Origin: Candidatus Zhuqueibacterota bacterium
GTDB lineage: Bacteria; Zhuqueibacterota; Zhuqueibacteria; Thermofontimicrobiales; Thermofontimicrobiaceae
Assembly: GCA_049322915.1 (NCBI GenBank)
Contig: JBMOPW010000030.1
Span: forward strand, 1 to 64,000
Direction: 5' to 3'
Length of the DNA stretch: 64,000 nucleotides
The notes beneath the pieces are model-generated. The model was not told the origin of the DNA. It made no database searches and was given only the letters and a program-made list of their open reading frames with translations. Position numbers and translations under genes: made by a program. This document shows positions 1 to 64,000 of the stretch, piece after piece (position 1 is the stretch's first letter; every line of letters starts with the position of its first letter).

Positions 1-2
1 CT

Positions 3-1274
3 GTTTTGTTCTATCCCCCCAAAAAATTGTGGAAGAACGAAAATCCCACTGTGATGGTCTTTGCCCAGCAGCACGGCAACGAGCCCTCCGGCAAAGAAGC
101 GCTGCTCATGTTTCTGCAAGAAATCAGATCGCAGCCGGGGAATCGCTATTTCGAAAATCTGAACCTGATCCTCCTCCCCATGGTGAACCCGGACGGCAAC
201 GAAGCGCATCGCCGGCGCAACAACAATGGCGTGGATTTGAACAGGAATCACGTGATCCTCACCGAGCCGGAGACGCAGTTGCTTCACGCGCTGTTCGAAA
301 AATACCGTCCGCACGTTACGCTGGATGTGCACGAATACGGCGGCGGCACCTGGCTGGAAGATGGCTACATCAAAGATTTGGGCGAGCAATTGGATTGCCT
401 CTCCAACCCGGCCATTCCGCGCGAGCTCAAGGATTTTGCCCTGGACAAAATTCTCTGGCCCACCATCGAAAGCACACGCGCGCGGGGGGTAAAGTCCAAC
501 CGCTATTTAATCACCAAAGGCTCGCCCCTGGATTATGTCCGCAACAGCACCACGGATATCGACGACGGCCGCAACAGCTTTGGCATTCAGCACACGCTTT
601 CTTTTATTGTGGAAGGACTCAACGGCTGGTCCAAAGAGGACAGAATCTGGCAGCGGGGCAAACACCAGCTCACGCTCATCCAGTCGTTTCTCACTACGTG
701 CAATGAAAACGCAGAGGATATTGTGAGCCTTGTGCAGAACGTCAGGGAAGAGCTGGGCAGCAATCCGCCGGATTCCATCTTTATCGAAGGCACCTATTTC
801 GCGGAAGACTCGAAACCGCTGGATGTGACGCTGATTCAAACCAGCGACATGCGCGAAAAAACAGTCACACTCCCTGAATATCGTGCGGAGCCGAAAGCTG
901 TCACCGCGGTGAAACGTCCTGCCGGCTACATCATCGAAGCGCCGGGCGAAGCTTTGCTGGTTTTGGTGAAAAACCATTTCTTCCCCCACGAAATTTTGGC
1001 TTCGAAAAAGAAATTTACTGTGGAGGAATTTCGTTTCACAGGCAGCGACACCCTGCACCACGAGGGCCGCGACACCATTGTCCCGGCCGGTGCGTTTCAC
1101 AAAATGAAAAAAACTTTTTCAAAGGGATCTTTATTCATCCCGGCTGGCAACATCCACGCCACGCAAATCGTACAAATTTTCGAACCGCGAAGTTTTTACG
1201 GGCTGTCGCATTACGAGGAATACCAGGATTTGTTGAACGATGGGATTTACCGGGTGTACCGGGTTTTGAAATGA
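3..1274 (+). CDS. M14 family zinc carboxypeptidase (5'-truncated by window edge)
   Basis: HGNEPSG, NPDG, DLNRNH and LDVHE motifs typical of M14. The frame is open to the window start. Confidence 0.85.
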   Translation, partial: VLFYPPKKLWKNENPTVMVFAQQHGNEPSGKEALLMFLQEIRSQPGNRYFENLNLILLPMVNPDGNEAHRRRNNNGVDLNRNHVILTEPETQLLHALFEKYRPHVTLDVHEYGGGTWLEDGYIKDLGEQLDCLSNPAIPRELKDFALDKILWPTIESTRARGVKSNRYLITKGSPLDYVRNSTTDIDDGRNSFGIQHTLSFIVEGLNGWSKEDRIWQRGKHQLTLIQSFLTTCNENAEDIVSLVQNVREELGSNPPDSIFIEGTYFAEDSKPLDVTLIQTSDMREKTVTLPEYRAEPKAVTAVKRPAGYIIEAPGEALLVLVKNHFFPHEILASKKKFTVEEFRFTGSDTLHHEGRDTIVPAGAFHKMKKTFSKGSLFIPAGNIHATQIVQIFEPRSFYGLSHYEEYQDLLNDGIYRVYRVLK

Positions 1275-1420
1275 TGACATCCCTTTCCTTCATCTTTGCC
1301 TGAGGTTCGCCTGTTATCCGCGTTAATTTTTCGAGCGGGAGATGAGGTGATGAAATCGCGTTTTTAAAATGGTTCAAACTACAGGATTCGTCCTGTCCAG
1401 GGGAGATTGAAGAAGAAATT

Positions 1421-2317
1421 TTAAACTTGCTGTTTATGTACCCGACCTTCGGCGATGATCGCAATGCTCACGCCGGTCAGAATCACCAGGCCGCCAATCA
1501 CTTTCATCAGGCTCAGCGACTCACCCAAAAAAATCACCGCGAGAATCGAGGCGCCGATGGGTTCGCCCAATAACAGGATGGATACGGCTGTGGCGGAAAA
1601 ATATTTCAGCGCCCAGTTGAAACTGGTGTGGCCAATGACTTGCGGGAAAAAAGCGATGGCGAAGAACAGCAGGTAATTTCGTCCGGAATAGCCTGTCAGT
1701 GCTGCGCCAGATGCGAGGGTGAGAAGCAGCAGGAAGACGGCGGTGAGCGAATACACAATGGTGACGTAGGGGAAGGTGTCCACAACCGCCCGAATTTTTC
1801 GGCCGGCGAGCAGGTAGCCGGCAGCGCCAAGAGCGCCTCCCAGCGCCAGCACATTGCCGAACAGGGTTCCCTGATTCATGGCAAAATCATGAATGCTGAT
1901 GCCGATGGCCCCGATCAGCGCGATGGCAATCCCCGAAATCATCAGCAGGGACGGGCGCTCGCGGAGAAATACCAAGCTGCCCAGTGCGACAAAGATGGGC
2001 GCGCTTTGCACCAGCACAACTGAACTGGCGACGGATGTATATTTCAATGAGGTGATCCAGGCGGAAAAGTGAATGGTGAGAAAGATCGCTGAAATGAACA
2101 TCATGCGGAAGCTGGAGCGCGAAATGCCCGCTCCGATTGGGCCGGCCTTGATTCGCGTGAATGCCACATAAAATAACGACGCCAAAACAAGACGGTAGGC
2201 GGCAATGACCAGGGATGGCGCATCGCTCATTTTGATGAAGATTGAAGCAAACGAGATGGATACCAATCCGAAGGCAATAATGATCAGTGCTGATTTTTGG
2301 GGAGATGTGTGAGCCAT
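1421..2317 (-). CDS. DMT/EamA family transporter
   Basis: About 10 TM segments in two EamA repeats (AAYRL, SLKYTSVASS, LGEPIGASIL). Start reassigned to the ATG at 2317 (MAHTSPQK); the longer ORF-track N-terminus overlaps the divergent gene. Confidence 0.9.
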   Translation of the reverse strand: MAHTSPQKSALIIIAFGLVSISFASIFIKMSDAPSLVIAAYRLVLASLFYVAFTRIKAGPIGAGISRSSFRMMFISAIFLTIHFSAWITSLKYTSVASSVVLVQSAPIFVALGSLVFLRERPSLLMISGIAIALIGAIGISIHDFAMNQGTLFGNVLALGGALGAAGYLLAGRKIRAVVDTFPYVTIVYSLTAVFLLLLTLASGAALTGYSGRNYLLFFAIAFFPQVIGHTSFNWALKYFSATAVSILLLGEPIGASILAVIFLGESLSLMKVIGGLVILTGVSIAIIAEGRVHKQQV

Positions 2318-2524
2318 TCTTGTTTCCGGGTCGTTTGAAAATTTTCCTCTGTAAACTGCCAGTGACTGACTTATGTTCCCGCTGCGCAGCCACCCGTCGG
2401 TCGATGATCGACAGCCTGACTTCATTTCCTGCAATTTTTTTATTGCATCCCAGAATAAAAAGTTTATATTATCTTCTGCTGTGATGATGGGACGGGTAAC
2501 TCGAATCTCACACACGGAGGGTTT

Positions 2525-5113
2525 ATGAAGCGACACGTTTTCGTCGTGATTTCCATCCTGCTGTTTCTTCCCCGCGCCTACGCCGGCATCACGTCGCCGG
2601 ACGATTTCCTGAAATTTCCATCTGGCGCTGACCGCCAGCTTGCTGACTATCATCAGATCGTTCACTATTTTGAAATGCTTGATGAACAATCCCCGAAATT
2701 GACCTTGATCAATCTGGGCAAGACCACTGAAAACAACGACATGGTTCTCGCCGTTATCTCTTCGGAAACCAACATTAAAAACCTGGAAATGCTCCGCGCC
2801 ATCAATGTCAGGCTGGCGCATCCTGAATCCATTCAGCCAGGCGAACTGGATCAGCTTCTGGCGCAGGGAAAAGTGACTGCGTTCATCACCAACAACATCC
2901 ATTCCACAGAAATCGCCTCCAGCCAGATGGCCATGGAATTCGCCTACCAGTTAGTGAGCAGCAACGATCCGGACATCCTTTTCTATCTGGATAATGTCAT
3001 TCTGCTGCTCATGCCGTCGGCCAATCCGGACGGACAATTGATGGTGACGGATTGGTATCGCACGTGGGTGGGCACAAAATACGAAGGCGGCAGCATGCCC
3101 TGGCTCTATCACAAATATGTGGGTCACGATACCAATCGCGATTTTTTCATGCTCAATCAGAAGGAATCGAAATTGATTAACCAGGTGATGAGTCAAACAT
3201 GGTTCCCGCAGGTTCATCTGGACGAGCATCAGATGGGCAGCAACGGGCCGCGGATGTTTGTGCCGCCGTACAAGGATCCCATGAGCCCGAACCTCTCCCC
3301 CAGGCTGATGCGAATGGAAGCGTTGTTCGGTTCATCCATGTCGTTCCGTTTGGAGGAAAAGGACAAAACCGGCGTCATCGATTCCTGGGTATTTGATTCC
3401 TACTGGCCGGGCGGAACGCGCACCGCCGCGTGGAAGAACATCGTCAGCCTGCTCACGGAAATGGCGAGTTGCCGCATTGCCACTCCGATCTTCATCGACC
3501 CGGTGGAATTATCCGCCGGGGGCAAAGGACTGGTGGATTACAAACAACAGGTGAATTTTCCCAGCCCCTGGCCTGGCGGCTGGTGGCGTCTGCGCGACAT
3601 CATGGATTACGAACTGATTGCCTCGTACAGTTTTCTGGAGACCTCGGCAAAATATCGGGAGGACATTCTCCGCGCGTTTTATTCCATGAATGTGGAATCC
3701 ATCGAAAAAGGCAAGAACGAGCCGCCGTACGGATTCATTATTCCAGAGCAGCAGCACGACCCGGTCACCGCGGCGAAACTCATCGAAATTCTGATGGCGC
3801 ACGGCATTTCTGTGCATCGCACGGATCAGGAATTTATCTGCGACGGCAAAATCTTTGAGCCCGGCAGTTACCTCATTCCGATGGCTCAACCGCTTCGGCC
3901 CTTCATCAGCGAGCTGCTGGATATTCAGGTGTTTCCAGAAATCCGGCTATCTCCCGACGGCGAACCGCTGCCGCCGTACGATGTCACCGCCTGGTGCCTG
4001 CCCATGCAGATGGGCGTGGCCTGCGAAAAACTGAATCGCCCCTTTTCGGTTCCCGCGACCCGACTGGAAAATCCGCCGTACATCAGACCTGATCCAGCCG
4101 GAACCAGCCAGTTCGGCTATGCCATTTCCCATCATTTCAACAACACGAGCATTGCCATCAACCGACTGCTGAAAAAGCGTATGAAGGTGTACGCCGCTGC
4201 CGAAGCGTTCGCCGATGGAGGCGCGACTTTTCCCGCCGGCACAATCATCATCAGGGATAAGAACATCCTGCCGGAACTCAGGGAATGCGCCGACGCGTTG
4301 TTCCTCCCCATTCATTCTATGAAGGGGCCGCTGCCCGACAAATTGGTGGAATTGCAGCCATTCAGGCTGGGCGTGTACAAACCGTGGCGGGCCAGCATGG
4401 ATGAGGGCTGGACCCGCTGGCTATTGGAGCAGTTCGAATTTGACGTGGTTTCGGTTGACAACGCCACGATCAGACAGGGCGAGTTGAACAAGAAATTCGA
4501 TGTGCTGCTGATTGCCGATATTTCTAAAAACACGATCATCGATCCGTCACCCTCTGCCGGCGGGGATTCCAAATATTATCATCCATTGCCGGAACAGTAC
4601 GAAGGCGGCATCGGCAAAGAAGGCGTCGATCATTTGAAGCGATTCGTGCAGCAGGGCGGCGCGCTGATCACGCTGGATGGCGGCTGCTCGCTTCCCATCG
4701 ATGAATTTCCGCTGCCGGCGACCAACACGGTCGGCAATCTCAGCCGTAGCGAGTTCAATGCGCCCGGCGTCATGTTGAAAATGACTGTTGATTCCAACCA
4801 CCCGATCGGTTGGGGCATGCCGGAAAATTTTGTCGGATTCTTCTCCAACAGTCAGGCATTCCGCGCCTCGAACGGATTTGATGGCGTGGAGCGCACCATC
4901 GTTGCCCGCTTTCCGGACGAGCCGTTACTGGCCAGCGGCTGGATCAACGGCGAAAAATATCTGCATCGCAAGGCAACCATTGTCGATTTTAAATTTGGAA
5001 AGGGAAAAGTCATCTTATTGGGATTCCGGGTGCAACATCGAGCGCAGCCGCACGGCACATTCAAATTGCTTTTCAACTCCATTCACTATAGCAAATTAAC
5101 GAGCGTACAATAA
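2525..5113 (+). CDS. Secreted M14 family metallopeptidase with C-terminal glutamine-amidotransferase-like domain
   Basis: Signal peptide; IHSTE, NPDG, GHDTNRD and DEHQMG motifs; C-terminal MDEGWTRW...FVQQGG...LGFRVQHRAQ region; GGAGG RBS. Confidence 0.85.
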   Translation: MKRHVFVVISILLFLPRAYAGITSPDDFLKFPSGADRQLADYHQIVHYFEMLDEQSPKLTLINLGKTTENNDMVLAVISSETNIKNLEMLRAINVRLAHPESIQPGELDQLLAQGKVTAFITNNIHSTEIASSQMAMEFAYQLVSSNDPDILFYLDNVILLLMPSANPDGQLMVTDWYRTWVGTKYEGGSMPWLYHKYVGHDTNRDFFMLNQKESKLINQVMSQTWFPQVHLDEHQMGSNGPRMFVPPYKDPMSPNLSPRLMRMEALFGSSMSFRLEEKDKTGVIDSWVFDSYWPGGTRTAAWKNIVSLLTEMASCRIATPIFIDPVELSAGGKGLVDYKQQVNFPSPWPGGWWRLRDIMDYELIASYSFLETSAKYREDILRAFYSMNVESIEKGKNEPPYGFIIPEQQHDPVTAAKLIEILMAHGISVHRTDQEFICDGKIFEPGSYLIPMAQPLRPFISELLDIQVFPEIRLSPDGEPLPPYDVTAWCLPMQMGVACEKLNRPFSVPATRLENPPYIRPDPAGTSQFGYAISHHFNNTSIAINRLLKKRMKVYAAAEAFADGGATFPAGTIIIRDKNILPELRECADALFLPIHSMKGPLPDKLVELQPFRLGVYKPWRASMDEGWTRWLLEQFEFDVVSVDNATIRQGELNKKFDVLLIADISKNTIIDPSPSAGGDSKYYHPLPEQYEGGIGKEGVDHLKRFVQQGGALITLDGGCSLPIDEFPLPATNTVGNLSRSEFNAPGVMLKMTVDSNHPIGWGMPENFVGFFSNSQAFRASNGFDGVERTIVARFPDEPLLASGWINGEKYLHRKATIVDFKFGKGKVILLGFRVQHRAQPHGTFKLLFNSIHYSKLTSVQ

Positions 5114-5150
5114 ATTCATTCATTTCACTATTTTTCTGGGAGGAAAAATC

Positions 5151-5804
5151 ATGGATAAACGCATGATGAACATTGTCTGGGGTATTGTCGTTACCCTGCT
5201 GGGCGTCATCCTGTTACTCATTACATCCGATGTTATTTTCACCGATGTCGACGCATCCTGGTTGTTCGGGATCGCTTTCTTTTTCAGCTTCATTATTTTC
5301 ATGGGTCTGTACATTTCGATGCATCGAAAACAGTTCTGGCCATTGATCCCTGGCATTACGTCGCTGGGACTGTGCATTCTCATTCTGGGAGAGAAAATCA
5401 ACGTCAGCCCGGATCTGGGAGCCGGCTTGTTCATGGGCTTCATCGGATTGAGTTTTCTGGCCATCTATCTTTTTCACCCCATGCACTGGTGGTCGATTAT
5501 CCCGGCCGGCATGATAGGAAGCGTGGCCTTTGTCATCATTTTCGGGAACACGCTGGGCGTCGGTCTCATGTTCCTGGGTATGGGCGCGACGTTCATCGCG
5601 CTCTATTTCATACTCAAAAACAAGCCGGATGAACACTGGTGGCCGCTGATTCCCGGCGGCATTTTGGCGTTCATGGGCATGCTCTTCCTGTTTTTTGACG
5701 ACGCTGAATTTGCAAATTTCGTGCTGCCGGTCTCGCTCATCATTGTCGGCGCAATTCTTCTCTTCCAGCAGCTCCGCAAGAAGAAGAATTCCGACAAGGC
5801 TTAG
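5151..5804 (+). CDS. Multi-pass membrane protein with three WPLIPG-like repeats
   Basis: About 8 hydrophobic helices; repeats FWPLIPG, WWSIIPAG and WWPLIPGG; GGAGG RBS. Confidence 0.75.
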   Translation: MDKRMMNIVWGIVVTLLGVILLLITSDVIFTDVDASWLFGIAFFFSFIIFMGLYISMHRKQFWPLIPGITSLGLCILILGEKINVSPDLGAGLFMGFIGLSFLAIYLFHPMHWWSIIPAGMIGSVAFVIIFGNTLGVGLMFLGMGATFIALYFILKNKPDEHWWPLIPGGILAFMGMLFLFFDDAEFANFVLPVSLIIVGAILLFQQLRKKKNSDKA

Positions 5805-5840
5805 TCGTCCCTCAATGCTCAGGAAGCGCTTCACTTTAAG

Positions 5841-5879
5841 ACCCGGCCGCGGCCAAAACGCGCTGCCGGGTTTTCATTT
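5841..5879 (+). terminator. Possible intrinsic terminator
   Basis: ACCCGGC-CGCG...CGCG-CT-GCCGGGT stem followed by TTTCATTT. Confidence 0.45.
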
Positions 5880-6085
5880 CTACCAACAGCACAGGTCCCA
5901 CCGTTCATTCGTCATCCAATGACCCATAAACAATAATAACTTTTCCGGCGATGCTGCGTAATCATCAGGTAAAAATTAAGGCTGCAATTTCGTGCTTGTT
6001 TTTTGTCTTCGAATTGACTAAATTTTCCCGGTGATTTTTCACTTCACTGAAGACACAATGTCGAAGCCAAATCAGGAGGATTCCC

Positions 6086-6601
6086 ATGTTCCGTATCTTT
6101 ACGCTGTTTGCCCTGCTTTCACTCATGCCGATTCTCGCCCTCGCCCAGGATGAAAAAGAATCGACCCTCACGACTGTCGGTCAGGCGGTCCCGGACTTTC
6201 AAGTAACGACCATCGCCAACGAACAACTCGATATTCAGAAAATGAAAGGCAAGACTGTATTGATCAATTTCTTCGCCACGTGGTGCGCGCCCTGCATGGC
6301 CGAGATGCCCCATCTTCAGAAAGAGATCCGGGAAAAATTCAAAAGCGACAACTTCGTCGTGATTGCGGTGGGACGCGAGCACAGTGCCGAAGAGTTGACC
6401 AAATTCAACAACGAAAAGGGCTTCACCTTTTTGATCGCCCCGGACCCCAAGCGGGAGGTCTATGGCAAATTTGCCAAGGCCTATATACCCAGAAATTATC
6501 TGATCGATAAAACAGGAAAGATCATTTACCAGTCGATCGGTTTCAATAAAGATGAATTCGAAGAACTTAAAGCGACCATTCAACGATCCATCAGCGAATG
6601 A
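6086..6601 (+). CDS. TlpA/ResA-like thiol-disulfide oxidoreductase (redoxin)
   Basis: Signal peptide; INFFATWCAPC active site; IPRNYLID cis-Pro region; AGGAGG RBS. Confidence 0.9.
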   Translation: MFRIFTLFALLSLMPILALAQDEKESTLTTVGQAVPDFQVTTIANEQLDIQKMKGKTVLINFFATWCAPCMAEMPHLQKEIREKFKSDNFVVIAVGREHSAEELTKFNNEKGFTFLIAPDPKREVYGKFAKAYIPRNYLIDKTGKIIYQSIGFNKDEFEELKATIQRSISE

Positions 6602-6672
6602 AATAATCGTCACCGGCGCTTGAAGCCACCGTGAATTCATTCCTAACCCGGACAAGGCATTACAAATAATGA

Positions 6673-6770
6673 AATAAAACGCGGATGATCCTCCTGAAAG
6701 ATGGCGGACTTGCCGCGCGGATGATCCTCCTGAAAGATTGGCGGATCGTCTGCGAAATCCGTGTTCTATT
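6673..6770. repeat. Small intergenic element with 14-bp imperfect terminal inverted repeats and an internal tandem repeat
   Basis: AATAAAACGCGGAT (6673) vs reverse complement of ATCCGTGTTCTATT (6757-6770), 12/14. CGCGGATGATCCTCCTGAAAGAT(T)GGCGGA occurs at 6680 and 6716. A related copy starts at 27613. Confidence 0.7.
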
Positions 6771-6942
6771 CAAAAAAGTGTTAAAATTTCACACTGCAAA
6801 ATAGTCAGTTATCATGTGTCCGATACAAATTGGTATGGTTTATCAAAATTTAAATGTGGCAATACTGCCGCAATCGTCGTTCAATCAGTTGAATAGTTCA
6901 CCCGGGCGGCAGCCAACGATCACAATTTTCCGGAGGTAAAAA

Positions 6943-9168
6943 ATGTCACGAATTTCACGTCATGCTTTTTTTCAGACAATCCTGGTCGCAGTGATCCTGT
7001 CTTTCATCTCCGGCTTGGCGCAGGAGAAAAAAACAATCACCGTGGAATGGATTTTCAGCGCCGAGAGCCGCAAGATCGCGACCGTGCCGCTCTGTCTCTG
7101 GTTGGAGGACGGATCTGCCCTGGTGTACGATACCCGAATTCCCATGGAAAAACGTACCTTTGAACGGCTGGATCCGAGAACAGGGATGCGCACGCCGCTC
7201 CTGGATCGGGAAAAGGCGATAGCCAGCGCTGCGTCGGTATTGCGGGAAGACCGCGCTCCAAAATTTATCATGTGGCCAACTTCGTTCGACGCAACCGGAC
7301 GCCAGGCAATCTATCTGGTTGACGGCGATATCTATCTGCTGGATGTGGTGAATGCCCAATTTCGCCGCATCACGGAGAGCCCGGCCGAGGAGAAATGCGT
7401 CAACTTCTCCCCGGATGGTCGATCTCTGGCCTTTGTGCGGGACAATGATCTGTACGTCCACACCATCGCCGCCGGCGTGGAAAAGAGGCTCACCCGCGAC
7501 GGTACAGAGACCCTTCTCAACGGCACACTTTCGTGGGTGTACTGGGAAGAAATTTTCGGCCGCCAGGATATTGGCTACTGGTGGTCCAATGATTCCAGAG
7601 ATATCGCGTTTCTGCAGACCGACGAATCCATGGTCAGTCTGATGCATTATGTCGATGTGCAACCGGACGTGCCACGCGTTCTCACGCAGCGCTATCCCAA
7701 AGCCGGCGGAGTCAATCCCAAAGTGCGCGTTGGCATGATCGAGATTGAAACCGGCCGGACCACCTGGGTCAAACTCGATGAAGCCCAATGGGAGTACATC
7801 GCCCGCGTCAATTGGCTGCCGGACAACAGGCAGCTCAGCGTTCAAACCATGAACCGCGAACAGACCGAGCTGGACATCTACTTCGCCGACCGATTCAATG
7901 GAAACGCGCGCCACATTTTGAAAGAGACGGATAACGCCTGGGTCAATATTCACGATGAACTGTTATTCCTGAAACAAGAAAAATCATTCATCTGGTCATC
8001 GGAGCAGGACGGCTATGCCCACCTCTATCGTTACACGTGGGACGGCAAGCTGGTCAATCAGATCACCAAAGGCGACTGGGCGGTTCGCGCTTCCGCCGGC
8101 GTTTACTGGCTGCGTCAGGCTATCGCGGCTGTCGACGAGAAAAGTGGCTGGGTTTATTTCACGTCGCTGAAGGAATCATCGCTGGAGAAACACCTGTATC
8201 GCATCAAACTCAACGGCAGTAATCTGCAAAAAATCACCCGAGCCGCCGGCACGCATGGCATTAATTTCCGGCCGGATGGTAAGTATTTCTTCGATACATA
8301 TTCCACCATCGGTACACCGCCTTCACTGGCATTGTATAAAAATGACGGCCAACTGGTGACTCTGTTGGCTGCTTCCAATACAGAACTCGCTGCCGGATAT
8401 GATTTGCAATACCCGGAACTGTTCACCGTGCCCACCCGCGACGGATTTCCCATGCCGGCATCATTACTCAAACCGAAGAATTTCGATCCATCGCGGAAGT
8501 ATCCCATTATTTTCAATGTTTATGGCGGGCCTTCAGCGCCCACAGTTGCCAATAGCTGGAGCTTTTCCATTTACTCGGATCAGATACTGCTGGACAATGG
8601 GTTCCTCGTCGCCAGTCTGGACAATCGCAGCGCCACCGCCATCAGCAAAATTCTGGAGAATCGCATCTATAAAAAAATGATGGGCGATGACGAATTGAAT
8701 GATCTGGTCGACGGAGTGAAATGGTTCAAATCGCTACCCTATGTTGATCCGGAAAGAGTCGGCATCTGGGGCTGGAGCGGAGGCGGGACATACACGCTGC
8801 TGGGGATGACAAAGTCCGAAGAATTCAAAGCCGGGATCGCTGTGGCCGCTGTGACTGATTGGCATTTCTACGATACGAAATGGGCGGAGACCGTGATGAA
8901 GACGCCGGAAGCCAATCCGGAGGGCTATGAAAGCACCTCGCTGTTGCGCAGCGCCAAAAACCTTCACGGCCGGTTGCTGCTCGTTCATGGCTCTTACGAT
9001 GACAATGTTCATATTCAAAACGCATGGCGATTCACCGACGAATTGATCAAAGCCAACAAGATGTTCGACATGATGATCTATCCCATGCGGCAGCACGGTA
9101 TTTCGGACCTGCCAGCCCGTATTCATCTGTACAGCCGCATGCTGGAATTCTGGCAGCGCAATTTGTAG
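6943..9168 (+). CDS. S9B dipeptidyl peptidase IV family protein
   Basis: Signal peptide; DPP IV N-terminal propeller (WVYWEE, YPKAG); GWSGGG nucleophile; DDNVH and H of the catalytic triad. Confidence 0.92.
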   Translation: MSRISRHAFFQTILVAVILSFISGLAQEKKTITVEWIFSAESRKIATVPLCLWLEDGSALVYDTRIPMEKRTFERLDPRTGMRTPLLDREKAIASAASVLREDRAPKFIMWPTSFDATGRQAIYLVDGDIYLLDVVNAQFRRITESPAEEKCVNFSPDGRSLAFVRDNDLYVHTIAAGVEKRLTRDGTETLLNGTLSWVYWEEIFGRQDIGYWWSNDSRDIAFLQTDESMVSLMHYVDVQPDVPRVLTQRYPKAGGVNPKVRVGMIEIETGRTTWVKLDEAQWEYIARVNWLPDNRQLSVQTMNREQTELDIYFADRFNGNARHILKETDNAWVNIHDELLFLKQEKSFIWSSEQDGYAHLYRYTWDGKLVNQITKGDWAVRASAGVYWLRQAIAAVDEKSGWVYFTSLKESSLEKHLYRIKLNGSNLQKITRAAGTHGINFRPDGKYFFDTYSTIGTPPSLALYKNDGQLVTLLAASNTELAAGYDLQYPELFTVPTRDGFPMPASLLKPKNFDPSRKYPIIFNVYGGPSAPTVANSWSFSIYSDQILLDNGFLVASLDNRSATAISKILENRIYKKMMGDDELNDLVDGVKWFKSLPYVDPERVGIWGWSGGGTYTLLGMTKSEEFKAGIAVAAVTDWHFYDTKWAETVMKTPEANPEGYESTSLLRSAKNLHGRLLLVHGSYDDNVHIQNAWRFTDELIKANKMFDMMIYPMRQHGISDLPARIHLYSRMLEFWQRNL

Positions 9169-9285
9169 TCGGATAATTTCGCGGGGCGATTTTTCAGTGC
9201 GGAATTAATGGGAAACATCGCCTCCCGCGCCTCGTAATACAAGCTGTCATGATTATGTAACTCCAACTATCGGAGCGAGAATAAA

Positions 9286-9657
9286 ATGGGTACAGCGAAT
9301 ACGAATAATTCCACGACCATCAAGCGCGATCAAAACATCTGGGCCATGCTCTGCCACATCAGTGTTTTCTCGGTGTTTTTCATCCCATTCGGCAATATCA
9401 TCAGCCCGCTGGCTATCTGGCTCATCAAAAAGGATGAGCTCCCGTTCGTCAATGATCAGGGCAAAGAGGTGGTGAACTTTCAAATCACACTGACGATTTA
9501 CGTCATCGCATCGGCGATCTTATCCATCCTGATCGTTGGAATTCCGTTTCTCATCGGATTCCTCATTTTCGGTTTTGTCGCCACCATCATCGCTGCGGTC
9601 AAAGCCAATGAAGGGCAGGCTTATCGCTACCCTCTGACGATCCGATTCATCGACTGA
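9286..9657 (+). CDS. DUF4870 family membrane protein
   Basis: WAMLCH...PLAIWLIKKD..FV..QGKEVVNFQIT...KANEG..YRYP pattern. Confidence 0.85.
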   Translation: MGTANTNNSTTIKRDQNIWAMLCHISVFSVFFIPFGNIISPLAIWLIKKDELPFVNDQGKEVVNFQITLTIYVIASAILSILIVGIPFLIGFLIFGFVATIIAAVKANEGQAYRYPLTIRFID

Positions 9658-9869
9658 ACGGTGCGGCAGACAGCGCCGGGGCAAAATCGGCGATGCGTTA
9701 TCTCTCCCTGCAATTTCATTTCTGTAGCGAACCGGCTGCGCTCTGTCATTGGCCTTATACCTCTGTTCGCGAATACAAACTGCCTCGCACAGGGCATTCG
9801 CCAGCTTCCTGCCAGTCTGCCGCACGGTTTACACACGTCACAGCGCCTTCAAATTTTTCAAACTTCCTC

Positions 9870-9898
9870 TTGAAATAGTTACTTTTTTATCGTACATT
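9870..9898 (+). promoter_or_regulatory. Putative sigma70 promoter
   Basis: TTGAAA-N17-TACATT. Confidence 0.5.
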
Positions 9899-10117
9899 GG
9901 TCTCCAAAATTCAGGCGGTGCTTCTCCGGCAATGCGCAGGGACGGATGACGCCCAACGCGCATGCCGGAGCCAGGGTTCACACCGCTGACTTTGCGGCTG
10001 AATAGTTTCAACATTTTTCAACCCACTGCCAATTCAACTGTGCAATAATCGGCGCGAACGGGCCGACTATGCCCGCTCTTTCGCACCCGTGAAAATTCTA
10101 CTGAGGAGACCCTATTC

Positions 10118-12592
10118 ATGAAATTTCCGAAATCCCTGACAATCCTGTTTCTCATCCCGACTCTCGCGTTTTGCTCCTTGAACCTGTTCGTGGACCCACT
10201 TTTAGGCCAGTCCAATAGCATCGAAACGCCGCCGGTGATCGTGGTTCCCGGTCAGCCGTTTTCTTTCACCCGAACGCTTTATTCTTCAGCCATTGAATTT
10301 ACCGATGAAGATACTCTGCTCTGGGATCAGTTGGACCCGGCAATTCAACTCGAACGCATCAAACGGCAAGACGCTAGCAGCCTTGTCATCACGTGCCGCG
10401 TCCTTCCGGGACTGTCCGAGTTGGGCAGGAAATGCTTTCAGATCCGGTCACTGCCCTATTTTCTCATCACCGACGGGACATTGTCCCAGTTGAAGTCCGA
10501 CGGTCTGCCCGCCGACATTCTGGCCGCGCTGGATGGGTTGAAGAACTCACTTCAGATCGGCGAACGTAATTTTGAAACGCTACTCAGACAAGGACTCGGC
10601 GAGTCCGCGACCAATCAGTACCGCACGCTCATTTTCAGTGCGGCGGCAAAAATACAGTCGCCTCTGGTGAAGGCCAGCGGTTGCATTGAATTCAGGGCGC
10701 CGCGCCCGGAAATTGTCTCGGTTTCGATAATGACGAACAACACCAGGCAGGACGCGCTGCAATTATCCGGCGCCAGCAACACATCGGCGGACATGGCAAT
10801 TGAGGGCATGGGATTTTACAAAGGCGCCGCGGTGATCTTCGACGATCCGGCCATCGTCGTGACGCATTGTTACCTGGCCGAACCCGGCAACATTGGCCGG
10901 CTCGTGGCCCACATTGAAATCAATAAAGAACAACTGCCCGAAATCGGCCCGCAGAAGTTTCGAATCACCCATCCCTTTGCGATGGCGAATTACGATGGAC
11001 GTCTCACCGTCAAAGGCGCGAGGACCCCGGTCATTTTCAGTTTTCAGCCCGATGAACTGCGCGCCGATGGCTCGGTCCAGGCGATTACAATCAAAGGCAT
11101 GAATTTCTCCCGTTACGCCCGCGTGTCTCTGCCGGGATTGAACGATGCGGCTGAGGCGCCGGTCGTGTTCAAAGATCACACTGAACTGCAATGCCACGCG
11201 CCGGTTCCTGTGACCCGGACCAACACGAAATATCAGATGGTTATCACCAATCCGGACGGGCAATCCGCCACCGGTGAAATTGCTGCCTCGCGGCGCTTCG
11301 CATTGGCCCAGGCCGAAATCAGGAATCGCGCGGAACGTCTCTATTTCGGCAAACCGACCACTGTGGAGTTCGTCATTTTTCCGGAGAAAGATGAGCAAAA
11401 GCGGAAATTCAATCGCGGCTCAAAATATGAAGTGAAGATCGGCAATCAGGTGTACGAGGCGGACTATGTGAATCAGGCCATGCTGCGCGCTCACATCGAT
11501 CTCCCATCGGACCAGGCGCTGAGCATGGACACGGACAATCTCAAGCTGAGCTTTTCGCTTGCTGAAAAAAATCTGGTCGCCGAGTGGACCGGCGAAGTCG
11601 ATGTTTTCTTCCCGCCAGTGGTACAGAATCCGCCGGCGTTGATATTTCATCCAGGGGAACGCGCCAAAATCGTGCTCAATGGCAACCAGCTCGCCAAAGC
11701 CAGCCTGCTGTCGGATGAAAATTTGACCGTCTCAGGAATCAGCTCGTCGCCCAACCAATTGGCCGTATCGGTCAAAGTCGAGAATGCCGCGCCGGACGGG
11801 ACCTATCACCTCACGCTCAGCAAAGACGGGCTCCCGTTTGAAAAGATACCCATCACCGTGAAACAATGGGCGAGTTTCGAGAGCTACATTCGCTGGGGCA
11901 AAGGCAGGCTGCCGCGGATGCGCCGACTCACTTTCGATGAACAGCAAATTCACACCCACGGCGCAATTCAGTTGGAATTGGATGGCAGCAAAATTTCCAG
12001 GCAGGATGGCAAACAGATAGTCACCATTGAAGCCCGATTCGACTCTTTGAACGCCGTCCCGTTTTTCACCCGGTCGGATACCATCGTCCCCGGCAAGCCA
12101 GCCGAATATTTGCCCATCACGCTCTCCGGCCAGGTGACAGCCGGAAATATCCTGCGGATTTCCATCTCCAACATCCATCATCAGAATGAGTTTTCTTTAC
12201 GATTCAGGACAATGAGTCTCTGGCACGAGCGCGTCGAAGCCGCCACCGGCATTACGGCCATGCGCATTCCTTTGAACGGCGACAATGTCCAGCTCCTGGA
12301 AGACATTGCCCTGGGCCTGAACTACCGCTTCCACGATCAACTCGCCTGGGCGAAAATGAACGTCAGCGCGTTCATCATGAATCCGACCACCGACGATGGA
12401 TTCAGCGCTGATATTGGCGCCGGCGTGTCCCTGGTGCTGTGGAATCATCTCATTCTCGGTCTTGGTAAACAATTCACCGCCAATACCTACAGCCAAACTG
12501 CCGACGACACGCCGGCGGCAGAGATGGAAAAACCCTGGTTTCTCATCCTCGGCGTCGCTTTCAAATTCGATCCGACCGCTGTGACGAAGTAG
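10118..12592 (+). CDS. Large exported hypothetical protein with IPT/TIG-like Ig domains
   Basis: N-terminal signal; repeated P.I.S..P / ITIKG.NF / ITNPDGQSA beta-sandwich motifs; amphipathic beta-rich C-terminus; GAGGAG RBS. Confidence 0.7.
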   Translation: MKFPKSLTILFLIPTLAFCSLNLFVDPLLGQSNSIETPPVIVVPGQPFSFTRTLYSSAIEFTDEDTLLWDQLDPAIQLERIKRQDASSLVITCRVLPGLSELGRKCFQIRSLPYFLITDGTLSQLKSDGLPADILAALDGLKNSLQIGERNFETLLRQGLGESATNQYRTLIFSAAAKIQSPLVKASGCIEFRAPRPEIVSVSIMTNNTRQDALQLSGASNTSADMAIEGMGFYKGAAVIFDDPAIVVTHCYLAEPGNIGRLVAHIEINKEQLPEIGPQKFRITHPFAMANYDGRLTVKGARTPVIFSFQPDELRADGSVQAITIKGMNFSRYARVSLPGLNDAAEAPVVFKDHTELQCHAPVPVTRTNTKYQMVITNPDGQSATGEIAASRRFALAQAEIRNRAERLYFGKPTTVEFVIFPEKDEQKRKFNRGSKYEVKIGNQVYEADYVNQAMLRAHIDLPSDQALSMDTDNLKLSFSLAEKNLVAEWTGEVDVFFPPVVQNPPALIFHPGERAKIVLNGNQLAKASLLSDENLTVSGISSSPNQLAVSVKVENAAPDGTYHLTLSKDGLPFEKIPITVKQWASFESYIRWGKGRLPRMRRLTFDEQQIHTHGAIQLELDGSKISRQDGKQIVTIEARFDSLNAVPFFTRSDTIVPGKPAEYLPITLSGQVTAGNILRISISNIHHQNEFSLRFRTMSLWHERVEAATGITAMRIPLNGDNVQLLEDIALGLNYRFHDQLAWAKMNVSAFIMNPTTDDGFSADIGAGVSLVLWNHLILGLGKQFTANTYSQTADDTPAAEMEKPWFLILGVAFKFDPTAVTK

Positions 12593-12889
12593 CCGTTCCG
12601 AAAAAATCAGGCGAACTGACGATTCAGCCATCTCAGGTCCCTCTGCCTCTTCCAACGGAACAGAGGGACCCGTTGGCGAATCGGCTCACCAAAGCCGCTA
12701 TGGCCGAATGCTGCAACCTTCGCAGCGACGCGCCGAAATGGAATGCCGCCCATTCGGATTGACCGCGAGAAAGCATTGTCAACCGGCTTCCCTTTCGATG
12801 GAAAACTTCTTGCATTCCTCAACTTTTTTTCTATATTAAGGGTTAAAATTCTCTCCATCGTTCGATGAACCCTCGCAACCGAAACAGGT

Positions 12890-13849
12890 ATGAAAAAGAA
12901 AATATTATTCATCTGCGGCAGCCACAATCAAACCACGCAAATGCACAAGATCGCCTGCGAACTTTCTGAATATGACAACTATTTCACGCCTCACTACGCG
13001 GATGGACTGGTCGAATTTCTCCGCAAGGTGCGATTGACAGAAATGACCGTCGTCGGCAATAAGCTGGTTAAAAAATGCATGGCCTATCTGAATTCCCATC
13101 AATTGAAAATCGACTTTCGCGGGAAAAACAATGATTACGATCTGGTTGTCACCTGCTCGGATCTGGTGGTTCAAAAAGTCCTGCTCGACAAACGCGTGGT
13201 GATGGTTCAGGAGGGAATGATCGATCCCATTACCTGGAAATTTCATCTGGTGACGAAACTGCGGTTTCTGCCGATGTGGCTGGCCGGCACGTCCATCGTC
13301 GGGCTGAGCGACCAATACGAGCATTTCTGCGTCGCCAGCGAGGGGTTCAAACAGATTTTCATCGAGCGCGGCGTGAAGCCGGAGAAGATTCGGGTCACGG
13401 GCATTCCCAACTTTGACAATTGCAGCGACTTTGAACGCAGCGACTTCCCGCACAAGGATTTTGTCCTGGTATGCACCTCGGATTTGCGCGAAAAATATCG
13501 TCTGGAAAACCGCAAAAAATTCATTCAATTTGCCCGCAGCGTGGCCGATGGCCAGCAATTGATTTTCAAATTGCATCCAAATGAAAATCACGCGCGGGCG
13601 ACGCGGGAGATAAACCGCTGGGCCCCGGAGGCGCTGGTGTACAATCACGGCAGCGCCGAACAGATGATCGCCAAATGCCACACGCTCATCACCCGCTATT
13701 CCTCGACGATCATGGTGGCAGCCGCGCTGGACAAGCGTGTCATCTCCGATTTCGACGACGAAACCATTCACAAGATGAAGCCCTGGCAGAACGGAAACGC
13801 CGCCGCCCGCATCGCCGATTTATGCCGGGACATGCTGAATTCGCAATGA
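12890..13849 (+). CDS. GT-B fold protein (UDP-GlcNAc 2-epimerase/glycosyltransferase-like)
   Basis: GVKPEKIRVTGIPNFD, LIFKLHPNE, ITRYSST and GNAAARIAD motifs. Confidence 0.65.
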   Translation: MKKKILFICGSHNQTTQMHKIACELSEYDNYFTPHYADGLVEFLRKVRLTEMTVVGNKLVKKCMAYLNSHQLKIDFRGKNNDYDLVVTCSDLVVQKVLLDKRVVMVQEGMIDPITWKFHLVTKLRFLPMWLAGTSIVGLSDQYEHFCVASEGFKQIFIERGVKPEKIRVTGIPNFDNCSDFERSDFPHKDFVLVCTSDLREKYRLENRKKFIQFARSVADGQQLIFKLHPNENHARATREINRWAPEALVYNHGSAEQMIAKCHTLITRYSSTIMVAAALDKRVISDFDDETIHKMKPWQNGNAAARIADLCRDMLNSQ

Positions 13850-13893
13850 CCGCGCTCCAAAGCTGTCAGTTCAAGAAAAAAGGAACTGTACCA

Positions 13894-14913
13894 ATGAGCT
13901 TTCCCCGACAACGATTTCTGGATGCGATGCATTTCTCTCGCCCGGACAAAATACCGGTGTTTTATCATCCCTCGCCGGCCGGGTTATACATTCACGGCCA
14001 GAAGTTGCTGGATCTGTTCCGCCAATATCCGCCCGACAATCCCATCCAGTTCGCGTCATTGCCGCAGCCGCCGGCCAGCGCGTTTGATGCGCGCGGCGAT
14101 TATCATGAACTGAAAATCGATGATTGGGGCGCCACCTGGGAGTATTTGATCTTCGGCATTCAGGGCCATCCGAAAAAATATCCCATCGAATCGTGGGAAG
14201 CGGCTCAGGACTACGAATTCCCGCCGCTGTCCAGCTTTCTCGAATTTGACAAAGCCGATGTGTTCAACCGTCGGGATGTCTATCTGTTCATCTCCGGCTG
14301 GATTTCCATTTTTGAACGGCTCCACGCGCTCCGGCCCATGGATGAATTGATGATCGGACTGGCCACTGAAGACAGGCACCTGATGCAATTTCTGGATCGG
14401 CTGGTGGATTTCTGGCTCGATGTGATCGACGCGCTCATCGACACCGGCATCGATGTCATTTTTTTCGGCGACGACTGGGGGACTCAATCCTCAACGCTGG
14501 TATCGCCGGCCATGTTTCGGGACATTTTCAAACCGCGCTACCAGCGGCTGATTGAGCCGATCCGGCAAGCGAATCGGAAATTCTTCTTTCACTGCTGCGG
14601 GTACATGGGTGAAATTCTGGACGAGATCATCGACCTGGGTTTTCACGGTCTCTGGCCGCAACTGGTCCTGTTCGAGCAGGATCCTTCGCTGTTCCAAAAA
14701 TGCGAGGACGCGCGGATGACGCTGTTCATTCACCCGGATCGGCAGACATTGATTCCCCGCGGCACGCCGCAGCTCATTGAATCGACCATTGCGCGCTACG
14801 CCGCGAAATACCATCAGTTGGGCGGCGGTGGAATTTTCTATATTGAAATCGAAAACGACGCGCCGTTCGAAAATGTGGCAGCCTTGATTCAATCGGTATT
14901 CAAATACCGATGA
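13894..14913 (+). CDS. Uroporphyrinogen decarboxylase (URO-D/MtaA-CmuA) family protein
   Basis: RPDKIPV, DDWG, FGDDWGTQ...SPAMFR.IFKP, FHCCG and PFENV motifs. Start set at ATG 13894. Confidence 0.82.
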   Translation: MSFPRQRFLDAMHFSRPDKIPVFYHPSPAGLYIHGQKLLDLFRQYPPDNPIQFASLPQPPASAFDARGDYHELKIDDWGATWEYLIFGIQGHPKKYPIESWEAAQDYEFPPLSSFLEFDKADVFNRRDVYLFISGWISIFERLHALRPMDELMIGLATEDRHLMQFLDRLVDFWLDVIDALIDTGIDVIFFGDDWGTQSSTLVSPAMFRDIFKPRYQRLIEPIRQANRKFFFHCCGYMGEILDEIIDLGFHGLWPQLVLFEQDPSLFQKCEDARMTLFIHPDRQTLIPRGTPQLIESTIARYAAKYHQLGGGGIFYIEIENDAPFENVAALIQSVFKYR

Positions 14914-14954
14914 TACGAGGCAGGCCCAATGCTGCAAATTCAACGAAAAAGTGA

Positions 14955-14983
14955 TTGACTTTTTCCTCTGGAAACATTAATAT
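14955..14983 (+). promoter_or_regulatory. Putative sigma70 promoter
   Basis: TTGACT-N17-TAATAT. Confidence 0.5.
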
Positions 14984-15202
14984 AGCACGTGAGTTATCAG
15001 ATGGCGCCGCCGGAGCGCTCTGACTTTCAGCGAAAAACGCGCGCGGAACGGCTCATCATCGGCAACAGGGCATTGAGGCGCTGACGCGAAATAACAGGTA
15101 ATCCATTCGAATCGATGTGGGCGTTGCGTTTTCGACGTTCCCTTATCCTGATTCGTCTTCAACTTCCGAGACTGAATTCTATCACATTTCGAGAGAAGAA
15201 TT

Positions 15203-17317
15203 ATGAAGAAAAACACGATACCCCTTGTTCTTCTTTCTCTGCTATTCACTTTCTTTTACTGCCATGTAATTTTTGCCATTACAAAGCCGGAAAAAAAGAG
15301 AAACGCTCCGCCCAACGAGCCATGCACGATTGAGCAGGATGACAGTTCGTTCGTTTTCAAATACGATGACACTCTCCTTTTGAAAGCCGTCATCGAAGGC
15401 GCCGGAGCCAATCCCGGTTACATCACGATAACGGAAACTGAGGACGGCGCCACAAACCAGGTTGTCAAATGGTCGAGCTTCGGCAAGCCCATCAAGCTCA
15501 CCGGCTTTATCCTGGGCAGTGATGAAGCGTTTCCGTGCGAGTCCGACAGGAAATCAATTGGCCCGGACATTGTCCGCCACAGCATGGGTCTGAGCCGAAG
15601 CCGTCTCAATCGCGCTGTGTACGACCGCCATTCCGACTGGGTGCTCTCCGTCGATTTCCCTGCTTCGGTCGAAATCGTCCCGGAAGCCGGTATCCCGAAT
15701 TCCACCTTATTCAAAATCACCATCATCGGTCAGGACATCATCCTTCGTTTCCGTCCCCATTACTATCACATTCACCGCGGGTTTGATTTTTTCCAGCCGT
15801 GGACATACCGCGTCTGGCAGAAGCCGGTCGCCGGCTGGTGCTCCTGGTTCGCCTATTTTCAAAATATAAACGAGCGGGACGTCCGTTACACCGCCGACGT
15901 ACTGTCTGAAGTGCTCGCGCCCTTTGGACTCACCTATCTGCAAATCGATGATGGCTATCAGAGAAATCCGGCAGGCATGCCGGAGACGTGGATTTTCCCC
16001 AATGAGAAATTTCCCTCCGGACTGAATCAACTGAGCCAATATATCACCGAGCGGGGATTGAAGCCGGGCATCTGGACCTACACCGCATTTTTACAGGGCG
16101 ACATCGCCAAAGCGAAAAAGGACTATTTCGTCCTCAACGACAAGGGCGAGCCGGCGTTCGGTAAATGGGTCGGCTTTATTATGGACGGCTCCAATACGGC
16201 GACGCTGGACAGCATTATTCGGCCGTTGTACCGCGGATTGCGGCAGCAGGGCTGGCAGTATTACAAAGTCGATGCGCTGCGCCATTTGCGCTACGAGGGC
16301 TACAACAGCTATTCCGATTATTTTGAAAAAAAGAAAATCGACCGCGTGGCGACCTACCGCCAGACCGTACAAGCAATACGCGACGAAATTGGCTATGACA
16401 ATTTCATGCTCGGCTGCTGGGGCATTCGTCCCGAACTGATGGGAATTCTCGATGGCTGCCGCATTGGCGGCGATGGCTTTGGCTATGCCGGACTGGCCCA
16501 GTACAATTCATTCAACAATGTCATCTGGCGCAACGATCCTGACCATATCGAACTGACCCAGGAAGAGGCGTGGCGCTCGACCACGGTCACCTCGCTCACC
16601 GGCTCGCTGTTCATGCTCACGGACAAGCCGGACATGTACCGCTCCGAGCGAGTGGAGCCGGCCAAACGCTGCCTGCCGGTGCCGTTCACCCTGCCGGGCC
16701 AGATTTTTGACGTGGATCCCACGCGCTCCGACGCGCTGCATTTGATCGATTCGGAGATGAGCGGCGATGACATCCGGCCATTCGACGCGGACCGCAATCC
16801 GCGCTGTTTTTTATACCTGCTGGAAATCAATAAGCCGTTCGAGAACTGGGTGGTCCTGGGTCGAACCGGCGGCGAGACGAATCAGGTGCGATTCTACGAC
16901 CTGGGCTTGCCCCACGACAGGGAATATTTCGTGTTCGAATTCTGGACCAAGACGTTACTGGGCAGTTTCTCCGGTTCGTTCAGCATGGGAGAAATGGACA
17001 CCAGGTTCAACTGCCAGTTGTTCTGCATTCGCGAACGCCTTCCGAAACCCCAAATTCTCGCCACCAACCGGCACATCACCTGCGGCGGCATCGATCTGGA
17101 ATCAGTGAATTGGCAGAATAATGTGCTCGAAGCAGAAAGCGCGATGGTCGCCAATGATATCTATTCGGTCTACATGTCCGAGCCGCGCGGTTTTAAATTG
17201 AAAAATGTAACCTGCGAAACCGCTGAAATTCTCGACGCTAAAATCTACGGCATGGTTCGGGTGATTCGCCTCAAATCGCAGACGAGCCAGGTGGTGAAGT
17301 GGCGCCTCGAATATTGA
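15203..17317 (+). CDS. Exported alpha-galactosidase-like glycoside hydrolase (clan GH-D, GH36/GH27-like)
   Basis: Signal peptide; GWCSW, LQIDDGYQ, KFPSG, GLKPGIW, YYKVD, CRIGGD and NDPD motifs. Confidence 0.8.
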   Translation: MKKNTIPLVLLSLLFTFFYCHVIFAITKPEKKRNAPPNEPCTIEQDDSSFVFKYDDTLLLKAVIEGAGANPGYITITETEDGATNQVVKWSSFGKPIKLTGFILGSDEAFPCESDRKSIGPDIVRHSMGLSRSRLNRAVYDRHSDWVLSVDFPASVEIVPEAGIPNSTLFKITIIGQDIILRFRPHYYHIHRGFDFFQPWTYRVWQKPVAGWCSWFAYFQNINERDVRYTADVLSEVLAPFGLTYLQIDDGYQRNPAGMPETWIFPNEKFPSGLNQLSQYITERGLKPGIWTYTAFLQGDIAKAKKDYFVLNDKGEPAFGKWVGFIMDGSNTATLDSIIRPLYRGLRQQGWQYYKVDALRHLRYEGYNSYSDYFEKKKIDRVATYRQTVQAIRDEIGYDNFMLGCWGIRPELMGILDGCRIGGDGFGYAGLAQYNSFNNVIWRNDPDHIELTQEEAWRSTTVTSLTGSLFMLTDKPDMYRSERVEPAKRCLPVPFTLPGQIFDVDPTRSDALHLIDSEMSGDDIRPFDADRNPRCFLYLLEINKPFENWVVLGRTGGETNQVRFYDLGLPHDREYFVFEFWTKTLLGSFSGSFSMGEMDTRFNCQLFCIRERLPKPQILATNRHITCGGIDLESVNWQNNVLEAESAMVANDIYSVYMSEPRGFKLKNVTCETAEILDAKIYGMVRVIRLKSQTSQVVKWRLEY

Positions 17318-17447
17318 GCTTCCGGCGCGGATGACAGGTCGATCACACACCGGGCGCATAGCTGAGATGCATTGGCTTTTTTCGGCTGTGTCAACTACGT
17401 CTCTAATCACATAAACTGGTAACCTTAAAAAATTGAGGAGAATGACA

Positions 17448-17771
17448 ATGTCTCACACCTTTGAAGAATTGAAAAAAAAGACAGTCGCTCAACTTCGGGA
17501 AATTGCTGCGGGAATTGACAACGAAGCAGTGCGAGGTTATACTCAGTTGAACAAGGAGCACCTGCTGGAAGCGTTGTGCAAAGCATTGAACATTGATATG
17601 CATGTGCATCATGAAGTTGTTGGTTTGAATAAATCCCAGATCAAAGCGCAAATCCGGCAGATGAAAAAGAAACGCGATATTGCCGAAGCGGCGCACGATC
17701 ACAAGGAAATAAAAGCAGTGAGGGCACAGATTAAACGGCTCAAAAATGCGCTTCGACGGGCGACCGTTTGA
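17448..17771 (+). CDS. Small basic protein with Rho N-terminal-like (HEH) domain and coiled coil
   Basis: ELKKKTVAQLREIA...YTQLNKEHLL resembles Rho_N; GAGGAG RBS 7 nt before ATG 17448. Confidence 0.75.
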   Translation: MSHTFEELKKKTVAQLREIAAGIDNEAVRGYTQLNKEHLLEALCKALNIDMHVHHEVVGLNKSQIKAQIRQMKKKRDIAEAAHDHKEIKAVRAQIKRLKNALRRATV

Positions 17772-17906
17772 GTCGGGCCTGCTGTAAATTTTCTCGTTTT
17801 GGCTTTATCGAAATTCGTTCAAGTCGTGACCAGCGGGTTGAAATAGAACGCGCCGCATGTCGTGCGTCGAACACGATGTTCGTTCATCCGTTCGCCGGGG
17901 AATACA

Positions 17907-18497
17907 ATGGAATTTTTACCACTGACTCAGGACAGCTGGGACTCGTTCGAAACCTTATTCGGCCAGCGCGGCGCCAGTGGAGGATGCTGGTGCATGTGGT
18001 GGCGGCTTTCGAACAGACAGTTCCAGGGACAAAAAGGTGAAGCGAACCGTTTGGCAATGAAGGCAATCGTTGCCGAAGGGAGAATACCCGGCATTCTTGC
18101 CGTTGAAAATGGTCAGGCTGTCGGCTGGTGCGCCGTGGCCCCCAGGGAAGAATTCCCCCGGCTCAACAATTCGCGGATCCTCAGGCCTGTGGATGATTCA
18201 CCGGTGTGGTCTGTGGTCTGTCTGTTCGTCGACAAAAAATTTCGGCGCAGGGGTATTTCCACAGCGCTGCTGAAAGCCGCTGTGGCGTATGTCCAAATGC
18301 GCGGCGGCCGAACTGTTGAAGGGTATGCCATCGACCCGAAGGCAGGAAAAATGCCGGATGTTTTTGTATACAACGGTCTTTATAGCGCGTACATAAGCGC
18401 TGGATTTGTTGAAGTCGCGCGCCGGTCCGCGACGCGTCCCATTATGCGATTTGTCATTGGCAAGGACGACGATGCCACTGTTTCGACTGTGCCGTGA
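17907..18497 (+). CDS. GNAT family N-acetyltransferase
   Basis: GCWCMWWR, VGWCAVAPR, VWSVVCLFV..FRRRGIS acetyl-CoA motif, VEGY. Confidence 0.9.
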   Translation: MEFLPLTQDSWDSFETLFGQRGASGGCWCMWWRLSNRQFQGQKGEANRLAMKAIVAEGRIPGILAVENGQAVGWCAVAPREEFPRLNNSRILRPVDDSPVWSVVCLFVDKKFRRRGISTALLKAAVAYVQMRGGRTVEGYAIDPKAGKMPDVFVYNGLYSAYISAGFVEVARRSATRPIMRFVIGKDDDATVSTVP

Positions 18498-18645
18498 CGC
18501 GAAGTGATTGAGCGGCCGATTTATTGAGGCCTGACAGCTGACGGCTGATAGCAAATCGCCCAATAATTGAAAATTCAAAATGTACCGAAAACCAGATTTG
18601 GTGGAGTAACATTCAAAATCCATAATCAAACAGAGGAACACCTTT

Positions 18646-20742
18646 ATGAAAAAAATCTTATTACTGAATGCTGTCATCAGCTTGTTTTTTTATTTCTGCG
18701 CCACGCACCAGGACAACCCGTTTTTCAGCGACTGGACCACGCCGTTCAAGACGCCTCCCTTCGACAAAATCAAGGATGAACATTTCGAACCGGCTATGTT
18801 GAAAGGGATGGAATTGCAGGTCAAGGAAATCCATGAGATTGCCGGCAATCCGGCAGAACCGACGTTTGAAAATACGATCGAAGCAATGGAACATTCCGGC
18901 GAGCTTCTGACCAATGTGAGCAATGTATTTTTCAATCTGACTTCTGCCAACACCAATGATTCACTTCAGGGCATACGCCAGCGCATGGCCCCACTGCTGT
19001 CGAAGCACGGCGATGACATCATGCTCAACGACATACTATTTCAGCGCGTCAAAGCAGTCTACGGGAAAATTAATGAATTGACCCTCACGACCGAGCAGAA
19101 GACATTGCTGGAAAAATACTATAAAGATTTCGTCCGCGGCGGCGCGAATCTCACTGACGAACAGAAGAGCAAACTCAGAGAGATCAACAAGGAACTCGCT
19201 GTGTTGACTGTGCAATTTGGCGATCACGTGCTGGCCGAGGACAATGCGTTCAAATTGGTCATCGAGGACAAAGCGGACCTGGCCGGATTGCCGGAGGCCG
19301 TGATCTCCGGCGCGGCAGAAGCAGCCACTGAACGCGGACTCGAAGGCAAATGGGTCTTCACCCTGCACGCGCCGAGCATTTTCCCATTTTTGCAATATGC
19401 CGATAATCGCGAACTCCGGGAAAAGATTTTCACGGCGAACATTCATCGCGGCGACAACAATGACGGCAATGATAATAAAGCCATCCTGTCCAAAATCGCT
19501 GCGCTCCGCGTGAAGAAGGCCAATTTGTTGGGCTATCCCACCCATGCCCATTTTGTGCTCGAAGAAAATATGGCCAAAGAACCGGCCAATGTGTACAATC
19601 TGCTCAATAAACTTTGGGAACCAGCCCTCACCATATCCAAAAAAGAAGCCTATGAATTGCAATCCATGATTTTCGAAGAGGATAAAAATTTCAAATTGCA
19701 GCCGTGGGATTGGTGGTATTACGCTGAGAAATTGAAGAAGGCAAAATACGATCTGGATGACGAAGCGCTTCGCCCCTATTTCAAGCTGGAGAATGTGCGA
19801 CAGGGCGTTTTTGACGTCGCCAACAAACTGTACGGCATCTCGCTGGTGGAGCGCAGCGACATTCCGGTTTATCATCCGGACGTGAAAGCGTTCGAGGTGA
19901 CAGAGGCGAATGGCAGCCACATCGGCATTTTGTACGTCGATTATTTCCCACGGGCGAGCAAGCGCGGCGGCGCCTGGATGAGCGAATTTCGCGGGCAATC
20001 CAAAAAGAACGGTGAGATGATCACCCCGGTCATCTGCAATGTCGGCAATTTCTCCAAGCCCACAGCGGAAAAGCCATCGCTGCTCACGTTCGAGGAAGTG
20101 TCCACCATGTTCCACGAATTCGGCCACGCGCTGCACGGACTGCTCTCCAACTGCACGTACAGCCGATTGTCCGGGACGTCCGTTCCCCGCGATTTTGTGG
20201 AATTGCCCTCGCAAATCATGGAGAACTGGGCTTCGGAACCGGAGGTGATGAAATCGTACGCGCGACACTACGAAACAGGCGAACCCATTCCGGACGAACT
20301 GATTCAGAAAATCAAAAATGCCAGCCACTTCAACCAGGGATTCACCACGGTGGAATACCTGGCGGCGTCGTTCCTGGACATGGATTGGCACACGCTCACA
20401 ACAGCGGACGCGCAGGACGCCATTCAATTCGAGCGCGACTCGATGAATAAAATCGGCCTCATCCCGGAAATTGTCGTCCGCTACCGCAGCCCATATTTCC
20501 GGCACATCTTTTCCGGCGGTTATTCCGCGGGTTATTACAGCTACATCTGGTCCGAAGTGCTGGACGCCGATGCATTCCAGGCGTTCAAAGAGACGAGCCT
20601 GTTCGATAAAGAGACGGCCTCGCGATTCCGCAGCAACATTCTGGCTGCCGGCGGCACCGAAGACCCCATGGTGTTGTACAAACGATTCCGCGGCGCCGAG
20701 CCGGGCATCGAGCCCCTGTTGAAACGCAAAGGTTTGAAATAA
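18646..20742 (+). CDS. dcp: M3 family peptidyl-dipeptidase Dcp (probable lipoprotein)
   Basis: PPFDKIK, KRGGAWM, FHEFGHALH zinc motif, DFVELPSQ, GYSAGYYSYIWSEVLDAD. Confidence 0.92.
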   Translation: MKKILLLNAVISLFFYFCATHQDNPFFSDWTTPFKTPPFDKIKDEHFEPAMLKGMELQVKEIHEIAGNPAEPTFENTIEAMEHSGELLTNVSNVFFNLTSANTNDSLQGIRQRMAPLLSKHGDDIMLNDILFQRVKAVYGKINELTLTTEQKTLLEKYYKDFVRGGANLTDEQKSKLREINKELAVLTVQFGDHVLAEDNAFKLVIEDKADLAGLPEAVISGAAEAATERGLEGKWVFTLHAPSIFPFLQYADNRELREKIFTANIHRGDNNDGNDNKAILSKIAALRVKKANLLGYPTHAHFVLEENMAKEPANVYNLLNKLWEPALTISKKEAYELQSMIFEEDKNFKLQPWDWWYYAEKLKKAKYDLDDEALRPYFKLENVRQGVFDVANKLYGISLVERSDIPVYHPDVKAFEVTEANGSHIGILYVDYFPRASKRGGAWMSEFRGQSKKNGEMITPVICNVGNFSKPTAEKPSLLTFEEVSTMFHEFGHALHGLLSNCTYSRLSGTSVPRDFVELPSQIMENWASEPEVMKSYARHYETGEPIPDELIQKIKNASHFNQGFTTVEYLAASFLDMDWHTLTTADAQDAIQFERDSMNKIGLIPEIVVRYRSPYFRHIFSGGYSAGYYSYIWSEVLDADAFQAFKETSLFDKETASRFRSNILAAGGTEDPMVLYKRFRGAEPGIEPLLKRKGLK

Positions 20743-20762
20743 TGTCTTCGTGAATGGATTTG

Positions 20763-20806
20763 AGCCATCAGCGCAGGTTTCTCAGCCGGGGCTGATGGCT
20801 TTTTTT
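20763..20806 (+). terminator. Intrinsic terminator
   Basis: AGCCATCAGC / GCTGATGGCT 10-bp stem followed by a T run. Confidence 0.8.
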
Positions 20807-21081
20807 ATTTGGACAAAACTCATCCGGCGCTGTCGCCGGCGCCTGCTCAAATTCTTCTCTTCGGTTGCTTGAATGGGCGTTTTCAACTATCGAAAAATTT
20901 TTAATTTTTCATTTGCATTATTATCAAATTTAGTTTTAATTATAGACTTGCAACTTCAATGGCGACGCGCCGGACCGCATGGTTCACCCTGAGCAATTCT
21001 GTTCCGGAGTCAGTGCCGGGCAGTTCTGTCCATGCTGCATGCGATGTGCTGCAACGCCATCGCCGAAACGAATGGAGCGAC

Positions 21082-22092
21082 ATGACCATCGAAACCTGTG
21101 CCTACGCCCGCGCCGGCCTGCTGGGCAATCCCTCGGATGGATATTTTGGCAAAGCCATTTCCATCAGTGTGAGAAATTTCGCCGCCCGAGTGCGAATCAC
21201 CGAATCGGCATTGCTTCGCGTTCTGCCAGCCAGACAGGACAGGAACGAATTCGACAGCATGGCCGATCTCGTCGCCAGGACTGAGCTTCACGGCTACGAT
21301 GGCGGGGAGCGACTGCTGAAGGCGGCGATCAAAATTTTTCACGATTATTGTCTTTCCAACGGCATCGAACTGGCGCGCAAAAATTTCACGATGGAATACG
21401 ATTCATCCATTCCCCGGCAGATCGGGCTGGCCGGGTCCAGCGCCATTGTCACAGCCGCCATGCGCGGGCTGATGCAGTTTTATGGGGTGACCATTCCCCT
21501 GCCGCTGCTGCCCACGCTGATACTCAATGCGGAGTTGCAGGAACTGGGCATTCACGCCGGGCTCCAGGATCGCGTGATTCAGGTCTACGAAGGCTGCGTT
21601 TACATGGATTTCGATCAGACGTTCGTCCAAAAACACGGTCACGGCGCGTACGAGCCGCTGTCGCCGGATCTGCTGCCGGCGTTGTACATCGCCTACAATC
21701 CGCAACTGGGAAAAATATCAGGCCGCTTGCTGAGCGACATTCGATTGAAATATGACCGCGGCGATGCGCACGTCATCGGCACATTGAATCGGATCGCCAG
21801 CCTTGCTGAGCGCGGCAAGACCGCCCTGCGGCAGGGCGATTTCGACCTGCTTCATGGGTTGATGAACGAGAATTTCGACCGGCGCAGCGAAATCATGCCG
21901 GTCAGCGAACCAAATAAAGAACTGGTGCGAACTGCCCGGGCGTGCGGCGCTTCAGCCAAATTTGCCGGCTCCGGCGGGTCTATCATTGGCATGTATCCGT
22001 CCGAAGAATCGCTGCACCGGTTGAAAATCGCCATGAAAAAATGTGGCGCTGACGTGATCATCCCACAGGTTAAGCCAGGAGAACCCGATTGA
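21082..22092 (+). CDS. GHMP kinase, glucuronokinase-like
   Basis: ARAGLLGNPSDGYFGK, IPRQIGLAGSSA, AGLQDRVIQVY and AKFAGSGG, matching plant glucuronokinase motifs. GGAG RBS before ATG 21082. Confidence 0.85.
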   Translation: MTIETCAYARAGLLGNPSDGYFGKAISISVRNFAARVRITESALLRVLPARQDRNEFDSMADLVARTELHGYDGGERLLKAAIKIFHDYCLSNGIELARKNFTMEYDSSIPRQIGLAGSSAIVTAAMRGLMQFYGVTIPLPLLPTLILNAELQELGIHAGLQDRVIQVYEGCVYMDFDQTFVQKHGHGAYEPLSPDLLPALYIAYNPQLGKISGRLLSDIRLKYDRGDAHVIGTLNRIASLAERGKTALRQGDFDLLHGLMNENFDRRSEIMPVSEPNKELVRTARACGASAKFAGSGGSIIGMYPSEESLHRLKIAMKKCGADVIIPQVKPGEPD

Positions 22093-22973
22093 AAGTCACA
22101 AAAGCTGTCATTCCGGCAGCAGGTCTGGGCACGCGATTTCTGCCGGTGACCAAGGCCATACCCAAAGAGATGCTACCCATCATCGACACGCCGACCATTC
22201 AATACGTGGTCGAGGAAGCTGTGGCGTCGGGACTGACCGATATTCTCATCATCATCGGCAAGGGCAAGCAGGCCATCGCTGACTTTTTCGACCACAATCA
22301 TGAACTGGAGCAGCGATTGCGCGGGAAGAACGATCCCAATTATGCGGAAATCGCGCGTCTGGCGGACATGGCCTCGATTCATTTCATCCGTCAGCCGGAG
22401 CAGAATGGCCTGGGCGACGCCATTCGCTACGCGAGACATCACGTGGGCGCTGAGCCATTTGCCGTGCTTCTGGGCGACACCATCATCGATGCTCAGGTTC
22501 CGGCGACGAAACAATTGATGGACATGTTCGCGCAATTCAACAGCACCATCATCGCCGGCGAATTTGTGCCGTGGGAAAAAGTATCGCGCTACGGCGTCAT
22601 TGCCGGAGAGGAAATTTCGCCCGGCATTTCAAAAGTCACTCAGCTCGTTGAAAAGCCAACCGCGGCAGAAAGTCCATCCAATCTGGTCATTGCCGGGCGC
22701 TACATCCTCACGCCGGGAATCTTCGCCGCGGTGGAAGCAACGCCGCGCGATAGAAACAACGAGATCCAGTTGACCGACGCATTGCGGAAGCTGCTCGCGA
22801 CGGAGGCGGTGTATTCCGGCGCCATCCGTGGCCGGCGCTACGACATCGGCAACAGGCTCGATTATCTCAAAACGCAAATTGAATTCGGACTGAAGCGCGA
22901 GGAATTTGCCGGGCCGCTCAGAATTTTTCTCAACGAATTGGCGCGTTCGGAATTCAAAACGATACAGGAATGA
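22089..22973 (+). CDS. galU: UTP--sugar-1-phosphate uridylyltransferase (GalU family)
   Basis: KAVIPAAGLGTRFLPVTKAIPKEMLP, GLGDA, VEKP and EIQLTDA. The TTG start overlaps the upstream TGA stop. Confidence 0.92.
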   Translation: MKVTKAVIPAAGLGTRFLPVTKAIPKEMLPIIDTPTIQYVVEEAVASGLTDILIIIGKGKQAIADFFDHNHELEQRLRGKNDPNYAEIARLADMASIHFIRQPEQNGLGDAIRYARHHVGAEPFAVLLGDTIIDAQVPATKQLMDMFAQFNSTIIAGEFVPWEKVSRYGVIAGEEISPGISKVTQLVEKPTAAESPSNLVIAGRYILTPGIFAAVEATPRDRNNEIQLTDALRKLLATEAVYSGAIRGRRYDIGNRLDYLKTQIEFGLKREEFAGPLRIFLNELARSEFKTIQE

Positions 22974-23061
22974 TTGCAGCATCAAATCATGACACAGATG
23001 AACCGTCGCTTCAGACTGTGCTCATGGAATCAAAGAACCCTTTGACCCGTGGAAAACAAAG

Positions 23062-24432
23062 ATGAAAATAGTAGACCCGATTTTGATAATTTCCCTGCTT
23101 TTCCCGCTCATGCATTGTCACACTGAAAAAGAGGAAAAATCCATCACCCAACGGCTGCCTGAGCTGGCCGATCAGGTGCGCGCTGAATTTCTCCATGCCT
23201 GGCATGGCTATAAACAATACGCCTGGGGCCACGATTGGCTGAAGCCCCTGAGCAAAAGCTATCGCGACTGGCACGGCGTTTCGCTGTACATAACGCCTGT
23301 CGACGCCTTTGATACCATGAAACTGATGGGCCTCAACGCTGAAGCCGAGGAAGCCAGGACGCTCATCCTGCAGAACCTCAATTTCGACCACGATATTCTG
23401 GTTCAGAATTTTGAAATCAATATTCGGCTGCTGGGCGGACTGCTCTCCGCCTATCAAGGGGACGGGGACCAGCGTTTTCTCGACCTGGCGACCGATTTGG
23501 GCAACCGCCTCCTCCCTGTCTTCAATTCTCCCACCGGCATGCCCTATGTGAACGTGAATTTAAAAACCGGCAAGACCAGCGGCCACGTGAATGATCCGGC
23601 GGAAATTGGCACGCTCATCGTTGAGTTCGGAACGCTGTCGCGGTTGACCGGGAATCCGGTTTATTTCGATAAAGCCAAACGCGCCCTGGTTGCGCTCTTC
23701 GAACGTCGCTCCCCCATCGACCTGGTCGGCACGACTATCGACATTGAGACTGGCCAATGGGTGAACAAAACCTGTCACGTGAGCGGAATGATCGATTCCT
23801 ATTTCGAGTACCTGCTTAAAGGTGCGCTGCTGTTCAACGATGACGATTTGAAACGCATGTGGGAGACACACATTGCAGCGATCAATAAGTACCTCGCCGA
23901 TGACTCCGATGCCGGGCTGTGGTACGGGCACGTTGATATGGATACCGGCGAGCGGGTCGCTACCCGATTCGGAGCGCTGGACGCCTTCTTTCCGGCCGTG
24001 CTGACACTGGCCGGGGACGCGGAGCGCGCCGCCCGATTGCAGCAATCCTGTTTTGCCATGTGGACGCTTCACGGCATTGAGCCGGAACAAATGGATTACC
24101 GCACCAAAGAGGTGCTCGATCCGAGCTATGTACTGCGGCCGGAGAACATCGAATCCGCGTATTATTTGTATCGCGCCACCGGCGATGAAGCCTATCTGCG
24201 CATGGGCGAAACGTATCTGACGAGCCTCATCGCCCACTGCCGGACAGAAGCCGGCTACGCTGCGCTGAAGAGCGTCATCACCAAAGAGCAGGATGATAAC
24301 ATGGAGAGCTTCTTTTTATCGGAGACACTGAAATATCTGTACCTGCTCTTTGCGCCGGCAGAGACGCTGGATTTTAATTCGGTCATTTTCACGACCGAAG
24401 CGCATCCCTTGCAGCGCCCCAAAACCAGGTAG
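23062..24432 (+). CDS. GH47 alpha-1,2-mannosidase (probable lipoprotein)
   Basis: YAWGHD.LKP, FEINIRLLGGLLSAY, DSYFEYLLK, LRPENIES, MESFFLSETLKY and FTTEAHP; Cys after the signal peptide. Confidence 0.92.
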   Translation: MKIVDPILIISLLFPLMHCHTEKEEKSITQRLPELADQVRAEFLHAWHGYKQYAWGHDWLKPLSKSYRDWHGVSLYITPVDAFDTMKLMGLNAEAEEARTLILQNLNFDHDILVQNFEINIRLLGGLLSAYQGDGDQRFLDLATDLGNRLLPVFNSPTGMPYVNVNLKTGKTSGHVNDPAEIGTLIVEFGTLSRLTGNPVYFDKAKRALVALFERRSPIDLVGTTIDIETGQWVNKTCHVSGMIDSYFEYLLKGALLFNDDDLKRMWETHIAAINKYLADDSDAGLWYGHVDMDTGERVATRFGALDAFFPAVLTLAGDAERAARLQQSCFAMWTLHGIEPEQMDYRTKEVLDPSYVLRPENIESAYYLYRATGDEAYLRMGETYLTSLIAHCRTEAGYAALKSVITKEQDDNMESFFLSETLKYLYLLFAPAETLDFNSVIFTTEAHPLQRPKTR

Positions 24433-24499
24433 ACGCCGAAACGTCAGACGATTGTTGTTTGAACCAGAACCAGTACCTCGATTATCAGAAGGACGAGTC

Positions 24500-25618
24500 A
24501 TGATCAGCAAAATCCCATTCAAGGCGCTTCTCATTTATTGGATGATCGATTCATTCCTGGGCTCGGCTGCATTCGGGCAGTCGGAACCGATCTTTCCAAT
24601 TCCCCGCATTAAATTTGAGCCCAAACACTATGTCTGTTACCGCACTCCGTCGGCCATCGATATCGATGGGAAAATTACCGAGGCGAGTTGGGATGAGGCC
24701 CAATGGACCGACGATTTTCTGGACATTGAAGGGTCGGCCAAACCAGGACCGCGTTTTCGGACCCGGGCAAAGATGGTCTGGGACGACAATTTTTTCTACG
24801 TCGCCGCAGAACTGGAAGAGCCCCATGTCTGGGCGACCCTGACCCGGCGCGACGCCGTCATTTTTTATGACAATGATTTTGAAATCTTCATCGATCCGGA
24901 CGGCGATACCCATGAATACTATGAATTCGAGATGAACGCGTTCAGCACCGAATGGGATTTGCTTCTGATCAAGCCCTACCGCGACGGCGGCCCTCCAGTC
25001 AATGGTTGGGATATTCAGGGGATCCAGACCGCTGTCTGGGTCGACGGGACTATCAACGACCCGCGCCACGACGATCATTTGTGGACGCTGGAAGTCGCCA
25101 TGCCCTGGGCCGCGCTCAAAGAATGCGCGCACAAAGACGCCCCGCCGCTGGCCGGCGATGTGTGGCGAGTGAATTTTTCCCGCGTCGAATGGCAGATTGA
25201 CGACGAAGGCGGCAAATATCAAAAGCGCATCAATCCGGAGACGGGCAAACCATTCCCGGAAGATAACTGGGTCTGGTCGCCGCAGGGACTGATTAATATG
25301 CACTACCCGGAAATGTGGGGCTTTGTTCAATTCTCCGATCATCAGGTCGGCGCTGCAACAGAAGCATTTCAATGGGACGAGCAGGAAGATATCAAATGGG
25401 TGTTGCGGCAGATTTACTACGGTCAACGAATATTTTATCTGAAACACGGCCGGTATACAACTGCGTTGATTGACCTGCGACTGACCAATCCGGATTTGCC
25501 CGACTGGTCCTGGCCACCGGAGATCGAAGTCACGCAGTACCTATTCGAAGCGAGAATGAGGAATGAATCGAAAAATGTAATTTGGCATATCGATAAAGAA
25601 GGGCGAGTGTGGAAGTAG
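24500..25618 (+). CDS. CBM9-like sugar-binding domain protein
   Basis: IDGKITE..W, TRAKMVWDD, DNDFEIFIDPDGD, WRVNFSRVEW, NWVWSPQG..NMH.PE.WG. Confidence 0.85.
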   Translation: MISKIPFKALLIYWMIDSFLGSAAFGQSEPIFPIPRIKFEPKHYVCYRTPSAIDIDGKITEASWDEAQWTDDFLDIEGSAKPGPRFRTRAKMVWDDNFFYVAAELEEPHVWATLTRRDAVIFYDNDFEIFIDPDGDTHEYYEFEMNAFSTEWDLLLIKPYRDGGPPVNGWDIQGIQTAVWVDGTINDPRHDDHLWTLEVAMPWAALKECAHKDAPPLAGDVWRVNFSRVEWQIDDEGGKYQKRINPETGKPFPEDNWVWSPQGLINMHYPEMWGFVQFSDHQVGAATEAFQWDEQEDIKWVLRQIYYGQRIFYLKHGRYTTALIDLRLTNPDLPDWSWPPEIEVTQYLFEARMRNESKNVIWHIDKEGRVWK

Positions 25619-25657
25619 TGAAACCGACTACCAATTAAATTTTTGGGAGGATTCAAT

Positions 25658-27580
25658 TTGAATTTGAACTGGATCGATTGGGGGATCGTGCTGGTGCTGT
25701 TCGCATTGATGGCAAGCGGCGTGATTATCAGCCGTAAATTCATGCGCAGTGTCGCGGACTTTCTATCTGCAGGACGAACCGGCGGTCGCTATCTTGTGAG
25801 CGTCGCTGAAGGGATTGCAGCGCTGTGCGCCATCACGGTTGTGGCGAATTTTCAAATGAACTACGCGGCCGGCTTCCCCATGAGCTGGTGGAATATGACC
25901 ATGGGCGTTGTGGTTTTGATTGTCACCGCCAGCGGTTGGGTGCGCTATCGATTCCGCGAGACGCGCGCGCTCACCATGCAGCAGTTTTTCGAACAGCGTT
26001 ATAGCAAGAATTTCAGAATTTTCTCCGGCATCCTGGCCTTCTTCGCCGGCATCATCAACTTCGGCATTTTCCCATCGGTGGGCGCCCGGTTCTTCATCTA
26101 TTTTTGCGGCTTTCCACAATCGTTCGATTTGCTGGGACTGACCTTTTCCACCTATGCGTTCACGATGATCGTGCTGCTCACCATCTCCGCGTATTTCGTT
26201 TTTGCTGGCGGCCAGATCGCCGTCATGGTGGCCGATTTCATTCAGGGGACCATTGTCAACATTGTGTTCATCATCATCGTTATCTACTTTTTCACCCGGT
26301 TCAATTTCAACCAGATTTACGAGGCGCTCTCCACTGCGCCGGCAAACGCGTCGCTCATCAATCCCTACAAAACTGGCCAGGCCGCTGATTTCAATATCTG
26401 GTTCTTCCTCATCGGAGTCGCCATTGTCTTCTACAACACGCTGTCGTGGCAGGGAACCCAGGGATTCAATTCATCGGCAAAGAGCGCTCATGAATTCAAA
26501 ATGGGCGCGATACTTTCCAACTGGCGCGCCATGGCCCAGAGCATCTTTCTGCTGTTCATTCCCATCATTGCCTTTACTGTGCTGCATCACTCGGATTTCA
26601 TCGCCGAGGCCAGCTCTGTTCAAGGTATTCTGAGCGCCGTGGACAACACGGAAATTCAGAACCAATTGAGGGTCCCCATGGTGCTGACGAAATTATTGCC
26701 TGTGGGATTGATGGGCGCGTTCGTCGCTGTTATGCTGGCGGCGTTCATCAGCACCCACGATTCCTACCTCCACTCATGGGCGTCCATTTTCATTCAGGAC
26801 GTGGTGATTCCGCTCCGCAAGAAACCGTTGACTCCCAAACAGCACATCAATTTGCTGAGAGCGGCGATCGTTTTCGTGGCAGTGTTCATTTTCTTTTTCA
26901 GTTTATTGTTCAAGCAGACCGATTATATCCTGATGTTTTTCGCCATCACTGCCGCTATTTTTGCCGGTGGTTCAGGCGCAGTGATCATCGGCGGCCTCTA
27001 CTGGAATCGCGGCACCACAACCGCGGCCTGGACCGCGATGATTGTCGGCGCAACGGTGTCCATTTCCGGCATCGTCTTAGGCCAGGTGATCCCTGACTTC
27101 CCGATCAATGGCCAGGTCATGACACTCATCGCCATGTCTTCGGCGTGCCTCAGCTACATCGTCGTTTCGCTGCTGAGCCGCAAGGAGCCGATCGACCTCG
27201 ATAAACTGCTGAAACGAGGGAAGTACAGCGTGAATTCAGACCATGACCACGGAGTTTTCAACGCGCGAAATATTTTGAGATTCTTTGGGATGGGCAAAGA
27301 GTTCACATTCTGGGACAAAGTCGTTTATGTCGCCACCTACGCGTGGATCTTCGGCTGGTTCATTGTGTTTGTCGTTGGCACCATTCTGAATATCGCGATC
27401 AAACCATCAGATATCGCCTGGATGAAATTCTGGTTCGTCTATTTGAAAATCATGGTTGTCGTCGCCAGCTTCATGGTCGTCTGGTTCACTCTGGGCGGCA
27501 TCAAAGACATTAAATATATGTTCCACAGGCTGCACACGATGGAACGGGACGAGCGCGATGACGGACGGGTTGTGCACTAG
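25658..27580 (+). CDS. Sodium:solute symporter (SSS) family transporter
   Basis: About 14 TM segments; DFLSAGR, FFEQRYS, AGGQIAV.V.DFIQG, GLYWNR. TTG start 7 nt after GGAGG. Confidence 0.9.
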   Translation: MNLNWIDWGIVLVLFALMASGVIISRKFMRSVADFLSAGRTGGRYLVSVAEGIAALCAITVVANFQMNYAAGFPMSWWNMTMGVVVLIVTASGWVRYRFRETRALTMQQFFEQRYSKNFRIFSGILAFFAGIINFGIFPSVGARFFIYFCGFPQSFDLLGLTFSTYAFTMIVLLTISAYFVFAGGQIAVMVADFIQGTIVNIVFIIIVIYFFTRFNFNQIYEALSTAPANASLINPYKTGQAADFNIWFFLIGVAIVFYNTLSWQGTQGFNSSAKSAHEFKMGAILSNWRAMAQSIFLLFIPIIAFTVLHHSDFIAEASSVQGILSAVDNTEIQNQLRVPMVLTKLLPVGLMGAFVAVMLAAFISTHDSYLHSWASIFIQDVVIPLRKKPLTPKQHINLLRAAIVFVAVFIFFFSLLFKQTDYILMFFAITAAIFAGGSGAVIIGGLYWNRGTTTAAWTAMIVGATVSISGIVLGQVIPDFPINGQVMTLIAMSSACLSYIVVSLLSRKEPIDLDKLLKRGKYSVNSDHDHGVFNARNILRFFGMGKEFTFWDKVVYVATYAWIFGWFIVFVVGTILNIAIKPSDIAWMKFWFVYLKIMVVVASFMVVWFTLGGIKDIKYMFHRLHTMERDERDDGRVVH

Positions 27581-27612
27581 AAAAACGAGCGAATTAAACT
27601 TCCAGACAAGAC

Positions 27613-27673
27613 ATAGAACACGGATGATCCGCCAAAAAGATGGCGGACGTTCCGCACAGATGTACACGGATTT
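27613..27673. repeat. Second copy of the 6673-type hairpin element
   Basis: ATAGAACACGGATGATCCGCCAAAAAGATGGCGGAC, closely similar to 6674-6709. Confidence 0.6.
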
Positions 27674-27945
27674 GAATGTATTTCAAATTTTGAAAAAGAG
27701 AGTAAAAGATAATTTAATAGAAGATTACTTCAACATTAAAAGATGCTCTCTATTCGATTTGTGAAATCATTTTTCCTCAATAAACTCCTGTACAAAATTT
27801 TCGGTTTTATGGGAGTCAGATTCTGCAGAAATGCCGCAGAGCCCAATGACCGTTCTGCGGCGTTTCTTCCATTGAAATAAATGATCCCGGCGATGCAGGG
27901 GACAGGTTTGAGGCAGGCAGCAATTTAACAACAAGCGAGTTCATC

Positions 27946-28602
27946 ATGAAAAAAGTCAAACACGAAGAATCGTCCAGCGACTCGACCATGCCACAGTGGT
28001 TAGCCTGGGCGAGGGAATTACAGGCGCTGAGCCAGATCGGGCTCACCTTCAGCAATGATGATTACGATTCCATCCGCTACCACAGGCTGCGCGAGATCGC
28101 TGCCGAAATCATTCAGACCCATGCTGGTCTGCCCAAAGATAAAGTCCTGGATAGTTTTCAGATACAGCCGGGATATGCCACGCCTAAAATTGATGTCCGC
28201 GGCGCGATCTTTCGCGACAACCGCATCCTGCTGGTGCAGGAGCGGTCAGACGAGAACTGGTGCATGCCCGGCGGCTGGGCTGATGTGGGTGAATCGCCGT
28301 CGCAGATGGTCGTGCGCGAAGTGAAGGAAGAGAGCGGATTTCACGTCGCGCCGGTCAAAGTCATTGGCGTATTTGACGCCAATCGCGACGGCCGTCCCCT
28401 GGAATTTTATCACGCCTACAAAATTGTCTTCCTGTGCCGGATCATTGGCGGCGAGGCGCAAACCAGCAATGAAACAAAGGGCGTTGAGTTTTTCGATTTC
28501 GATAACCTGCCCCCGCTGTCGTGGAGCCGCACCAATGACCGGCATCTGGCGGAAATTCAGGCGCATTTGCAGGATCCCAATCGGCTGGCGTTTTTCGATT
28601 GA
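27946..28602 (+). CDS. Nudix hydrolase with Nudix_N domain
   Basis: WARELQALSQIGL, GYATPKIDVR, and Nudix box GGWADVGESPSQMVVREVKEESG. Confidence 0.92.
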   Translation: MKKVKHEESSSDSTMPQWLAWARELQALSQIGLTFSNDDYDSIRYHRLREIAAEIIQTHAGLPKDKVLDSFQIQPGYATPKIDVRGAIFRDNRILLVQERSDENWCMPGGWADVGESPSQMVVREVKEESGFHVAPVKVIGVFDANRDGRPLEFYHAYKIVFLCRIIGGEAQTSNETKGVEFFDFDNLPPLSWSRTNDRHLAEIQAHLQDPNRLAFFD

Positions 28603-28632
28603 GGCCGCAGGTTCGCCCTCTGCCCTGCGCCA

Positions 28633-30009
28633 TTATTGGGGTGTGAACAGCAATGAAATTTCGATCTCGGCGCTGGTCAGTTTGGTTTCAATGGCGCCAT
28701 TGAGCTTCTCCATCAATTCCTTGACAATGGCTAGCCCAAGCCCGGAACCGCTCACCCTGTCACTGGTCGCGGCGCCGCGGTAAAATGGCTCGAACAATTG
28801 CTCCACAGGAATATCTATCCGGTGGACCAGCGCGTTTGCCACTTTTATTTCCACCATATCCCCCCGCAGACCGAACGCTGTTCGGATCGGATGGCTCAGG
28901 TCGCCGTATTTCAGGGCATTGTTCCAGAGATTATCCAGAATCTGGGACAGCCGCTCCGAGTCCGTGTTCAGCATGACTTTGCCCTCAATGCTGCTGGTGT
29001 AAACCGCCAGAGCCCCAATCGCCGACGCTTTATTCCCGAAATAGCTGTGCTCCTCGACCAGAAATTCCTGCAAGTCAATCGGTTTCAAATTGAGATGATA
29101 CTGAGGATCCCGAATTCGTGTCAGTTGCAGCATATCATTGGTGATTTTGACGACGCGGTTGAGATCCTTTTTCACCACTGGCAGCAGATTTTGCCGCTGG
29201 TCTTTGGACAGGATATTCATGAATTCGACAATATCAATGAAGCCTTTGATCGATGTCAGCGGCGATTTGATTTCGTGCGACGCGTGGGCCAGCAAGCGCT
29301 GCCGGGCCGCATTGCTCTCTTCGAGACTTTCGATGGTCTTTTGCAGCTGCCGGGACATGTGGTTGAAACTCCTGGCCAGAAACGCGATTTCGTCGTTGCC
29401 ATTATCCTCGAGCCGCACGTCGAACTCGCCCTTCGCCAATTTGCTGACGCCGGTCTTGAGCCGATCCAGTCGATTGATGAGATAGGCAACCAGCCGATAG
29501 CCCAATGCCGCCGAGACCAAAATCACGATGATCCCGGACATCAGGAAGTTGAAGAAGATTTTATTGGAAATGGGCGTGTTGATGAATCGCAGCCTGATTT
29601 TTACTGCATAAAATCTGGACCGGGAATTTGGATTGTAGTAAATCCGGGAAAATCCGGTCAGGCGTTTTTTTTCATGCAACTCATAGGATTGTTCCGGGAC
29701 AATCAATTCCGGCAACTTCGGGTAGACGCCCGTGATGCGCTGCGCTGCCGAATCAAACAGTTCCACATTGAATTCGAAAAACATGGAATCGATTTTCGCT
29801 CTGATTTTTTCGGCTCCCGGTTCGCTGGCATAATATTTATCCAGATCTGCAAACAACCGGTCGATGCGCGGTTGCTCCAGTTGGCTCAACATGGTCAAAA
29901 ATTCATTGCGAAAAAATAGGGTATTGATGAGCGCCAGAATGGTGAAAAGTACCAGGGAAATCGTCGCCAGGATGAAGATAATCCTGGGATAAAATGATGT
30001 GAAGATCAT
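28633..30009 (-). CDS. HAMP-domain sensor histidine kinase
   Basis: Two TM segments, HAMP (DEIAFLARSFN), H-box SHEIKSPL, N-box NALKY, G2 box GSGLGL. Confidence 0.9.
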   Translation of the reverse strand: MIFTSFYPRIIFILATISLVLFTILALINTLFFRNEFLTMLSQLEQPRIDRLFADLDKYYASEPGAEKIRAKIDSMFFEFNVELFDSAAQRITGVYPKLPELIVPEQSYELHEKKRLTGFSRIYYNPNSRSRFYAVKIRLRFINTPISNKIFFNFLMSGIIVILVSAALGYRLVAYLINRLDRLKTGVSKLAKGEFDVRLEDNGNDEIAFLARSFNHMSRQLQKTIESLEESNAARQRLLAHASHEIKSPLTSIKGFIDIVEFMNILSKDQRQNLLPVVKKDLNRVVKITNDMLQLTRIRDPQYHLNLKPIDLQEFLVEEHSYFGNKASAIGALAVYTSSIEGKVMLNTDSERLSQILDNLWNNALKYGDLSHPIRTAFGLRGDMVEIKVANALVHRIDIPVEQLFEPFYRGAATSDRVSGSGLGLAIVKELMEKLNGAIETKLTSAEIEISLLFTPQ

Positions 30010-30011
30010 GG

Positions 30012-30695
30012 CTATTTTCCGAATTTGTATCCAATGCCGAACACAGTTTTTATATACTCAGGGGATTTTGTTTCAATCTCGATCTTGCTGCGCAACCGGG
30101 CGATGTGCGAGTCCAGTGTCCTCCCATAACCTTCGTACTCGTATCCCATCACCATTTCAATGAGCGTATTTCGGCTGAACACCACGCCGGGTTTTTTAAT
30201 CAAGATCTCCAGAATCTTGAACTCGGTCGGTGTCAAATCGATGGGCTCGCCGTCCACGGTCACCTGCCGGGTATCCAGATCCATGGTAATTTCCTCGTAG
30301 ACGATCTGCGATTTTTCCTCGCCCTCACCTTTCCCGTCGCTGCGCCGGATGAGCGCTTTGATGCGGGCGATGAGCTCCATCATCTCAAACGGTTTGGTCA
30401 GGTAATCATCCGCACCCGCCTCAAATCCCACCAATTTATCGATGATTTCAGAGCGAGCTGTCAGCATTAAAATCGGAGCGTCGGTGACCCGGCGCAATTT
30501 GGGAAGCAGGTCCGGTCCATTTTCGTCGGGGAGCATCCAGTCGAGAATAATAGCGTCCACTTCCCGCAGCCGGTCGAACCGAAGGGCGGTGGCCGCATCC
30601 GGCGCTGCGTGCACGGCAAAGCCAAACATCTGCAACTGAACGCGAATTGTTTGAGCGATCCCGGTCTCATCCTCAATGAGCAATATTTGTTTCAT
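30012..30695 (-). CDS. OmpR/PhoB family response regulator
   Basis: LIEDE, LDWMLP, LTAR, GADDYLTKPF, winged-helix RTLDSHIARLR. GGAGG RBS before ATG 30695. Confidence 0.93.
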   Translation of the reverse strand: MKQILLIEDETGIAQTIRVQLQMFGFAVHAAPDAATALRFDRLREVDAIILDWMLPDENGPDLLPKLRRVTDAPILMLTARSEIIDKLVGFEAGADDYLTKPFEMMELIARIKALIRRSDGKGEGEEKSQIVYEEITMDLDTRQVTVDGEPIDLTPTEFKILEILIKKPGVVFSRNTLIEMVMGYEYEGYGRTLDSHIARLRSKIEIETKSPEYIKTVFGIGYKFGK

Positions 30696-30790
30696 CGGCG
30701 TTTCCTCCAGTACAGGTTTCTGGCTCAATGTAAAAAACTAATTCGACAATTCATAGCAAAAATATAACGTTAACACTTTTTGAAGAGGAG

Positions 30791-30808
30791 CGCAACAACT
30801 TCGCAACA
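30791..30808. promoter_or_regulatory. Putative OmpR-type operator (11-bp phased direct repeat)
   Basis: CGCAACA at 30791 and at 30802. Confidence 0.5.
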
Positions 30809-31024
30809 TGTTCGCTGCGTCTTCGCCAGATCTGCCACGGGTACAGCCCATCCGGCGCGCGCAACCCGGTCGACATAGCAGAAGGGAACGACGCTGCATT
30901 TTCCTCTCTGTGACATGAATCAAATCCGGATAAAATTGCTGATGAACAGAACAACGTTTTTAATAAACATGGCTCACGCATCACCATTTTTTCATATGGC
31001 CGGCATGTTTTTTTAATGGGATTT

Positions 31025-31041
31025 CAACACGGCTGCAACAC
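31025..31041 (+). promoter_or_regulatory. Putative OmpR-type operator (11-bp phased direct repeat)
   Basis: CAACAC at 31025 and at 31036, upstream of a TATATT -10-like box. Confidence 0.5.
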
Positions 31042-31173
31042 TTTTTTATTTTTAATTCAGTATATTGATGCAGTGATTTTCAAACAGCTTAATGTTTTGG
31101 CCAAATCAAGTTTTGTCACTGAGCAAACAACCATTTAAACCTGTCACATACCAAACAACAAGGAGAAGTAACA

Positions 31174-31950
31174 ATGAAGAAGATGATTATTGTAGCACTC
31201 AGCGCGCTGTTCTTAATGTATGGCTGCGAAAAAAATCCGACCGACACCGACGATACAATTATCGAACTTTCCGATGAAGACAAGATGGCTATTATTTCGG
31301 CTGAAGTATCCAGCGACAACGGCGGGATGATGGCCGATCTGGAAATGGCCAGCGCCACAGCCACCACAGGGCAGCCCGGCAGTCTGAAAAAAGAGGCTGG
31401 TTACGATACGACATTCACGACCCAGTGGATCACCTACACCCTCAGCTTTGCTTTTTACACCGCGGATGGACGGGAGCAGTTGACCTATGTGGAAAACCTG
31501 ACGGATCGGATGACCTACATCAGTTCCCTCACCGGAAATTACAATGTCGAAGGCGCCAGACAGAGCATTCAGCTCGAAAAAGGCTCCAACCTGACCGTCT
31601 CCGGAATGACGACCAGCAACCTGAAATTCAACGGCACGTCGACGAACAACTCGACCTACACCTTCGATGGGCTGAGAAATGATCTCGCCGTCACCGTGGA
31701 AAGCGCCTATACTGTGACGGATCTCGCGGTGGCCAAAAATCCCACGACGCCATTTCCGACCAGCGGCAAATTAGAATGCTCGTTCAAAGGCGACTACTAT
31801 CGGGATGGCATTATCAAGGACAAAGGCGTGGCATACAACTTCAATGTGACCATTCAATTCAGCGGCGGAAGCCAGGTTAATGTGACATTGCCCGGCGGCG
31901 CCAAATTCACGCTCGATCTGGCCAGCGGCGATTACTCTGAAATGGAATAG
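31174..31950 (+). CDS. Beta-rich lipoprotein of unknown function
   Basis: MKK + hydrophobic stretch + LMYG-C lipobox; AGGAG RBS. Confidence 0.8.
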   Translation: MKKMIIVALSALFLMYGCEKNPTDTDDTIIELSDEDKMAIISAEVSSDNGGMMADLEMASATATTGQPGSLKKEAGYDTTFTTQWITYTLSFAFYTADGREQLTYVENLTDRMTYISSLTGNYNVEGARQSIQLEKGSNLTVSGMTTSNLKFNGTSTNNSTYTFDGLRNDLAVTVESAYTVTDLAVAKNPTTPFPTSGKLECSFKGDYYRDGIIKDKGVAYNFNVTIQFSGGSQVNVTLPGGAKFTLDLASGDYSEME

Positions 31951-31989
31951 CGACAGCATTTTCAAGAAACGCCTCTCTTTCTTCGAACC

Positions 31990-32022
31990 AAAAGTCCTGC
32001 GATGCATGCAGGACTTTTTTTT
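31990..32022 (+). terminator. Intrinsic terminator
   Basis: AAAAGTCCTGC / GCAGGACTTTT stem with a T run. Confidence 0.8.
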
Positions 32023-32266
32023 ACTACACGACGCATGGCTGATAACCATTCTGAAACCACATCATTGCCGAAAAAAATTAATTCTATGCAATAATATGTT
32101 TCCGCAGTTGATAAACTATGACTGTAATAAAGGGCATCTGGGAAATAAAATAATCATTCACTGTCCGATTGATTTTCCAGCTTCTCCTGCCCAGAGAGAA
32201 AACACCTCGGCAAGATTCATCTATTAAATTACAGAACACCTTTTATCATCAAAGGGAGGAAAAGCA

Positions 32267-34030
32267 ATGAAAATTGTTAAAGTTGTCACGTCCGTTTTAC
32301 TCCTATGCGCGCTGGCTACTGGCGCATTGGCTCAATCAAAGACCTACACCCCGGATCCATGGATCCAGAAATACCACCAGACCATTTCCGCGCTGAAAAA
32401 TGAAATCAATCCTGCGCTTCGTAAAACAACCGGCGCCACTGTTACTGTTGTTTTTCCGGACGCCAATCTCGAAGCCGCCGTGCGCGATGCGCTAGAGATA
32501 CCTACCGCTCCCATCACCGATGCGGATATGTTAATGCTTGCCACGTTAGTTGCGAACGATGAGAATATATCCAACCTCACAGGCCTGGAATATGCGCTCA
32601 ACTTGTCAATTCTTTCGCTTCGAGAGAACAACATTTCAGACTTATCGCCATTACAAAATCTGACTTCAATGTCTTACTTGTTTGTGGACAATAATTATGT
32701 CCTCACCAGTATTCAGCCCATTGCTAACATGCGGAATTTGCTTTATCTGGGCTTTGGCAATAATGCAATCACTGATATCAGTGTCCTGCAAAATATCAAT
32801 TATATCATCGATCTGAATCTGAATAACAACCAGATTACGGACATTTCTCCGCTGAGAAATCAGCGGCAGTTGGACGTTCTGGTTGCCGGCAACAATAATA
32901 TCGAGGATATCAGCGCCCTTGCGAACGTCAGGAGCCTGACGACATTATACCTGCAGGGCAATGAAATCAGCGATATTTCGCCCCTGGCAAATCTGACGAA
33001 TCTTTTGGATCTGTACATTCCGTCAAATCAGATTTCTGATATGAGCGCGGTGGCGAACATGACAGAATTAGTATCGCTCTCGATTCACACAAACCAGATC
33101 AGCGATCTTTCTCCGGTGGAAAACCTGACGGCATTGTCCGTGCTGGTCATTAACGACAATTCCATTTCCGACCTGTCGCCGATTCAAGGTTTGACCAATC
33201 TTTCGACGCTTTACCTCGGAAATAATAATATATCAGACGCAAGCCCCGCCTCCGGACTTGTCAACCTGACCGGGCTTAAAATGGAAGGCAACTTACTGAA
33301 CAACGACGATCTGCTCTCGTTTTACGATCTTGACGCCCTGGCCGGTCTGGACTTATCCAACAATCCGGATATTACGAGCGGGACTGCCATGCAGGCGTTG
33401 GGCGATAATCTGGACAGCATGAACTGCGAGGACATCGTATGGGATGGCCAATGCGGAATCGATCCCCCTGTCCCGGTGGAGTTATCCGCGTTCAACGCGC
33501 ACATTCAAGCTGGAAAAATCGTGCTGCAATGGGCGACTGAGTCCGAGACTAATTCATTTGGATTTGACATCGAAAAGAGTCGCGACGGTGAAACGTTCGA
33601 ACGAATCGGTTTCGTTCAGGGTCAGGGAACCACGTCGACGCCTTCACGCTACGAATTCATCGACCAGAGCGTTGTGGCTGGCGCCAATTATTACCGACTG
33701 CGTCAGGTGGATTTTGACGGGCAATTCGAATATTCCGACATCATTGACGTGGTGGTCGGCGCGCCGACCCGGTTCAAGTTGGGACAGAATTTTCCCAATC
33801 CGTTCAACTCATCCACAATGATCTCCTTCGCGCTCCCGGAACGCGCCCATGTTGAAATCACCGTGTTCGACATCACAGGCAAAACCCTGGCGGTCGTGAC
33901 AAACCAGACATTCGAAGCCGGCTCTTACAACGTTCATTTCAATGCCAGCAGCCTGCCCTCCGGCTCTTATTTTTATAAAATGGTCGCCGGCCAATATTCA
34001 TCCGTACAGAAGCTGGTTGTGTTAAAATAA
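32267..34030 (+). CDS. Secreted internalin-like leucine-rich repeat protein with C-terminal FlgD-Ig/T9SS-A-like sorting domain
   Basis: Signal peptide; FPDANLEAAVR cap; 22-aa LxxLxLxxNxIxDIxPL repeats; PVELSAF domain; QNFPNPFN...SGSYFYKM CTD. Confidence 0.9.
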   Translation: MKIVKVVTSVLLLCALATGALAQSKTYTPDPWIQKYHQTISALKNEINPALRKTTGATVTVVFPDANLEAAVRDALEIPTAPITDADMLMLATLVANDENISNLTGLEYALNLSILSLRENNISDLSPLQNLTSMSYLFVDNNYVLTSIQPIANMRNLLYLGFGNNAITDISVLQNINYIIDLNLNNNQITDISPLRNQRQLDVLVAGNNNIEDISALANVRSLTTLYLQGNEISDISPLANLTNLLDLYIPSNQISDMSAVANMTELVSLSIHTNQISDLSPVENLTALSVLVINDNSISDLSPIQGLTNLSTLYLGNNNISDASPASGLVNLTGLKMEGNLLNNDDLLSFYDLDALAGLDLSNNPDITSGTAMQALGDNLDSMNCEDIVWDGQCGIDPPVPVELSAFNAHIQAGKIVLQWATESETNSFGFDIEKSRDGETFERIGFVQGQGTTSTPSRYEFIDQSVVAGANYYRLRQVDFDGQFEYSDIIDVVVGAPTRFKLGQNFPNPFNSSTMISFALPERAHVEITVFDITGKTLAVVTNQTFEAGSYNVHFNASSLPSGSYFYKMVAGQYSSVQKLVVLK

Positions 34031-34094
34031 AAAGCATTGTCATACAGCGACGAAAAGACTTTTTAAGGCCATCTTAAAAAGTCTTTTTTTTATT
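33931..34094 (+). repeat. Direct repeat A, copy 1 (last ~32 codons of the LRR gene plus its terminator)
   Basis: Matches 46324-46591 apart from 3 substitutions, one extra T in the T run and a 103-bp insertion. Confidence 0.95.
34053..34091 (+). terminator. Intrinsic terminator
   Basis: AAAAGACTTTTTAAG / CTTAAAAAGTCTTTT stem with a T run. Confidence 0.85.
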
Positions 34095-34667
34095 GATTCG
34101 TTCGAGCCCTGCTTATAAATCGCCTGGTCAATGCCAGAAGGATTGATATTTTCGGAATGGACGACATGGTCCATGGCCATTTCTTGCACCGCATTCGCCT
34201 CATTAGAATTCTCCATTGAAGATAGCAATTGCCGCCATGGTCCGCTGGGTGTAATTCACGAATCGTGACCATTCGCAGATCCACATCGCTCTGGATCGAT
34301 ACTGCTTCCAAATAATTGAAATTGATGTGGCCACTAAATCGCTCGACGCCTCGCTGTAACATCTGAAAAATTTGAGTTGAGCCCGAAGCTCGGAATTAAT
34401 GGATCAATAGCGTCGCAAGTCGAAGTAAGCCGAACTGGCTGCGCCGACCGGATAATCTCAGGTTTTAAAATTTTTCCCAGCCTGCCAGGGCCTACTGATT
34501 CAGCCCTGATGGCAAAAAACTAGTTGCAGTTTAGAAATTAATTTATTAATTTTAAGAAATTTCCCTTACTGTCGTTTGTCCAATCTCTGACTTTTTTTTA
34601 TTTGGTTACCAGAAATCCTTTCCATGGAGCACAAGTCGTTGTATGACAGAGTTCGCTGAAACCTAAC

Positions 34668-34950
34668 ATGGAAAAAAAGACACTATTATCTCTCATTATC
34701 ACAGCTTAGAAGAACTTGGCGCTGGCGGCATAGGCATCGTTTACAAAGCCAGGGAGTTGAATCTCAATCGCATCGTGGTACTAAATTTCTTTCGCCGCAA
34801 CTCACCCATGATAACGATGCCATTGCGCGATTTTTCCAAAAAGCGGAGATCGTCTCCGGCTTTAATCGCCCCAATATTTTCATCCTTCACGGGATCGATG
34901 AGCGGTAAGGTCTTCATATCATGGTCATGGAATGTGTCAATGGTGGTCGG
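34668..34950 (+). pseudogene. Degraded Ser/Thr protein kinase N-lobe
   Basis: ISHYHSLEELGAGGIGIVYKARELNLNRIVVLNF, frameshift, then PQLTHDNDAIARFFQKAEIVSGFNRPNIFILHGIDER*...IMVMECVNG. Confidence 0.8.
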
Positions 34951-35044
34951 TGGCGGCTTGATTCCAGGGAAATATAACCCGACAGTTGAAAAAAGTGCCA
35001 AAGATGCGACCACCGGCGGAGTGATCGCAGGATATTCGGTCGTC

Positions 35045-35385
35045 ACTGTGAAGGGAAAGTTGTTTTATGGAAGTTCCATTCCCGACGATAACGGCAAAAT
35101 ACTGTTCGTCCCATTCCCGCATACTTCCGATATAACCGAAATGAATCGAGATAAACGACTGGAAATCATGGAACTGCTGTCAGCCGGCGTAGAAATATAA
35201 AAAGCAACACTGCCACTTCATGGATTCAATATCAGAATGAACCTGGGAGAGTTGCCAGGGCTGGTGTAAAAAATCACCTGCATTTTCACATCGTTCCCCG
35301 GTAGAACGCCGATACCAATTCTGTGCCGGTTTGCAGGCGTACAAAGGTAGTTTCGGAAGGACTAATGGAGACATGAGAGTCACTA
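35045..35385 (+). pseudogene. Degraded HIT family hydrolase
   Basis: NGKILFVPFPH...EIMELL, stop, HGFNIRMNLG, frameshift, RVARAGVKNHLHFHIVPR*NADTN. The HxHxH triad is retained. Confidence 0.8.
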
Positions 35386-35440
35386 AAAAAAGTTATTATA
35401 ATTTGGACAATAACGCAGTCAACAACTCTATCTGAACCCG

Positions 35441-37543
35441 GTGCTACAAAAAAAGAGCAAAATTCTCCTGTATTTTTTATGTGGGATTGCAATCCCATGC
35501 CTACTGTTAAGCTATTTTGCTTATCGCGGCATTCAAAATGACCGGGCGATTTACGAACAGCAAATGCTTCAAAAAAATCAGCAAACCGCCGGGCGAATTG
35601 TCGAAACCATTCATTCTCACTTCTGCGAAATCGAGCAACGCGCAGCCAGCTTGATCGCATCGCTGCCGAGACATCCAGATCCACCATTGCTTGATCGACT
35701 GCACTCACTGAAAAATAGCCATCCTTTAGTAGAAGATTGCTTTTTGTTTAACAGCCAGACCGATGAGATTTCTCTGCCTGTTTCCAGGTTGCTTTTCACA
35801 CACGACAATAAAATGGAGAATGCTAATCCCCAAAGAGATATTGCCGTTTTACCGGGATTTGCTCAGGGATTGCAAAGTGAATTTCAAAAGCATGATTTTG
35901 GTCAAGCAGTAAAATCTTATCAAGCTGCTTTCTCGGATGCTAAAAATAAAAGCATAAAAGGCGAAATATTAAATGCGATTGCACGGACACAAAAAAAAGC
36001 TGGCAATTTTTCAGATGCGATTGAATCTTACCAAAATCTATTGGAGGAATTCGGCGAGGTTGTCAGCTCGAATGGAATTCCTCTGAAATTAGCTGCGCAA
36101 ATTGAATTGGGCTTTATCTACCGAACTTTGAAAGATACGCTGAAATCTTTCCAGCACTATTTGACTGCCTACCATGATTTGTTCCAGGGAACGTGTTTGC
36201 TGGAACAATCTCGTTATGAATTCTGGAGTCACACCTTAAATGACTCGCTGCACAAAATTTTTCAGGACGAAAACTCATCATTTCATTTCGTCTTCTCCGA
36301 CAGCTTCAAAACCATTCAGGATGAAGAATCTCAGCAAAAAAAAATTACCAGGCGATTATTAAAATTTCAAGCTGAAGCTGGCAATCTGATTTCGAAAAAA
36401 TTGTTGTCACGACCCGGAAGCGATTTTTTTCGATTTGGCGTCAGTCTGGATGATCAACAATATTTCGTTTCAATGATTGGTCCAATGCCAAAAGAATCCA
36501 CAGATTTCTTGGGCATCCTTTGGAGAAGAAATTTGATTCAGGATTCACTTTTACATTTTTTAATGAATGAGCATCTGCCAGATGACCACATTTCCTGGAA
36601 AGTCACTGACGATGAGAACTGTGTTATTTTGCAGTCAGAAAACTATGCTGCAGAAAACACTCGTTTGTTAGTGACGGCTTCGTTTGTTGATAATTTTCCG
36701 AACTGGACTTTAGCACTGTTTCGTCAAAATCCGAATCTGATCGAAGACCTTTTAGCTTCACGACGCAGCTTTTATTTTTATGTTTTCTTGCTCATCGCCG
36801 GCATCCTTGTCTTCGGGCTAATATTAACGATCCGCAGTGTCTCGCACGAGCTGGAATTTGTGAAACTGAAATCCGATTTCGTTTCCAGCGTCTCCCATGA
36901 ACTGAAAAGCCCGCTGACCTCAATTCGTCAGCTAGCTGAAATGCTCCAGACGGGCAGGGTGCCGACGGAGGAGCGTCGTCAAAAATATTATGACGTCATT
37001 GTGGAACAGAGCAAACGACTTGCTCTGATGATCAGCAATGTCCTGGATTTTGCGAAGATGGAGGATGGAAAAAAACAATTTGAATTTGAATCAACCGATA
37101 TGGAGCCATTTTTGCGTGAAGCGATTGCGGAAATCCAACAGCAGGTGAGTCACCAGGAATTTACGATAACTGTAAATATAGCGAAAACGTTGCCGACTAT
37201 CGCCATTGATCGTAATGCCATTTCACAGGCAATTACCAATTTATTTGATAATGCGATTAAATATTCAGATCTAATTAAAACAGTAAATGTAGATTCATTT
37301 CTAAAAGATGGGTATCTGCACATCAGCATTCAGGATTTTGGCGCTGGAATCAGTCAGGAAGAAATGGCAAAAATATTTGATCGTTTCTATCGCGGGAACA
37401 CTGAATTTATTCGAAGTAGAAAAGGGAGTGGGCTTGGTCTCACACTCGTGAAACAAATTATCCAGGCGCATCATGGCACAATCGAAATTGCCAGTGAGCC
37501 AGGAAGAGGGAGCACGTTCACCATCAAAATACCAGCTCATTGA
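35441..37543 (+). CDS. Sensor histidine kinase with TPR-containing extracytoplasmic domain
   Basis: Two TM segments, TPR-like helices, SHELKSPL, DNAIKYS, DFGAGI, GSGLGL. Confidence 0.9.
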   Translation: MLQKKSKILLYFLCGIAIPCLLLSYFAYRGIQNDRAIYEQQMLQKNQQTAGRIVETIHSHFCEIEQRAASLIASLPRHPDPPLLDRLHSLKNSHPLVEDCFLFNSQTDEISLPVSRLLFTHDNKMENANPQRDIAVLPGFAQGLQSEFQKHDFGQAVKSYQAAFSDAKNKSIKGEILNAIARTQKKAGNFSDAIESYQNLLEEFGEVVSSNGIPLKLAAQIELGFIYRTLKDTLKSFQHYLTAYHDLFQGTCLLEQSRYEFWSHTLNDSLHKIFQDENSSFHFVFSDSFKTIQDEESQQKKITRRLLKFQAEAGNLISKKLLSRPGSDFFRFGVSLDDQQYFVSMIGPMPKESTDFLGILWRRNLIQDSLLHFLMNEHLPDDHISWKVTDDENCVILQSENYAAENTRLLVTASFVDNFPNWTLALFRQNPNLIEDLLASRRSFYFYVFLLIAGILVFGLILTIRSVSHELEFVKLKSDFVSSVSHELKSPLTSIRQLAEMLQTGRVPTEERRQKYYDVIVEQSKRLALMISNVLDFAKMEDGKKQFEFESTDMEPFLREAIAEIQQQVSHQEFTITVNIAKTLPTIAIDRNAISQAITNLFDNAIKYSDLIKTVNVDSFLKDGYLHISIQDFGAGISQEEMAKIFDRFYRGNTEFIRSRKGSGLGLTLVKQIIQAHHGTIEIASEPGRGSTFTIKIPAH

Positions 37544-37746
37544 TTTTAGAATAACGAATTTAAATTTGAGATTCTATTTTGGAAAAATCGTTTTGGGATT
37601 GCACTCTTGAATCGTAAATATATAACTGGTAGGATATGCTTGTGAGGACTTAATTTTTCAGAGTGTAAAAAAATGGATATGCTGATTCCATCACTCGGAT
37701 TAACGGAATCAGCATAAAATTTTAACCCTGAATTGGGATTATAGTG

Positions 37747-38433
37747 ATGCCACAGATATTGATTGTAGAGGACGATGAAAACATTCGCATGGCGCTGGAA
37801 GATGATTTATCGCTTGAAGGCTATCTCGTTCACAGCGCGGCAGACGGGGAGGAAGGATTGCGGATGGCGAAAGACCAGTCATTCGATCTCATCATCCTCG
37901 ATCTCATGTTGCCCCGGCTTGATGGAATTGAGGTGTGCAAAGAGCTTCGCAAGGCAAATATCTTTACCCCAATCATTATGTTGACAGCTAAAAGTAAGGA
38001 ATTGGATAAAATCACCGGGCTGGAAATGGGCGCTGATGATTATATCACCAAACCATTCAGTCCTCGTGAGTTACTGGCTCGAATCAAGGCGATTCTCAGG
38101 CGATCTCAACCAGTTGATTCGGATGTCCACATTTATCACTTCGGTGATGTTGAAATAAATTTTAAAAAATACATCGCCACAAAAAATGGCAAACCTATTG
38201 CCCTGACCGCATTGGAATTTGCGCTGATTCGATTGTTCATCAGCCATCCGGATGAAGTTTTAAGCCGGGATTTTATTTTGAATGAAATTTGGGGAGAAGA
38301 TGTACTGGTGACAAATCGAACTGTGGATACCCATATCGCCAATCTGCGCAAAAAACTTGAAACTGATCCCAGTAATCCAAAATTTATCACTGGTGTCAGA
38401 GGCATTGGTTATCGTTCAGAGTTCAAGCTTTAG
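37747..38433 (+). CDS. OmpR/PhoB family response regulator
   Basis: IVEDD, LDLMLP, GADDYITKPF, RTVDTHIANLRKK. Confidence 0.93.
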   Translation: MPQILIVEDDENIRMALEDDLSLEGYLVHSAADGEEGLRMAKDQSFDLIILDLMLPRLDGIEVCKELRKANIFTPIIMLTAKSKELDKITGLEMGADDYITKPFSPRELLARIKAILRRSQPVDSDVHIYHFGDVEINFKKYIATKNGKPIALTALEFALIRLFISHPDEVLSRDFILNEIWGEDVLVTNRTVDTHIANLRKKLETDPSNPKFITGVRGIGYRSEFKL

Positions 38434-38482
38434 CTTGATCAGCCTAAAACCTGAACTCCAAACTGTAATGGATTCACTTCTT

Positions 38483-40387
38483 ATGATGAAATTCTATTAC
38501 AAAATCTTCTGTTTTTCAATTTTCATTTTTCTTATTCTACTTGAAAGAGATACCGCAGCTCAAGAAGATCCGACCCAGCTTTTTCAGACTGGAATCTATG
38601 CTGAAGAAGTTCAGGGTGATCTGGAGAGGGCATTGTCTTTTTATAATAAAATTATTATCAATCATCCTGATAGCCGTTCAATGGCTGCAAAAGCGCTGCT
38701 GCATATTGGATATTGCTATGAAAAATTAGGGCAGGGTAAAGCCGCAGACGCTTATAAAAAATTAATTGACAGCTATCCTGATCAAATTGAAGCTGCGGCT
38801 ACGGCTAAAATGCGGTTGGGAAAAATCAACAAGCCGAGTTCAATCAATCCACTCATGAAATTCTATTTCGATCGGTTGGGAATCGATGTTTTAACTGCAA
38901 CTTCACCCGATGCCAAATTCCTTGCCTATACCGATTGGACGACTGGCAACCTTATAATTAAGAATCATGCCTCAGGTGCGAAGAGAAAGCTGACCGAGGC
39001 AAATTGGTCGCGTTCTCACGAATTTGCTCTGCGTCCCATCTGGTCGCATGATGGGAAATTCGTTGCCTATAGCTGGTATCGACAACACTATTTCACAGAA
39101 TTGCGTATCGTTGAGGTCGCATCGGGCATCAGCCAGGTTGTCTATTCCCATCCTGATGCCAGTATTGCTCCACAGGACTGGCATCCTGATGGTCATACAA
39201 TCCTCTGCAACATAACAAGTTATAAAGGCAATCGCCAGGTTAGGTTGGCGATCGTCTCATTGAATAGTGGTGAAGTCCAGGAGTTTTTGCCGCTGGATAT
39301 TAATTCCCGATGTATGAAATTTTCACCAGATGGCAAATATATCGCCTACGATACTCAACAGCCAGATAATCGTCACATCTTTGTGCTGGATCTGGAAAAT
39401 TTTAAGCCGTTGCAAATCACCTCTGGAACGTATGGCGGCAGAGGCTATGACGCTCCCATCTGGTCGTCCGATGGAAAATTGCTGTTGTTTCGGAGCTCCC
39501 GGTTGGGTCAATATGACCTCTGGGCATTGCCGATGAACAATGGGAAACCGAACGGGGAATCCTATCTGGTTCAATCCGATTTGACCAATGCGATGGTCGC
39601 TATGAAAGGGATCAGCCATCGTACGGCGACAAAGCCAGGGCAATCGCTAATCAGCACCTTTTTAGCTCGAACTAGTAAAAATAGCAGGGGATCATTTGTT
39701 GAAGATTTTTCGTCGCCAAAGCTGGATTCCTCCTGGCTGGTTTTGGAATGGCGGCAATCCAATATTTATGACTACGCCAGCTTTGGTCGCTATTCTCTGG
39801 AAGAAAATCCGGGACAACTTCGTTATTACCTGGATCCGATCATGGGTGAAGTATACATCCATAACTACTTGCCCTATTTTTCGGGTTGGTATTGGTTATA
39901 TCCAGGACTACAAATCAACCGTATCCTTCCTACCGATAGCTGGGAATTAGAAGCAAGAGTCACTTATTCCATGATCGATGTCCTAGCGGGACGAGCCTTC
40001 GATCTGATGATTTGTTTCGATCCAGAACAGGATCGAGGAACAGCACTAATCATCAGCCGCTCCAAAGATTTTGGAACCAATAAATTGGATATTCAGTTGC
40101 AGGATCGTGGCGAGATCACAGCATCCAACGATGATTGTTTAGCGCCAGCCGATAGCATTGGAGTAATTAAATTTACTTATGTCTTTCGAATTTCAAGAAA
40201 GGATACCCTCATTCAGGTTAAATTAAGTGATGACGATGGAATCAGCTTCAGACCTGCGCTATCTGGCACACTTCGGTCCGATCTAAAAAACCTACCGCAG
40301 CTCCTCATTTTAACCGGGAACTGTTGGTTCTTACCGGCAGGCTCGTATGCGGATTGGGACTATATTCGATTTTCGATTTCGGAATGA
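38483..40387 (+). CDS. Exported TPR + TolB-like (PD40) beta-propeller protein with C-terminal beta-sandwich
   Basis: Signal-like N-terminus; TPR (AAKALLHIGYCYEKLG); WSHDGK, WHPDG, FSPDGK and WSSDGK repeats. The exact start is uncertain. Confidence 0.82.
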   Translation: MMKFYYKIFCFSIFIFLILLERDTAAQEDPTQLFQTGIYAEEVQGDLERALSFYNKIIINHPDSRSMAAKALLHIGYCYEKLGQGKAADAYKKLIDSYPDQIEAAATAKMRLGKINKPSSINPLMKFYFDRLGIDVLTATSPDAKFLAYTDWTTGNLIIKNHASGAKRKLTEANWSRSHEFALRPIWSHDGKFVAYSWYRQHYFTELRIVEVASGISQVVYSHPDASIAPQDWHPDGHTILCNITSYKGNRQVRLAIVSLNSGEVQEFLPLDINSRCMKFSPDGKYIAYDTQQPDNRHIFVLDLENFKPLQITSGTYGGRGYDAPIWSSDGKLLLFRSSRLGQYDLWALPMNNGKPNGESYLVQSDLTNAMVAMKGISHRTATKPGQSLISTFLARTSKNSRGSFVEDFSSPKLDSSWLVLEWRQSNIYDYASFGRYSLEENPGQLRYYLDPIMGEVYIHNYLPYFSGWYWLYPGLQINRILPTDSWELEARVTYSMIDVLAGRAFDLMICFDPEQDRGTALIISRSKDFGTNKLDIQLQDRGEITASNDDCLAPADSIGVIKFTYVFRISRKDTLIQVKLSDDDGISFRPALSGTLRSDLKNLPQLLILTGNCWFLPAGSYADWDYIRFSISE

Positions 40388-40511
40388 TGATTTTAGATTT
40401 CAGAATGTAGAAATAAACCATCTTTCTGTCTCCAAGCTTAAGATTTGGAAACCATGTCCTTCCTGCGCCACGCCCCGCGCTACAAGCCCATCGCTCCCTG
40501 TTTGCTATTTT

Positions 40512-40551
40512 CTTCACACAATCTTAACAGACACTTTGCAATCCCTTCACT
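40512..40551 (+). promoter_or_regulatory. Four-unit PhoB/OmpR-type box array
   Basis: CTTCACA, CTTAACA, CTTTGCA and CTTCACT at an exact 11-bp period (40512, 40523, 40534, 40545), then TATATT at about 40573. Confidence 0.7.
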
Positions 40552-40772
40552 CAACTCCTTTTCCAATTGATTATATTGGTGACGATTAAATCAGTACTTA
40601 TCGCCATCCATAAAAAAACAAGCATGGCCAAAATTAATTTTGTTTTGGTGATGTTCGAACAATTACCAACCACATCCTTAGGCAAATTTTAATCATCCCT
40701 TCATCAGGAGAGTATCGATTAACATCTCTTGAAACAACTCTTTTCATTCAATTTTTTTTAGGAGGATTCGCT

Positions 40773-43700
40773 ATGAATCGACCAGATAGAATCCCAAGAC
40801 CAATGATATATTTATTTTCTGCGTTCATCCTTTTCTTGGTCGAGATTAATTTCTTATTGGCTCAGCCCAATTTAAAACATTTGGCTGAAGAGAAAGATAA
40901 CAGGTTCGCTGGCACAAGTACTGTACAAATAAAGAAAGTTACACTTCAAATGCCAGCGTCTCTGATAAAGTCAAAAGTCACCATCAGTCAGCCAGCAACT
41001 AATTCCCAGGGTGGACTGGTGACAATTTTAACAGAAGATTTCGAGGGTGATTTTCCCAGCGGCTTGTGGTCAGTCGGCAGCGGTAATTATACCTGGGCCA
41101 AGCGAAATGTTATCGCCCACAACGGCAGCAATAGCGCCTGGGCCATCGGCGGCGGCACGGTCGGCAGTACACTGAATTACGGCGCGTATTATCCGAATTC
41201 TACTATTACGACTATGATCTACGGACCGTTCGATCTCAGTGATGCCAACTGGGCTGCGCTTAGCTTTTTTGTCTGGGTGAACACCGAGCAGGATTATGAT
41301 TTCTTCCAATTTATGGCTTCTGATGACGGCGCTAATTTTAATGGCTATGCCCTCTCTGGCACATCGGATGGCGCCTGGTTAAACTATAGTCTGCCATTAA
41401 CCGCAATCCCGGACGGAGATAACCTGAAAAATTTTACTGGCAAATCAGCCGTCTGGATTGCGTTTGCCTTTCTCAGCGATAATATTGTAAATCAGCCCAA
41501 TGGCGTTTTTGTGGATGATGTGATTTTGCAGAAAGGCACGGCACAGGTGCCCATGATCATCGCTTCTTTTCCAACGCCGGGGACATCTTCACGAGGGCTG
41601 GCCTGGGACGGCGCCAACCTCTGGTGCTCCGACGCTACCAACGATCGTATTTATAAATTGAACAGCAGCGGTGGCGTGCTCACTTCTTTTACGTCACCCG
41701 GTACCATGCCGACCGGCATGACGTGGGACGGAACGAATTTATGGAACGCTGATGCGACCAACGACCGTATTTACAAGCTTTCAACTACCGGTTCGGTGCT
41801 TTCTTCTTTTACAGCTCCGGGCAGTTACCCCTCTGGCATCACCTGGGATGGAGCGTACCTCTGGAATAGCGACTATGGCGTCGAAACGATCTGGAGTCTG
41901 AATGCCAGCGGCTCAGTTCTCAGCTCATTTTCGGCACCAGGGAGCTATCATTATGGTTTGACTTATGACGGACAGAACCTCTGGCTGGTGGATGCCGATG
42001 TCTTACTAATGTACAAAATCGACAGGTCGGGTAATGTGCTGGATTATTGTTTAACCCCAGAGACCTGGCCGAGCGGTCTTGCCTGGGATGGGAACTATTT
42101 CTGGATGACCGATCGCAGCACCAATATGATTTACAAGATGCAGCTTCAAACGCAACAACTCAGCAACGACGTCGGCGGCGTCTCAATGGATTTGCCAGCC
42201 CGTCTATCGCCCGGGGATTCAACTTTAATTATAATCAATGTTAAAAATTATGGCACAACCAGCCAGAGTAATTTTCCCGTGAGCTATAACATCAATGGTG
42301 GCATGACTGTGACAGAAAGTTATACCGGGTCATTGGCTGCGGGCGCAACTTCGGCAATGACTTTTACCAAAACCTGGCGACCGACGCTGGAAGGTAGCTA
42401 TCAATTTATGGCATGGACCAATTTAGCTGGCGACGAAAATCCAGCGAACGATAGCCTGGCTACCCCCCAAATCATCGAGGTGAGCAACGTCCAGATTGCC
42501 GATGTTTTTATCGAAGATTTTGAGAAATACCCGACCGGTGTTCTGGCGGATGCGCCTGGGTCGCCCTGGGTAAGATATAGTTCGAGTCGCAATGGCAATG
42601 TCACCACTAAGTGGGTTCATGGCGGGCAGCAGAATTTTCAGATCAATTCTTTTACGACCAGCACTGAGATCGACTATGCTTTATTAAATTTGACCCAAAA
42701 ACCTGATCAATTGAATGTCGAATTGTGGTACACGCCCGATGGTTTTTATATCTACAAAGATTTCGCCTCGGTTGGTTTATCGTATGTAGCTTCGAAATAT
42801 GACATGACCCAAAAAGCCAGCTTCTGGGGCGAAGATCACGATGTAAAATTTATGGCTGAAGGGATGGGGAGCGCAGTCACGGTTTTTAATGAGCTGGACT
42901 ATGGCTCAGGCCCGGCACCCTCTGGCACGCCGAAGCATAATTATATTCGAGCCGAGTTTGATTTCAAACAAAGTGAAGTTCGATTTTTTATTGGATCGAA
43001 TTCAAGTTCACCACTCCGCTCAAAAGTGAACTTCGACAATCGGATCGAGGTCAATGCTTTATTTCTTGCTGGCGGCTTGAATGAAACTTACGTCGATGAT
43101 ATTCGAGTGACGGCATTATCTCAACCTCAATATCAAAACGATGTGGGCACCATCGCCATGGATTTGCCGGATGTGGTTAACCTGGGCGCATCGGTTCCAG
43201 TCGGAGTCATTGTCCAGAATTTTGGAACAGTGGAGCAAAGCACTCTTCCGGTAAGCTATTGTATCGATGGAGGTGCAGCCATAACAGAGAATTTGATCGG
43301 AACATTAGCGGCTGGCGCCAGTATCAAAAAATCTTTTTCAATTCCCTGGACGCCGAGCGCGCAGGGAACCTTTCAATTTACTGCCTGGACTGGATTAGTT
43401 GGCGATGAGAACGCTGTCAATGATTCTCTGCCGACGCCGAAACAGGTGACTGTGCAGTCGGGTGGGAGCAATACTGACCCGGTGCTATCTTCAATTGGCA
43501 ATCAATCCGTTACCGCCGGGCAGACAAAAAATGTCCCGCTCTCTGCCACGGATACCGATGGCGATGCGCTCAATTTTACCATTTCAGAGAACCCCGGATT
43601 CCTATCGATCACTGGCTTTTCACAGACTGGAAATACTGCTACAGCGACTTTGGTCATCTCTCCGTCATTTAATAACGTTGGCAGCTTTACTTCTGACGTT

Positions 43701-46208
43701 CAGGTGAGTGATGGCAGGGGCGGCGTCGATAACGAGAATTTCACCATTGAGGTCATCACCGCTTCAAAGGGTGCCTGGGCCTATCAGAATCCATTGAATG
43801 GCAAAGGCAATTCGAGAGCGGTGCATTTTGTCGATGCGCAGACCGGGTGGATGGTCAACAATTACGGCGAGATTCGCAAAACCACTGACGGCGGCGCCGT
43901 CTGGTTTATTCAGCATGATATTAATTTTGAGTTGACCGATATTTTCTTCATAAACAGTCAGATCGGTTGGACAGTTGGCGCCAGCTTTAGCGGTTCCAAT
44001 CCTCAGGCGCCAATCCTTAAAACCACGGATGGAGGAACGTCCTGGATTTTGCAATCGACCTCAGCGGCGCATCGGCTCTGGTCGGTGTACTTTGTGAGCG
44101 ACCAGGTCGGCTGGGCTGTTGGGATAAATTCCGATTATAAAGATATAATTTTAAGAACCTGCGATGGCGGTTTGACCTGGAATGTTCAAAAAACCGAGTC
44201 ATCGTCCAATGAAACTTATAACTCAGTTCATTTTGTCGATGCCCAGACCGGCTGGGTGGTTGGATGGAACAGTGGAAATCCCGACATCATTCTCAAGACG
44301 ACTGATGGCGGTGCAAGCTGGAATTCACAAACAACCAGCGCGAATAGTGGCTTGCAATCCGTGTTTTTTATTGACACTCAAACTGGCTGGGCCGCTGGCG
44401 GAAGCAATATTATCAAAACCACCAATGGCGGAACAACCTGGACAGAGCAAAGTTCTGGCACATCGAATTCATTGGAATCTATCCGTTTCATCAACAGCCA
44501 GGAAGGCTGGGCGGTTGGCTCAAGCAGCTATGGCGAGCTGGGCACCATCATTAAAACAACCAACGGCGGCGCTACCTGGATCAAACAGAATAGTGGTAGC
44601 TCGCACAGTTCCAATGCATACCTTGACGATGTTTATTTTGTCAACTCCAATACAGGCTGGGCGGTCGGCAATTATGGCATGGTGTTGAAAACCACGGATG
44701 GCGGCAGCAATTGGACGAATTTATCTTTCGTGACGATTGATAATTTGAATTCGATATTTTTCCTGGATGCCAGCAATGGCTGGGCAGGAGGAAAATGGGG
44801 CAATTTGCTCAAGACGACTACTGGTGGTAAACAATGGACGCCAGTCTCAGCGCCGTATGGCTATCAAAACACTGATATTCATTTCGCCGATTCCAAAACT
44901 GGCTGGGTCTGCCAGTCTGGTGGCACTATTATGAAGACCAGCAATGGCGGTTTGAGCTGGTCAAAGATATCGACTGCAACGACGAAAACCTTTCTCGGCC
45001 TGTTCTTCATCGACGCCAGAACGGGGTGGGCCGTTGGCGGCGGATCAGTCAGTCGGATCATTTTCAAAACGAATGATAGCGGCAATGTCTGGAGTCAGCA
45101 GACAGTATCCGATGGTTCCGCATTAATGGACGTATTTTTCATTGACGCAAACACCGGCTGGACAGTTGGCATGAACGGTGCAATCTTCAAAACAACTGAT
45201 GGCGGGAATACTTGGCTGCAACAAAATAGCGGCAGCACGGATTGGCTGGAATGCGTTTATTTTATCGATGCCAATAACGGTTTTGTTGGCGGCAGCAATG
45301 GCATCCTCAAAACCAGCAACGGCGGAACGACCTGGACATTTGATGATGTCGGCGCTGGCTGGATCGATGATATTTTCTTTGTTGATCCGTATAATGGCTT
45401 TGCAGTTGGAGCGACCGGGAGCACGCTATCGAAAGGGATTGATGGCAGCGGAGATATCGATGTGAGCGGCGGTTCTGCGAAAACGTGGATCACCACCGAT
45501 GGCGGCGCCACATGGGATGAAACCGTTCCGTCGGTCGGTGGCTGGCTGTTGCGATCCTGTTTCACAGATCGAAATTCAGGCTGGGCAGTGAGCACTGTTG
45601 GAACGATTGTCAAATACAGTAACTCACTTCCGTTGCCAGCAGCGCCATCGAATCTAATCGTCAATTCCATTGCTGACAATAAAATTAAACTGGGCTGGTC
45701 GGATAATTCAACCAATGAAGACGGCTATCAACTATTCCGCAGCGATGGCATTAGTGGCGCCTTTCGTCTCATCAAATCAATCGGCGCTGACACAACCGAT
45801 CATATGGACTCGACCGTCACGAAGGGAACAACATATTGGTATCGGATCAGAGCTTACAATGCTATTGGCAATTCAGCATATTCCATGGAAGAGTCGGCCA
45901 CTGCCGGGACGATTTCTTCTGTGACAAATGAAAATGATATTGTGACGAGATTTGCTTTGAAACAAAATTACCCCAATCCCTTCAATCCGAGCACGGTCAT
46001 TCAGTACTCTATTCCGAAAGCATCACAGGTTGAGTTGGCCGTATTTGACCTGCTCGGCCGCAAGCTGAAAGTTATAGTGACTGGCAAGCAGGAAGCTGGA
46101 ATTTATTACATCAAATTCGATAGTCAGAACCTGCCAGCCGGATTGTATTTCTATCGCTTGCGGACTGGGGAATTTTGTGAGACAAAGAAAATGGTCGTCG
46201 TTAAATAA
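40773..46208 (+). CDS. 1811-aa secreted multidomain protein: jelly-roll, NHL-like propeller, CARDB/Ig, YCF48/BNR repeats, FN3, CTD
   Basis: GLAWDGxxLW repeats; two DVG...NxG...DEN.AND CARDB-like units; many F.D..TGWAVG..I.KTTDGG.TW repeats; WSDNSTNEDGY FN3; QNYPNPFNPST CTD; GGAGG RBS. Confidence 0.9.
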   Translation: MNRPDRIPRPMIYLFSAFILFLVEINFLLAQPNLKHLAEEKDNRFAGTSTVQIKKVTLQMPASLIKSKVTISQPATNSQGGLVTILTEDFEGDFPSGLWSVGSGNYTWAKRNVIAHNGSNSAWAIGGGTVGSTLNYGAYYPNSTITTMIYGPFDLSDANWAALSFFVWVNTEQDYDFFQFMASDDGANFNGYALSGTSDGAWLNYSLPLTAIPDGDNLKNFTGKSAVWIAFAFLSDNIVNQPNGVFVDDVILQKGTAQVPMIIASFPTPGTSSRGLAWDGANLWCSDATNDRIYKLNSSGGVLTSFTSPGTMPTGMTWDGTNLWNADATNDRIYKLSTTGSVLSSFTAPGSYPSGITWDGAYLWNSDYGVETIWSLNASGSVLSSFSAPGSYHYGLTYDGQNLWLVDADVLLMYKIDRSGNVLDYCLTPETWPSGLAWDGNYFWMTDRSTNMIYKMQLQTQQLSNDVGGVSMDLPARLSPGDSTLIIINVKNYGTTSQSNFPVSYNINGGMTVTESYTGSLAAGATSAMTFTKTWRPTLEGSYQFMAWTNLAGDENPANDSLATPQIIEVSNVQIADVFIEDFEKYPTGVLADAPGSPWVRYSSSRNGNVTTKWVHGGQQNFQINSFTTSTEIDYALLNLTQKPDQLNVELWYTPDGFYIYKDFASVGLSYVASKYDMTQKASFWGEDHDVKFMAEGMGSAVTVFNELDYGSGPAPSGTPKHNYIRAEFDFKQSEVRFFIGSNSSSPLRSKVNFDNRIEVNALFLAGGLNETYVDDIRVTALSQPQYQNDVGTIAMDLPDVVNLGASVPVGVIVQNFGTVEQSTLPVSYCIDGGAAITENLIGTLAAGASIKKSFSIPWTPSAQGTFQFTAWTGLVGDENAVNDSLPTPKQVTVQSGGSNTDPVLSSIGNQSVTAGQTKNVPLSATDTDGDALNFTISENPGFLSITGFSQTGNTATATLVISPSFNNVGSFTSDVQVSDGRGGVDNENFTIEVITASKGAWAYQNPLNGKGNSRAVHFVDAQTGWMVNNYGEIRKTTDGGAVWFIQHDINFELTDIFFINSQIGWTVGASFSGSNPQAPILKTTDGGTSWILQSTSAAHRLWSVYFVSDQVGWAVGINSDYKDIILRTCDGGLTWNVQKTESSSNETYNSVHFVDAQTGWVVGWNSGNPDIILKTTDGGASWNSQTTSANSGLQSVFFIDTQTGWAAGGSNIIKTTNGGTTWTEQSSGTSNSLESIRFINSQEGWAVGSSSYGELGTIIKTTNGGATWIKQNSGSSHSSNAYLDDVYFVNSNTGWAVGNYGMVLKTTDGGSNWTNLSFVTIDNLNSIFFLDASNGWAGGKWGNLLKTTTGGKQWTPVSAPYGYQNTDIHFADSKTGWVCQSGGTIMKTSNGGLSWSKISTATTKTFLGLFFIDARTGWAVGGGSVSRIIFKTNDSGNVWSQQTVSDGSALMDVFFIDANTGWTVGMNGAIFKTTDGGNTWLQQNSGSTDWLECVYFIDANNGFVGGSNGILKTSNGGTTWTFDDVGAGWIDDIFFVDPYNGFAVGATGSTLSKGIDGSGDIDVSGGSAKTWITTDGGATWDETVPSVGGWLLRSCFTDRNSGWAVSTVGTIVKYSNSLPLPAAPSNLIVNSIADNKIKLGWSDNSTNEDGYQLFRSDGISGAFRLIKSIGADTTDHMDSTVTKGTTYWYRIRAYNAIGNSAYSMEESATAGTISSVTNENDIVTRFALKQNYPNPFNPSTVIQYSIPKASQVELAVFDLLGRKLKVIVTGKQEAGIYYIKFDSQNLPAGLYFYRLRTGEFCETKKMVVVK

Positions 46209-46323
46209 AATTTCAATGTCAATATGACCGTCAACCGCCAACTGCGTGTTGATGGTCACATGTAAAACATGAACCAGGCCCTAATTATGATTTATTTGAT
46301 CTGCACCGTGTCGGTTTTCATGC

Positions 46324-46591
46324 CGTTCATTTCAATGCCAGCAGCCTGCCCTCCGGCTCTTATTTTTATAAAATGGTCGCCGGCCAATATTCATCCGTGC
46401 AGAAGCTGGTTGTGTTAACCCTATTACGTCGCATAGATTTAGTATCGTTATATACTGTATTTTGGATAGATGAAAATTCAACATATTGTGATAAATTTGC
46501 TAAATGACGTTGTAGGGTTAAAATAAAAACCATTGTCATATAGCGACGAAAAGACTTTTTAAGGCCATCTTAAAAAGTCTTTTTTTTTATT
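46324..46591 (+). repeat. Direct repeat A, copy 2 (orphan CTD tail plus terminator), interrupted by a MITE
   Basis: Near-identical to 33931-34094. Confidence 0.95.
46419..46517. mobile_element. 99-bp MITE with TTAA target-site duplication
   Basis: TTAA-CCCTATTACGTC...GACGTTGTAGGG-TTAA (terminal inverted repeat 10/12). The empty site is visible in repeat copy 1 (GTGTTAAAATAA). Confidence 0.88.
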
Positions 46592-46833
46592 CATCAGAAG
46601 CCATCCCTCGCACTCTCGAACCTTGTTGGCGCTTCCCGGACGATGCGGTCAATCCGCGCCAATCACCGGCGCACACCAGGACCGATGCGTTGGCTTTGCA
46701 CACGAATAATTACTGAAATTGGTTGCGCCCGATGTGTTTCCATCACAATGGAGCGGAACGCCGACAAGCACCGGCCATATTGAGTTTGGCGGCCATCATA
46801 CTGCCAATTCATCCGCATCGTCTAAAATTTCAA

Positions 46834-46865
46834 TTGACTTATTAGTGAAATTTTACTATTATAAT
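46834..46865 (+). promoter_or_regulatory. Putative sigma70 promoter
   Basis: TTGACT-N17-TATTAT, overlapping TATAAT. Confidence 0.55.
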
Positions 46866-47050
46866 ACTGAAATTTTGAATTCACTCCATGATGGCCAGAT
46901 ATCGCAATCCCATCTCATTCGTTCCGGACACTTCCCTTTTCCCCATTGGACCCAGTTCTTCGGCCATTCTGTTTCCCAACGCCATTGCTGTGTCGCTATC
47001 CAGGATTTACTCCAGAATATCTCAACGCACCCACAGAATTAAGGAGGCGC

Positions 47051-47869
47051 ATGTTCGCTTGCCGTACATTAACCCAAAAAATGCAATTGCCACGACGTCA
47101 CCAAGGCACAAAGAAAAAATTAATAAAAGATAATACGAATTTCCAACAACTTCACCTTTCACTTTTTTATGAAAGAATATTAAAACAGTACTTTTATTTT
47201 TCTTTGTGTCACTTGGTGTCTTCGAGTCTTGGTGGCATTAATTTTTTTCTATTGCATTTTCTGGGATTAAATCTACGTCGCGCTCATTTCGCCCTTGTGC
47301 TACCCGCAGTTTTGCTTCTTGTAAATTTATCCCCGACGCACGCGCAACCGACGCCGCACGCTGCACCGGCATTTACCCTCGGTGATTGGGTCGCCGCCGG
47401 CGGTTGCTGGGACTTTTCCGAAAGGATCATCAGTGCGCAAGGAATTGGGGAGCGACCCATCGCCTATCTGAAACGCTTTCACTTCACCGATTTTGAGTTT
47501 GAAATTCGACTGCGGCTTTTGACAGATGAAGATGGTTCCTATGGAGTGTTGTTTCGCTATGATGAAAAAAAGGATGCCGGGTACATCTTCAGCGTGTGGC
47601 CCAACGGCAGTTATGAATTTGTCCGGTTCAATGGGGATTCCTCCTGTCAGACAGGCGGGGGTCAGGCTGTGTACCTGATGGATCAGCTTCATTCCTGGAA
47701 TCGCATCAAAGTCATTGGCAGAGGGAATAAATTTGATCTGTTCATCAATGACAACCTGCTGGTCACCATGCAAGATAACGCGTTCATATCTGGAAAAGTC
47801 GGACTGTACCTGGGTCACGGAGCAACATCATTCATGGAATACGAGGTTTTGAAACTGGTGGCACAATGA
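47051..47869 (+). CDS. Exported DUF1080 (3-keto-disaccharide hydrolase-like) domain protein with an in-frame MITE in its signal peptide
   Basis: AAGGAGG RBS, ATG 47051; DFEFEI.L, YGVLFRY, WNRIKV..RGN...LFIND, SGKVGL. Confidence 0.75.
   Translation: MFACRTLTQKMQLPRRHQGTKKKLIKDNTNFQQLHLSLFYERILKQYFYFSLCHLVSSSLGGINFFLLHFLGLNLRRAHFALVLPAVLLLVNLSPTHAQPTPHAAPAFTLGDWVAAGGCWDFSERIISAQGIGERPIAYLKRFHFTDFEFEIRLRLLTDEDGSYGVLFRYDEKKDAGYIFSVWPNGSYEFVRFNGDSSCQTGGGQAVYLMDQLHSWNRIKVIGRGNKFDLFINDNLLVTMQDNAFISGKVGLYLGHGATSFMEYEVLKLVAQ
47073..47265. mobile_element. 193-bp palindromic MITE with ATTAA target-site duplication
   Basis: CCCAAAAAATGCAAT vs reverse complement CCCAGAAAATGCAAT (14/15); inner inverted CACCAAG..CACAAAGAAAAA repeats; ATTAA at 47068-47072 and 47266-47270. 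Confidence 0.85.
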
Positions 47870-47938
47870 ACCTGATCCATCTCCCTGATTTTCACATCGA
47901 TGATTCGGTATGTATTTAACGCAATCGAGAATCGCTAG

Positions 47939-50900
47939 ATGAAAAAAATAGCCCTCATCGTCATTCTTCTCTTTCAGATCACCTCCACGAACGACAGCCA
48001 TGCCCAGATTACCGATCTGTATCTTGAATATGTGTCGTCAAAGTTCCCTACCCTCAGCGGGTCAGCTCACATCATTCAGGATCGGTATGGATTTATGTGG
48101 TTTGGATCGAGGAGCGGCCTTCAAAAATTCGACGGTTACCAGGTGGTTGTGTATCGGCATAATCCGGCAGATTCGCTCTCGCTATCGAGCAACTTCATTA
48201 CGGCAATGGTCGAGGATCCGCACGAAGGGCTGTGGATTGGAACGGTGAGCGGTTTGAACAGACTGGATGTGGCGAGCGGGAAATTTCAACGCTTCCATCA
48301 CGATCCCGGCAATCCGAACAGCCTCAGCCATGATTACATCACCTGCCTGCGCTTCGACGAAACAGGGATTTTATGGATTGGCACGCAACAGGGCGGCTTG
48401 AACGAAATGAGAATTTGGGATCGAAATAATTTTGACAGCGTCTCAGTCAGTCGTCACACCCACCGTCCCGAAGATTCTTTCAGCGTGAGCGACAATTATA
48501 TCCGCTTCATTCTCGATGATACGCGGCACGACGATCACCTTCTCTGGATCGGCACTGCCAATGGACTGAACCGCTTTGATAAAAAAACCCGAACCTTCAC
48601 CCGGTATTTTCATGATCCAGGCGATTCCACCAGCCTGGCCAGCAACGATCTCTATTCCATCCATCAGGACGAACAGGGCGATTTGTGGATCGGCGCCTGC
48701 GAAGGCTGGCTCACCCAATTGCATCGGACGAGCGACGGCAAATTCCGGTTTCGACATGACCGGTTGGGCGAAGTCCAGAAAATTTATTCAATCACCAGAG
48801 ACAAGTATGATAACCTCTGGCTTTCGACCATGCACCACGGTCTGTATCGGTTCAACAAATCAACCCGGCGCATCGAGCATATTGAAGGCGATAAATTCCA
48901 GCATATCGATGTTAGCTATCCATACACAACATGTTTCGATCACACGGGCGCATTATGGATTGGGACATGGCCTCACCTGCTGAAACACGATCCCAACAGG
49001 AAACAATTCCGAACCGTGGCCATCGATCCACCCCTCAATATATGGAGCATGGCCATCGCTTCAATTGCCGAGGATGATCACAACTCTCTGTGGATTGCCA
49101 CCACATACCGGGGCATCCTGAAATTCAATCTCCATCGCGGCGAATTGAGCGACTTCGCTCCGGACTCTTCCAGCCAACGGTATCTTTCATCTCGCTTTGC
49201 GACGTCCATTCTCAAAGATCATACCGGCGCATTCTGGGTTTCAACATTTCGCGGCCTGAACCGATACGATCCGGGACGGGACCGATTCGTGAGCTATTTT
49301 TGGGATGCGGACAGGCCGGACAACCCGGACAATCTGCTCAGCAATTACCTGTACTGCCTGCACGAAGACCACCAGGGCGCTATCTGGATCGGCTCTTCAC
49401 GAGGCGTAAGTCGATTGGATCAAAACCGGCGCCAGTTCCGCCATTACCTGAATCGCCCCGAACAAATCAATGCCATCGGTCATTATATCGGCGCTATTCA
49501 CCAGGATCGCGCCGGCATTTTCTGGATCGGCGGGAAAGGATTGTTTCAACTCAATCCGGAAACCGGGCAGTTCAGTCGTTATTTTGCCAATCCGAACGAC
49601 TCATCCGGCGCCATCACCGCCATGGTATTCGATATCGTCGAGGATTCCCGGGGATTCCTCTGGGTCGCCACTCAGAATGGACTATATCGCCTCCACCCGA
49701 ATCAACCGACTATCCATTTCACCGAGAAAAACGGTCTGCCCAATCGCTACGTGACCGGCATTCTTGAGGATGATCAGGGCATTCTCTGGATCAGCACCAG
49801 GACGTGGTTGACCCGATACGATCCGGACACGCAACAGTTCCAATGGTTCGATTTTAGGAATGAATTTTACGAGCAAAGCCGTTTCAAAGGCAAAGACGGC
49901 GCGCTTTATTTCGGAATGGCAAAGGCGTTGCTCTCGTTTCATCCGAACGCGATACGGGATAATCCGCACAAGCCGCCGGTGTGGATATCCAACTTTCGCG
50001 TGTTCGACAAGCCAGTCACCTTTGACCGCCCTATTCCGGCGCTCAAAGAAATCCGCCTGTCCTACCGGGAGAATTTTTTCACGCTGGACTTCGTCGCGCT
50101 GAATTACACAGAGAGCGGGAATAATCAGTACAAATACCAGCTCGTCGGCGTGGATCCGGAGTGGGTGTCCTGCGGGGATCGCCGCTCTGCGAGCTATACC
50201 AACGTTCCCCCCGGCAGCTACGAGTTCAACGTGCAGGCATCGAACAATGACGGGGTCTGGAACGAGACCGGCGCGTCGGTACGCATTTTCATCTCTCCGC
50301 CCTGGTGGCAGAGCGACATTGCCTATGCCTGTTTCGTTTTCCTCGTATTGGCCGCCATGTACGGTCTGCGCCAATTTGAACTGCGGCGCTCCCAAACCCG
50401 AAACGAATTGAAGATGCGGCGCTTCGAATCCCAGAAGCTCCAGGAGGTCGACCGCATGAAATCCCGCTTCTTCGCCAACATCTCGCACGAGTTTCGCACA
50501 CCGCTCACGTTAATTTTAGGCCCGCTGAACAACCTCCTGGTCCGAACCAAAAACCAGAGACTGCACCGGGAATTGACTATCATGCAGCGCAACGCCAGGC
50601 GGTTGCAGCGATTGATCAATCAGTTGCTGGATTTATCCAAAATCGAAGCCGGCAAAATGAAGCTCCAGGCCAGACAGGAGGACCTCTCCGCCCTCGTCTT
50701 CCGAATTGTCCAGTCATTCGAGTCCCAGGCGAAATTGAAAGAGATCGAACTGACCTGTTTCTCTGATCCTGCGGGCATTCTGGTCTTTGTGGATCAGGAG
50801 AAAATCGAGAATATTTTCTACAACCTGCTGTCCAATGCCATTAAATTCACACCCCACGGCGGTAAAGTGCACGTCCGAATGAGCCTCTCCCCGACCAGCG

Positions 50901-52081
50901 CCGGCGATGGCGCGGATGCGCCCGGGAAAATGCCCGGCCTGGATTACGTCAGGATCACCGTCGAAGATACCGGCATCGGTATTCCGCGGCAGCATCTGGA
51001 GAAAATCTTCGACCGCTTCTATCAGGTGACCGGGAAGGACGACAGCCGTCAGGGCGAAACCTGCACTCACGAGCACGAAGGCACCGACATTGGCCTGTCG
51101 CTCACCAAAGAACTGGTGGAACTGCATCACGGCTTCATTCAGGTCAGCAGCGCCATACACGTCGGAACCACGTTCACCATTTTCCTGCCAATGGGCCAGT
51201 CTCATTTGACGCAGGAAGAACTTCGTCCAGGAGAAAGTCCCCACGAAGCGCCGCTGGAACAAGGCGCGGAAATTCTGGAGAGCCAGCCGGCGTCGGTTGA
51301 CTCGCTCGATGCATCTCCTCGAAAAAAATTACCCATCATATTAATCGTCGAGGACAATGCCGATCTGCGGGTATATTTACGGGATTGCCTACGCGGCAAG
51401 TATCGCATAATGGAAGCCATCGATGGCGAGCAGGGGCTGAGCTGCGCCGTCGAGAGGATTCCGGATTTGATTGTCAGCGATGTGATGATGCCCCGAATGG
51501 ACGGATTCGAGTTGTGCCGGCGGGTGAAATCCGACGAGCGAACCAGCCATATCCCATTTCTGCTGCTCACCGCCCGGGCGTCCTCTGAAAGTAAAATCAT
51601 GGGGTTGGAATTGGGAGCGGACGATTATCTCATCAAGCCGTTCGAAATGGCAGAACTGCAAACCCGCGTGAAAAATCTGATCGAACAGCGCCGGCAGTTG
51701 CGGGAGAAATTCAGCCGCAACATCTTTTTGCAGCCGAGCGAAATCGCCGTCACGTCGTACGACCAGCAATTCTTGCAGCATGTCATGAACCTGATCGAGC
51801 AAAACATCACCAGGCCCGAGTTTAATGTCACCGCTCTGACGCAATTGGTCGGCATGAGTCGTATGCAACTGCACCGTAAAATCCACGCCCTGACCAACCT
51901 CACCACGTCCGCATTCATCCGCTCCCTGCGCCTGAAACGCGCTGCGGATTTGCTGCGCCAGCGCGCCGACAATATCTCCCAGGTCGCCTACGATGTGGGA
52001 TTCAATAATCCATCGTATTTTGCGGAATGCTTCAGACAACAATTCGGCGTGCTGCCGTCGGAATACAAAATCGAATCATGA
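47939..52081 (+). CDS. Hybrid two-component sensor/regulator (Reg_prop propellers, Y_Y_Y, HisKA, HATPase, REC, AraC HTH)
   Basis: EDxxGxLWIGT repeats; YTNVPPGSYEF; SHEFRTPL; SDVMMP; VAYDVGFNNPSYF. Confidence 0.93.
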   Translation: MKKIALIVILLFQITSTNDSHAQITDLYLEYVSSKFPTLSGSAHIIQDRYGFMWFGSRSGLQKFDGYQVVVYRHNPADSLSLSSNFITAMVEDPHEGLWIGTVSGLNRLDVASGKFQRFHHDPGNPNSLSHDYITCLRFDETGILWIGTQQGGLNEMRIWDRNNFDSVSVSRHTHRPEDSFSVSDNYIRFILDDTRHDDHLLWIGTANGLNRFDKKTRTFTRYFHDPGDSTSLASNDLYSIHQDEQGDLWIGACEGWLTQLHRTSDGKFRFRHDRLGEVQKIYSITRDKYDNLWLSTMHHGLYRFNKSTRRIEHIEGDKFQHIDVSYPYTTCFDHTGALWIGTWPHLLKHDPNRKQFRTVAIDPPLNIWSMAIASIAEDDHNSLWIATTYRGILKFNLHRGELSDFAPDSSSQRYLSSRFATSILKDHTGAFWVSTFRGLNRYDPGRDRFVSYFWDADRPDNPDNLLSNYLYCLHEDHQGAIWIGSSRGVSRLDQNRRQFRHYLNRPEQINAIGHYIGAIHQDRAGIFWIGGKGLFQLNPETGQFSRYFANPNDSSGAITAMVFDIVEDSRGFLWVATQNGLYRLHPNQPTIHFTEKNGLPNRYVTGILEDDQGILWISTRTWLTRYDPDTQQFQWFDFRNEFYEQSRFKGKDGALYFGMAKALLSFHPNAIRDNPHKPPVWISNFRVFDKPVTFDRPIPALKEIRLSYRENFFTLDFVALNYTESGNNQYKYQLVGVDPEWVSCGDRRSASYTNVPPGSYEFNVQASNNDGVWNETGASVRIFISPPWWQSDIAYACFVFLVLAAMYGLRQFELRRSQTRNELKMRRFESQKLQEVDRMKSRFFANISHEFRTPLTLILGPLNNLLVRTKNQRLHRELTIMQRNARRLQRLINQLLDLSKIEAGKMKLQARQEDLSALVFRIVQSFESQAKLKEIELTCFSDPAGILVFVDQEKIENIFYNLLSNAIKFTPHGGKVHVRMSLSPTSAGDGADAPGKMPGLDYVRITVEDTGIGIPRQHLEKIFDRFYQVTGKDDSRQGETCTHEHEGTDIGLSLTKELVELHHGFIQVSSAIHVGTTFTIFLPMGQSHLTQEELRPGESPHEAPLEQGAEILESQPASVDSLDASPRKKLPIILIVEDNADLRVYLRDCLRGKYRIMEAIDGEQGLSCAVERIPDLIVSDVMMPRMDGFELCRRVKSDERTSHIPFLLLTARASSESKIMGLELGADDYLIKPFEMAELQTRVKNLIEQRRQLREKFSRNIFLQPSEIAVTSYDQQFLQHVMNLIEQNITRPEFNVTALTQLVGMSRMQLHRKIHALTNLTTSAFIRSLRLKRAADLLRQRADNISQVAYDVGFNNPSYFAECFRQQFGVLPSEYKIES
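51984..52065 (+). repeat. Direct repeat B, copy 1 (3' end of the hybrid kinase AraC domain)
   Basis: 78/82 identical to 52596-52677. Confidence 0.95.
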
Positions 52082-52102
52082 TAAAGTTGTTTGAATTATA
52101 TC

Positions 52103-52131
52103 TTGACTTTAAAATGAAAATGGCCTATATT
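52103..52131 (+). promoter_or_regulatory. Putative sigma70 promoter of hicBA
   Basis: TTGACT-N17-TATATT. Confidence 0.65.
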
Positions 52132-52159
52132 TTTAATGACTTTGATTTCAGGAGAAACG

Positions 52160-52387
52160 ATGATGCAAGAAGAATTAACTGCTGTATTTCAAAAATCACC
52201 CTATGGTTTTATTGGTTACGTACAGGAACTTCCTGGCGCCAATAGCCAGGGGAAAACTCTGGAAGAAACAAAAAAGAATCTGATTGAAGCGATACATCTG
52301 GTGCTGGACGCGAATCGGCTGCTTGCCGAAGAAGAACTTTCCGGGCGGGAGCATTTAAAAGAAGCATTGGGAACGATTACGGTTTGA
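52160..52387 (+). CDS. hicB: HicB family antitoxin (short, no DNA-binding domain)
   Basis: GFIGYVQELPGANSQGKTLEET..NL.EAI.LVL.ANR; AGGAG RBS. Confidence 0.88.
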   Translation: MMQEELTAVFQKSPYGFIGYVQELPGANSQGKTLEETKKNLIEAIHLVLDANRLLAEEELSGREHLKEALGTITV

Positions 52388-52620
52388 AGCGCAGCGATTT
52401 AATCCGATATATTGAATCCTATGGATGCGAATTCCTGCGTGAAGGTGGAAATCATACGGTTTATGTGAACCGGGCTGATAAAAAGGTTTCTACTATTCCT
52501 CGACATCGTGAAATTGATAATAATCTATTTCTAAAGATATGCAAGGATCTTGGCATTCCCGGCCATAAAAGTTGGCGCCAGGAGGATCGACCCAATCGCC
52601 TGCGATGTGGAATTCAATAA
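52384..52620 (+). CDS. hicA: HicA family mRNA interferase toxin
   Basis: MKRSDLIR...GC..LREGGNHTVY.N...STIPRHREI...ICKDLGIP. The start overlaps the hicB stop. Confidence 0.88.
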   Translation: MKRSDLIRYIESYGCEFLREGGNHTVYVNRADKKVSTIPRHREIDNNLFLKICKDLGIPGHKSWRQEDRPNRLRCGIQ

Positions 52621-52677
52621 TCCATCCTATTTTGCGGAATGCTTCAGACAACAGTTCGGCGTGCTGCCGTCGGAATA
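52596..52677 (+). repeat. Direct repeat B, copy 2 (orphan AraC tail)
   Basis: Reads ACDVEFNNPSYFAECFRQQFGVLPSEY, then IAREN*. Confidence 0.95.
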
Positions 52678-52795
52678 TATTGCCAGAGAGAATTGAGCCG
52701 CTGCCCCTGAAAATAACGCTTGCCTTTTGTCCTGCGGATTCTTATTTTTACCACGCTAACGGACACTTTTTCCAAAATGACATTTTTGATCAAAT

Positions 52796-52919
52796 TGTCA
52801 TGCCCGAATGCCATGTCCAGCTTCCATTAAATTTATAAAGGATGACAGACTGGGCTTCTATCGGGCATCCATTTGAAAATATTTTGGGAGATTCCCGCCA
52901 AAAACATGCGGGAATGACA
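52796..52919. repeat. REP-like palindromic element (GTCAT...ATGAC type)
   Basis: TGTCATGCCCGA...TCGGGCATCCA followed by GATTCCCGC-N9-GCGGGAATGACA. Confidence 0.7.
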
Positions 52920-53025
52920 GCTCTACCGAACATAATTTGAAAACGGTCCGGTAGTGAAATTTTTACATGCATTGAAATCCACTCCCCCATTTTACCGGGT
53001 AAATATCCGTGAGGAAAGCGCTGCA

Positions 53026-53790
53026 TTGGAACAATTAGAAGGAAAAATCTCGGTCGAGGCGGCGCTCACAATGCGCCAGCGCAAGATTTCGATCATCATC
53101 ATTCGGTCGGGCATGCATGCCGCGATCCTTCAGCCCATCGTCGAAGCGGCGGAGACGCAGTCGATTCCGATCAAATACGTGTCGCGCCAGGAAATCGACG
53201 CCATGGCTCACGGCAAAACTCACGGCGGGATCATTGCGCTGGCCGCGGCCAAGCCTCCACTTGCCATCGATTCGCTGCTCGACGCGCTCAAAACGCGGTC
53301 CACCCCATCCGCGCTCCTGCTGTTGGAGGGCATCGATGACGCTCAGAATTTCGGTTTCACGCTGCGATCCGCCGAAGCGCTGGGCATTGACGCTGTGCTG
53401 CTGAAAAAACATGTCTGGGATTTCGACGGCGCTGCCATCTCGCGCGCATCGTCCGGAGCGTTCGAGCGGATGCCCTGCGCGCTGCTCGATCAGAGCGAGA
53501 AAATTCTGCCGAAATTCAAATCGATCGGATTTCAAATCATCGGCTGCATTGCCAATGCCAAACGGGCCATGTACGAAGCGGATCTCACGCAGCCGGTGAT
53601 CATAGCCATCGGCGGCGAGAAACGCGGACTCTCGGCTGCCGTGCGCTCTCAGTGCAATACCTTCATCAAAATTCCCATGAAATCAGCGACCGGTTCTCTT
53701 TCGTTGAGCCATTCGGCCAGCATCATCATGGCGGAATTGATGCGGCAGCGATTCGGCGCGGAAAAATTACCCCCGGCTATTGTCCCCTGA
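53026..53790 (+). CDS. TrmH/RlmB family SPOUT RNA methyltransferase
   Basis: LEGKISVEAAL, THGGIIA, LEGIDDAQNFG..LRSA, IGGEKRGLS, IPM...SLSLS. TTG start is tentative. Confidence 0.88.
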   Translation: MEQLEGKISVEAALTMRQRKISIIIIRSGMHAAILQPIVEAAETQSIPIKYVSRQEIDAMAHGKTHGGIIALAAAKPPLAIDSLLDALKTRSTPSALLLLEGIDDAQNFGFTLRSAEALGIDAVLLKKHVWDFDGAAISRASSGAFERMPCALLDQSEKILPKFKSIGFQIIGCIANAKRAMYEADLTQPVIIAIGGEKRGLSAAVRSQCNTFIKIPMKSATGSLSLSHSASIIMAELMRQRFGAEKLPPAIVP

Positions 53791-53879
53791 TTCGCGCGCG
53801 GTTCCCTGTGGATCAATGATAGCGGCGACGGCCATTGCCCCATGGCTCATGATTAAAAACTGAACCTCAGAGGGCCGCC

Positions 53880-56027
53880 CTAATTCTCCGAATTCCCGGC
53901 AATGTGAAAGAACTGCTCGCGGTACAACTGCGAATACAATCCCCCCTGATCCAGCAACTGCTGATGGCTGCCCATTTCCTCGATGCTGCCTTTATTGATC
54001 ACCACAATCCGGTTAGCGCTGATCACCGTGGACAACCGATGGGCGATGATGATGGATGTTCGGCCCTTCAGCAGGACGTTGAGCGCGTCCTGGATGAGAT
54101 GTTCGGATCTGGAATCCAGCGCTGACGTGGCTTCATCCAGAATGAGGATGCGGGGATCTTTGAGAAACGCGCGCGCAATGGCCAGCCGCTGTCGTTGTCC
54201 CCCGGAAAGTCTGGAGCCGCGCTCCCCTATTTCAGTCCACAAACCCTCGCTCATGCTTTCCACAAATTCCAGGGCATTGGCTGCGACCAGCGCGCGTTCC
54301 AGATCCTGCGGCGTGGCTTTGGGATTCGCCAAAAGCAGATTCTCGCGCACCGTGCCGGTGAAGAAAATCGTGTCCTGGCTGACAATGCCGATGTGCGACC
54401 GGAGGCTATTCAACTTCATCGTCCGCAAATCGATGCCATCCAGTCGAATCACGCCGGACGTCGGGTCGTAAAATCGCGGCACCAGATTGGCCAGCGTGGA
54501 TTTGCCGGACCCGCTCGGCCCGACAAAGGCGATGGATTCACCGGAATCGATTCGAAAGGTGATGTCATTCAGCACGGGATTATTCGGCTCGTAGCCGAAC
54601 TGGACATGATCGAACTCAATGCTGCCCCTGACCGAGTCGATGGATTTCGCATCCGGGCGCTCCACCACATGGGCATGGATATCGAAGTACTCGAAAATTC
54701 GCTCGATCGCGGCCACGGAGTTGGCCAGCACCACATTGAGATCGGAGAGTCGCTGCATCGGCGCGTAGAACATTCCCAGATACAGCAGAAACTGCGTCAA
54801 CTCCCCCACTGTCAGATGCCCGTTCAAAATTTCACGCGTGCCATAGAACAGCACCAGCGCCGGCGCCGACAGGATCACGAAGCCGACAAGAATCTCGTTC
54901 AACGCCGCGAATTGAATGGACTTGAGAATTTTGCTGTACAGTTTATCGGCCTGCGACTGAAACGCCCGCAGCTCCTGCATTTCCCGCGTGAAGCTTTTCA
55001 CAATGGCCACGCCGGCGATTTTCTCCTGCAAACCGCCGGACAGAATTTCCACGCGTTGCTGCACTTCGCGGCTGGCCATTTTGATGCGTCGACCGACGAT
55101 GCGGATGGAAAAGAGGAAAATCGGCATCAGCGCCAGCGAGACCAGCGTCAGCAGCGGATGGATATGGGTCAACACCACGGCCAGCACCACCAGCAAAATG
55201 CTGTCCATCCACACATTGGTCAGGGCCGAGCCGACGAAGTTTTGCGCCTGAGCAATGTCATTCACCACGCGCGAAACAATGGCCCCGGTCTGATGCTTGG
55301 CAAAGAATTGATGGGACAATCGCTGCACATGGTTGAACAGGGCAACGCGCAAATCCCGGATCAAACTGTGCCCGGCAACAGCAGTGAAAATACTCCGGGC
55401 ATACGTCACCGCCATCCAGCAGAGATTGGCCAGCAGCACCGTGCCCACAAGATGCATGAGACGCCGGGATTTCGCCGCCAGATCCAGAGCCGGGTCGGCG
55501 ATCACCTCATCCAATACAATGCGTAATATCTGGGGAAAAATGAGCGGAATTAAAAATTTGACAATCCCCGCGCTCGTCGCAATCAGGATGAAATACCAGT
55601 AGGGCTTCACATAGCTCAAAAATCGCCACAGGGGATTATAATTTTTCTCGCGTATTCTGTACGCGTCCGTGATGGTGTCGCCAAATGCATCTCTCACGCC
55701 AACGATGCGGGAGGGATTAATATCGGTCTCCGCGTAAAAGGATTGCGATTGCAGCAGCAGCCGACCTTTCTCACCAATGCTCGCCGGGATGCGAACTTCA
55801 GGGATCGGGCTTGGCTCCAGAATATCCTCATCGATATTCAGCACCAGGATTTTGTAGTCATTGACATTCGATTCCGGATAATTCTGAAAATCGAATATCA
55901 TTCCCTCCAAAATGAGCTCGATGTACTTCCAGTTATTGAAGACAAAAAACCGCTTTTCGGACCGCTTCAATCCCTCGGCAAGATACCGTGAGACATGTTC
56001 ACTTTCCGTTATATGGTACACAATCAT
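53880..56027 (-). CDS. ABC exporter (MsbA/Sav1866-like, TMD+NBD) with an extra ~125-aa N-terminal domain
   Basis: Six TM segments, GPSGSGKST Walker A, LSGGQRQR signature, LILDEATSALD, IAHRLST. Confidence 0.92.
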   Translation of the reverse strand: MIVYHITESEHVSRYLAEGLKRSEKRFFVFNNWKYIELILEGMIFDFQNYPESNVNDYKILVLNIDEDILEPSPIPEVRIPASIGEKGRLLLQSQSFYAETDINPSRIVGVRDAFGDTITDAYRIREKNYNPLWRFLSYVKPYWYFILIATSAGIVKFLIPLIFPQILRIVLDEVIADPALDLAAKSRRLMHLVGTVLLANLCWMAVTYARSIFTAVAGHSLIRDLRVALFNHVQRLSHQFFAKHQTGAIVSRVVNDIAQAQNFVGSALTNVWMDSILLVVLAVVLTHIHPLLTLVSLALMPIFLFSIRIVGRRIKMASREVQQRVEILSGGLQEKIAGVAIVKSFTREMQELRAFQSQADKLYSKILKSIQFAALNEILVGFVILSAPALVLFYGTREILNGHLTVGELTQFLLYLGMFYAPMQRLSDLNVVLANSVAAIERIFEYFDIHAHVVERPDAKSIDSVRGSIEFDHVQFGYEPNNPVLNDITFRIDSGESIAFVGPSGSGKSTLANLVPRFYDPTSGVIRLDGIDLRTMKLNSLRSHIGIVSQDTIFFTGTVRENLLLANPKATPQDLERALVAANALEFVESMSEGLWTEIGERGSRLSGGQRQRLAIARAFLKDPRILILDEATSALDSRSEHLIQDALNVLLKGRTSIIIAHRLSTVISANRIVVINKGSIEEMGSHQQLLDQGGLYSQLYREQFFHIAGNSEN

Positions 56028-56258
56028 GATGGACGATTCCTCAATTTATCGTTCTAAGAAAATAACACTTTTATTCTAAAAATCAAGGGATATTCTCGCT
56101 GAATTTCACCGATGCAGCCATACCCTCACTGTCCGTTGCATTAAAATGTCGGAGCCAACAGGACCGAACACTGCGACAGCCAGCGCCAGTTCATTTATGC
56201 ACGGCTCTGGTTCGCTGTTTGCGAAGGCATAGTCGGCCAATTTTTTTTTGCCGGGAGA

Positions 56259-56286
56259 TGTTACATTTGTTGCATTTTTTGTTACA
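56259..56286 (+). promoter_or_regulatory. Putative AraC-type operator
   Basis: TGTTACA at 56259 and 56280 (21-bp period), TGTTGCA between them, TATATT at 56317. Confidence 0.5.
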
Positions 56287-56335
56287 TGGCTGGTAGATAA
56301 TGCCGCCGCTTTTTTGTATATTAACTCTCGGTAAA

Positions 56336-56493
56336 AAATCTCAAAATCCAAAAACTAAAAATCAAACAATATTAGAATCAGAAGTTCTCAAATTCAAAAC
56401 GAAAACACTCACCAATGTAGCTCCCTGCATTTGAGATTTGAAATTTTGTTTTTGATTATTATTTGTGATTTGGATTTTGAGATTTGGGATTTT
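56336..56493. repeat. Heptamer-built inverted-repeat element in a 5' UTR
   Basis: Perfect 17-bp inverted repeat AAATCTCAAAATCCAAA (56336) / TTTGGATTTTGAGATTT (56469-56485), with degenerate 7-mer units inside. Confidence 0.75.
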
Positions 56494-56545
56494 ACAGCCT
56501 ATAACACAACAGAATCAACACAAACCAATCAAATGGAGGTGTACC

Positions 56546-59500
56546 ATGTCCCGATCTATTTTACTATTCGGTTTAATTCTATTCATGTTTGGGGCAGTAA
56601 CAGCCGGGACCATCAAAGTCCCCGGCGACCAGCCCACCATTCAGGCCGGCATTAACGCCGCCACCAACGGCGATACCGTGCTGGTCGCGGATGGCACCTA
56701 TTTCGAGAACATCAACTTCAAAGGCAAGGCCATCACCGTCGCCAGCTATTTTTTTGTCGATAACGACACGACGCACATCAACAACACCATCATCGATGGC
56801 AGCCAGCCCAGCCACGCGGACACTGGCTCGGTTGTATTATTCATTTCCGGAGAGGATACCACTTCAATACTTTATGGATTTACCATTACCAATGGAAGCG
56901 GTTCTGTAATTGCTGAACGCAGGCGAGGCGGAGGAATTTGCATTTTTAACTCTGGCGCAACAATTGTGCATAACAAGGTTATTGCTAACTCCATAACCCA
57001 TAATCAGGAATGCCACGGTGGAGGTATTGCCGCCACTTGCGATACGACTTTCGGTAGAATCTTTGTTCAAATTATCGGGAATACCATAACCCATAATCAG
57101 GCCATATCATCCCAATCCCTTTACGGTGGGTTTGGCGGCGGTGTCGATATTGCTGTTAGCAATGTTCTTCTGACGAGTAATGTAATCAGCCATAATAAGG
57201 TGAGCGCTGGGGATTATTGTTACTGTTATGGGGCCGGAGTGAGAATTGAGGGTTCTACAGAAATCAGCCTAGTGACGGATAATATCATATCGTTCAATAC
57301 ACCAATAAATGGGCAGTGTTATGGTGGAGGACTGCTAGCTGGTAGTAATGATCTAACCATCAAAGGAAATTTATTTGAGGGAAATAACAGCGAGGAGGGA
57401 GGTGGGATATTCTATAACTCTACCGGAGGCGTTATTTCCCATAACACATTTGTTAATAACCATTCCTATGCTGGAGGTGGTATTAAAGTTAACAGTTCAG
57501 AAGAAGGCGACATTTTTGGCAACAAATTTATTGGTAATACGACCGATGGTCGTGGAGGAGGCATTTGCATATCCTTCTGTTCTCCTCATATCTATAACAA
57601 CATTATCGCCCAAAATAGAACCTCCGGTTTCGGGGGAGGTATTTATATAGGTGAATACTTCTGCGGCCCTCAGATTATCAATAACATCATTGTGGATAAC
57701 ACTGCAAACACTGGCGGAGGTATCTATACAGAATTGTCCTGGCCAATAGTGATGAATACAATTTTGTGGGGAAACGTTGCCGCAACTGATCCGCAGATTT
57801 ATATTTGTGATAATGATAGGGACTTTCCAAAAACTCAAGTAGTCTATTCCGATATTCAGGGCGGCTGGGCAGGCACAGGGAACATCAATACCGATCCGTT
57901 ATTTGCCGATACTCTGTTTCATCTCTCCGATGCCAGCCCCTGCATTGGCGCGGGCGCCAGTTCCTTCACCTTTACCGGTGGGATCATTTGCCAGGCGCCG
58001 GTGACTGACTTTGCCGGACAGACTCGGCCTGACCCGACTGGCAGCAAGCCGGACATTGGCGCATTCGAAGTCCCGCGCGCGGCGCCGGAACGCCCGACGC
58101 TTTGCGAAGTCCCTACCGATTACGCTACTATTCAGGCGGGAATTGAAGCTTCCACCACCGGCGATACGGTTTTGGTATGCGAGGGCACGTACTACGAAAA
58201 TATCAACTTCAGAGGCAAGGCCATTGCCGTCGCCAGCCTGTTCATTATGGAAGGCGACACTAACCACATTAACAATACAACCATTAACGGCAGCCGACCC
58301 AGCGATCCGAACAAAGGCTCGGTGGTGAGTTTTGTTACCGGGGAGGATACGACCTCGGTGATTTGCGGGTTTACGATTACAGGCGGGACGGGTACTATGT
58401 TTGATGCGACCTATCGCGTAGGCGGAGGAATTTATTGTAAAACTTCCGGCGCCCGCATTTCCCATAATAAAATAGTCAGTAACACAATAAATCATACTGC
58501 AGATTGTGATGGCGGCGGAGTTGGCTATTGGCCGCATATAAACTCAAGTGCGCGTTTTGTTATCATTGAAGACAATGTGGTAGAATCAAATTCAATCACT
58601 TCATCGAATGGAGAAAGCTATCTGAATGGCGGTGGAATTCATATTGTTAAAGGAAGAGTGACCGGAAACACCATCCGATATAACTCGGTTGGCGGGCAGC
58701 CAATTTTTGCCGGAGGTGGCGGAATTTCTGCAACCTGTGAAAATAATGCCAATAGAACAACGGTTGTAATTACTGGAAACACGATCACCCACAATCGAGC
58801 GACAACACCTGGTTATTATGGCGGTTGGGGAGCAGGCATCGATGTTGTTATGTGTCATGTTCAGATATTGGACAACATCATTACTCATAATGAGGCAGGG
58901 GGAGACTATGGGATGGGAGCCGGGATCAGATTATGGGGATCAAAAGCAATCAGCATTATTAAAAACAATACCATTTCATTTAACTCTGTGACTGCGCCTG
59001 GAGCTGGCGGCGGAATTGAATTAGACCAGACCCAGGGTGTTCAGGTTATTGGAAACTGGATTGAATCTAACAACGGCTCTTTAGGAGGAGGCGGCATCGA
59101 CGAGAGCCGCTGTCCGACAGGAAATATCATGGATGGAAATTTCATTAAAGACAATTTGGGCGGAGAGCAGGGCGGTGGAATCTGGGCCATGAATGCTAAA
59201 CTCGTCAACAACGTCATTGTCGAAAACGAGGCGCGTCGGGGTGGTGGAATTTTTTACTATTTCAATCCTACGTTGACTTCGTCAGTGACGCAAATAATTA
59301 ACAATACCATAACTAAAAATGTAGCGGATACAGCCGGCGGCATTGCCATATACAATGCAAATGCAGTTGTGATGAACACCATCTGCTGGGGCAATACGGC
59401 GCCGCATGGCCAGGAAATTGAAGTGTGGGGAGGTTCCCTGAATGCTGCCCATTCAGATATTCAACTCGGCGCGGCCGGCATAGTGATCGATTCCCCCGCC

Positions 59501-60043
59501 ACAGTTAATTGGGCAGTAGGCAATATTGACGCAAATCCTCTCTTTGCCGATTCGACATTAACCCTTTCAAACGGGAGTCCTTGCATCGGCAAGGGTGTTG
59601 CATCTTTCGACTTTGGTGGTTTCACCTGCACCTGCCCCGAAACCGACAAGACAGGCGAAATTCGCCCCAATCCGGCAGACAGCAAACCGGACATGGGCGC
59701 CTACGAATCGCCGCTATCCACCGATGTGGAAAATCCATGGAAGACTGAAATTCCGCAGTCATATCTATTGGGTCAGAACTACCCCAATCCGTTCAACCCA
59801 ACGACAACCATAAGCTACCAGCTTCCGACGATCAGCCAGGTTGATTTGAGTATCTACAATATGATTGGTCAAAAAGTGGCCACTCTGGTATCAGCAAGAC
59901 AACCGGCCGGATTTTACAATGTACATTGGGATGCCAGCGCAGTAGCCAGCGGGGTGTATCTGTATCGGCTTGAAGCCGGGGATACTTCGACAGGCTCTGG
60001 ACAAGGTTTTGTGCAGGTGAAGAAATTGATTTTGATGCGGTGA
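56546..60043 (+). CDS. Secreted tandem right-handed beta-helix protein with CTD
   Basis: Two VP.D..TIQAGI...GTY.ENINF.GKAI modules, GGGI and I..N repeats, SPCIG.G...PD.GA.E ends, QNYPNPFNPTT CTD. GGAGG RBS before ATG 56546. Confidence 0.9.
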   Translation: MSRSILLFGLILFMFGAVTAGTIKVPGDQPTIQAGINAATNGDTVLVADGTYFENINFKGKAITVASYFFVDNDTTHINNTIIDGSQPSHADTGSVVLFISGEDTTSILYGFTITNGSGSVIAERRRGGGICIFNSGATIVHNKVIANSITHNQECHGGGIAATCDTTFGRIFVQIIGNTITHNQAISSQSLYGGFGGGVDIAVSNVLLTSNVISHNKVSAGDYCYCYGAGVRIEGSTEISLVTDNIISFNTPINGQCYGGGLLAGSNDLTIKGNLFEGNNSEEGGGIFYNSTGGVISHNTFVNNHSYAGGGIKVNSSEEGDIFGNKFIGNTTDGRGGGICISFCSPHIYNNIIAQNRTSGFGGGIYIGEYFCGPQIINNIIVDNTANTGGGIYTELSWPIVMNTILWGNVAATDPQIYICDNDRDFPKTQVVYSDIQGGWAGTGNINTDPLFADTLFHLSDASPCIGAGASSFTFTGGIICQAPVTDFAGQTRPDPTGSKPDIGAFEVPRAAPERPTLCEVPTDYATIQAGIEASTTGDTVLVCEGTYYENINFRGKAIAVASLFIMEGDTNHINNTTINGSRPSDPNKGSVVSFVTGEDTTSVICGFTITGGTGTMFDATYRVGGGIYCKTSGARISHNKIVSNTINHTADCDGGGVGYWPHINSSARFVIIEDNVVESNSITSSNGESYLNGGGIHIVKGRVTGNTIRYNSVGGQPIFAGGGGISATCENNANRTTVVITGNTITHNRATTPGYYGGWGAGIDVVMCHVQILDNIITHNEAGGDYGMGAGIRLWGSKAISIIKNNTISFNSVTAPGAGGGIELDQTQGVQVIGNWIESNNGSLGGGGIDESRCPTGNIMDGNFIKDNLGGEQGGGIWAMNAKLVNNVIVENEARRGGGIFYYFNPTLTSSVTQIINNTITKNVADTAGGIAIYNANAVVMNTICWGNTAPHGQEIEVWGGSLNAAHSDIQLGAAGIVIDSPATVNWAVGNIDANPLFADSTLTLSNGSPCIGKGVASFDFGGFTCTCPETDKTGEIRPNPADSKPDMGAYESPLSTDVENPWKTEIPQSYLLGQNYPNPFNPTTTISYQLPTISQVDLSIYNMIGQKVATLVSARQPAGFYNVHWDASAVASGVYLYRLEAGDTSTGSGQGFVQVKKLILMR

Positions 60044-60284
60044 GCGAAGTGCGTGTACGACACGTTCACCCCATCGGAGTTAATTGAGCCTCAGACGTAT
60101 TTTTCAACCTTCGTAGCCAGAGGTAAAAAATCTCCTCAAACCTAATTACCGTATTCAACCCGGAGAAGGTAATAAGGTTAATTTGAAATAGAATTCATGA
60201 GATAGGAAGGTTAACAGCAACTAAAATTAGGTCTTCATCCTCTGGCGCATTTTGAACATTGGCAGATTTTAAAAATGCGAAGCA

Positions 60285-60428
60285 GTAGCCATGCTGGATG
60301 AGCAACAACGATCGGCTGAAATTCACCAATTGAATTGGGATGCCAGCGGATTGGCGAGCGGGGTGTATTTGTATCGGCTTGAAGCCGGGGATGATGGACA
60401 CAACAAGAAGCTTAATTTAATACAATAG
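60285..60428 (+). pseudogene. Orphan CTD tail
   Basis: VAMLDEQQRSAEIHQLNWDASGLASGVYLYRLEAGDDGHNKKLNLIQ*. 60334-60392 is 54/59 identical to 59925-59983. Confidence 0.8.
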
Positions 60429-60457
60429 CCGCATTCTAACTGCAATCTCTTTGTACC

Positions 60458-60491
60458 TGGATTCCATCCGTCAATTGACAGATGGAATCCA
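60458..60491. repeat. 34-bp near-perfect palindrome
   Basis: TGGATTCCATCCGTCAATTGACAGATGGAATCCA, one mismatched pair. Confidence 0.8.
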
Positions 60492-60676
60492 ACTTTATGT
60501 CAGCAACCGGCGCGATAGAATCCTGCGATCATTTTTTTACATTACTTTTACAGTACTTGAAATTTTTTGGTTGTATATTATAAAAAAATTCTAAAAAATG
60601 ATTTTTTTTATTGCCCGAAGAAATCTGTATAATCGGGCAATTCAGATTTCATAAATGATAAGTCAATGTCATTAAG

Positions 60677-60728
60677 TATCTACCCTTTCAACGGTTGCGA
60701 GCATTTGAAAAGGTAGATGTTTTTATTT
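60677..60728 (+). terminator. Intrinsic terminator in the leader of the nitronate monooxygenase gene
   Basis: TATCTACCCTTTCAA / TTGAAAAGGTAGATG stem followed by TTTTTATTT. Confidence 0.75.
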
Positions 60729-60786
60729 CAACGTAACGGCATCGACTAAAAAGTCATGATCATGAAACCCTTTGTTGGAGATAAAA

Positions 60787-61878
60787 ATGACAATACCCAA
60801 GCTGAAAATTGGGAATTACACCGCAGATATACCTATCGTCCAGGGCGGAATGGGTGTAAGAGTTTCTCTCTCATCCTTAGCCGCAGCCGTCGCAAATGAA
60901 GGTGGAATTGGGACTCTTTCCAGCATCGCCCTCGGTGGTGTAAATGCTTCGGGAAAAGAGTATGAAAAAATCTCACGTGAGCTACTCAAAGAAGAAATTC
61001 GGCGGGCGAAAAGCCTGACTTCTGGACATCTCGCGGTAAATGTCATGAATGTTCTCAGCAATGCATCTGACTTGGTAAAAACATCAGTGCAGGAAGGAAT
61101 CAAATTTATTGTCATGGGCGCCGGATTGCCAATGAAGCTGCCAAGTATCGTTGAGGATAAAAATATTAATCTGATTCCCATCGTTAGTTCGGCGAGGGCT
61201 GCCAGCCTGATTTTGCGTACCTGGGACAACCGTTTTAACCGAATTCCCAGTGCATTTATTCTGGAGGGACCATTAGCTGGCGGACACCTTGGATTTTCCA
61301 GTGATCAACTGGAACACATCGAAGAATATTCGCTCGAGATACTACTTCCCTCTGTTCTGCAAGCTGTTAAGCTGTATGAGGATAAATATGGCGCTAAAAT
61401 ACCCATCATTGTTGGCGGCGGTATTTATGATGGAAATGATATTGCCCGGATGCTGTCCCTGGGTGCATCGGGAGTACAAATGGGAACCCGATTTGTCTGT
61501 ACCGAAGAAAGCAGTGTATCGGCGGCTTTCAAGCAAGCGTACATCAATGCTAAAGAAGAAGATATTGTCATTGTTAAAAGTCCGGTTGGATTATTGGGTC
61601 GTGCGATACGAAATCGATTTTTGAAAAACCTGGAAAGTGGTGAAAAAATAAAGATAAAATGTCGTTACAAATGTCTGAGTGCCTGTCAAGTCGTAAATGC
61701 AAAATACTGCATAGCCAAGGCATTGTTTAATTCGTATATAGGCGATGTTGATAACGGTTTGATTTTTTGCGGAAAGAATGCCTTTCGAATTGACAAAATA
61801 ACAACAGTGAAAGAACTTTTTAAAGAGCTTATCGATGATCTCAGCAACGCTCTTGGCCCTGAATTGAAGCCAGCTTAA
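60787..61878 (+). CDS. Nitronate monooxygenase / FabK-like FMN oxidoreductase
   Basis: PIVQGGMGV, GAGLP, EGPLAGGHLG, GASGVQMGTRF, SPVGLLGRA, GLIFCG. GGAG RBS before ATG 60787. Confidence 0.9.
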   Translation: MTIPKLKIGNYTADIPIVQGGMGVRVSLSSLAAAVANEGGIGTLSSIALGGVNASGKEYEKISRELLKEEIRRAKSLTSGHLAVNVMNVLSNASDLVKTSVQEGIKFIVMGAGLPMKLPSIVEDKNINLIPIVSSARAASLILRTWDNRFNRIPSAFILEGPLAGGHLGFSSDQLEHIEEYSLEILLPSVLQAVKLYEDKYGAKIPIIVGGGIYDGNDIARMLSLGASGVQMGTRFVCTEESSVSAAFKQAYINAKEEDIVIVKSPVGLLGRAIRNRFLKNLESGEKIKIKCRYKCLSACQVVNAKYCIAKALFNSYIGDVDNGLIFCGKNAFRIDKITTVKELFKELIDDLSNALGPELKPA

Positions 61879-61955
61879 ATTATGGTAAGAGAGCAATCGC
61901 TTTCTCTGAACTCATTTGAGATTTTTAATTTTACGGGCATTGATGGAGGAGATAC

Positions 61956-62249
61956 ATGACGAAGCCCATTGTCCGAATTGATCGCTTCAGCGAAACGATC
62001 TGCAACCGCAATGCTGATGAAAACTATCCGGATCCTTTTTCTCCGCCTGGCGATAGAGTGGCCACGCTGCTTCCTGGACACTGTCTGGCTGGAATTCACC
62101 GAATCAAATTGGGATGCCCTGGAACTGGCGAGCGGGGTGTATCTGAATCAACTGGAATCAGGGGAACCCATCGACAAGCTCCCCGAATAAGTCGGGACAG
62201 GCAGGACAAGGTTTTGTACAAGTGAAAAAAACTGATTTTAATGCGGTAA
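61956..62249 (+). pseudogene. Degenerate orphan CTD
   Basis: NYPDPFSP...RVATL, frameshift, WDALELASGVYLNQLESG...GQGFVQVKK, frameshift, LILMR*. The tail mirrors 59925-60043. Confidence 0.75.
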
Positions 62250-62497
62250 CTTGAGTCAAGCTACAGTATAAAAACAAACCCAGGCTCCTTCCCCGAGCAG
62301 GTTTCTGGGACGCTTTTCCATCACCACTATCCACAACCACCTGCAAATATCTTTCCAACTATCCTTCATTGCTGATCTCACAATTTTTACTGTAAAAAAT
62401 AACTTGACTTATTGATGAGATTTTATAGATTATTCTCAGGCTTCGGTCATAATTTCTTATTAACGTCTTCGACGAATGAAAACAAGGAGGCATTGGC

Positions 62498-64000
62498 ATG
62501 AAAAGCAGATGCATAATCGTGCTTGTTCTGTTCGGTATCAGTCTTTTGATGAGCTCATCTTCAACGGCTCAAAATGATAGTCTCAATTGTGCATTGATTG
62601 GTCGCTGGGCGCATGGTCCTTGTTATGCCATGACAGCAGACGGCGATACGTTTTATTTTGCCGATGGCGGTTATCTTCGCATCATGGATTTTTCGGACAA
62701 TCGCAATCCTGTCGATTTAGGGCGGATAGATGTGTCCGCCCAGCTTGTCAAAATCGCCGTAAATGGAAATTACCTGTACACCCTCGATACCAAAGAAATG
62801 CTTCATATTTTCGACATCTCTGATCTTGCCAATCCTGCAGAATTGAACACAATACAATTTGAAGGTTATGGCGTCGAACTTAAAATTAATGGCAACTATC
62901 TTTACGTTCTAATGGGGAATAGGGGATTGTATATTTATGATGTAACCGATCCTACCCATCCCGTTGAAAACAGCTTTTTCGCGACAACGTATCGCATGAA
63001 TGGCCTCGCTGTTAACAGCACCCACGCCTACATCGTCGATTACGATAAAGGATTCCAAATCGTTGATATAACAAATCCGGAATCACCTGTGAAAGCCGAT
63101 TCGGTAATGCTTGGTGTCCGAACACGTGCGGTTAAGGTACGGGGACATTATCTCTATGTGGCGACGAGTGGTTATTTACGCATTTTTGATGTCTCCAATC
63201 CCACGAATGTGACAGAAATCGGTAATTACCATGGCGGAAGTGTTGCCAGTGATATTGCTTTAAATGGCAATTATGCCCATGTTGTTTTCAGCTCCAACGG
63301 TATGAAAATTGTTGATGTGACGAATCCGGCAAACCCGGTCTATACCGGAAGTTTTTCTACCGATGGGAATGCAATATTTGTGGCCGGGAATGAAACCACG
63401 GCGCTGGTGGGACTCGATGGCGGCGGACTATATGCCCTGGACGTCTCCGTTCCTGCCAGCCCATTAGAAGTCGGCTACTATACTGCTGGCAATTCCTGGA
63501 ATGTTCTCGTCAGCGGCAATCTTGCTTATTTATCAAATAATATACAGGGACTCCGAATTTTCGATGTATCAGATCCGGCCGATCCCAATGAATTGAGCCA
63601 TATCAACACGCCCGGTTCCGTTCGCGACGTGGCGCTCCTGGGCAGCTACGCGTATGTGGCAGATTGCTGGATGGGAGTGAGAATTTTCAATATGAGCGAC
63701 CCGGCGAATCCAACCGAAACCGGCGCGCTGGACACGCCGAATCGCGCTGAGGCGATTTTTGTTTCAGGGAACAACGCCTTTGTAGCTGTTGAAGATAGTG
63801 GATTATTTATTATCGATATTTCCGATCCGGCGAATCCATCTGCTGTGGGCAGATTGTCTTTCCCCGGTTTTGCCAATGGCATTGCCGTTGCCGGGAATTA
63901 TGCCTTTGTCGCCGCCGGAACCGATGGCTTGCGCATCATCGACATTTCGAATCCATCCAATCCCGCTGAGTCCGGTTTTTTTAATACCGGTGACTATGCG
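62498..64000 (+). CDS. Secreted LVIVD-repeat protein (3'-truncated by window edge; absent from the ORF track)
   Basis: AAGGAGG RBS; MKSRCIIVLVLFGISLLM signal; repeats GNYLYV...GL.I.DVTDPT.P. The frame appears open to the window end. Confidence 0.88.
   Translation, partial: MKSRCIIVLVLFGISLLMSSSSTAQNDSLNCALIGRWAHGPCYAMTADGDTFYFADGGYLRIMDFSDNRNPVDLGRIDVSAQLVKIAVNGNYLYTLDTKEMLHIFDISDLANPAELNTIQFEGYGVELKINGNYLYVLMGNRGLYIYDVTDPTHPVENSFFATTYRMNGLAVNSTHAYIVDYDKGFQIVDITNPESPVKADSVMLGVRTRAVKVRGHYLYVATSGYLRIFDVSNPTNVTEIGNYHGGSVASDIALNGNYAHVVFSSNGMKIVDVTNPANPVYTGSFSTDGNAIFVAGNETTALVGLDGGGLYALDVSVPASPLEVGYYTAGNSWNVLVSGNLAYLSNNIQGLRIFDVSDPADPNELSHINTPGSVRDVALLGSYAYVADCWMGVRIFNMSDPANPTETGALDTPNRAEAIFVSGNNAFVAVEDSGLFIIDISDPANPSAVGRLSFPGFANGIAVAGNYAFVAAGTDGLRIIDISNPSNPAESGFFNTGDYA

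Follow-up and report, generated by a model that had tools for sequence, protein, structure and literature searches.

Organisation of the locus

The window, i.e. the whole stretch of 64,000 nt that was analysed, carries three genes whose 3' ends are found again nearby as orphan copies, here designated cases A, B and C. The genes, the repeats and the intervening DNA (cargo) are listed in Table 1.

Table 1. Features of the three loci, with positions in the window and the evidence for each assignment.
Feature	Position	Strand	Evidence
Case A target: intact LRR protein gene with T9SS C-terminal sorting domain	32267..34030	+	Pfam LRR_4 2.7e-36, Por_Secre_tail 1.2e-12
Repeat A copy 1: 3'-terminal 32 codons of the LRR gene with intrinsic terminator (stem 34052-34088)	33931..34094	+	alignment, sequence reading
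Pseudogene debris at left end of cargo A: kinase-like, EF-G domain IV and HIT fragments	34095..35440	.	Pfam EFG_IV, tblastn
Cargo A genes as a block	35441..46208	+	Pfam
Cargo A: TPR histidine kinase	35441-37543	+	Pfam
Cargo A: OmpR-type regulator	37744-38433	+	Pfam
Cargo A: TPR/PD40 protein	38357-40387	+	Pfam
Cargo A: BNR protein, 1811 aa, with its own sorting domain	40773-46208	+	Pfam
Repeat A copy 2: orphan tail 46324-46418, MITE 46419-46517, terminator part 46518-46591 (stem 46548-46584)	46324..46591	+	alignment
Case B target: intact hybrid sensor kinase/receiver/AraC regulator gene	47939..52081	+	Pfam
Repeat B copy 1 (fainter homology from 51963 on)	51984-52065	+	alignment
Cargo B: promoter-like region, hicB 52136-52387, hicA 52384-52620	52082..52565	+	Pfam HicA_toxin 2.5e-10
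Repeat B copy 2: orphan copy of the AraC tail, closed by an in-frame stop of its own at 52694-52696	52575..52696	+	alignment, sequence reading
Case C target: intact secreted protein gene, 1192 aa, with sorting domain	56465..60043	+	Pfam Por_Secre_tail 8.1e-8
Orphan C2: C-terminal half of the sorting domain, ending at a TAG stop	60284..60428	+	alignment; genome-derived CTD profile searched in six frames, E 2.5e-7
Cargo C: nitronate monooxygenase gene	60772..61878	+	Pfam NMO 9.3e-58
Orphan C3: complete sorting domain from NYP(D/N)PF motif to stop, degraded through an internal deletion and a premature stop codon	62020..62249	+	sequence reading, alignments
LVIVD-repeat protein gene, continuing past the window end	62498..64000	+	Pfam LVIVD 2.6e-93

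In case A, the tail of the LRR gene recurs beyond 12.2 kb of cargo. The coding part is repeated over 95 nt with 99% identity (33931-34025 and 46324-46418, E 5e-43) and the terminator part over 75 nt with 96% identity (34021-34094 and 46517-46591); a run of 74 nt is identical in the two copies, both of which retain the terminator with its 17-bp stem. The second copy is longer than the first because a 99-nt MITE is inserted in it, flanked by a TTAA duplication at 46415-46418 and 46518-46521, and the TTAA site of the first copy (34022-34025) is unfilled. No other pair of this repeat was detected across the 6.25-Mb genome.

The cargo of case A begins with debris, in which EF-G domain IV (about 34946-35107) and HIT (35081-35391) fragments were located by tblastn using the EF-G and HIT sequences of genome G001 as queries. 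The segment 35103-36757, which spans the end of the debris and the start of the kinase gene, showed 83-88% nucleotide identity to contig C496 of genome G011, from another genus (83% for the debris and 88% for the kinase), whereas the EF-G gene of the same contig is only 74-76% identical to the intact copy of this genome on contig C45. Upstream of the kinase the G011 contig carries AMP-ligase, EF-G and HIT genes, and no case A tail lies beside the cargo there. The GC content of the first three cargo genes is 41-44% against 48.8% for the genome.

Repeat B pairs 51984-52065 with 52596-52677 (82 nt, 95% identity, E 6e-31; 103 nt at 86% when extended), again with no other pair across the genome, and the AraC tail has no further copy at the nucleotide level. 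The cargo, hicBA, has a GC content of 39.4% between flanking genes of 53.3 and 56.3%, and the HicA toxin has relatives with 64-85% identity in many phyla. The junction with the orphan tail is ragged and has removed the stop codon of hicA: homology to other HicA proteins, which are 61 aa long in 55 of 80 related loci, stops near 52560, and the final 18-19 codons are read-through into the orphan tail. The in-gene tail ends in LPSEYKIES, resembling the C-termini of its nearest homologues (KMK, KVEQY, KVQEL), while the orphan ends differently (..SEYIAREN) and carries a G-to-E change within the conserved VGF motif.

In case C the tail and 3' flank of the target gene (59730-60191) were used as the reference copy for alignments. 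The first orphan matches over 59875-59983 and 60284-60392 with 79% identity, including a 59-nt core at 91.5%, and the second over 59866-60041 and 62048-62247 with 65%; the copies are more decayed further from the gene. A fourth copy is provided by the sorting domain and flank of the LVIVD gene (contig position 64347-64806), after which a 385-bp unit, beginning in the last 24 nt of that gene, is repeated 2.4 times without any cargo. In five of six relatives the nitronate monooxygenase gene adjoins a kinase/regulator pair, with no case C tail beside it, and the G000 orthologues of this pair lie on contig C16. Judged from this gene order, the monooxygenase gene appears to have been relocated away from its family-typical neighbours and looks acquired.

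An earlier, sequence-only reading of this DNA had described three repeat sets behind intact upstream genes, with inserted DNA between the copies and events of differing age. The repeats were confirmed far beyond chance, with A and B as unique pairs, the integrity of the upstream genes was borne out by the Pfam matches, and the foreign nature of the intervening DNA agrees with the identity, GC, neighbour and HicA evidence; the different ages were likewise borne out. That an orphan follows the cargo holds for A and B, and fails for the first orphan of C, which precedes the monooxygenase gene.

Recurrence in this genome and beyond

A genome-wide survey for orphan gene tails, as that reading had suggested, showed that the architecture recurs outside the window, returning 9 tail-orphan, 1 head-orphan and 4 internal-orphan pairs. 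The further cases include a Fic gene, a DEAD-box helicase and a 21-kb island behind recQ, with PorP, TolC-like and RecQ genes as targets. In the recQ case a 530-nt tail is found at 97% identity on both sides of the 21 kb, in which Pfam searches detected no integrase. The GC content of the cargo is 31.3% against 56.8% in the flanks for Fic and 40.6% against 53.3% for the recQ island. The tail copies of the Fic case have different stop codons (TAG/TGA), and the helicase repeat starts with 75 nt at 97%, drops to about 68% over the next 37 nt and keeps the stop in register; in both repeats the 3'-most parts are homologous yet far more diverged than the remainder.

The same architecture is present in a Scalindua genome around a hicBA related to that of case B (locus L079), with stop codons TAA/TGA and a hicB-to-repeat distance that differs from the window. 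The cargo exactly fills the gap between the copies in case B, the Fic case and L079. Among related hicBA loci of other phyla, tight flanking direct repeats occur at 8/60 loci compared with 0/53 and 1/57 shifted controls (Fisher p about 0.001). Several of these repeats are repeated structured elements and not target copies (one common to L108 and L102, one with many copies at L127), and some hicBA relatives (L102, L108, L145) lie in arrays of small genes between structured repeats.

Of 16 gene pairs whose sorting-domain (CTD) tails are at least 85% identical, 15 consist of neighbours lying no more than 30 kb apart, in some cases with unrelated bodies, which supports the earlier view of these tails as recombination-active modules. 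Sorting domains 90-96% identical in DNA occur among unrelated neighbours, namely an FG-GAP protein, a C25 peptidase and a beta-helix protein, and tandem paralogue clusters sharing tails are present on contigs C14, C26 and C44. A special role for multi-copy modules, as previously proposed, finds no support in the single-pair AraC tail of B or in the additional cases at PorP, TolC-like and RecQ genes.

Tests against known mobile elements

Pfam searches of the window (37 ORFs of 100 aa or more that do not overlap, plus small ORFs) detected no integrase, transposase or reverse transcriptase, in agreement with the reported absence of an integrase at these loci. The whole genome, which is 96% complete, contains two Phage_integrase matches (contigs C20 and C45; tyrosine recombinases of 310 and 340 aa) and one Resolvase (contig C2), none of them near any case. 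The repeats, of 60-530 nt, share no att core or end motif: each site has a different sequence, the boundaries are unrelated and the cargo edges ragged. These features lend no support to the trans-acting or dedicated cassette system that had been suggested, and an integrase-dependent or att-flanked element is disfavoured by the lack of a recombinase in the window and of a shared att core.

Terminal inverted repeats are absent from the cargo ends, the sole inverted pair in 30000-64000 (56336-56485) being unrelated to them. Insertion of a transposon or IS was rejected on the basis of the 60-530-nt duplications and the lack of both a transposase and terminal inverted repeats at the cargo; the MITE inside orphan A, with its TTAA duplication, does fit transposon features. 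With regard to integron cassettes, the orphan tail of B follows immediately on the truncated hicA, with no space between them for an attC site, and some related hicBA pairs in other genomes lie between structured repeats.

Two look-alike tail/orphan sets in the genome (C16:7981-10856 and C14:573575-579556) are diversity-generating retroelements and served as positive controls. Their mismatches fall at orphan adenines in 13/13, 15/15 and 15/15 instances, against 0/1 and 0/2 in A, 1/4 in B and 6/21 in the first orphan of C. RVT_1 and bAvd were both found by Pfam at the C16 control and not in the window. A retroelement of this type was therefore rejected for the window pairs, as the mismatches are not confined to adenines and no reverse transcriptase is present.

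Origin of the duplicated tails

The two tail copies behave like different alleles and were therefore read as footprints of homology-anchored recombination. Judging from the sequences, they look allele-like in the endings of B, in the stop codons of the Fic case and L079 and in the divergence pattern of the helicase repeat; in case A the copies, at 96-99% identity, are also compatible with a purely internal duplication, which is possible there. We consider it an even call that the duplicated tails are scars of homology-anchored recombination that displaced the resident tail, and not attachment sites. The three cases are most likely the product of ordinary recombination with DNA of related strains rather than a new type of mobile element; general homologous and illegitimate recombination suffices to account for them. 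Also in favour of this reading are the foreign or relocated cargo, the ragged junctions, the lack of a recombinase in the window, the recurrence of the architecture in this genome and in one other phylum and, in C, the growing decay of the copies away from the gene.

According to this model, DNA from a related strain with the same gene and other genes downstream would recombine on the left side through homology in the 3' region of the gene, and the right side would be closed by illegitimate joining or, alternatively, the DNA would enter as a circle through a single crossover. The gene would then be completed by the incoming tail, whereas the resident tail would be shoved downstream, decaying as an orphan; the array in C might result from repeated rounds. 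We infer both the donor haplotypes and the choice between the one-ended and circle-crossover routes. No empty site, donor or recipient haplotype was found in 41 genomes, two metagenome scans and the source-run contigs, and the 41 genomes include no collinear relative; a related strain with 93-98% identity occurs in run X2 as short, low-depth contigs only. Since the ultimate sources lack the tail beside the cargo, at least two steps are required, a first illegitimate arrival and then spread between strains. ComEC and DprA are encoded in the genome; being common to most bacteria, they do not show competence. The prevalence of tails over heads may arise because events sparing the upstream gene are retained and because a cargo of addictive toxin-antitoxin genes is not easily shed.

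As to precedents, in the available portion of an E. coli conjugation study, circles that shared one homologous end with their target and recombined there by a single crossover produced duplications of 109-950 bp (PMC3240628), and one-ended recombination is invoked in the displacement model of T6SS arrays, as far as the consulted section describes it (PMC5361080). The same portions of the two sources present one-ended recombination as rare and usually yielding deletions (PMC3240628; PMC5361080).

A rather unlikely alternative is that the insertion itself copies 40-500 nt of target, for instance when replication switches template at a stalled fork or when a staggered break is mended with captured DNA, so that no homologous donor allele is needed. 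Such de novo duplication would agree with the lack of a tail beside the cargo in the ultimate donors, the near identity of the A copies, the similar geometry for unrelated cargo at unrelated genes and the enrichment of flanking repeats at related hicBA loci. However, it predicts a chance cargo sequence at the end of the B gene, where the ending is orthologue-like; in the helicase and Fic repeats homology persists into the strongly diverged 3'-most parts, and several repeats that flank hicBA in other phyla are structured elements.

Less probable still is that the orphans are remains of decayed or deleted tandem paralogues, or of tandem duplications of gene ends, into which unrelated insertions came later. 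The cargo-free 385-bp unit at the end of the LVIVD gene, just past the window, shows that tails can duplicate unaided, the second orphan of C is an entire decayed sorting domain, and paralogue clusters with shared tails do exist in the genome. Against this explanation, the 103-nt duplication in B would frameshift the gene first, no trace of a gene body was seen upstream of the orphan tails in A or B, the cargo is of foreign composition and exactly fills the gap in B, the Fic case and L079, and nine tail-orphan pairs stand against a single head-orphan pair.

Site-specific elements that have lost their recombinase or depend on one supplied in trans, either integrase-less att-flanked elements or integron cassettes at secondary sites, are very unlikely. 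Restoration of the target gene's 3' end is a known trait of integrative elements, and the hicBA relatives within small-gene arrays would suit a cassette origin; nevertheless, the window is devoid of recombinases, those of the genome lie near no case, the repeat is different each time with no shared core, and hicA is cut by the junction.

Finally, an assembly artefact, i.e. strain variants strung in series through a common repeat, could be suspected from the nature of the genome (a short-read metagenome bin with contig ends overlapping by 127 nt) and from the 74-nt identical run in A, and is highly improbable, as all four junctions of A, including that of the cargo end into the orphan tail (record 34062-46353), are reproduced at an even depth of 60-69 (62.9 left, 59.7 in the cargo and 69.2 right) in contigs of a separately made k=31 assembly of the run from which the genome probably derives, SNPs and the MITE distinguish the copies, and the same architecture occurs in unrelated public genomes.

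Returning to recombination scars, a broader proposal can be put forward tentatively, and we regard it as more doubtful than the scars themselves. Gene 3' ends, above all T9SS sorting-domain-plus-terminator tails, might act as reusable recombination modules, at which recombinase-free insertion-duplication would place foreign cassettes, in particular toxin-antitoxin pairs, in several phyla, leaving spare tails; new frames could then fuse to spare sorting-domain tails and become secreted. If true, this would explain the nearly identical sorting domains on the unrelated FG-GAP, C25 peptidase and beta-helix neighbours and would represent a C-terminal-anchor counterpart of polymorphic-toxin displacement, building and shuffling secreted-protein loci.

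Comparison with known systems

Integrative islands and integrase-less att-flanked elements also place cargo at a gene 3' end, which is regenerated, between flanking direct repeats; in them the att core is well defined and integration relies on a cognate integrase. At the present loci, in contrast, no integrase and no common core are present, repeat length varies and the cargo ends are ragged. The diversity-generating retroelements of this genome resemble the window pairs in having an orphan near-copy close to the 3' end of a gene, and differ from them in that all their mismatches fall at orphan adenines and one carries bAvd and a reverse transcriptase.

Campbell-type insertion-duplication in E. 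coli conjugation is similar in that the insert lies between direct copies of the homologous end and no site-specific recombinase is involved, and its 109-950 bp bracket most of the 60-530 nt found here; the part of that work considered concerns an engineered plasmid under laboratory selection, whereas no circular intermediate or plasmid was seen here (PMC3240628).

C-terminal displacement and orphan arrays were reportedly described in Rhs and CdiA by Jackson in 2009 and Poole in 2011. In the section of the source dealing with Rhs/CdiA and T6SS effector-immunity arrays, an intact gene is followed by displaced 3' pieces homologous to it in the same orientation, the input is horizontally acquired without an integrase, the arrays grow by successive events and the proposed route is one-ended homologous plus illegitimate recombination (PMC5361080). 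Orphan 3' copies in the same orientation and foreign input with an allele-like orphan are present in our cases, which likewise lack an integrase. Those arrays consist of polymorphic toxin tips with immunity genes, the conserved anchor lying upstream of the variable part (PMC5361080, same section), while here the conserved tail itself is duplicated nearly unchanged and unrelated cargo is placed after the gene. Pfam and tail comparison detected no variable toxin tip, paired with its immunity gene, that had been displaced at the window targets, whose tails are conserved, and none of the genes involved encodes a toxin (an LRR protein, a sensor regulator, secreted proteins, PorP-like, TolC-like and RecQ). 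On the favoured model, the logic of displacement would extend here to ordinary genes as well as T9SS cargo genes.

Duplicated Gene Tails in the Window

All three repeat sets put forward by the sequence-only reading were found in the window, and those of case A and case B each proved to be a unique pair in the whole genome. In case A, the end of the LRR gene recurs beyond the cargo, with 99% identity over 95 nt and 96% over 75 nt, and both copies retain a terminator with a 17-bp stem. Copy 2 is longer solely because a MITE was inserted at its TTAA, a site that is still unfilled in copy 1. The element has a TTAA target duplication and imperfect 12-nt terminal inverted repeats (CCCTATTACGTC / GACGTTGTAGGG), and about 35 more genomic copies, at least 85% identical, were detected, some of them in tandem. 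The coordinates of these and other features are collected in the table.

Positions of the duplicated tails and associated features (contig C30, of which the window is positions 1-64000, where no other contig is named)
Feature	Position	Description
Repeat A, copy 1	33931-34094	last 32 codons of LRR/T9SS sorting-domain gene plus terminator
Repeat A, copy 2	46324-46591	as copy 1
TTAA site, copy 1	34022-34025	MITE empty site
MITE insert, copy 2	46419-46517	99 nt
MITE with target duplication	46415-46521	
Tandem MITE copies	C14:1008765-1009078	
Gene-fragment stretch	34095-35440	
Decayed EF-G and HIT copies	34946-35391	
Segment similar to G011:C496	35103-36757	broken HIT gene and start of TPR histidine kinase
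Orphan C2	60284-60428	half sorting domain, to TAG stop
Orphan C3	62020-62249	whole but broken sorting domain
Tandem unit (L040)	64618-65540	beyond the window
Kinase/regulator pair	C16:269066-270437	orthologues in this genome
Gap upstream of pair	C16:268375-269062	690 nt, non-coding
C21 case	C21:77009-78030	
recQ island (L036, L037)	C4:140247-162500	
C16 retroelement (L039)	C16:7981-10856	
C14 retroelement (L035)	C14:573575-579556	template copy 577126-577262
Sorting-domain cluster (L062)	C44:172201-185471	
Apparently split C25 peptidase (L062)	C44:174212-179548	
Neighbouring T9SS cargo genes	C14:385800-392429	
Neighbouring T9SS cargo genes	C26:170124-184244	
Start-proximal sorting domain	C1:90886-91158	open frame of 642 codons
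Start-proximal sorting domain	C2:112951-113202	open frame of 553 codons
Scalindua locus (L079)	JABHIW010000103.1:2177-4260	

In case B, 82 nt from the AraC-type end of a 1380-aa hybrid sensor regulator are repeated at 95% identity directly after hicBA, which has a GC content of 39.4% between genes of 53.3% and 56.3%. The window HicA has lost its final codons and stop, and its frame extends by 18-19 codons into the orphan tail (the leftover second copy); the junction is therefore ragged and marks no cassette boundary. The in-gene copy ends in LPSEYKIES and its nearest homologues in ..KMK, ..KVEQY and ..KVQEL, while the orphan ends in ..IAREN and carries a G-to-E change in the invariant VGF.

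Case C comprises two orphan relatives of the sorting-domain tail of a 1192-aa secreted protein, and a fourth copy forms the end of the next gene (LVIVD). Orthologues of the enclosed nitronate monooxygenase gene occur in 6 of 13 family genomes, the same-genus genome G001 not being among them, and adjoin a kinase/regulator pair in five of these six. Orthologues of this pair were located on contig C16, and the non-coding gap upstream of them corresponds to the position of the monooxygenase gene in the relatives. Just past the window, a 385-bp unit whose start lies within the final 24 nt of the LVIVD gene occurs as 2.4 tandem repeats of about 90% identity; this same tail end, with its flank, recurs after the gene ending at 60043.

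Recurrence in the Genome

The proposed genome-wide self-comparison for orphan tails was carried out on the 6.25-Mb metagenome bin (45 contigs, 96% complete) and was limited to direct pairs in low copy number, 50-600 nt long, 0.1-40 kb apart and with at least 85% identity. It returned nine tail-orphan pairs, in which one copy closes a long ORF and the other is orphaned, as well as one gene-head pair and four gene-interior pairs. Two diversity-generating retroelements account for three of the nine as their template/variable repeats, and the remaining six are the window cases and three further ones. A Fic gene (31% GC) follows a PorP-like gene (57% GC) with a 60-nt repeat, and a DEAD-box helicase gene follows a TolC-like gene with a 69-nt repeat. 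On contig C21, 130 nt from the 3' end of a minus-strand gene for a 289-aa protein are repeated at 85% identity downstream of a 765-nt insert that has a 207-aa ORF and no Pfam annotation. A seventh case, of the tail-tail class, consists of 530 nt of the recQ 3' end at 97% identity around a 21-kb island. This island (40.6% GC) encodes STAND NTPases, a CHAT protein, a sigma factor and many proteins of unknown function, its orphan tail is fused to a transposase-like HTH, and no integrase was found in it by Pfam. Under random placement, three of seven such sites would fall within 30 kb with a probability of about 0.002, which identifies the window stretch as a hotspot.

The C16 retroelement contains a target with FGE-sulfatase fold, bAvd and a reverse transcriptase, and all 13 of its mismatches lie at template adenines. 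Two NACHT/FGE-sulfatase targets share one template copy in the C14 element, each with 15/15 adenine mismatches; no reverse transcriptase was found among the ORFs scanned there. A retroelement origin of the window pairs was rejected, as their mismatches are not confined to adenines of the orphan copy (0/1, 0/2, 1/4 and 6/21).

Source of the Case A Cargo

The segment holding the broken HIT gene and the kinase start showed 83-88% DNA identity to contig C496 of G011, a genome of another genus, where AMP-ligase, EF-G, HIT and kinase genes are all intact and side by side. The EF-G gene of that contig is only 74-76% identical to the intact EF-G of the present genome, which lies on contig C45 with HIT and the genes that come after them in G001. 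This difference indicates that the kinase block was acquired recently from a G011-like lineage. The GC content is 41.3% for the kinase and 41.4% for the G011 contig, against 48.8% for the genome. With the block came redundant EF-G and HIT copies, now decayed. The stretch after copy 1 is littered with gene remnants (a protein-kinase N-lobe, EF-G domain IV and HIT) and includes a frameshifted minus-strand ORF that abuts the terminator. The closest match of the HIT piece is the other-genus contig, which speaks for horizontal transfer and subsequent decay of redundant copies.

Relatives of hicBA

Relatives of HicA, 64-85% identical, were found in Sumerlaeota, Firmicutes, Chloroflexota, Planctomycetota, cyanobacteria and others, and 55 of 80 related loci encode a 61-aa protein ending in ..DLGI(P/S)KP. 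In a Candidatus Scalindua sp. locus (L079), a related hicBA stands directly after an intact carbamoyltransferase gene, and a 56-nt copy (95%) of the end of that gene, its own stop codon included, lies 19 nt past hicA; this is the same architecture in another phylum. Among the 60 HicA loci with enough flank, 8 are closely flanked by direct repeats of 40 nt or more, compared with 0/53 and 1/57 in shifted controls (Fisher p about 0.001). Of these eight, a copy of a target tail is clear only at L079 and possible at L118; L140 is a tandem array, at least three (L108, L127, L145) have repeated structured elements between small genes, and the other two are L135 and L149. At L102, L108 (Brocadia), L127 and L145 the hicBA relatives belong to runs of small ORFs, all on one strand, and between these ORFs lie structured repeats of about 90-130 nt whose ends are inverted; the runs are possibly integron-type cassette arrays. 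Structured repeats flank hicBA in Brocadia, Acidobacteria and cyanobacteria.

Search for Empty Sites

The search for empty sites in related genomes, also proposed earlier, did not bear fruit: none was found for any case in relatives, metagenomes, protein matches or Logan contigs, including a DNA search of 41 relatives. G001 is collinear with the window to 31950 only and then continues with symporter, AMP-ligase, EF-G and HIT genes. The LRR orthologues of the relatives G008 and G013 (54-56% amino acid identity) have other neighbours, G005 has a BNR orthologue fragment followed by an ABC gene, and SpoU orthologues in four genomes have no common neighbours. No relatives of the 307-aa flank gene turned up when metagenome proteins were scanned, and an exact 40-nt scan with the case A tail gave no matches. 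For case B, the closest match to the regulator C-terminus was at most 75% identical, so no empty-site allele was recovered.

No joint skipping from 33931 to 46324 was found among the joints listed for the Logan contigs; the listed 12.1-kb "skips" were dismissed, having sides of just 22-23 nt at the conserved sorting-domain motif. One sequencing run (X2), from a cave sample, contains a 93-98% relative of the LRR gene, the 3' half of the BNR gene, the right flank and the regulator, with no cover over 38337-43672, which by the rule applied gives no evidence of an empty site.

Origin of the Tail Copies

As far as can be told, the material between the repeats is an insertion. The two tail copies do not resemble a fresh duplicate that aged evenly and are read as two alleles, on the basis of the case B endings, the stop codons that differ between copies in the Fic and Scalindua pairs, and the helicase pair, in which 97% identity over 75 nt drops to about 68% over 37 nt with the stop in register.

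We give an even chance to a homology-anchored displacement, in which the in-gene tail copy would have arrived with the cargo from a related strain and the orphan would be the resident tail, displaced. Precisely this product is expected from two routes. In one, recombination is homologous at a single end and closes with an illegitimate joint at the other, as PMC5361080 proposes for T6SS effector-immunity arrays and Rhs orphans; in the other, a circular molecule carrying one homologous segment enters by a single crossover, and PMC3240628 describes duplications of 109-950 bp from single circle crossovers in E. coli. Selection for an intact upstream gene would bias such events to tails, and addictive toxin-antitoxin cargo would favour persistence. 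At the ultimate sources (the G011 contig and the monooxygenase loci of relatives) the tail is not beside the cargo, so that the cargo would have had to arrive illegitimately first and pass from strain to strain later. The homology-driven process suggested by the sequence-only reading is plausible; the trans-acting cassette system found no support.

Homology-anchored displacement has its weak points. The case A copies are almost identical, and zero empty sites were found. A long target duplication made de novo is a clearly less probable alternative, against which the unevenly aged copies speak. The cargo-free tandem unit after the LVIVD gene is a further weak point, as it shows that tails can duplicate unaided; that the orphans are remnants of paralogues or of earlier tandem duplications is unlikely.

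Action of a lost or trans-acting recombinase is more doubtful again. As had been claimed, the window lacks an integrase: neither this nor a transposase, relaxase or reverse transcriptase was found among its 37 non-overlapping ORFs of at least 100 aa and the small intergenic ORFs. The whole genome encodes two tyrosine recombinases (310 and 340 aa) and one serine recombinase, but no case has one in its vicinity, and an integrase reading was rejected on both grounds. Transposon ends were likewise rejected, since no inverted repeats bounding the cargo were found.

The last 127 nt of C30 are also the start of contig C35, which suggests a short-read assembly. An artefact is very improbable, as all case A junctions, including the joint from cargo end to orphan (record 34062-46353), are present in independent Logan contigs of the probable source run, from a biofilm sample, at depths of 62.9 (left), 59.7 (cargo) and 69.2 (right), and on these contigs the case A arrangement is taken as real.

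Sorting-Domain Tails Shared between Neighbours

The genome's own sorting domains (T9SS C-terminal domains) were made into a search profile, which returned 222 genes ending in this domain. Over 100 nt or more of their last 243 nt, sixteen gene pairs are at least 85% identical, and in 15 of these the two genes are neighbours, within 30 kb of each other. In the C44 cluster, the tails of an FG-GAP protein, a C25 peptidase and a beta-helix protein are 90-96% identical and the bodies unrelated (about 17-52% in forced alignment). Across this cluster and the neighbouring T9SS cargo genes on C14 and C26, sorting-domain DNA is 90-99% identical, with bodies unrelated or far more diverged. No description of such tail sharing was found in a limited literature search.

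Orphan sorting-domain pieces are rare, a six-frame search finding three, two of them in the window. Of the 222 genes, 145 have a word of at least 20 nt in common with a distant one, almost always at the conserved NYPNPF motif, which could serve as a dispersed anchor; against this, the repeats of case A and orphan C2 start elsewhere.

A gingipain-like C25 peptidase on C44 is apparently split. The propeptide occupies an ORF of its own (235 aa); next come a BNR gene (452 aa) that carries a sorting domain too and a 124-aa ORF, and only then the catalytic part. On contigs C1 and C2, sorting-domain matches occur early in long open frames rather than at a C-terminus, and may have arisen by read-through or fusion.

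Comparison with Known Systems

If the displacement reading is true, orphan gene tails would be a cheap, sequence-only marker of recombination-driven gene gain independent of mobile-element machinery, relevant in a lineage with almost no integrases (putatively KSB1/Zhuqueibacterota, going by homologue names), and could serve to date and count such gains in metagenome bins. The largely neighbour-restricted sharing of sorting-domain tails may matter more, for the evolution of large secreted-protein repertoires. This local sharing between unrelated genes and the hicBA flanking repeats across several phyla are most worth follow-up.

The cases described here are neither integrase-borne islands, transposons nor retroelements. 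Their likeness to the Rhs, CdiA and T6SS loci lies in the mode of C-terminal displacement; however, nothing polymorphic or toxic is displaced in this genome and the conserved tail itself is duplicated, which places these cases outside that displacement family.
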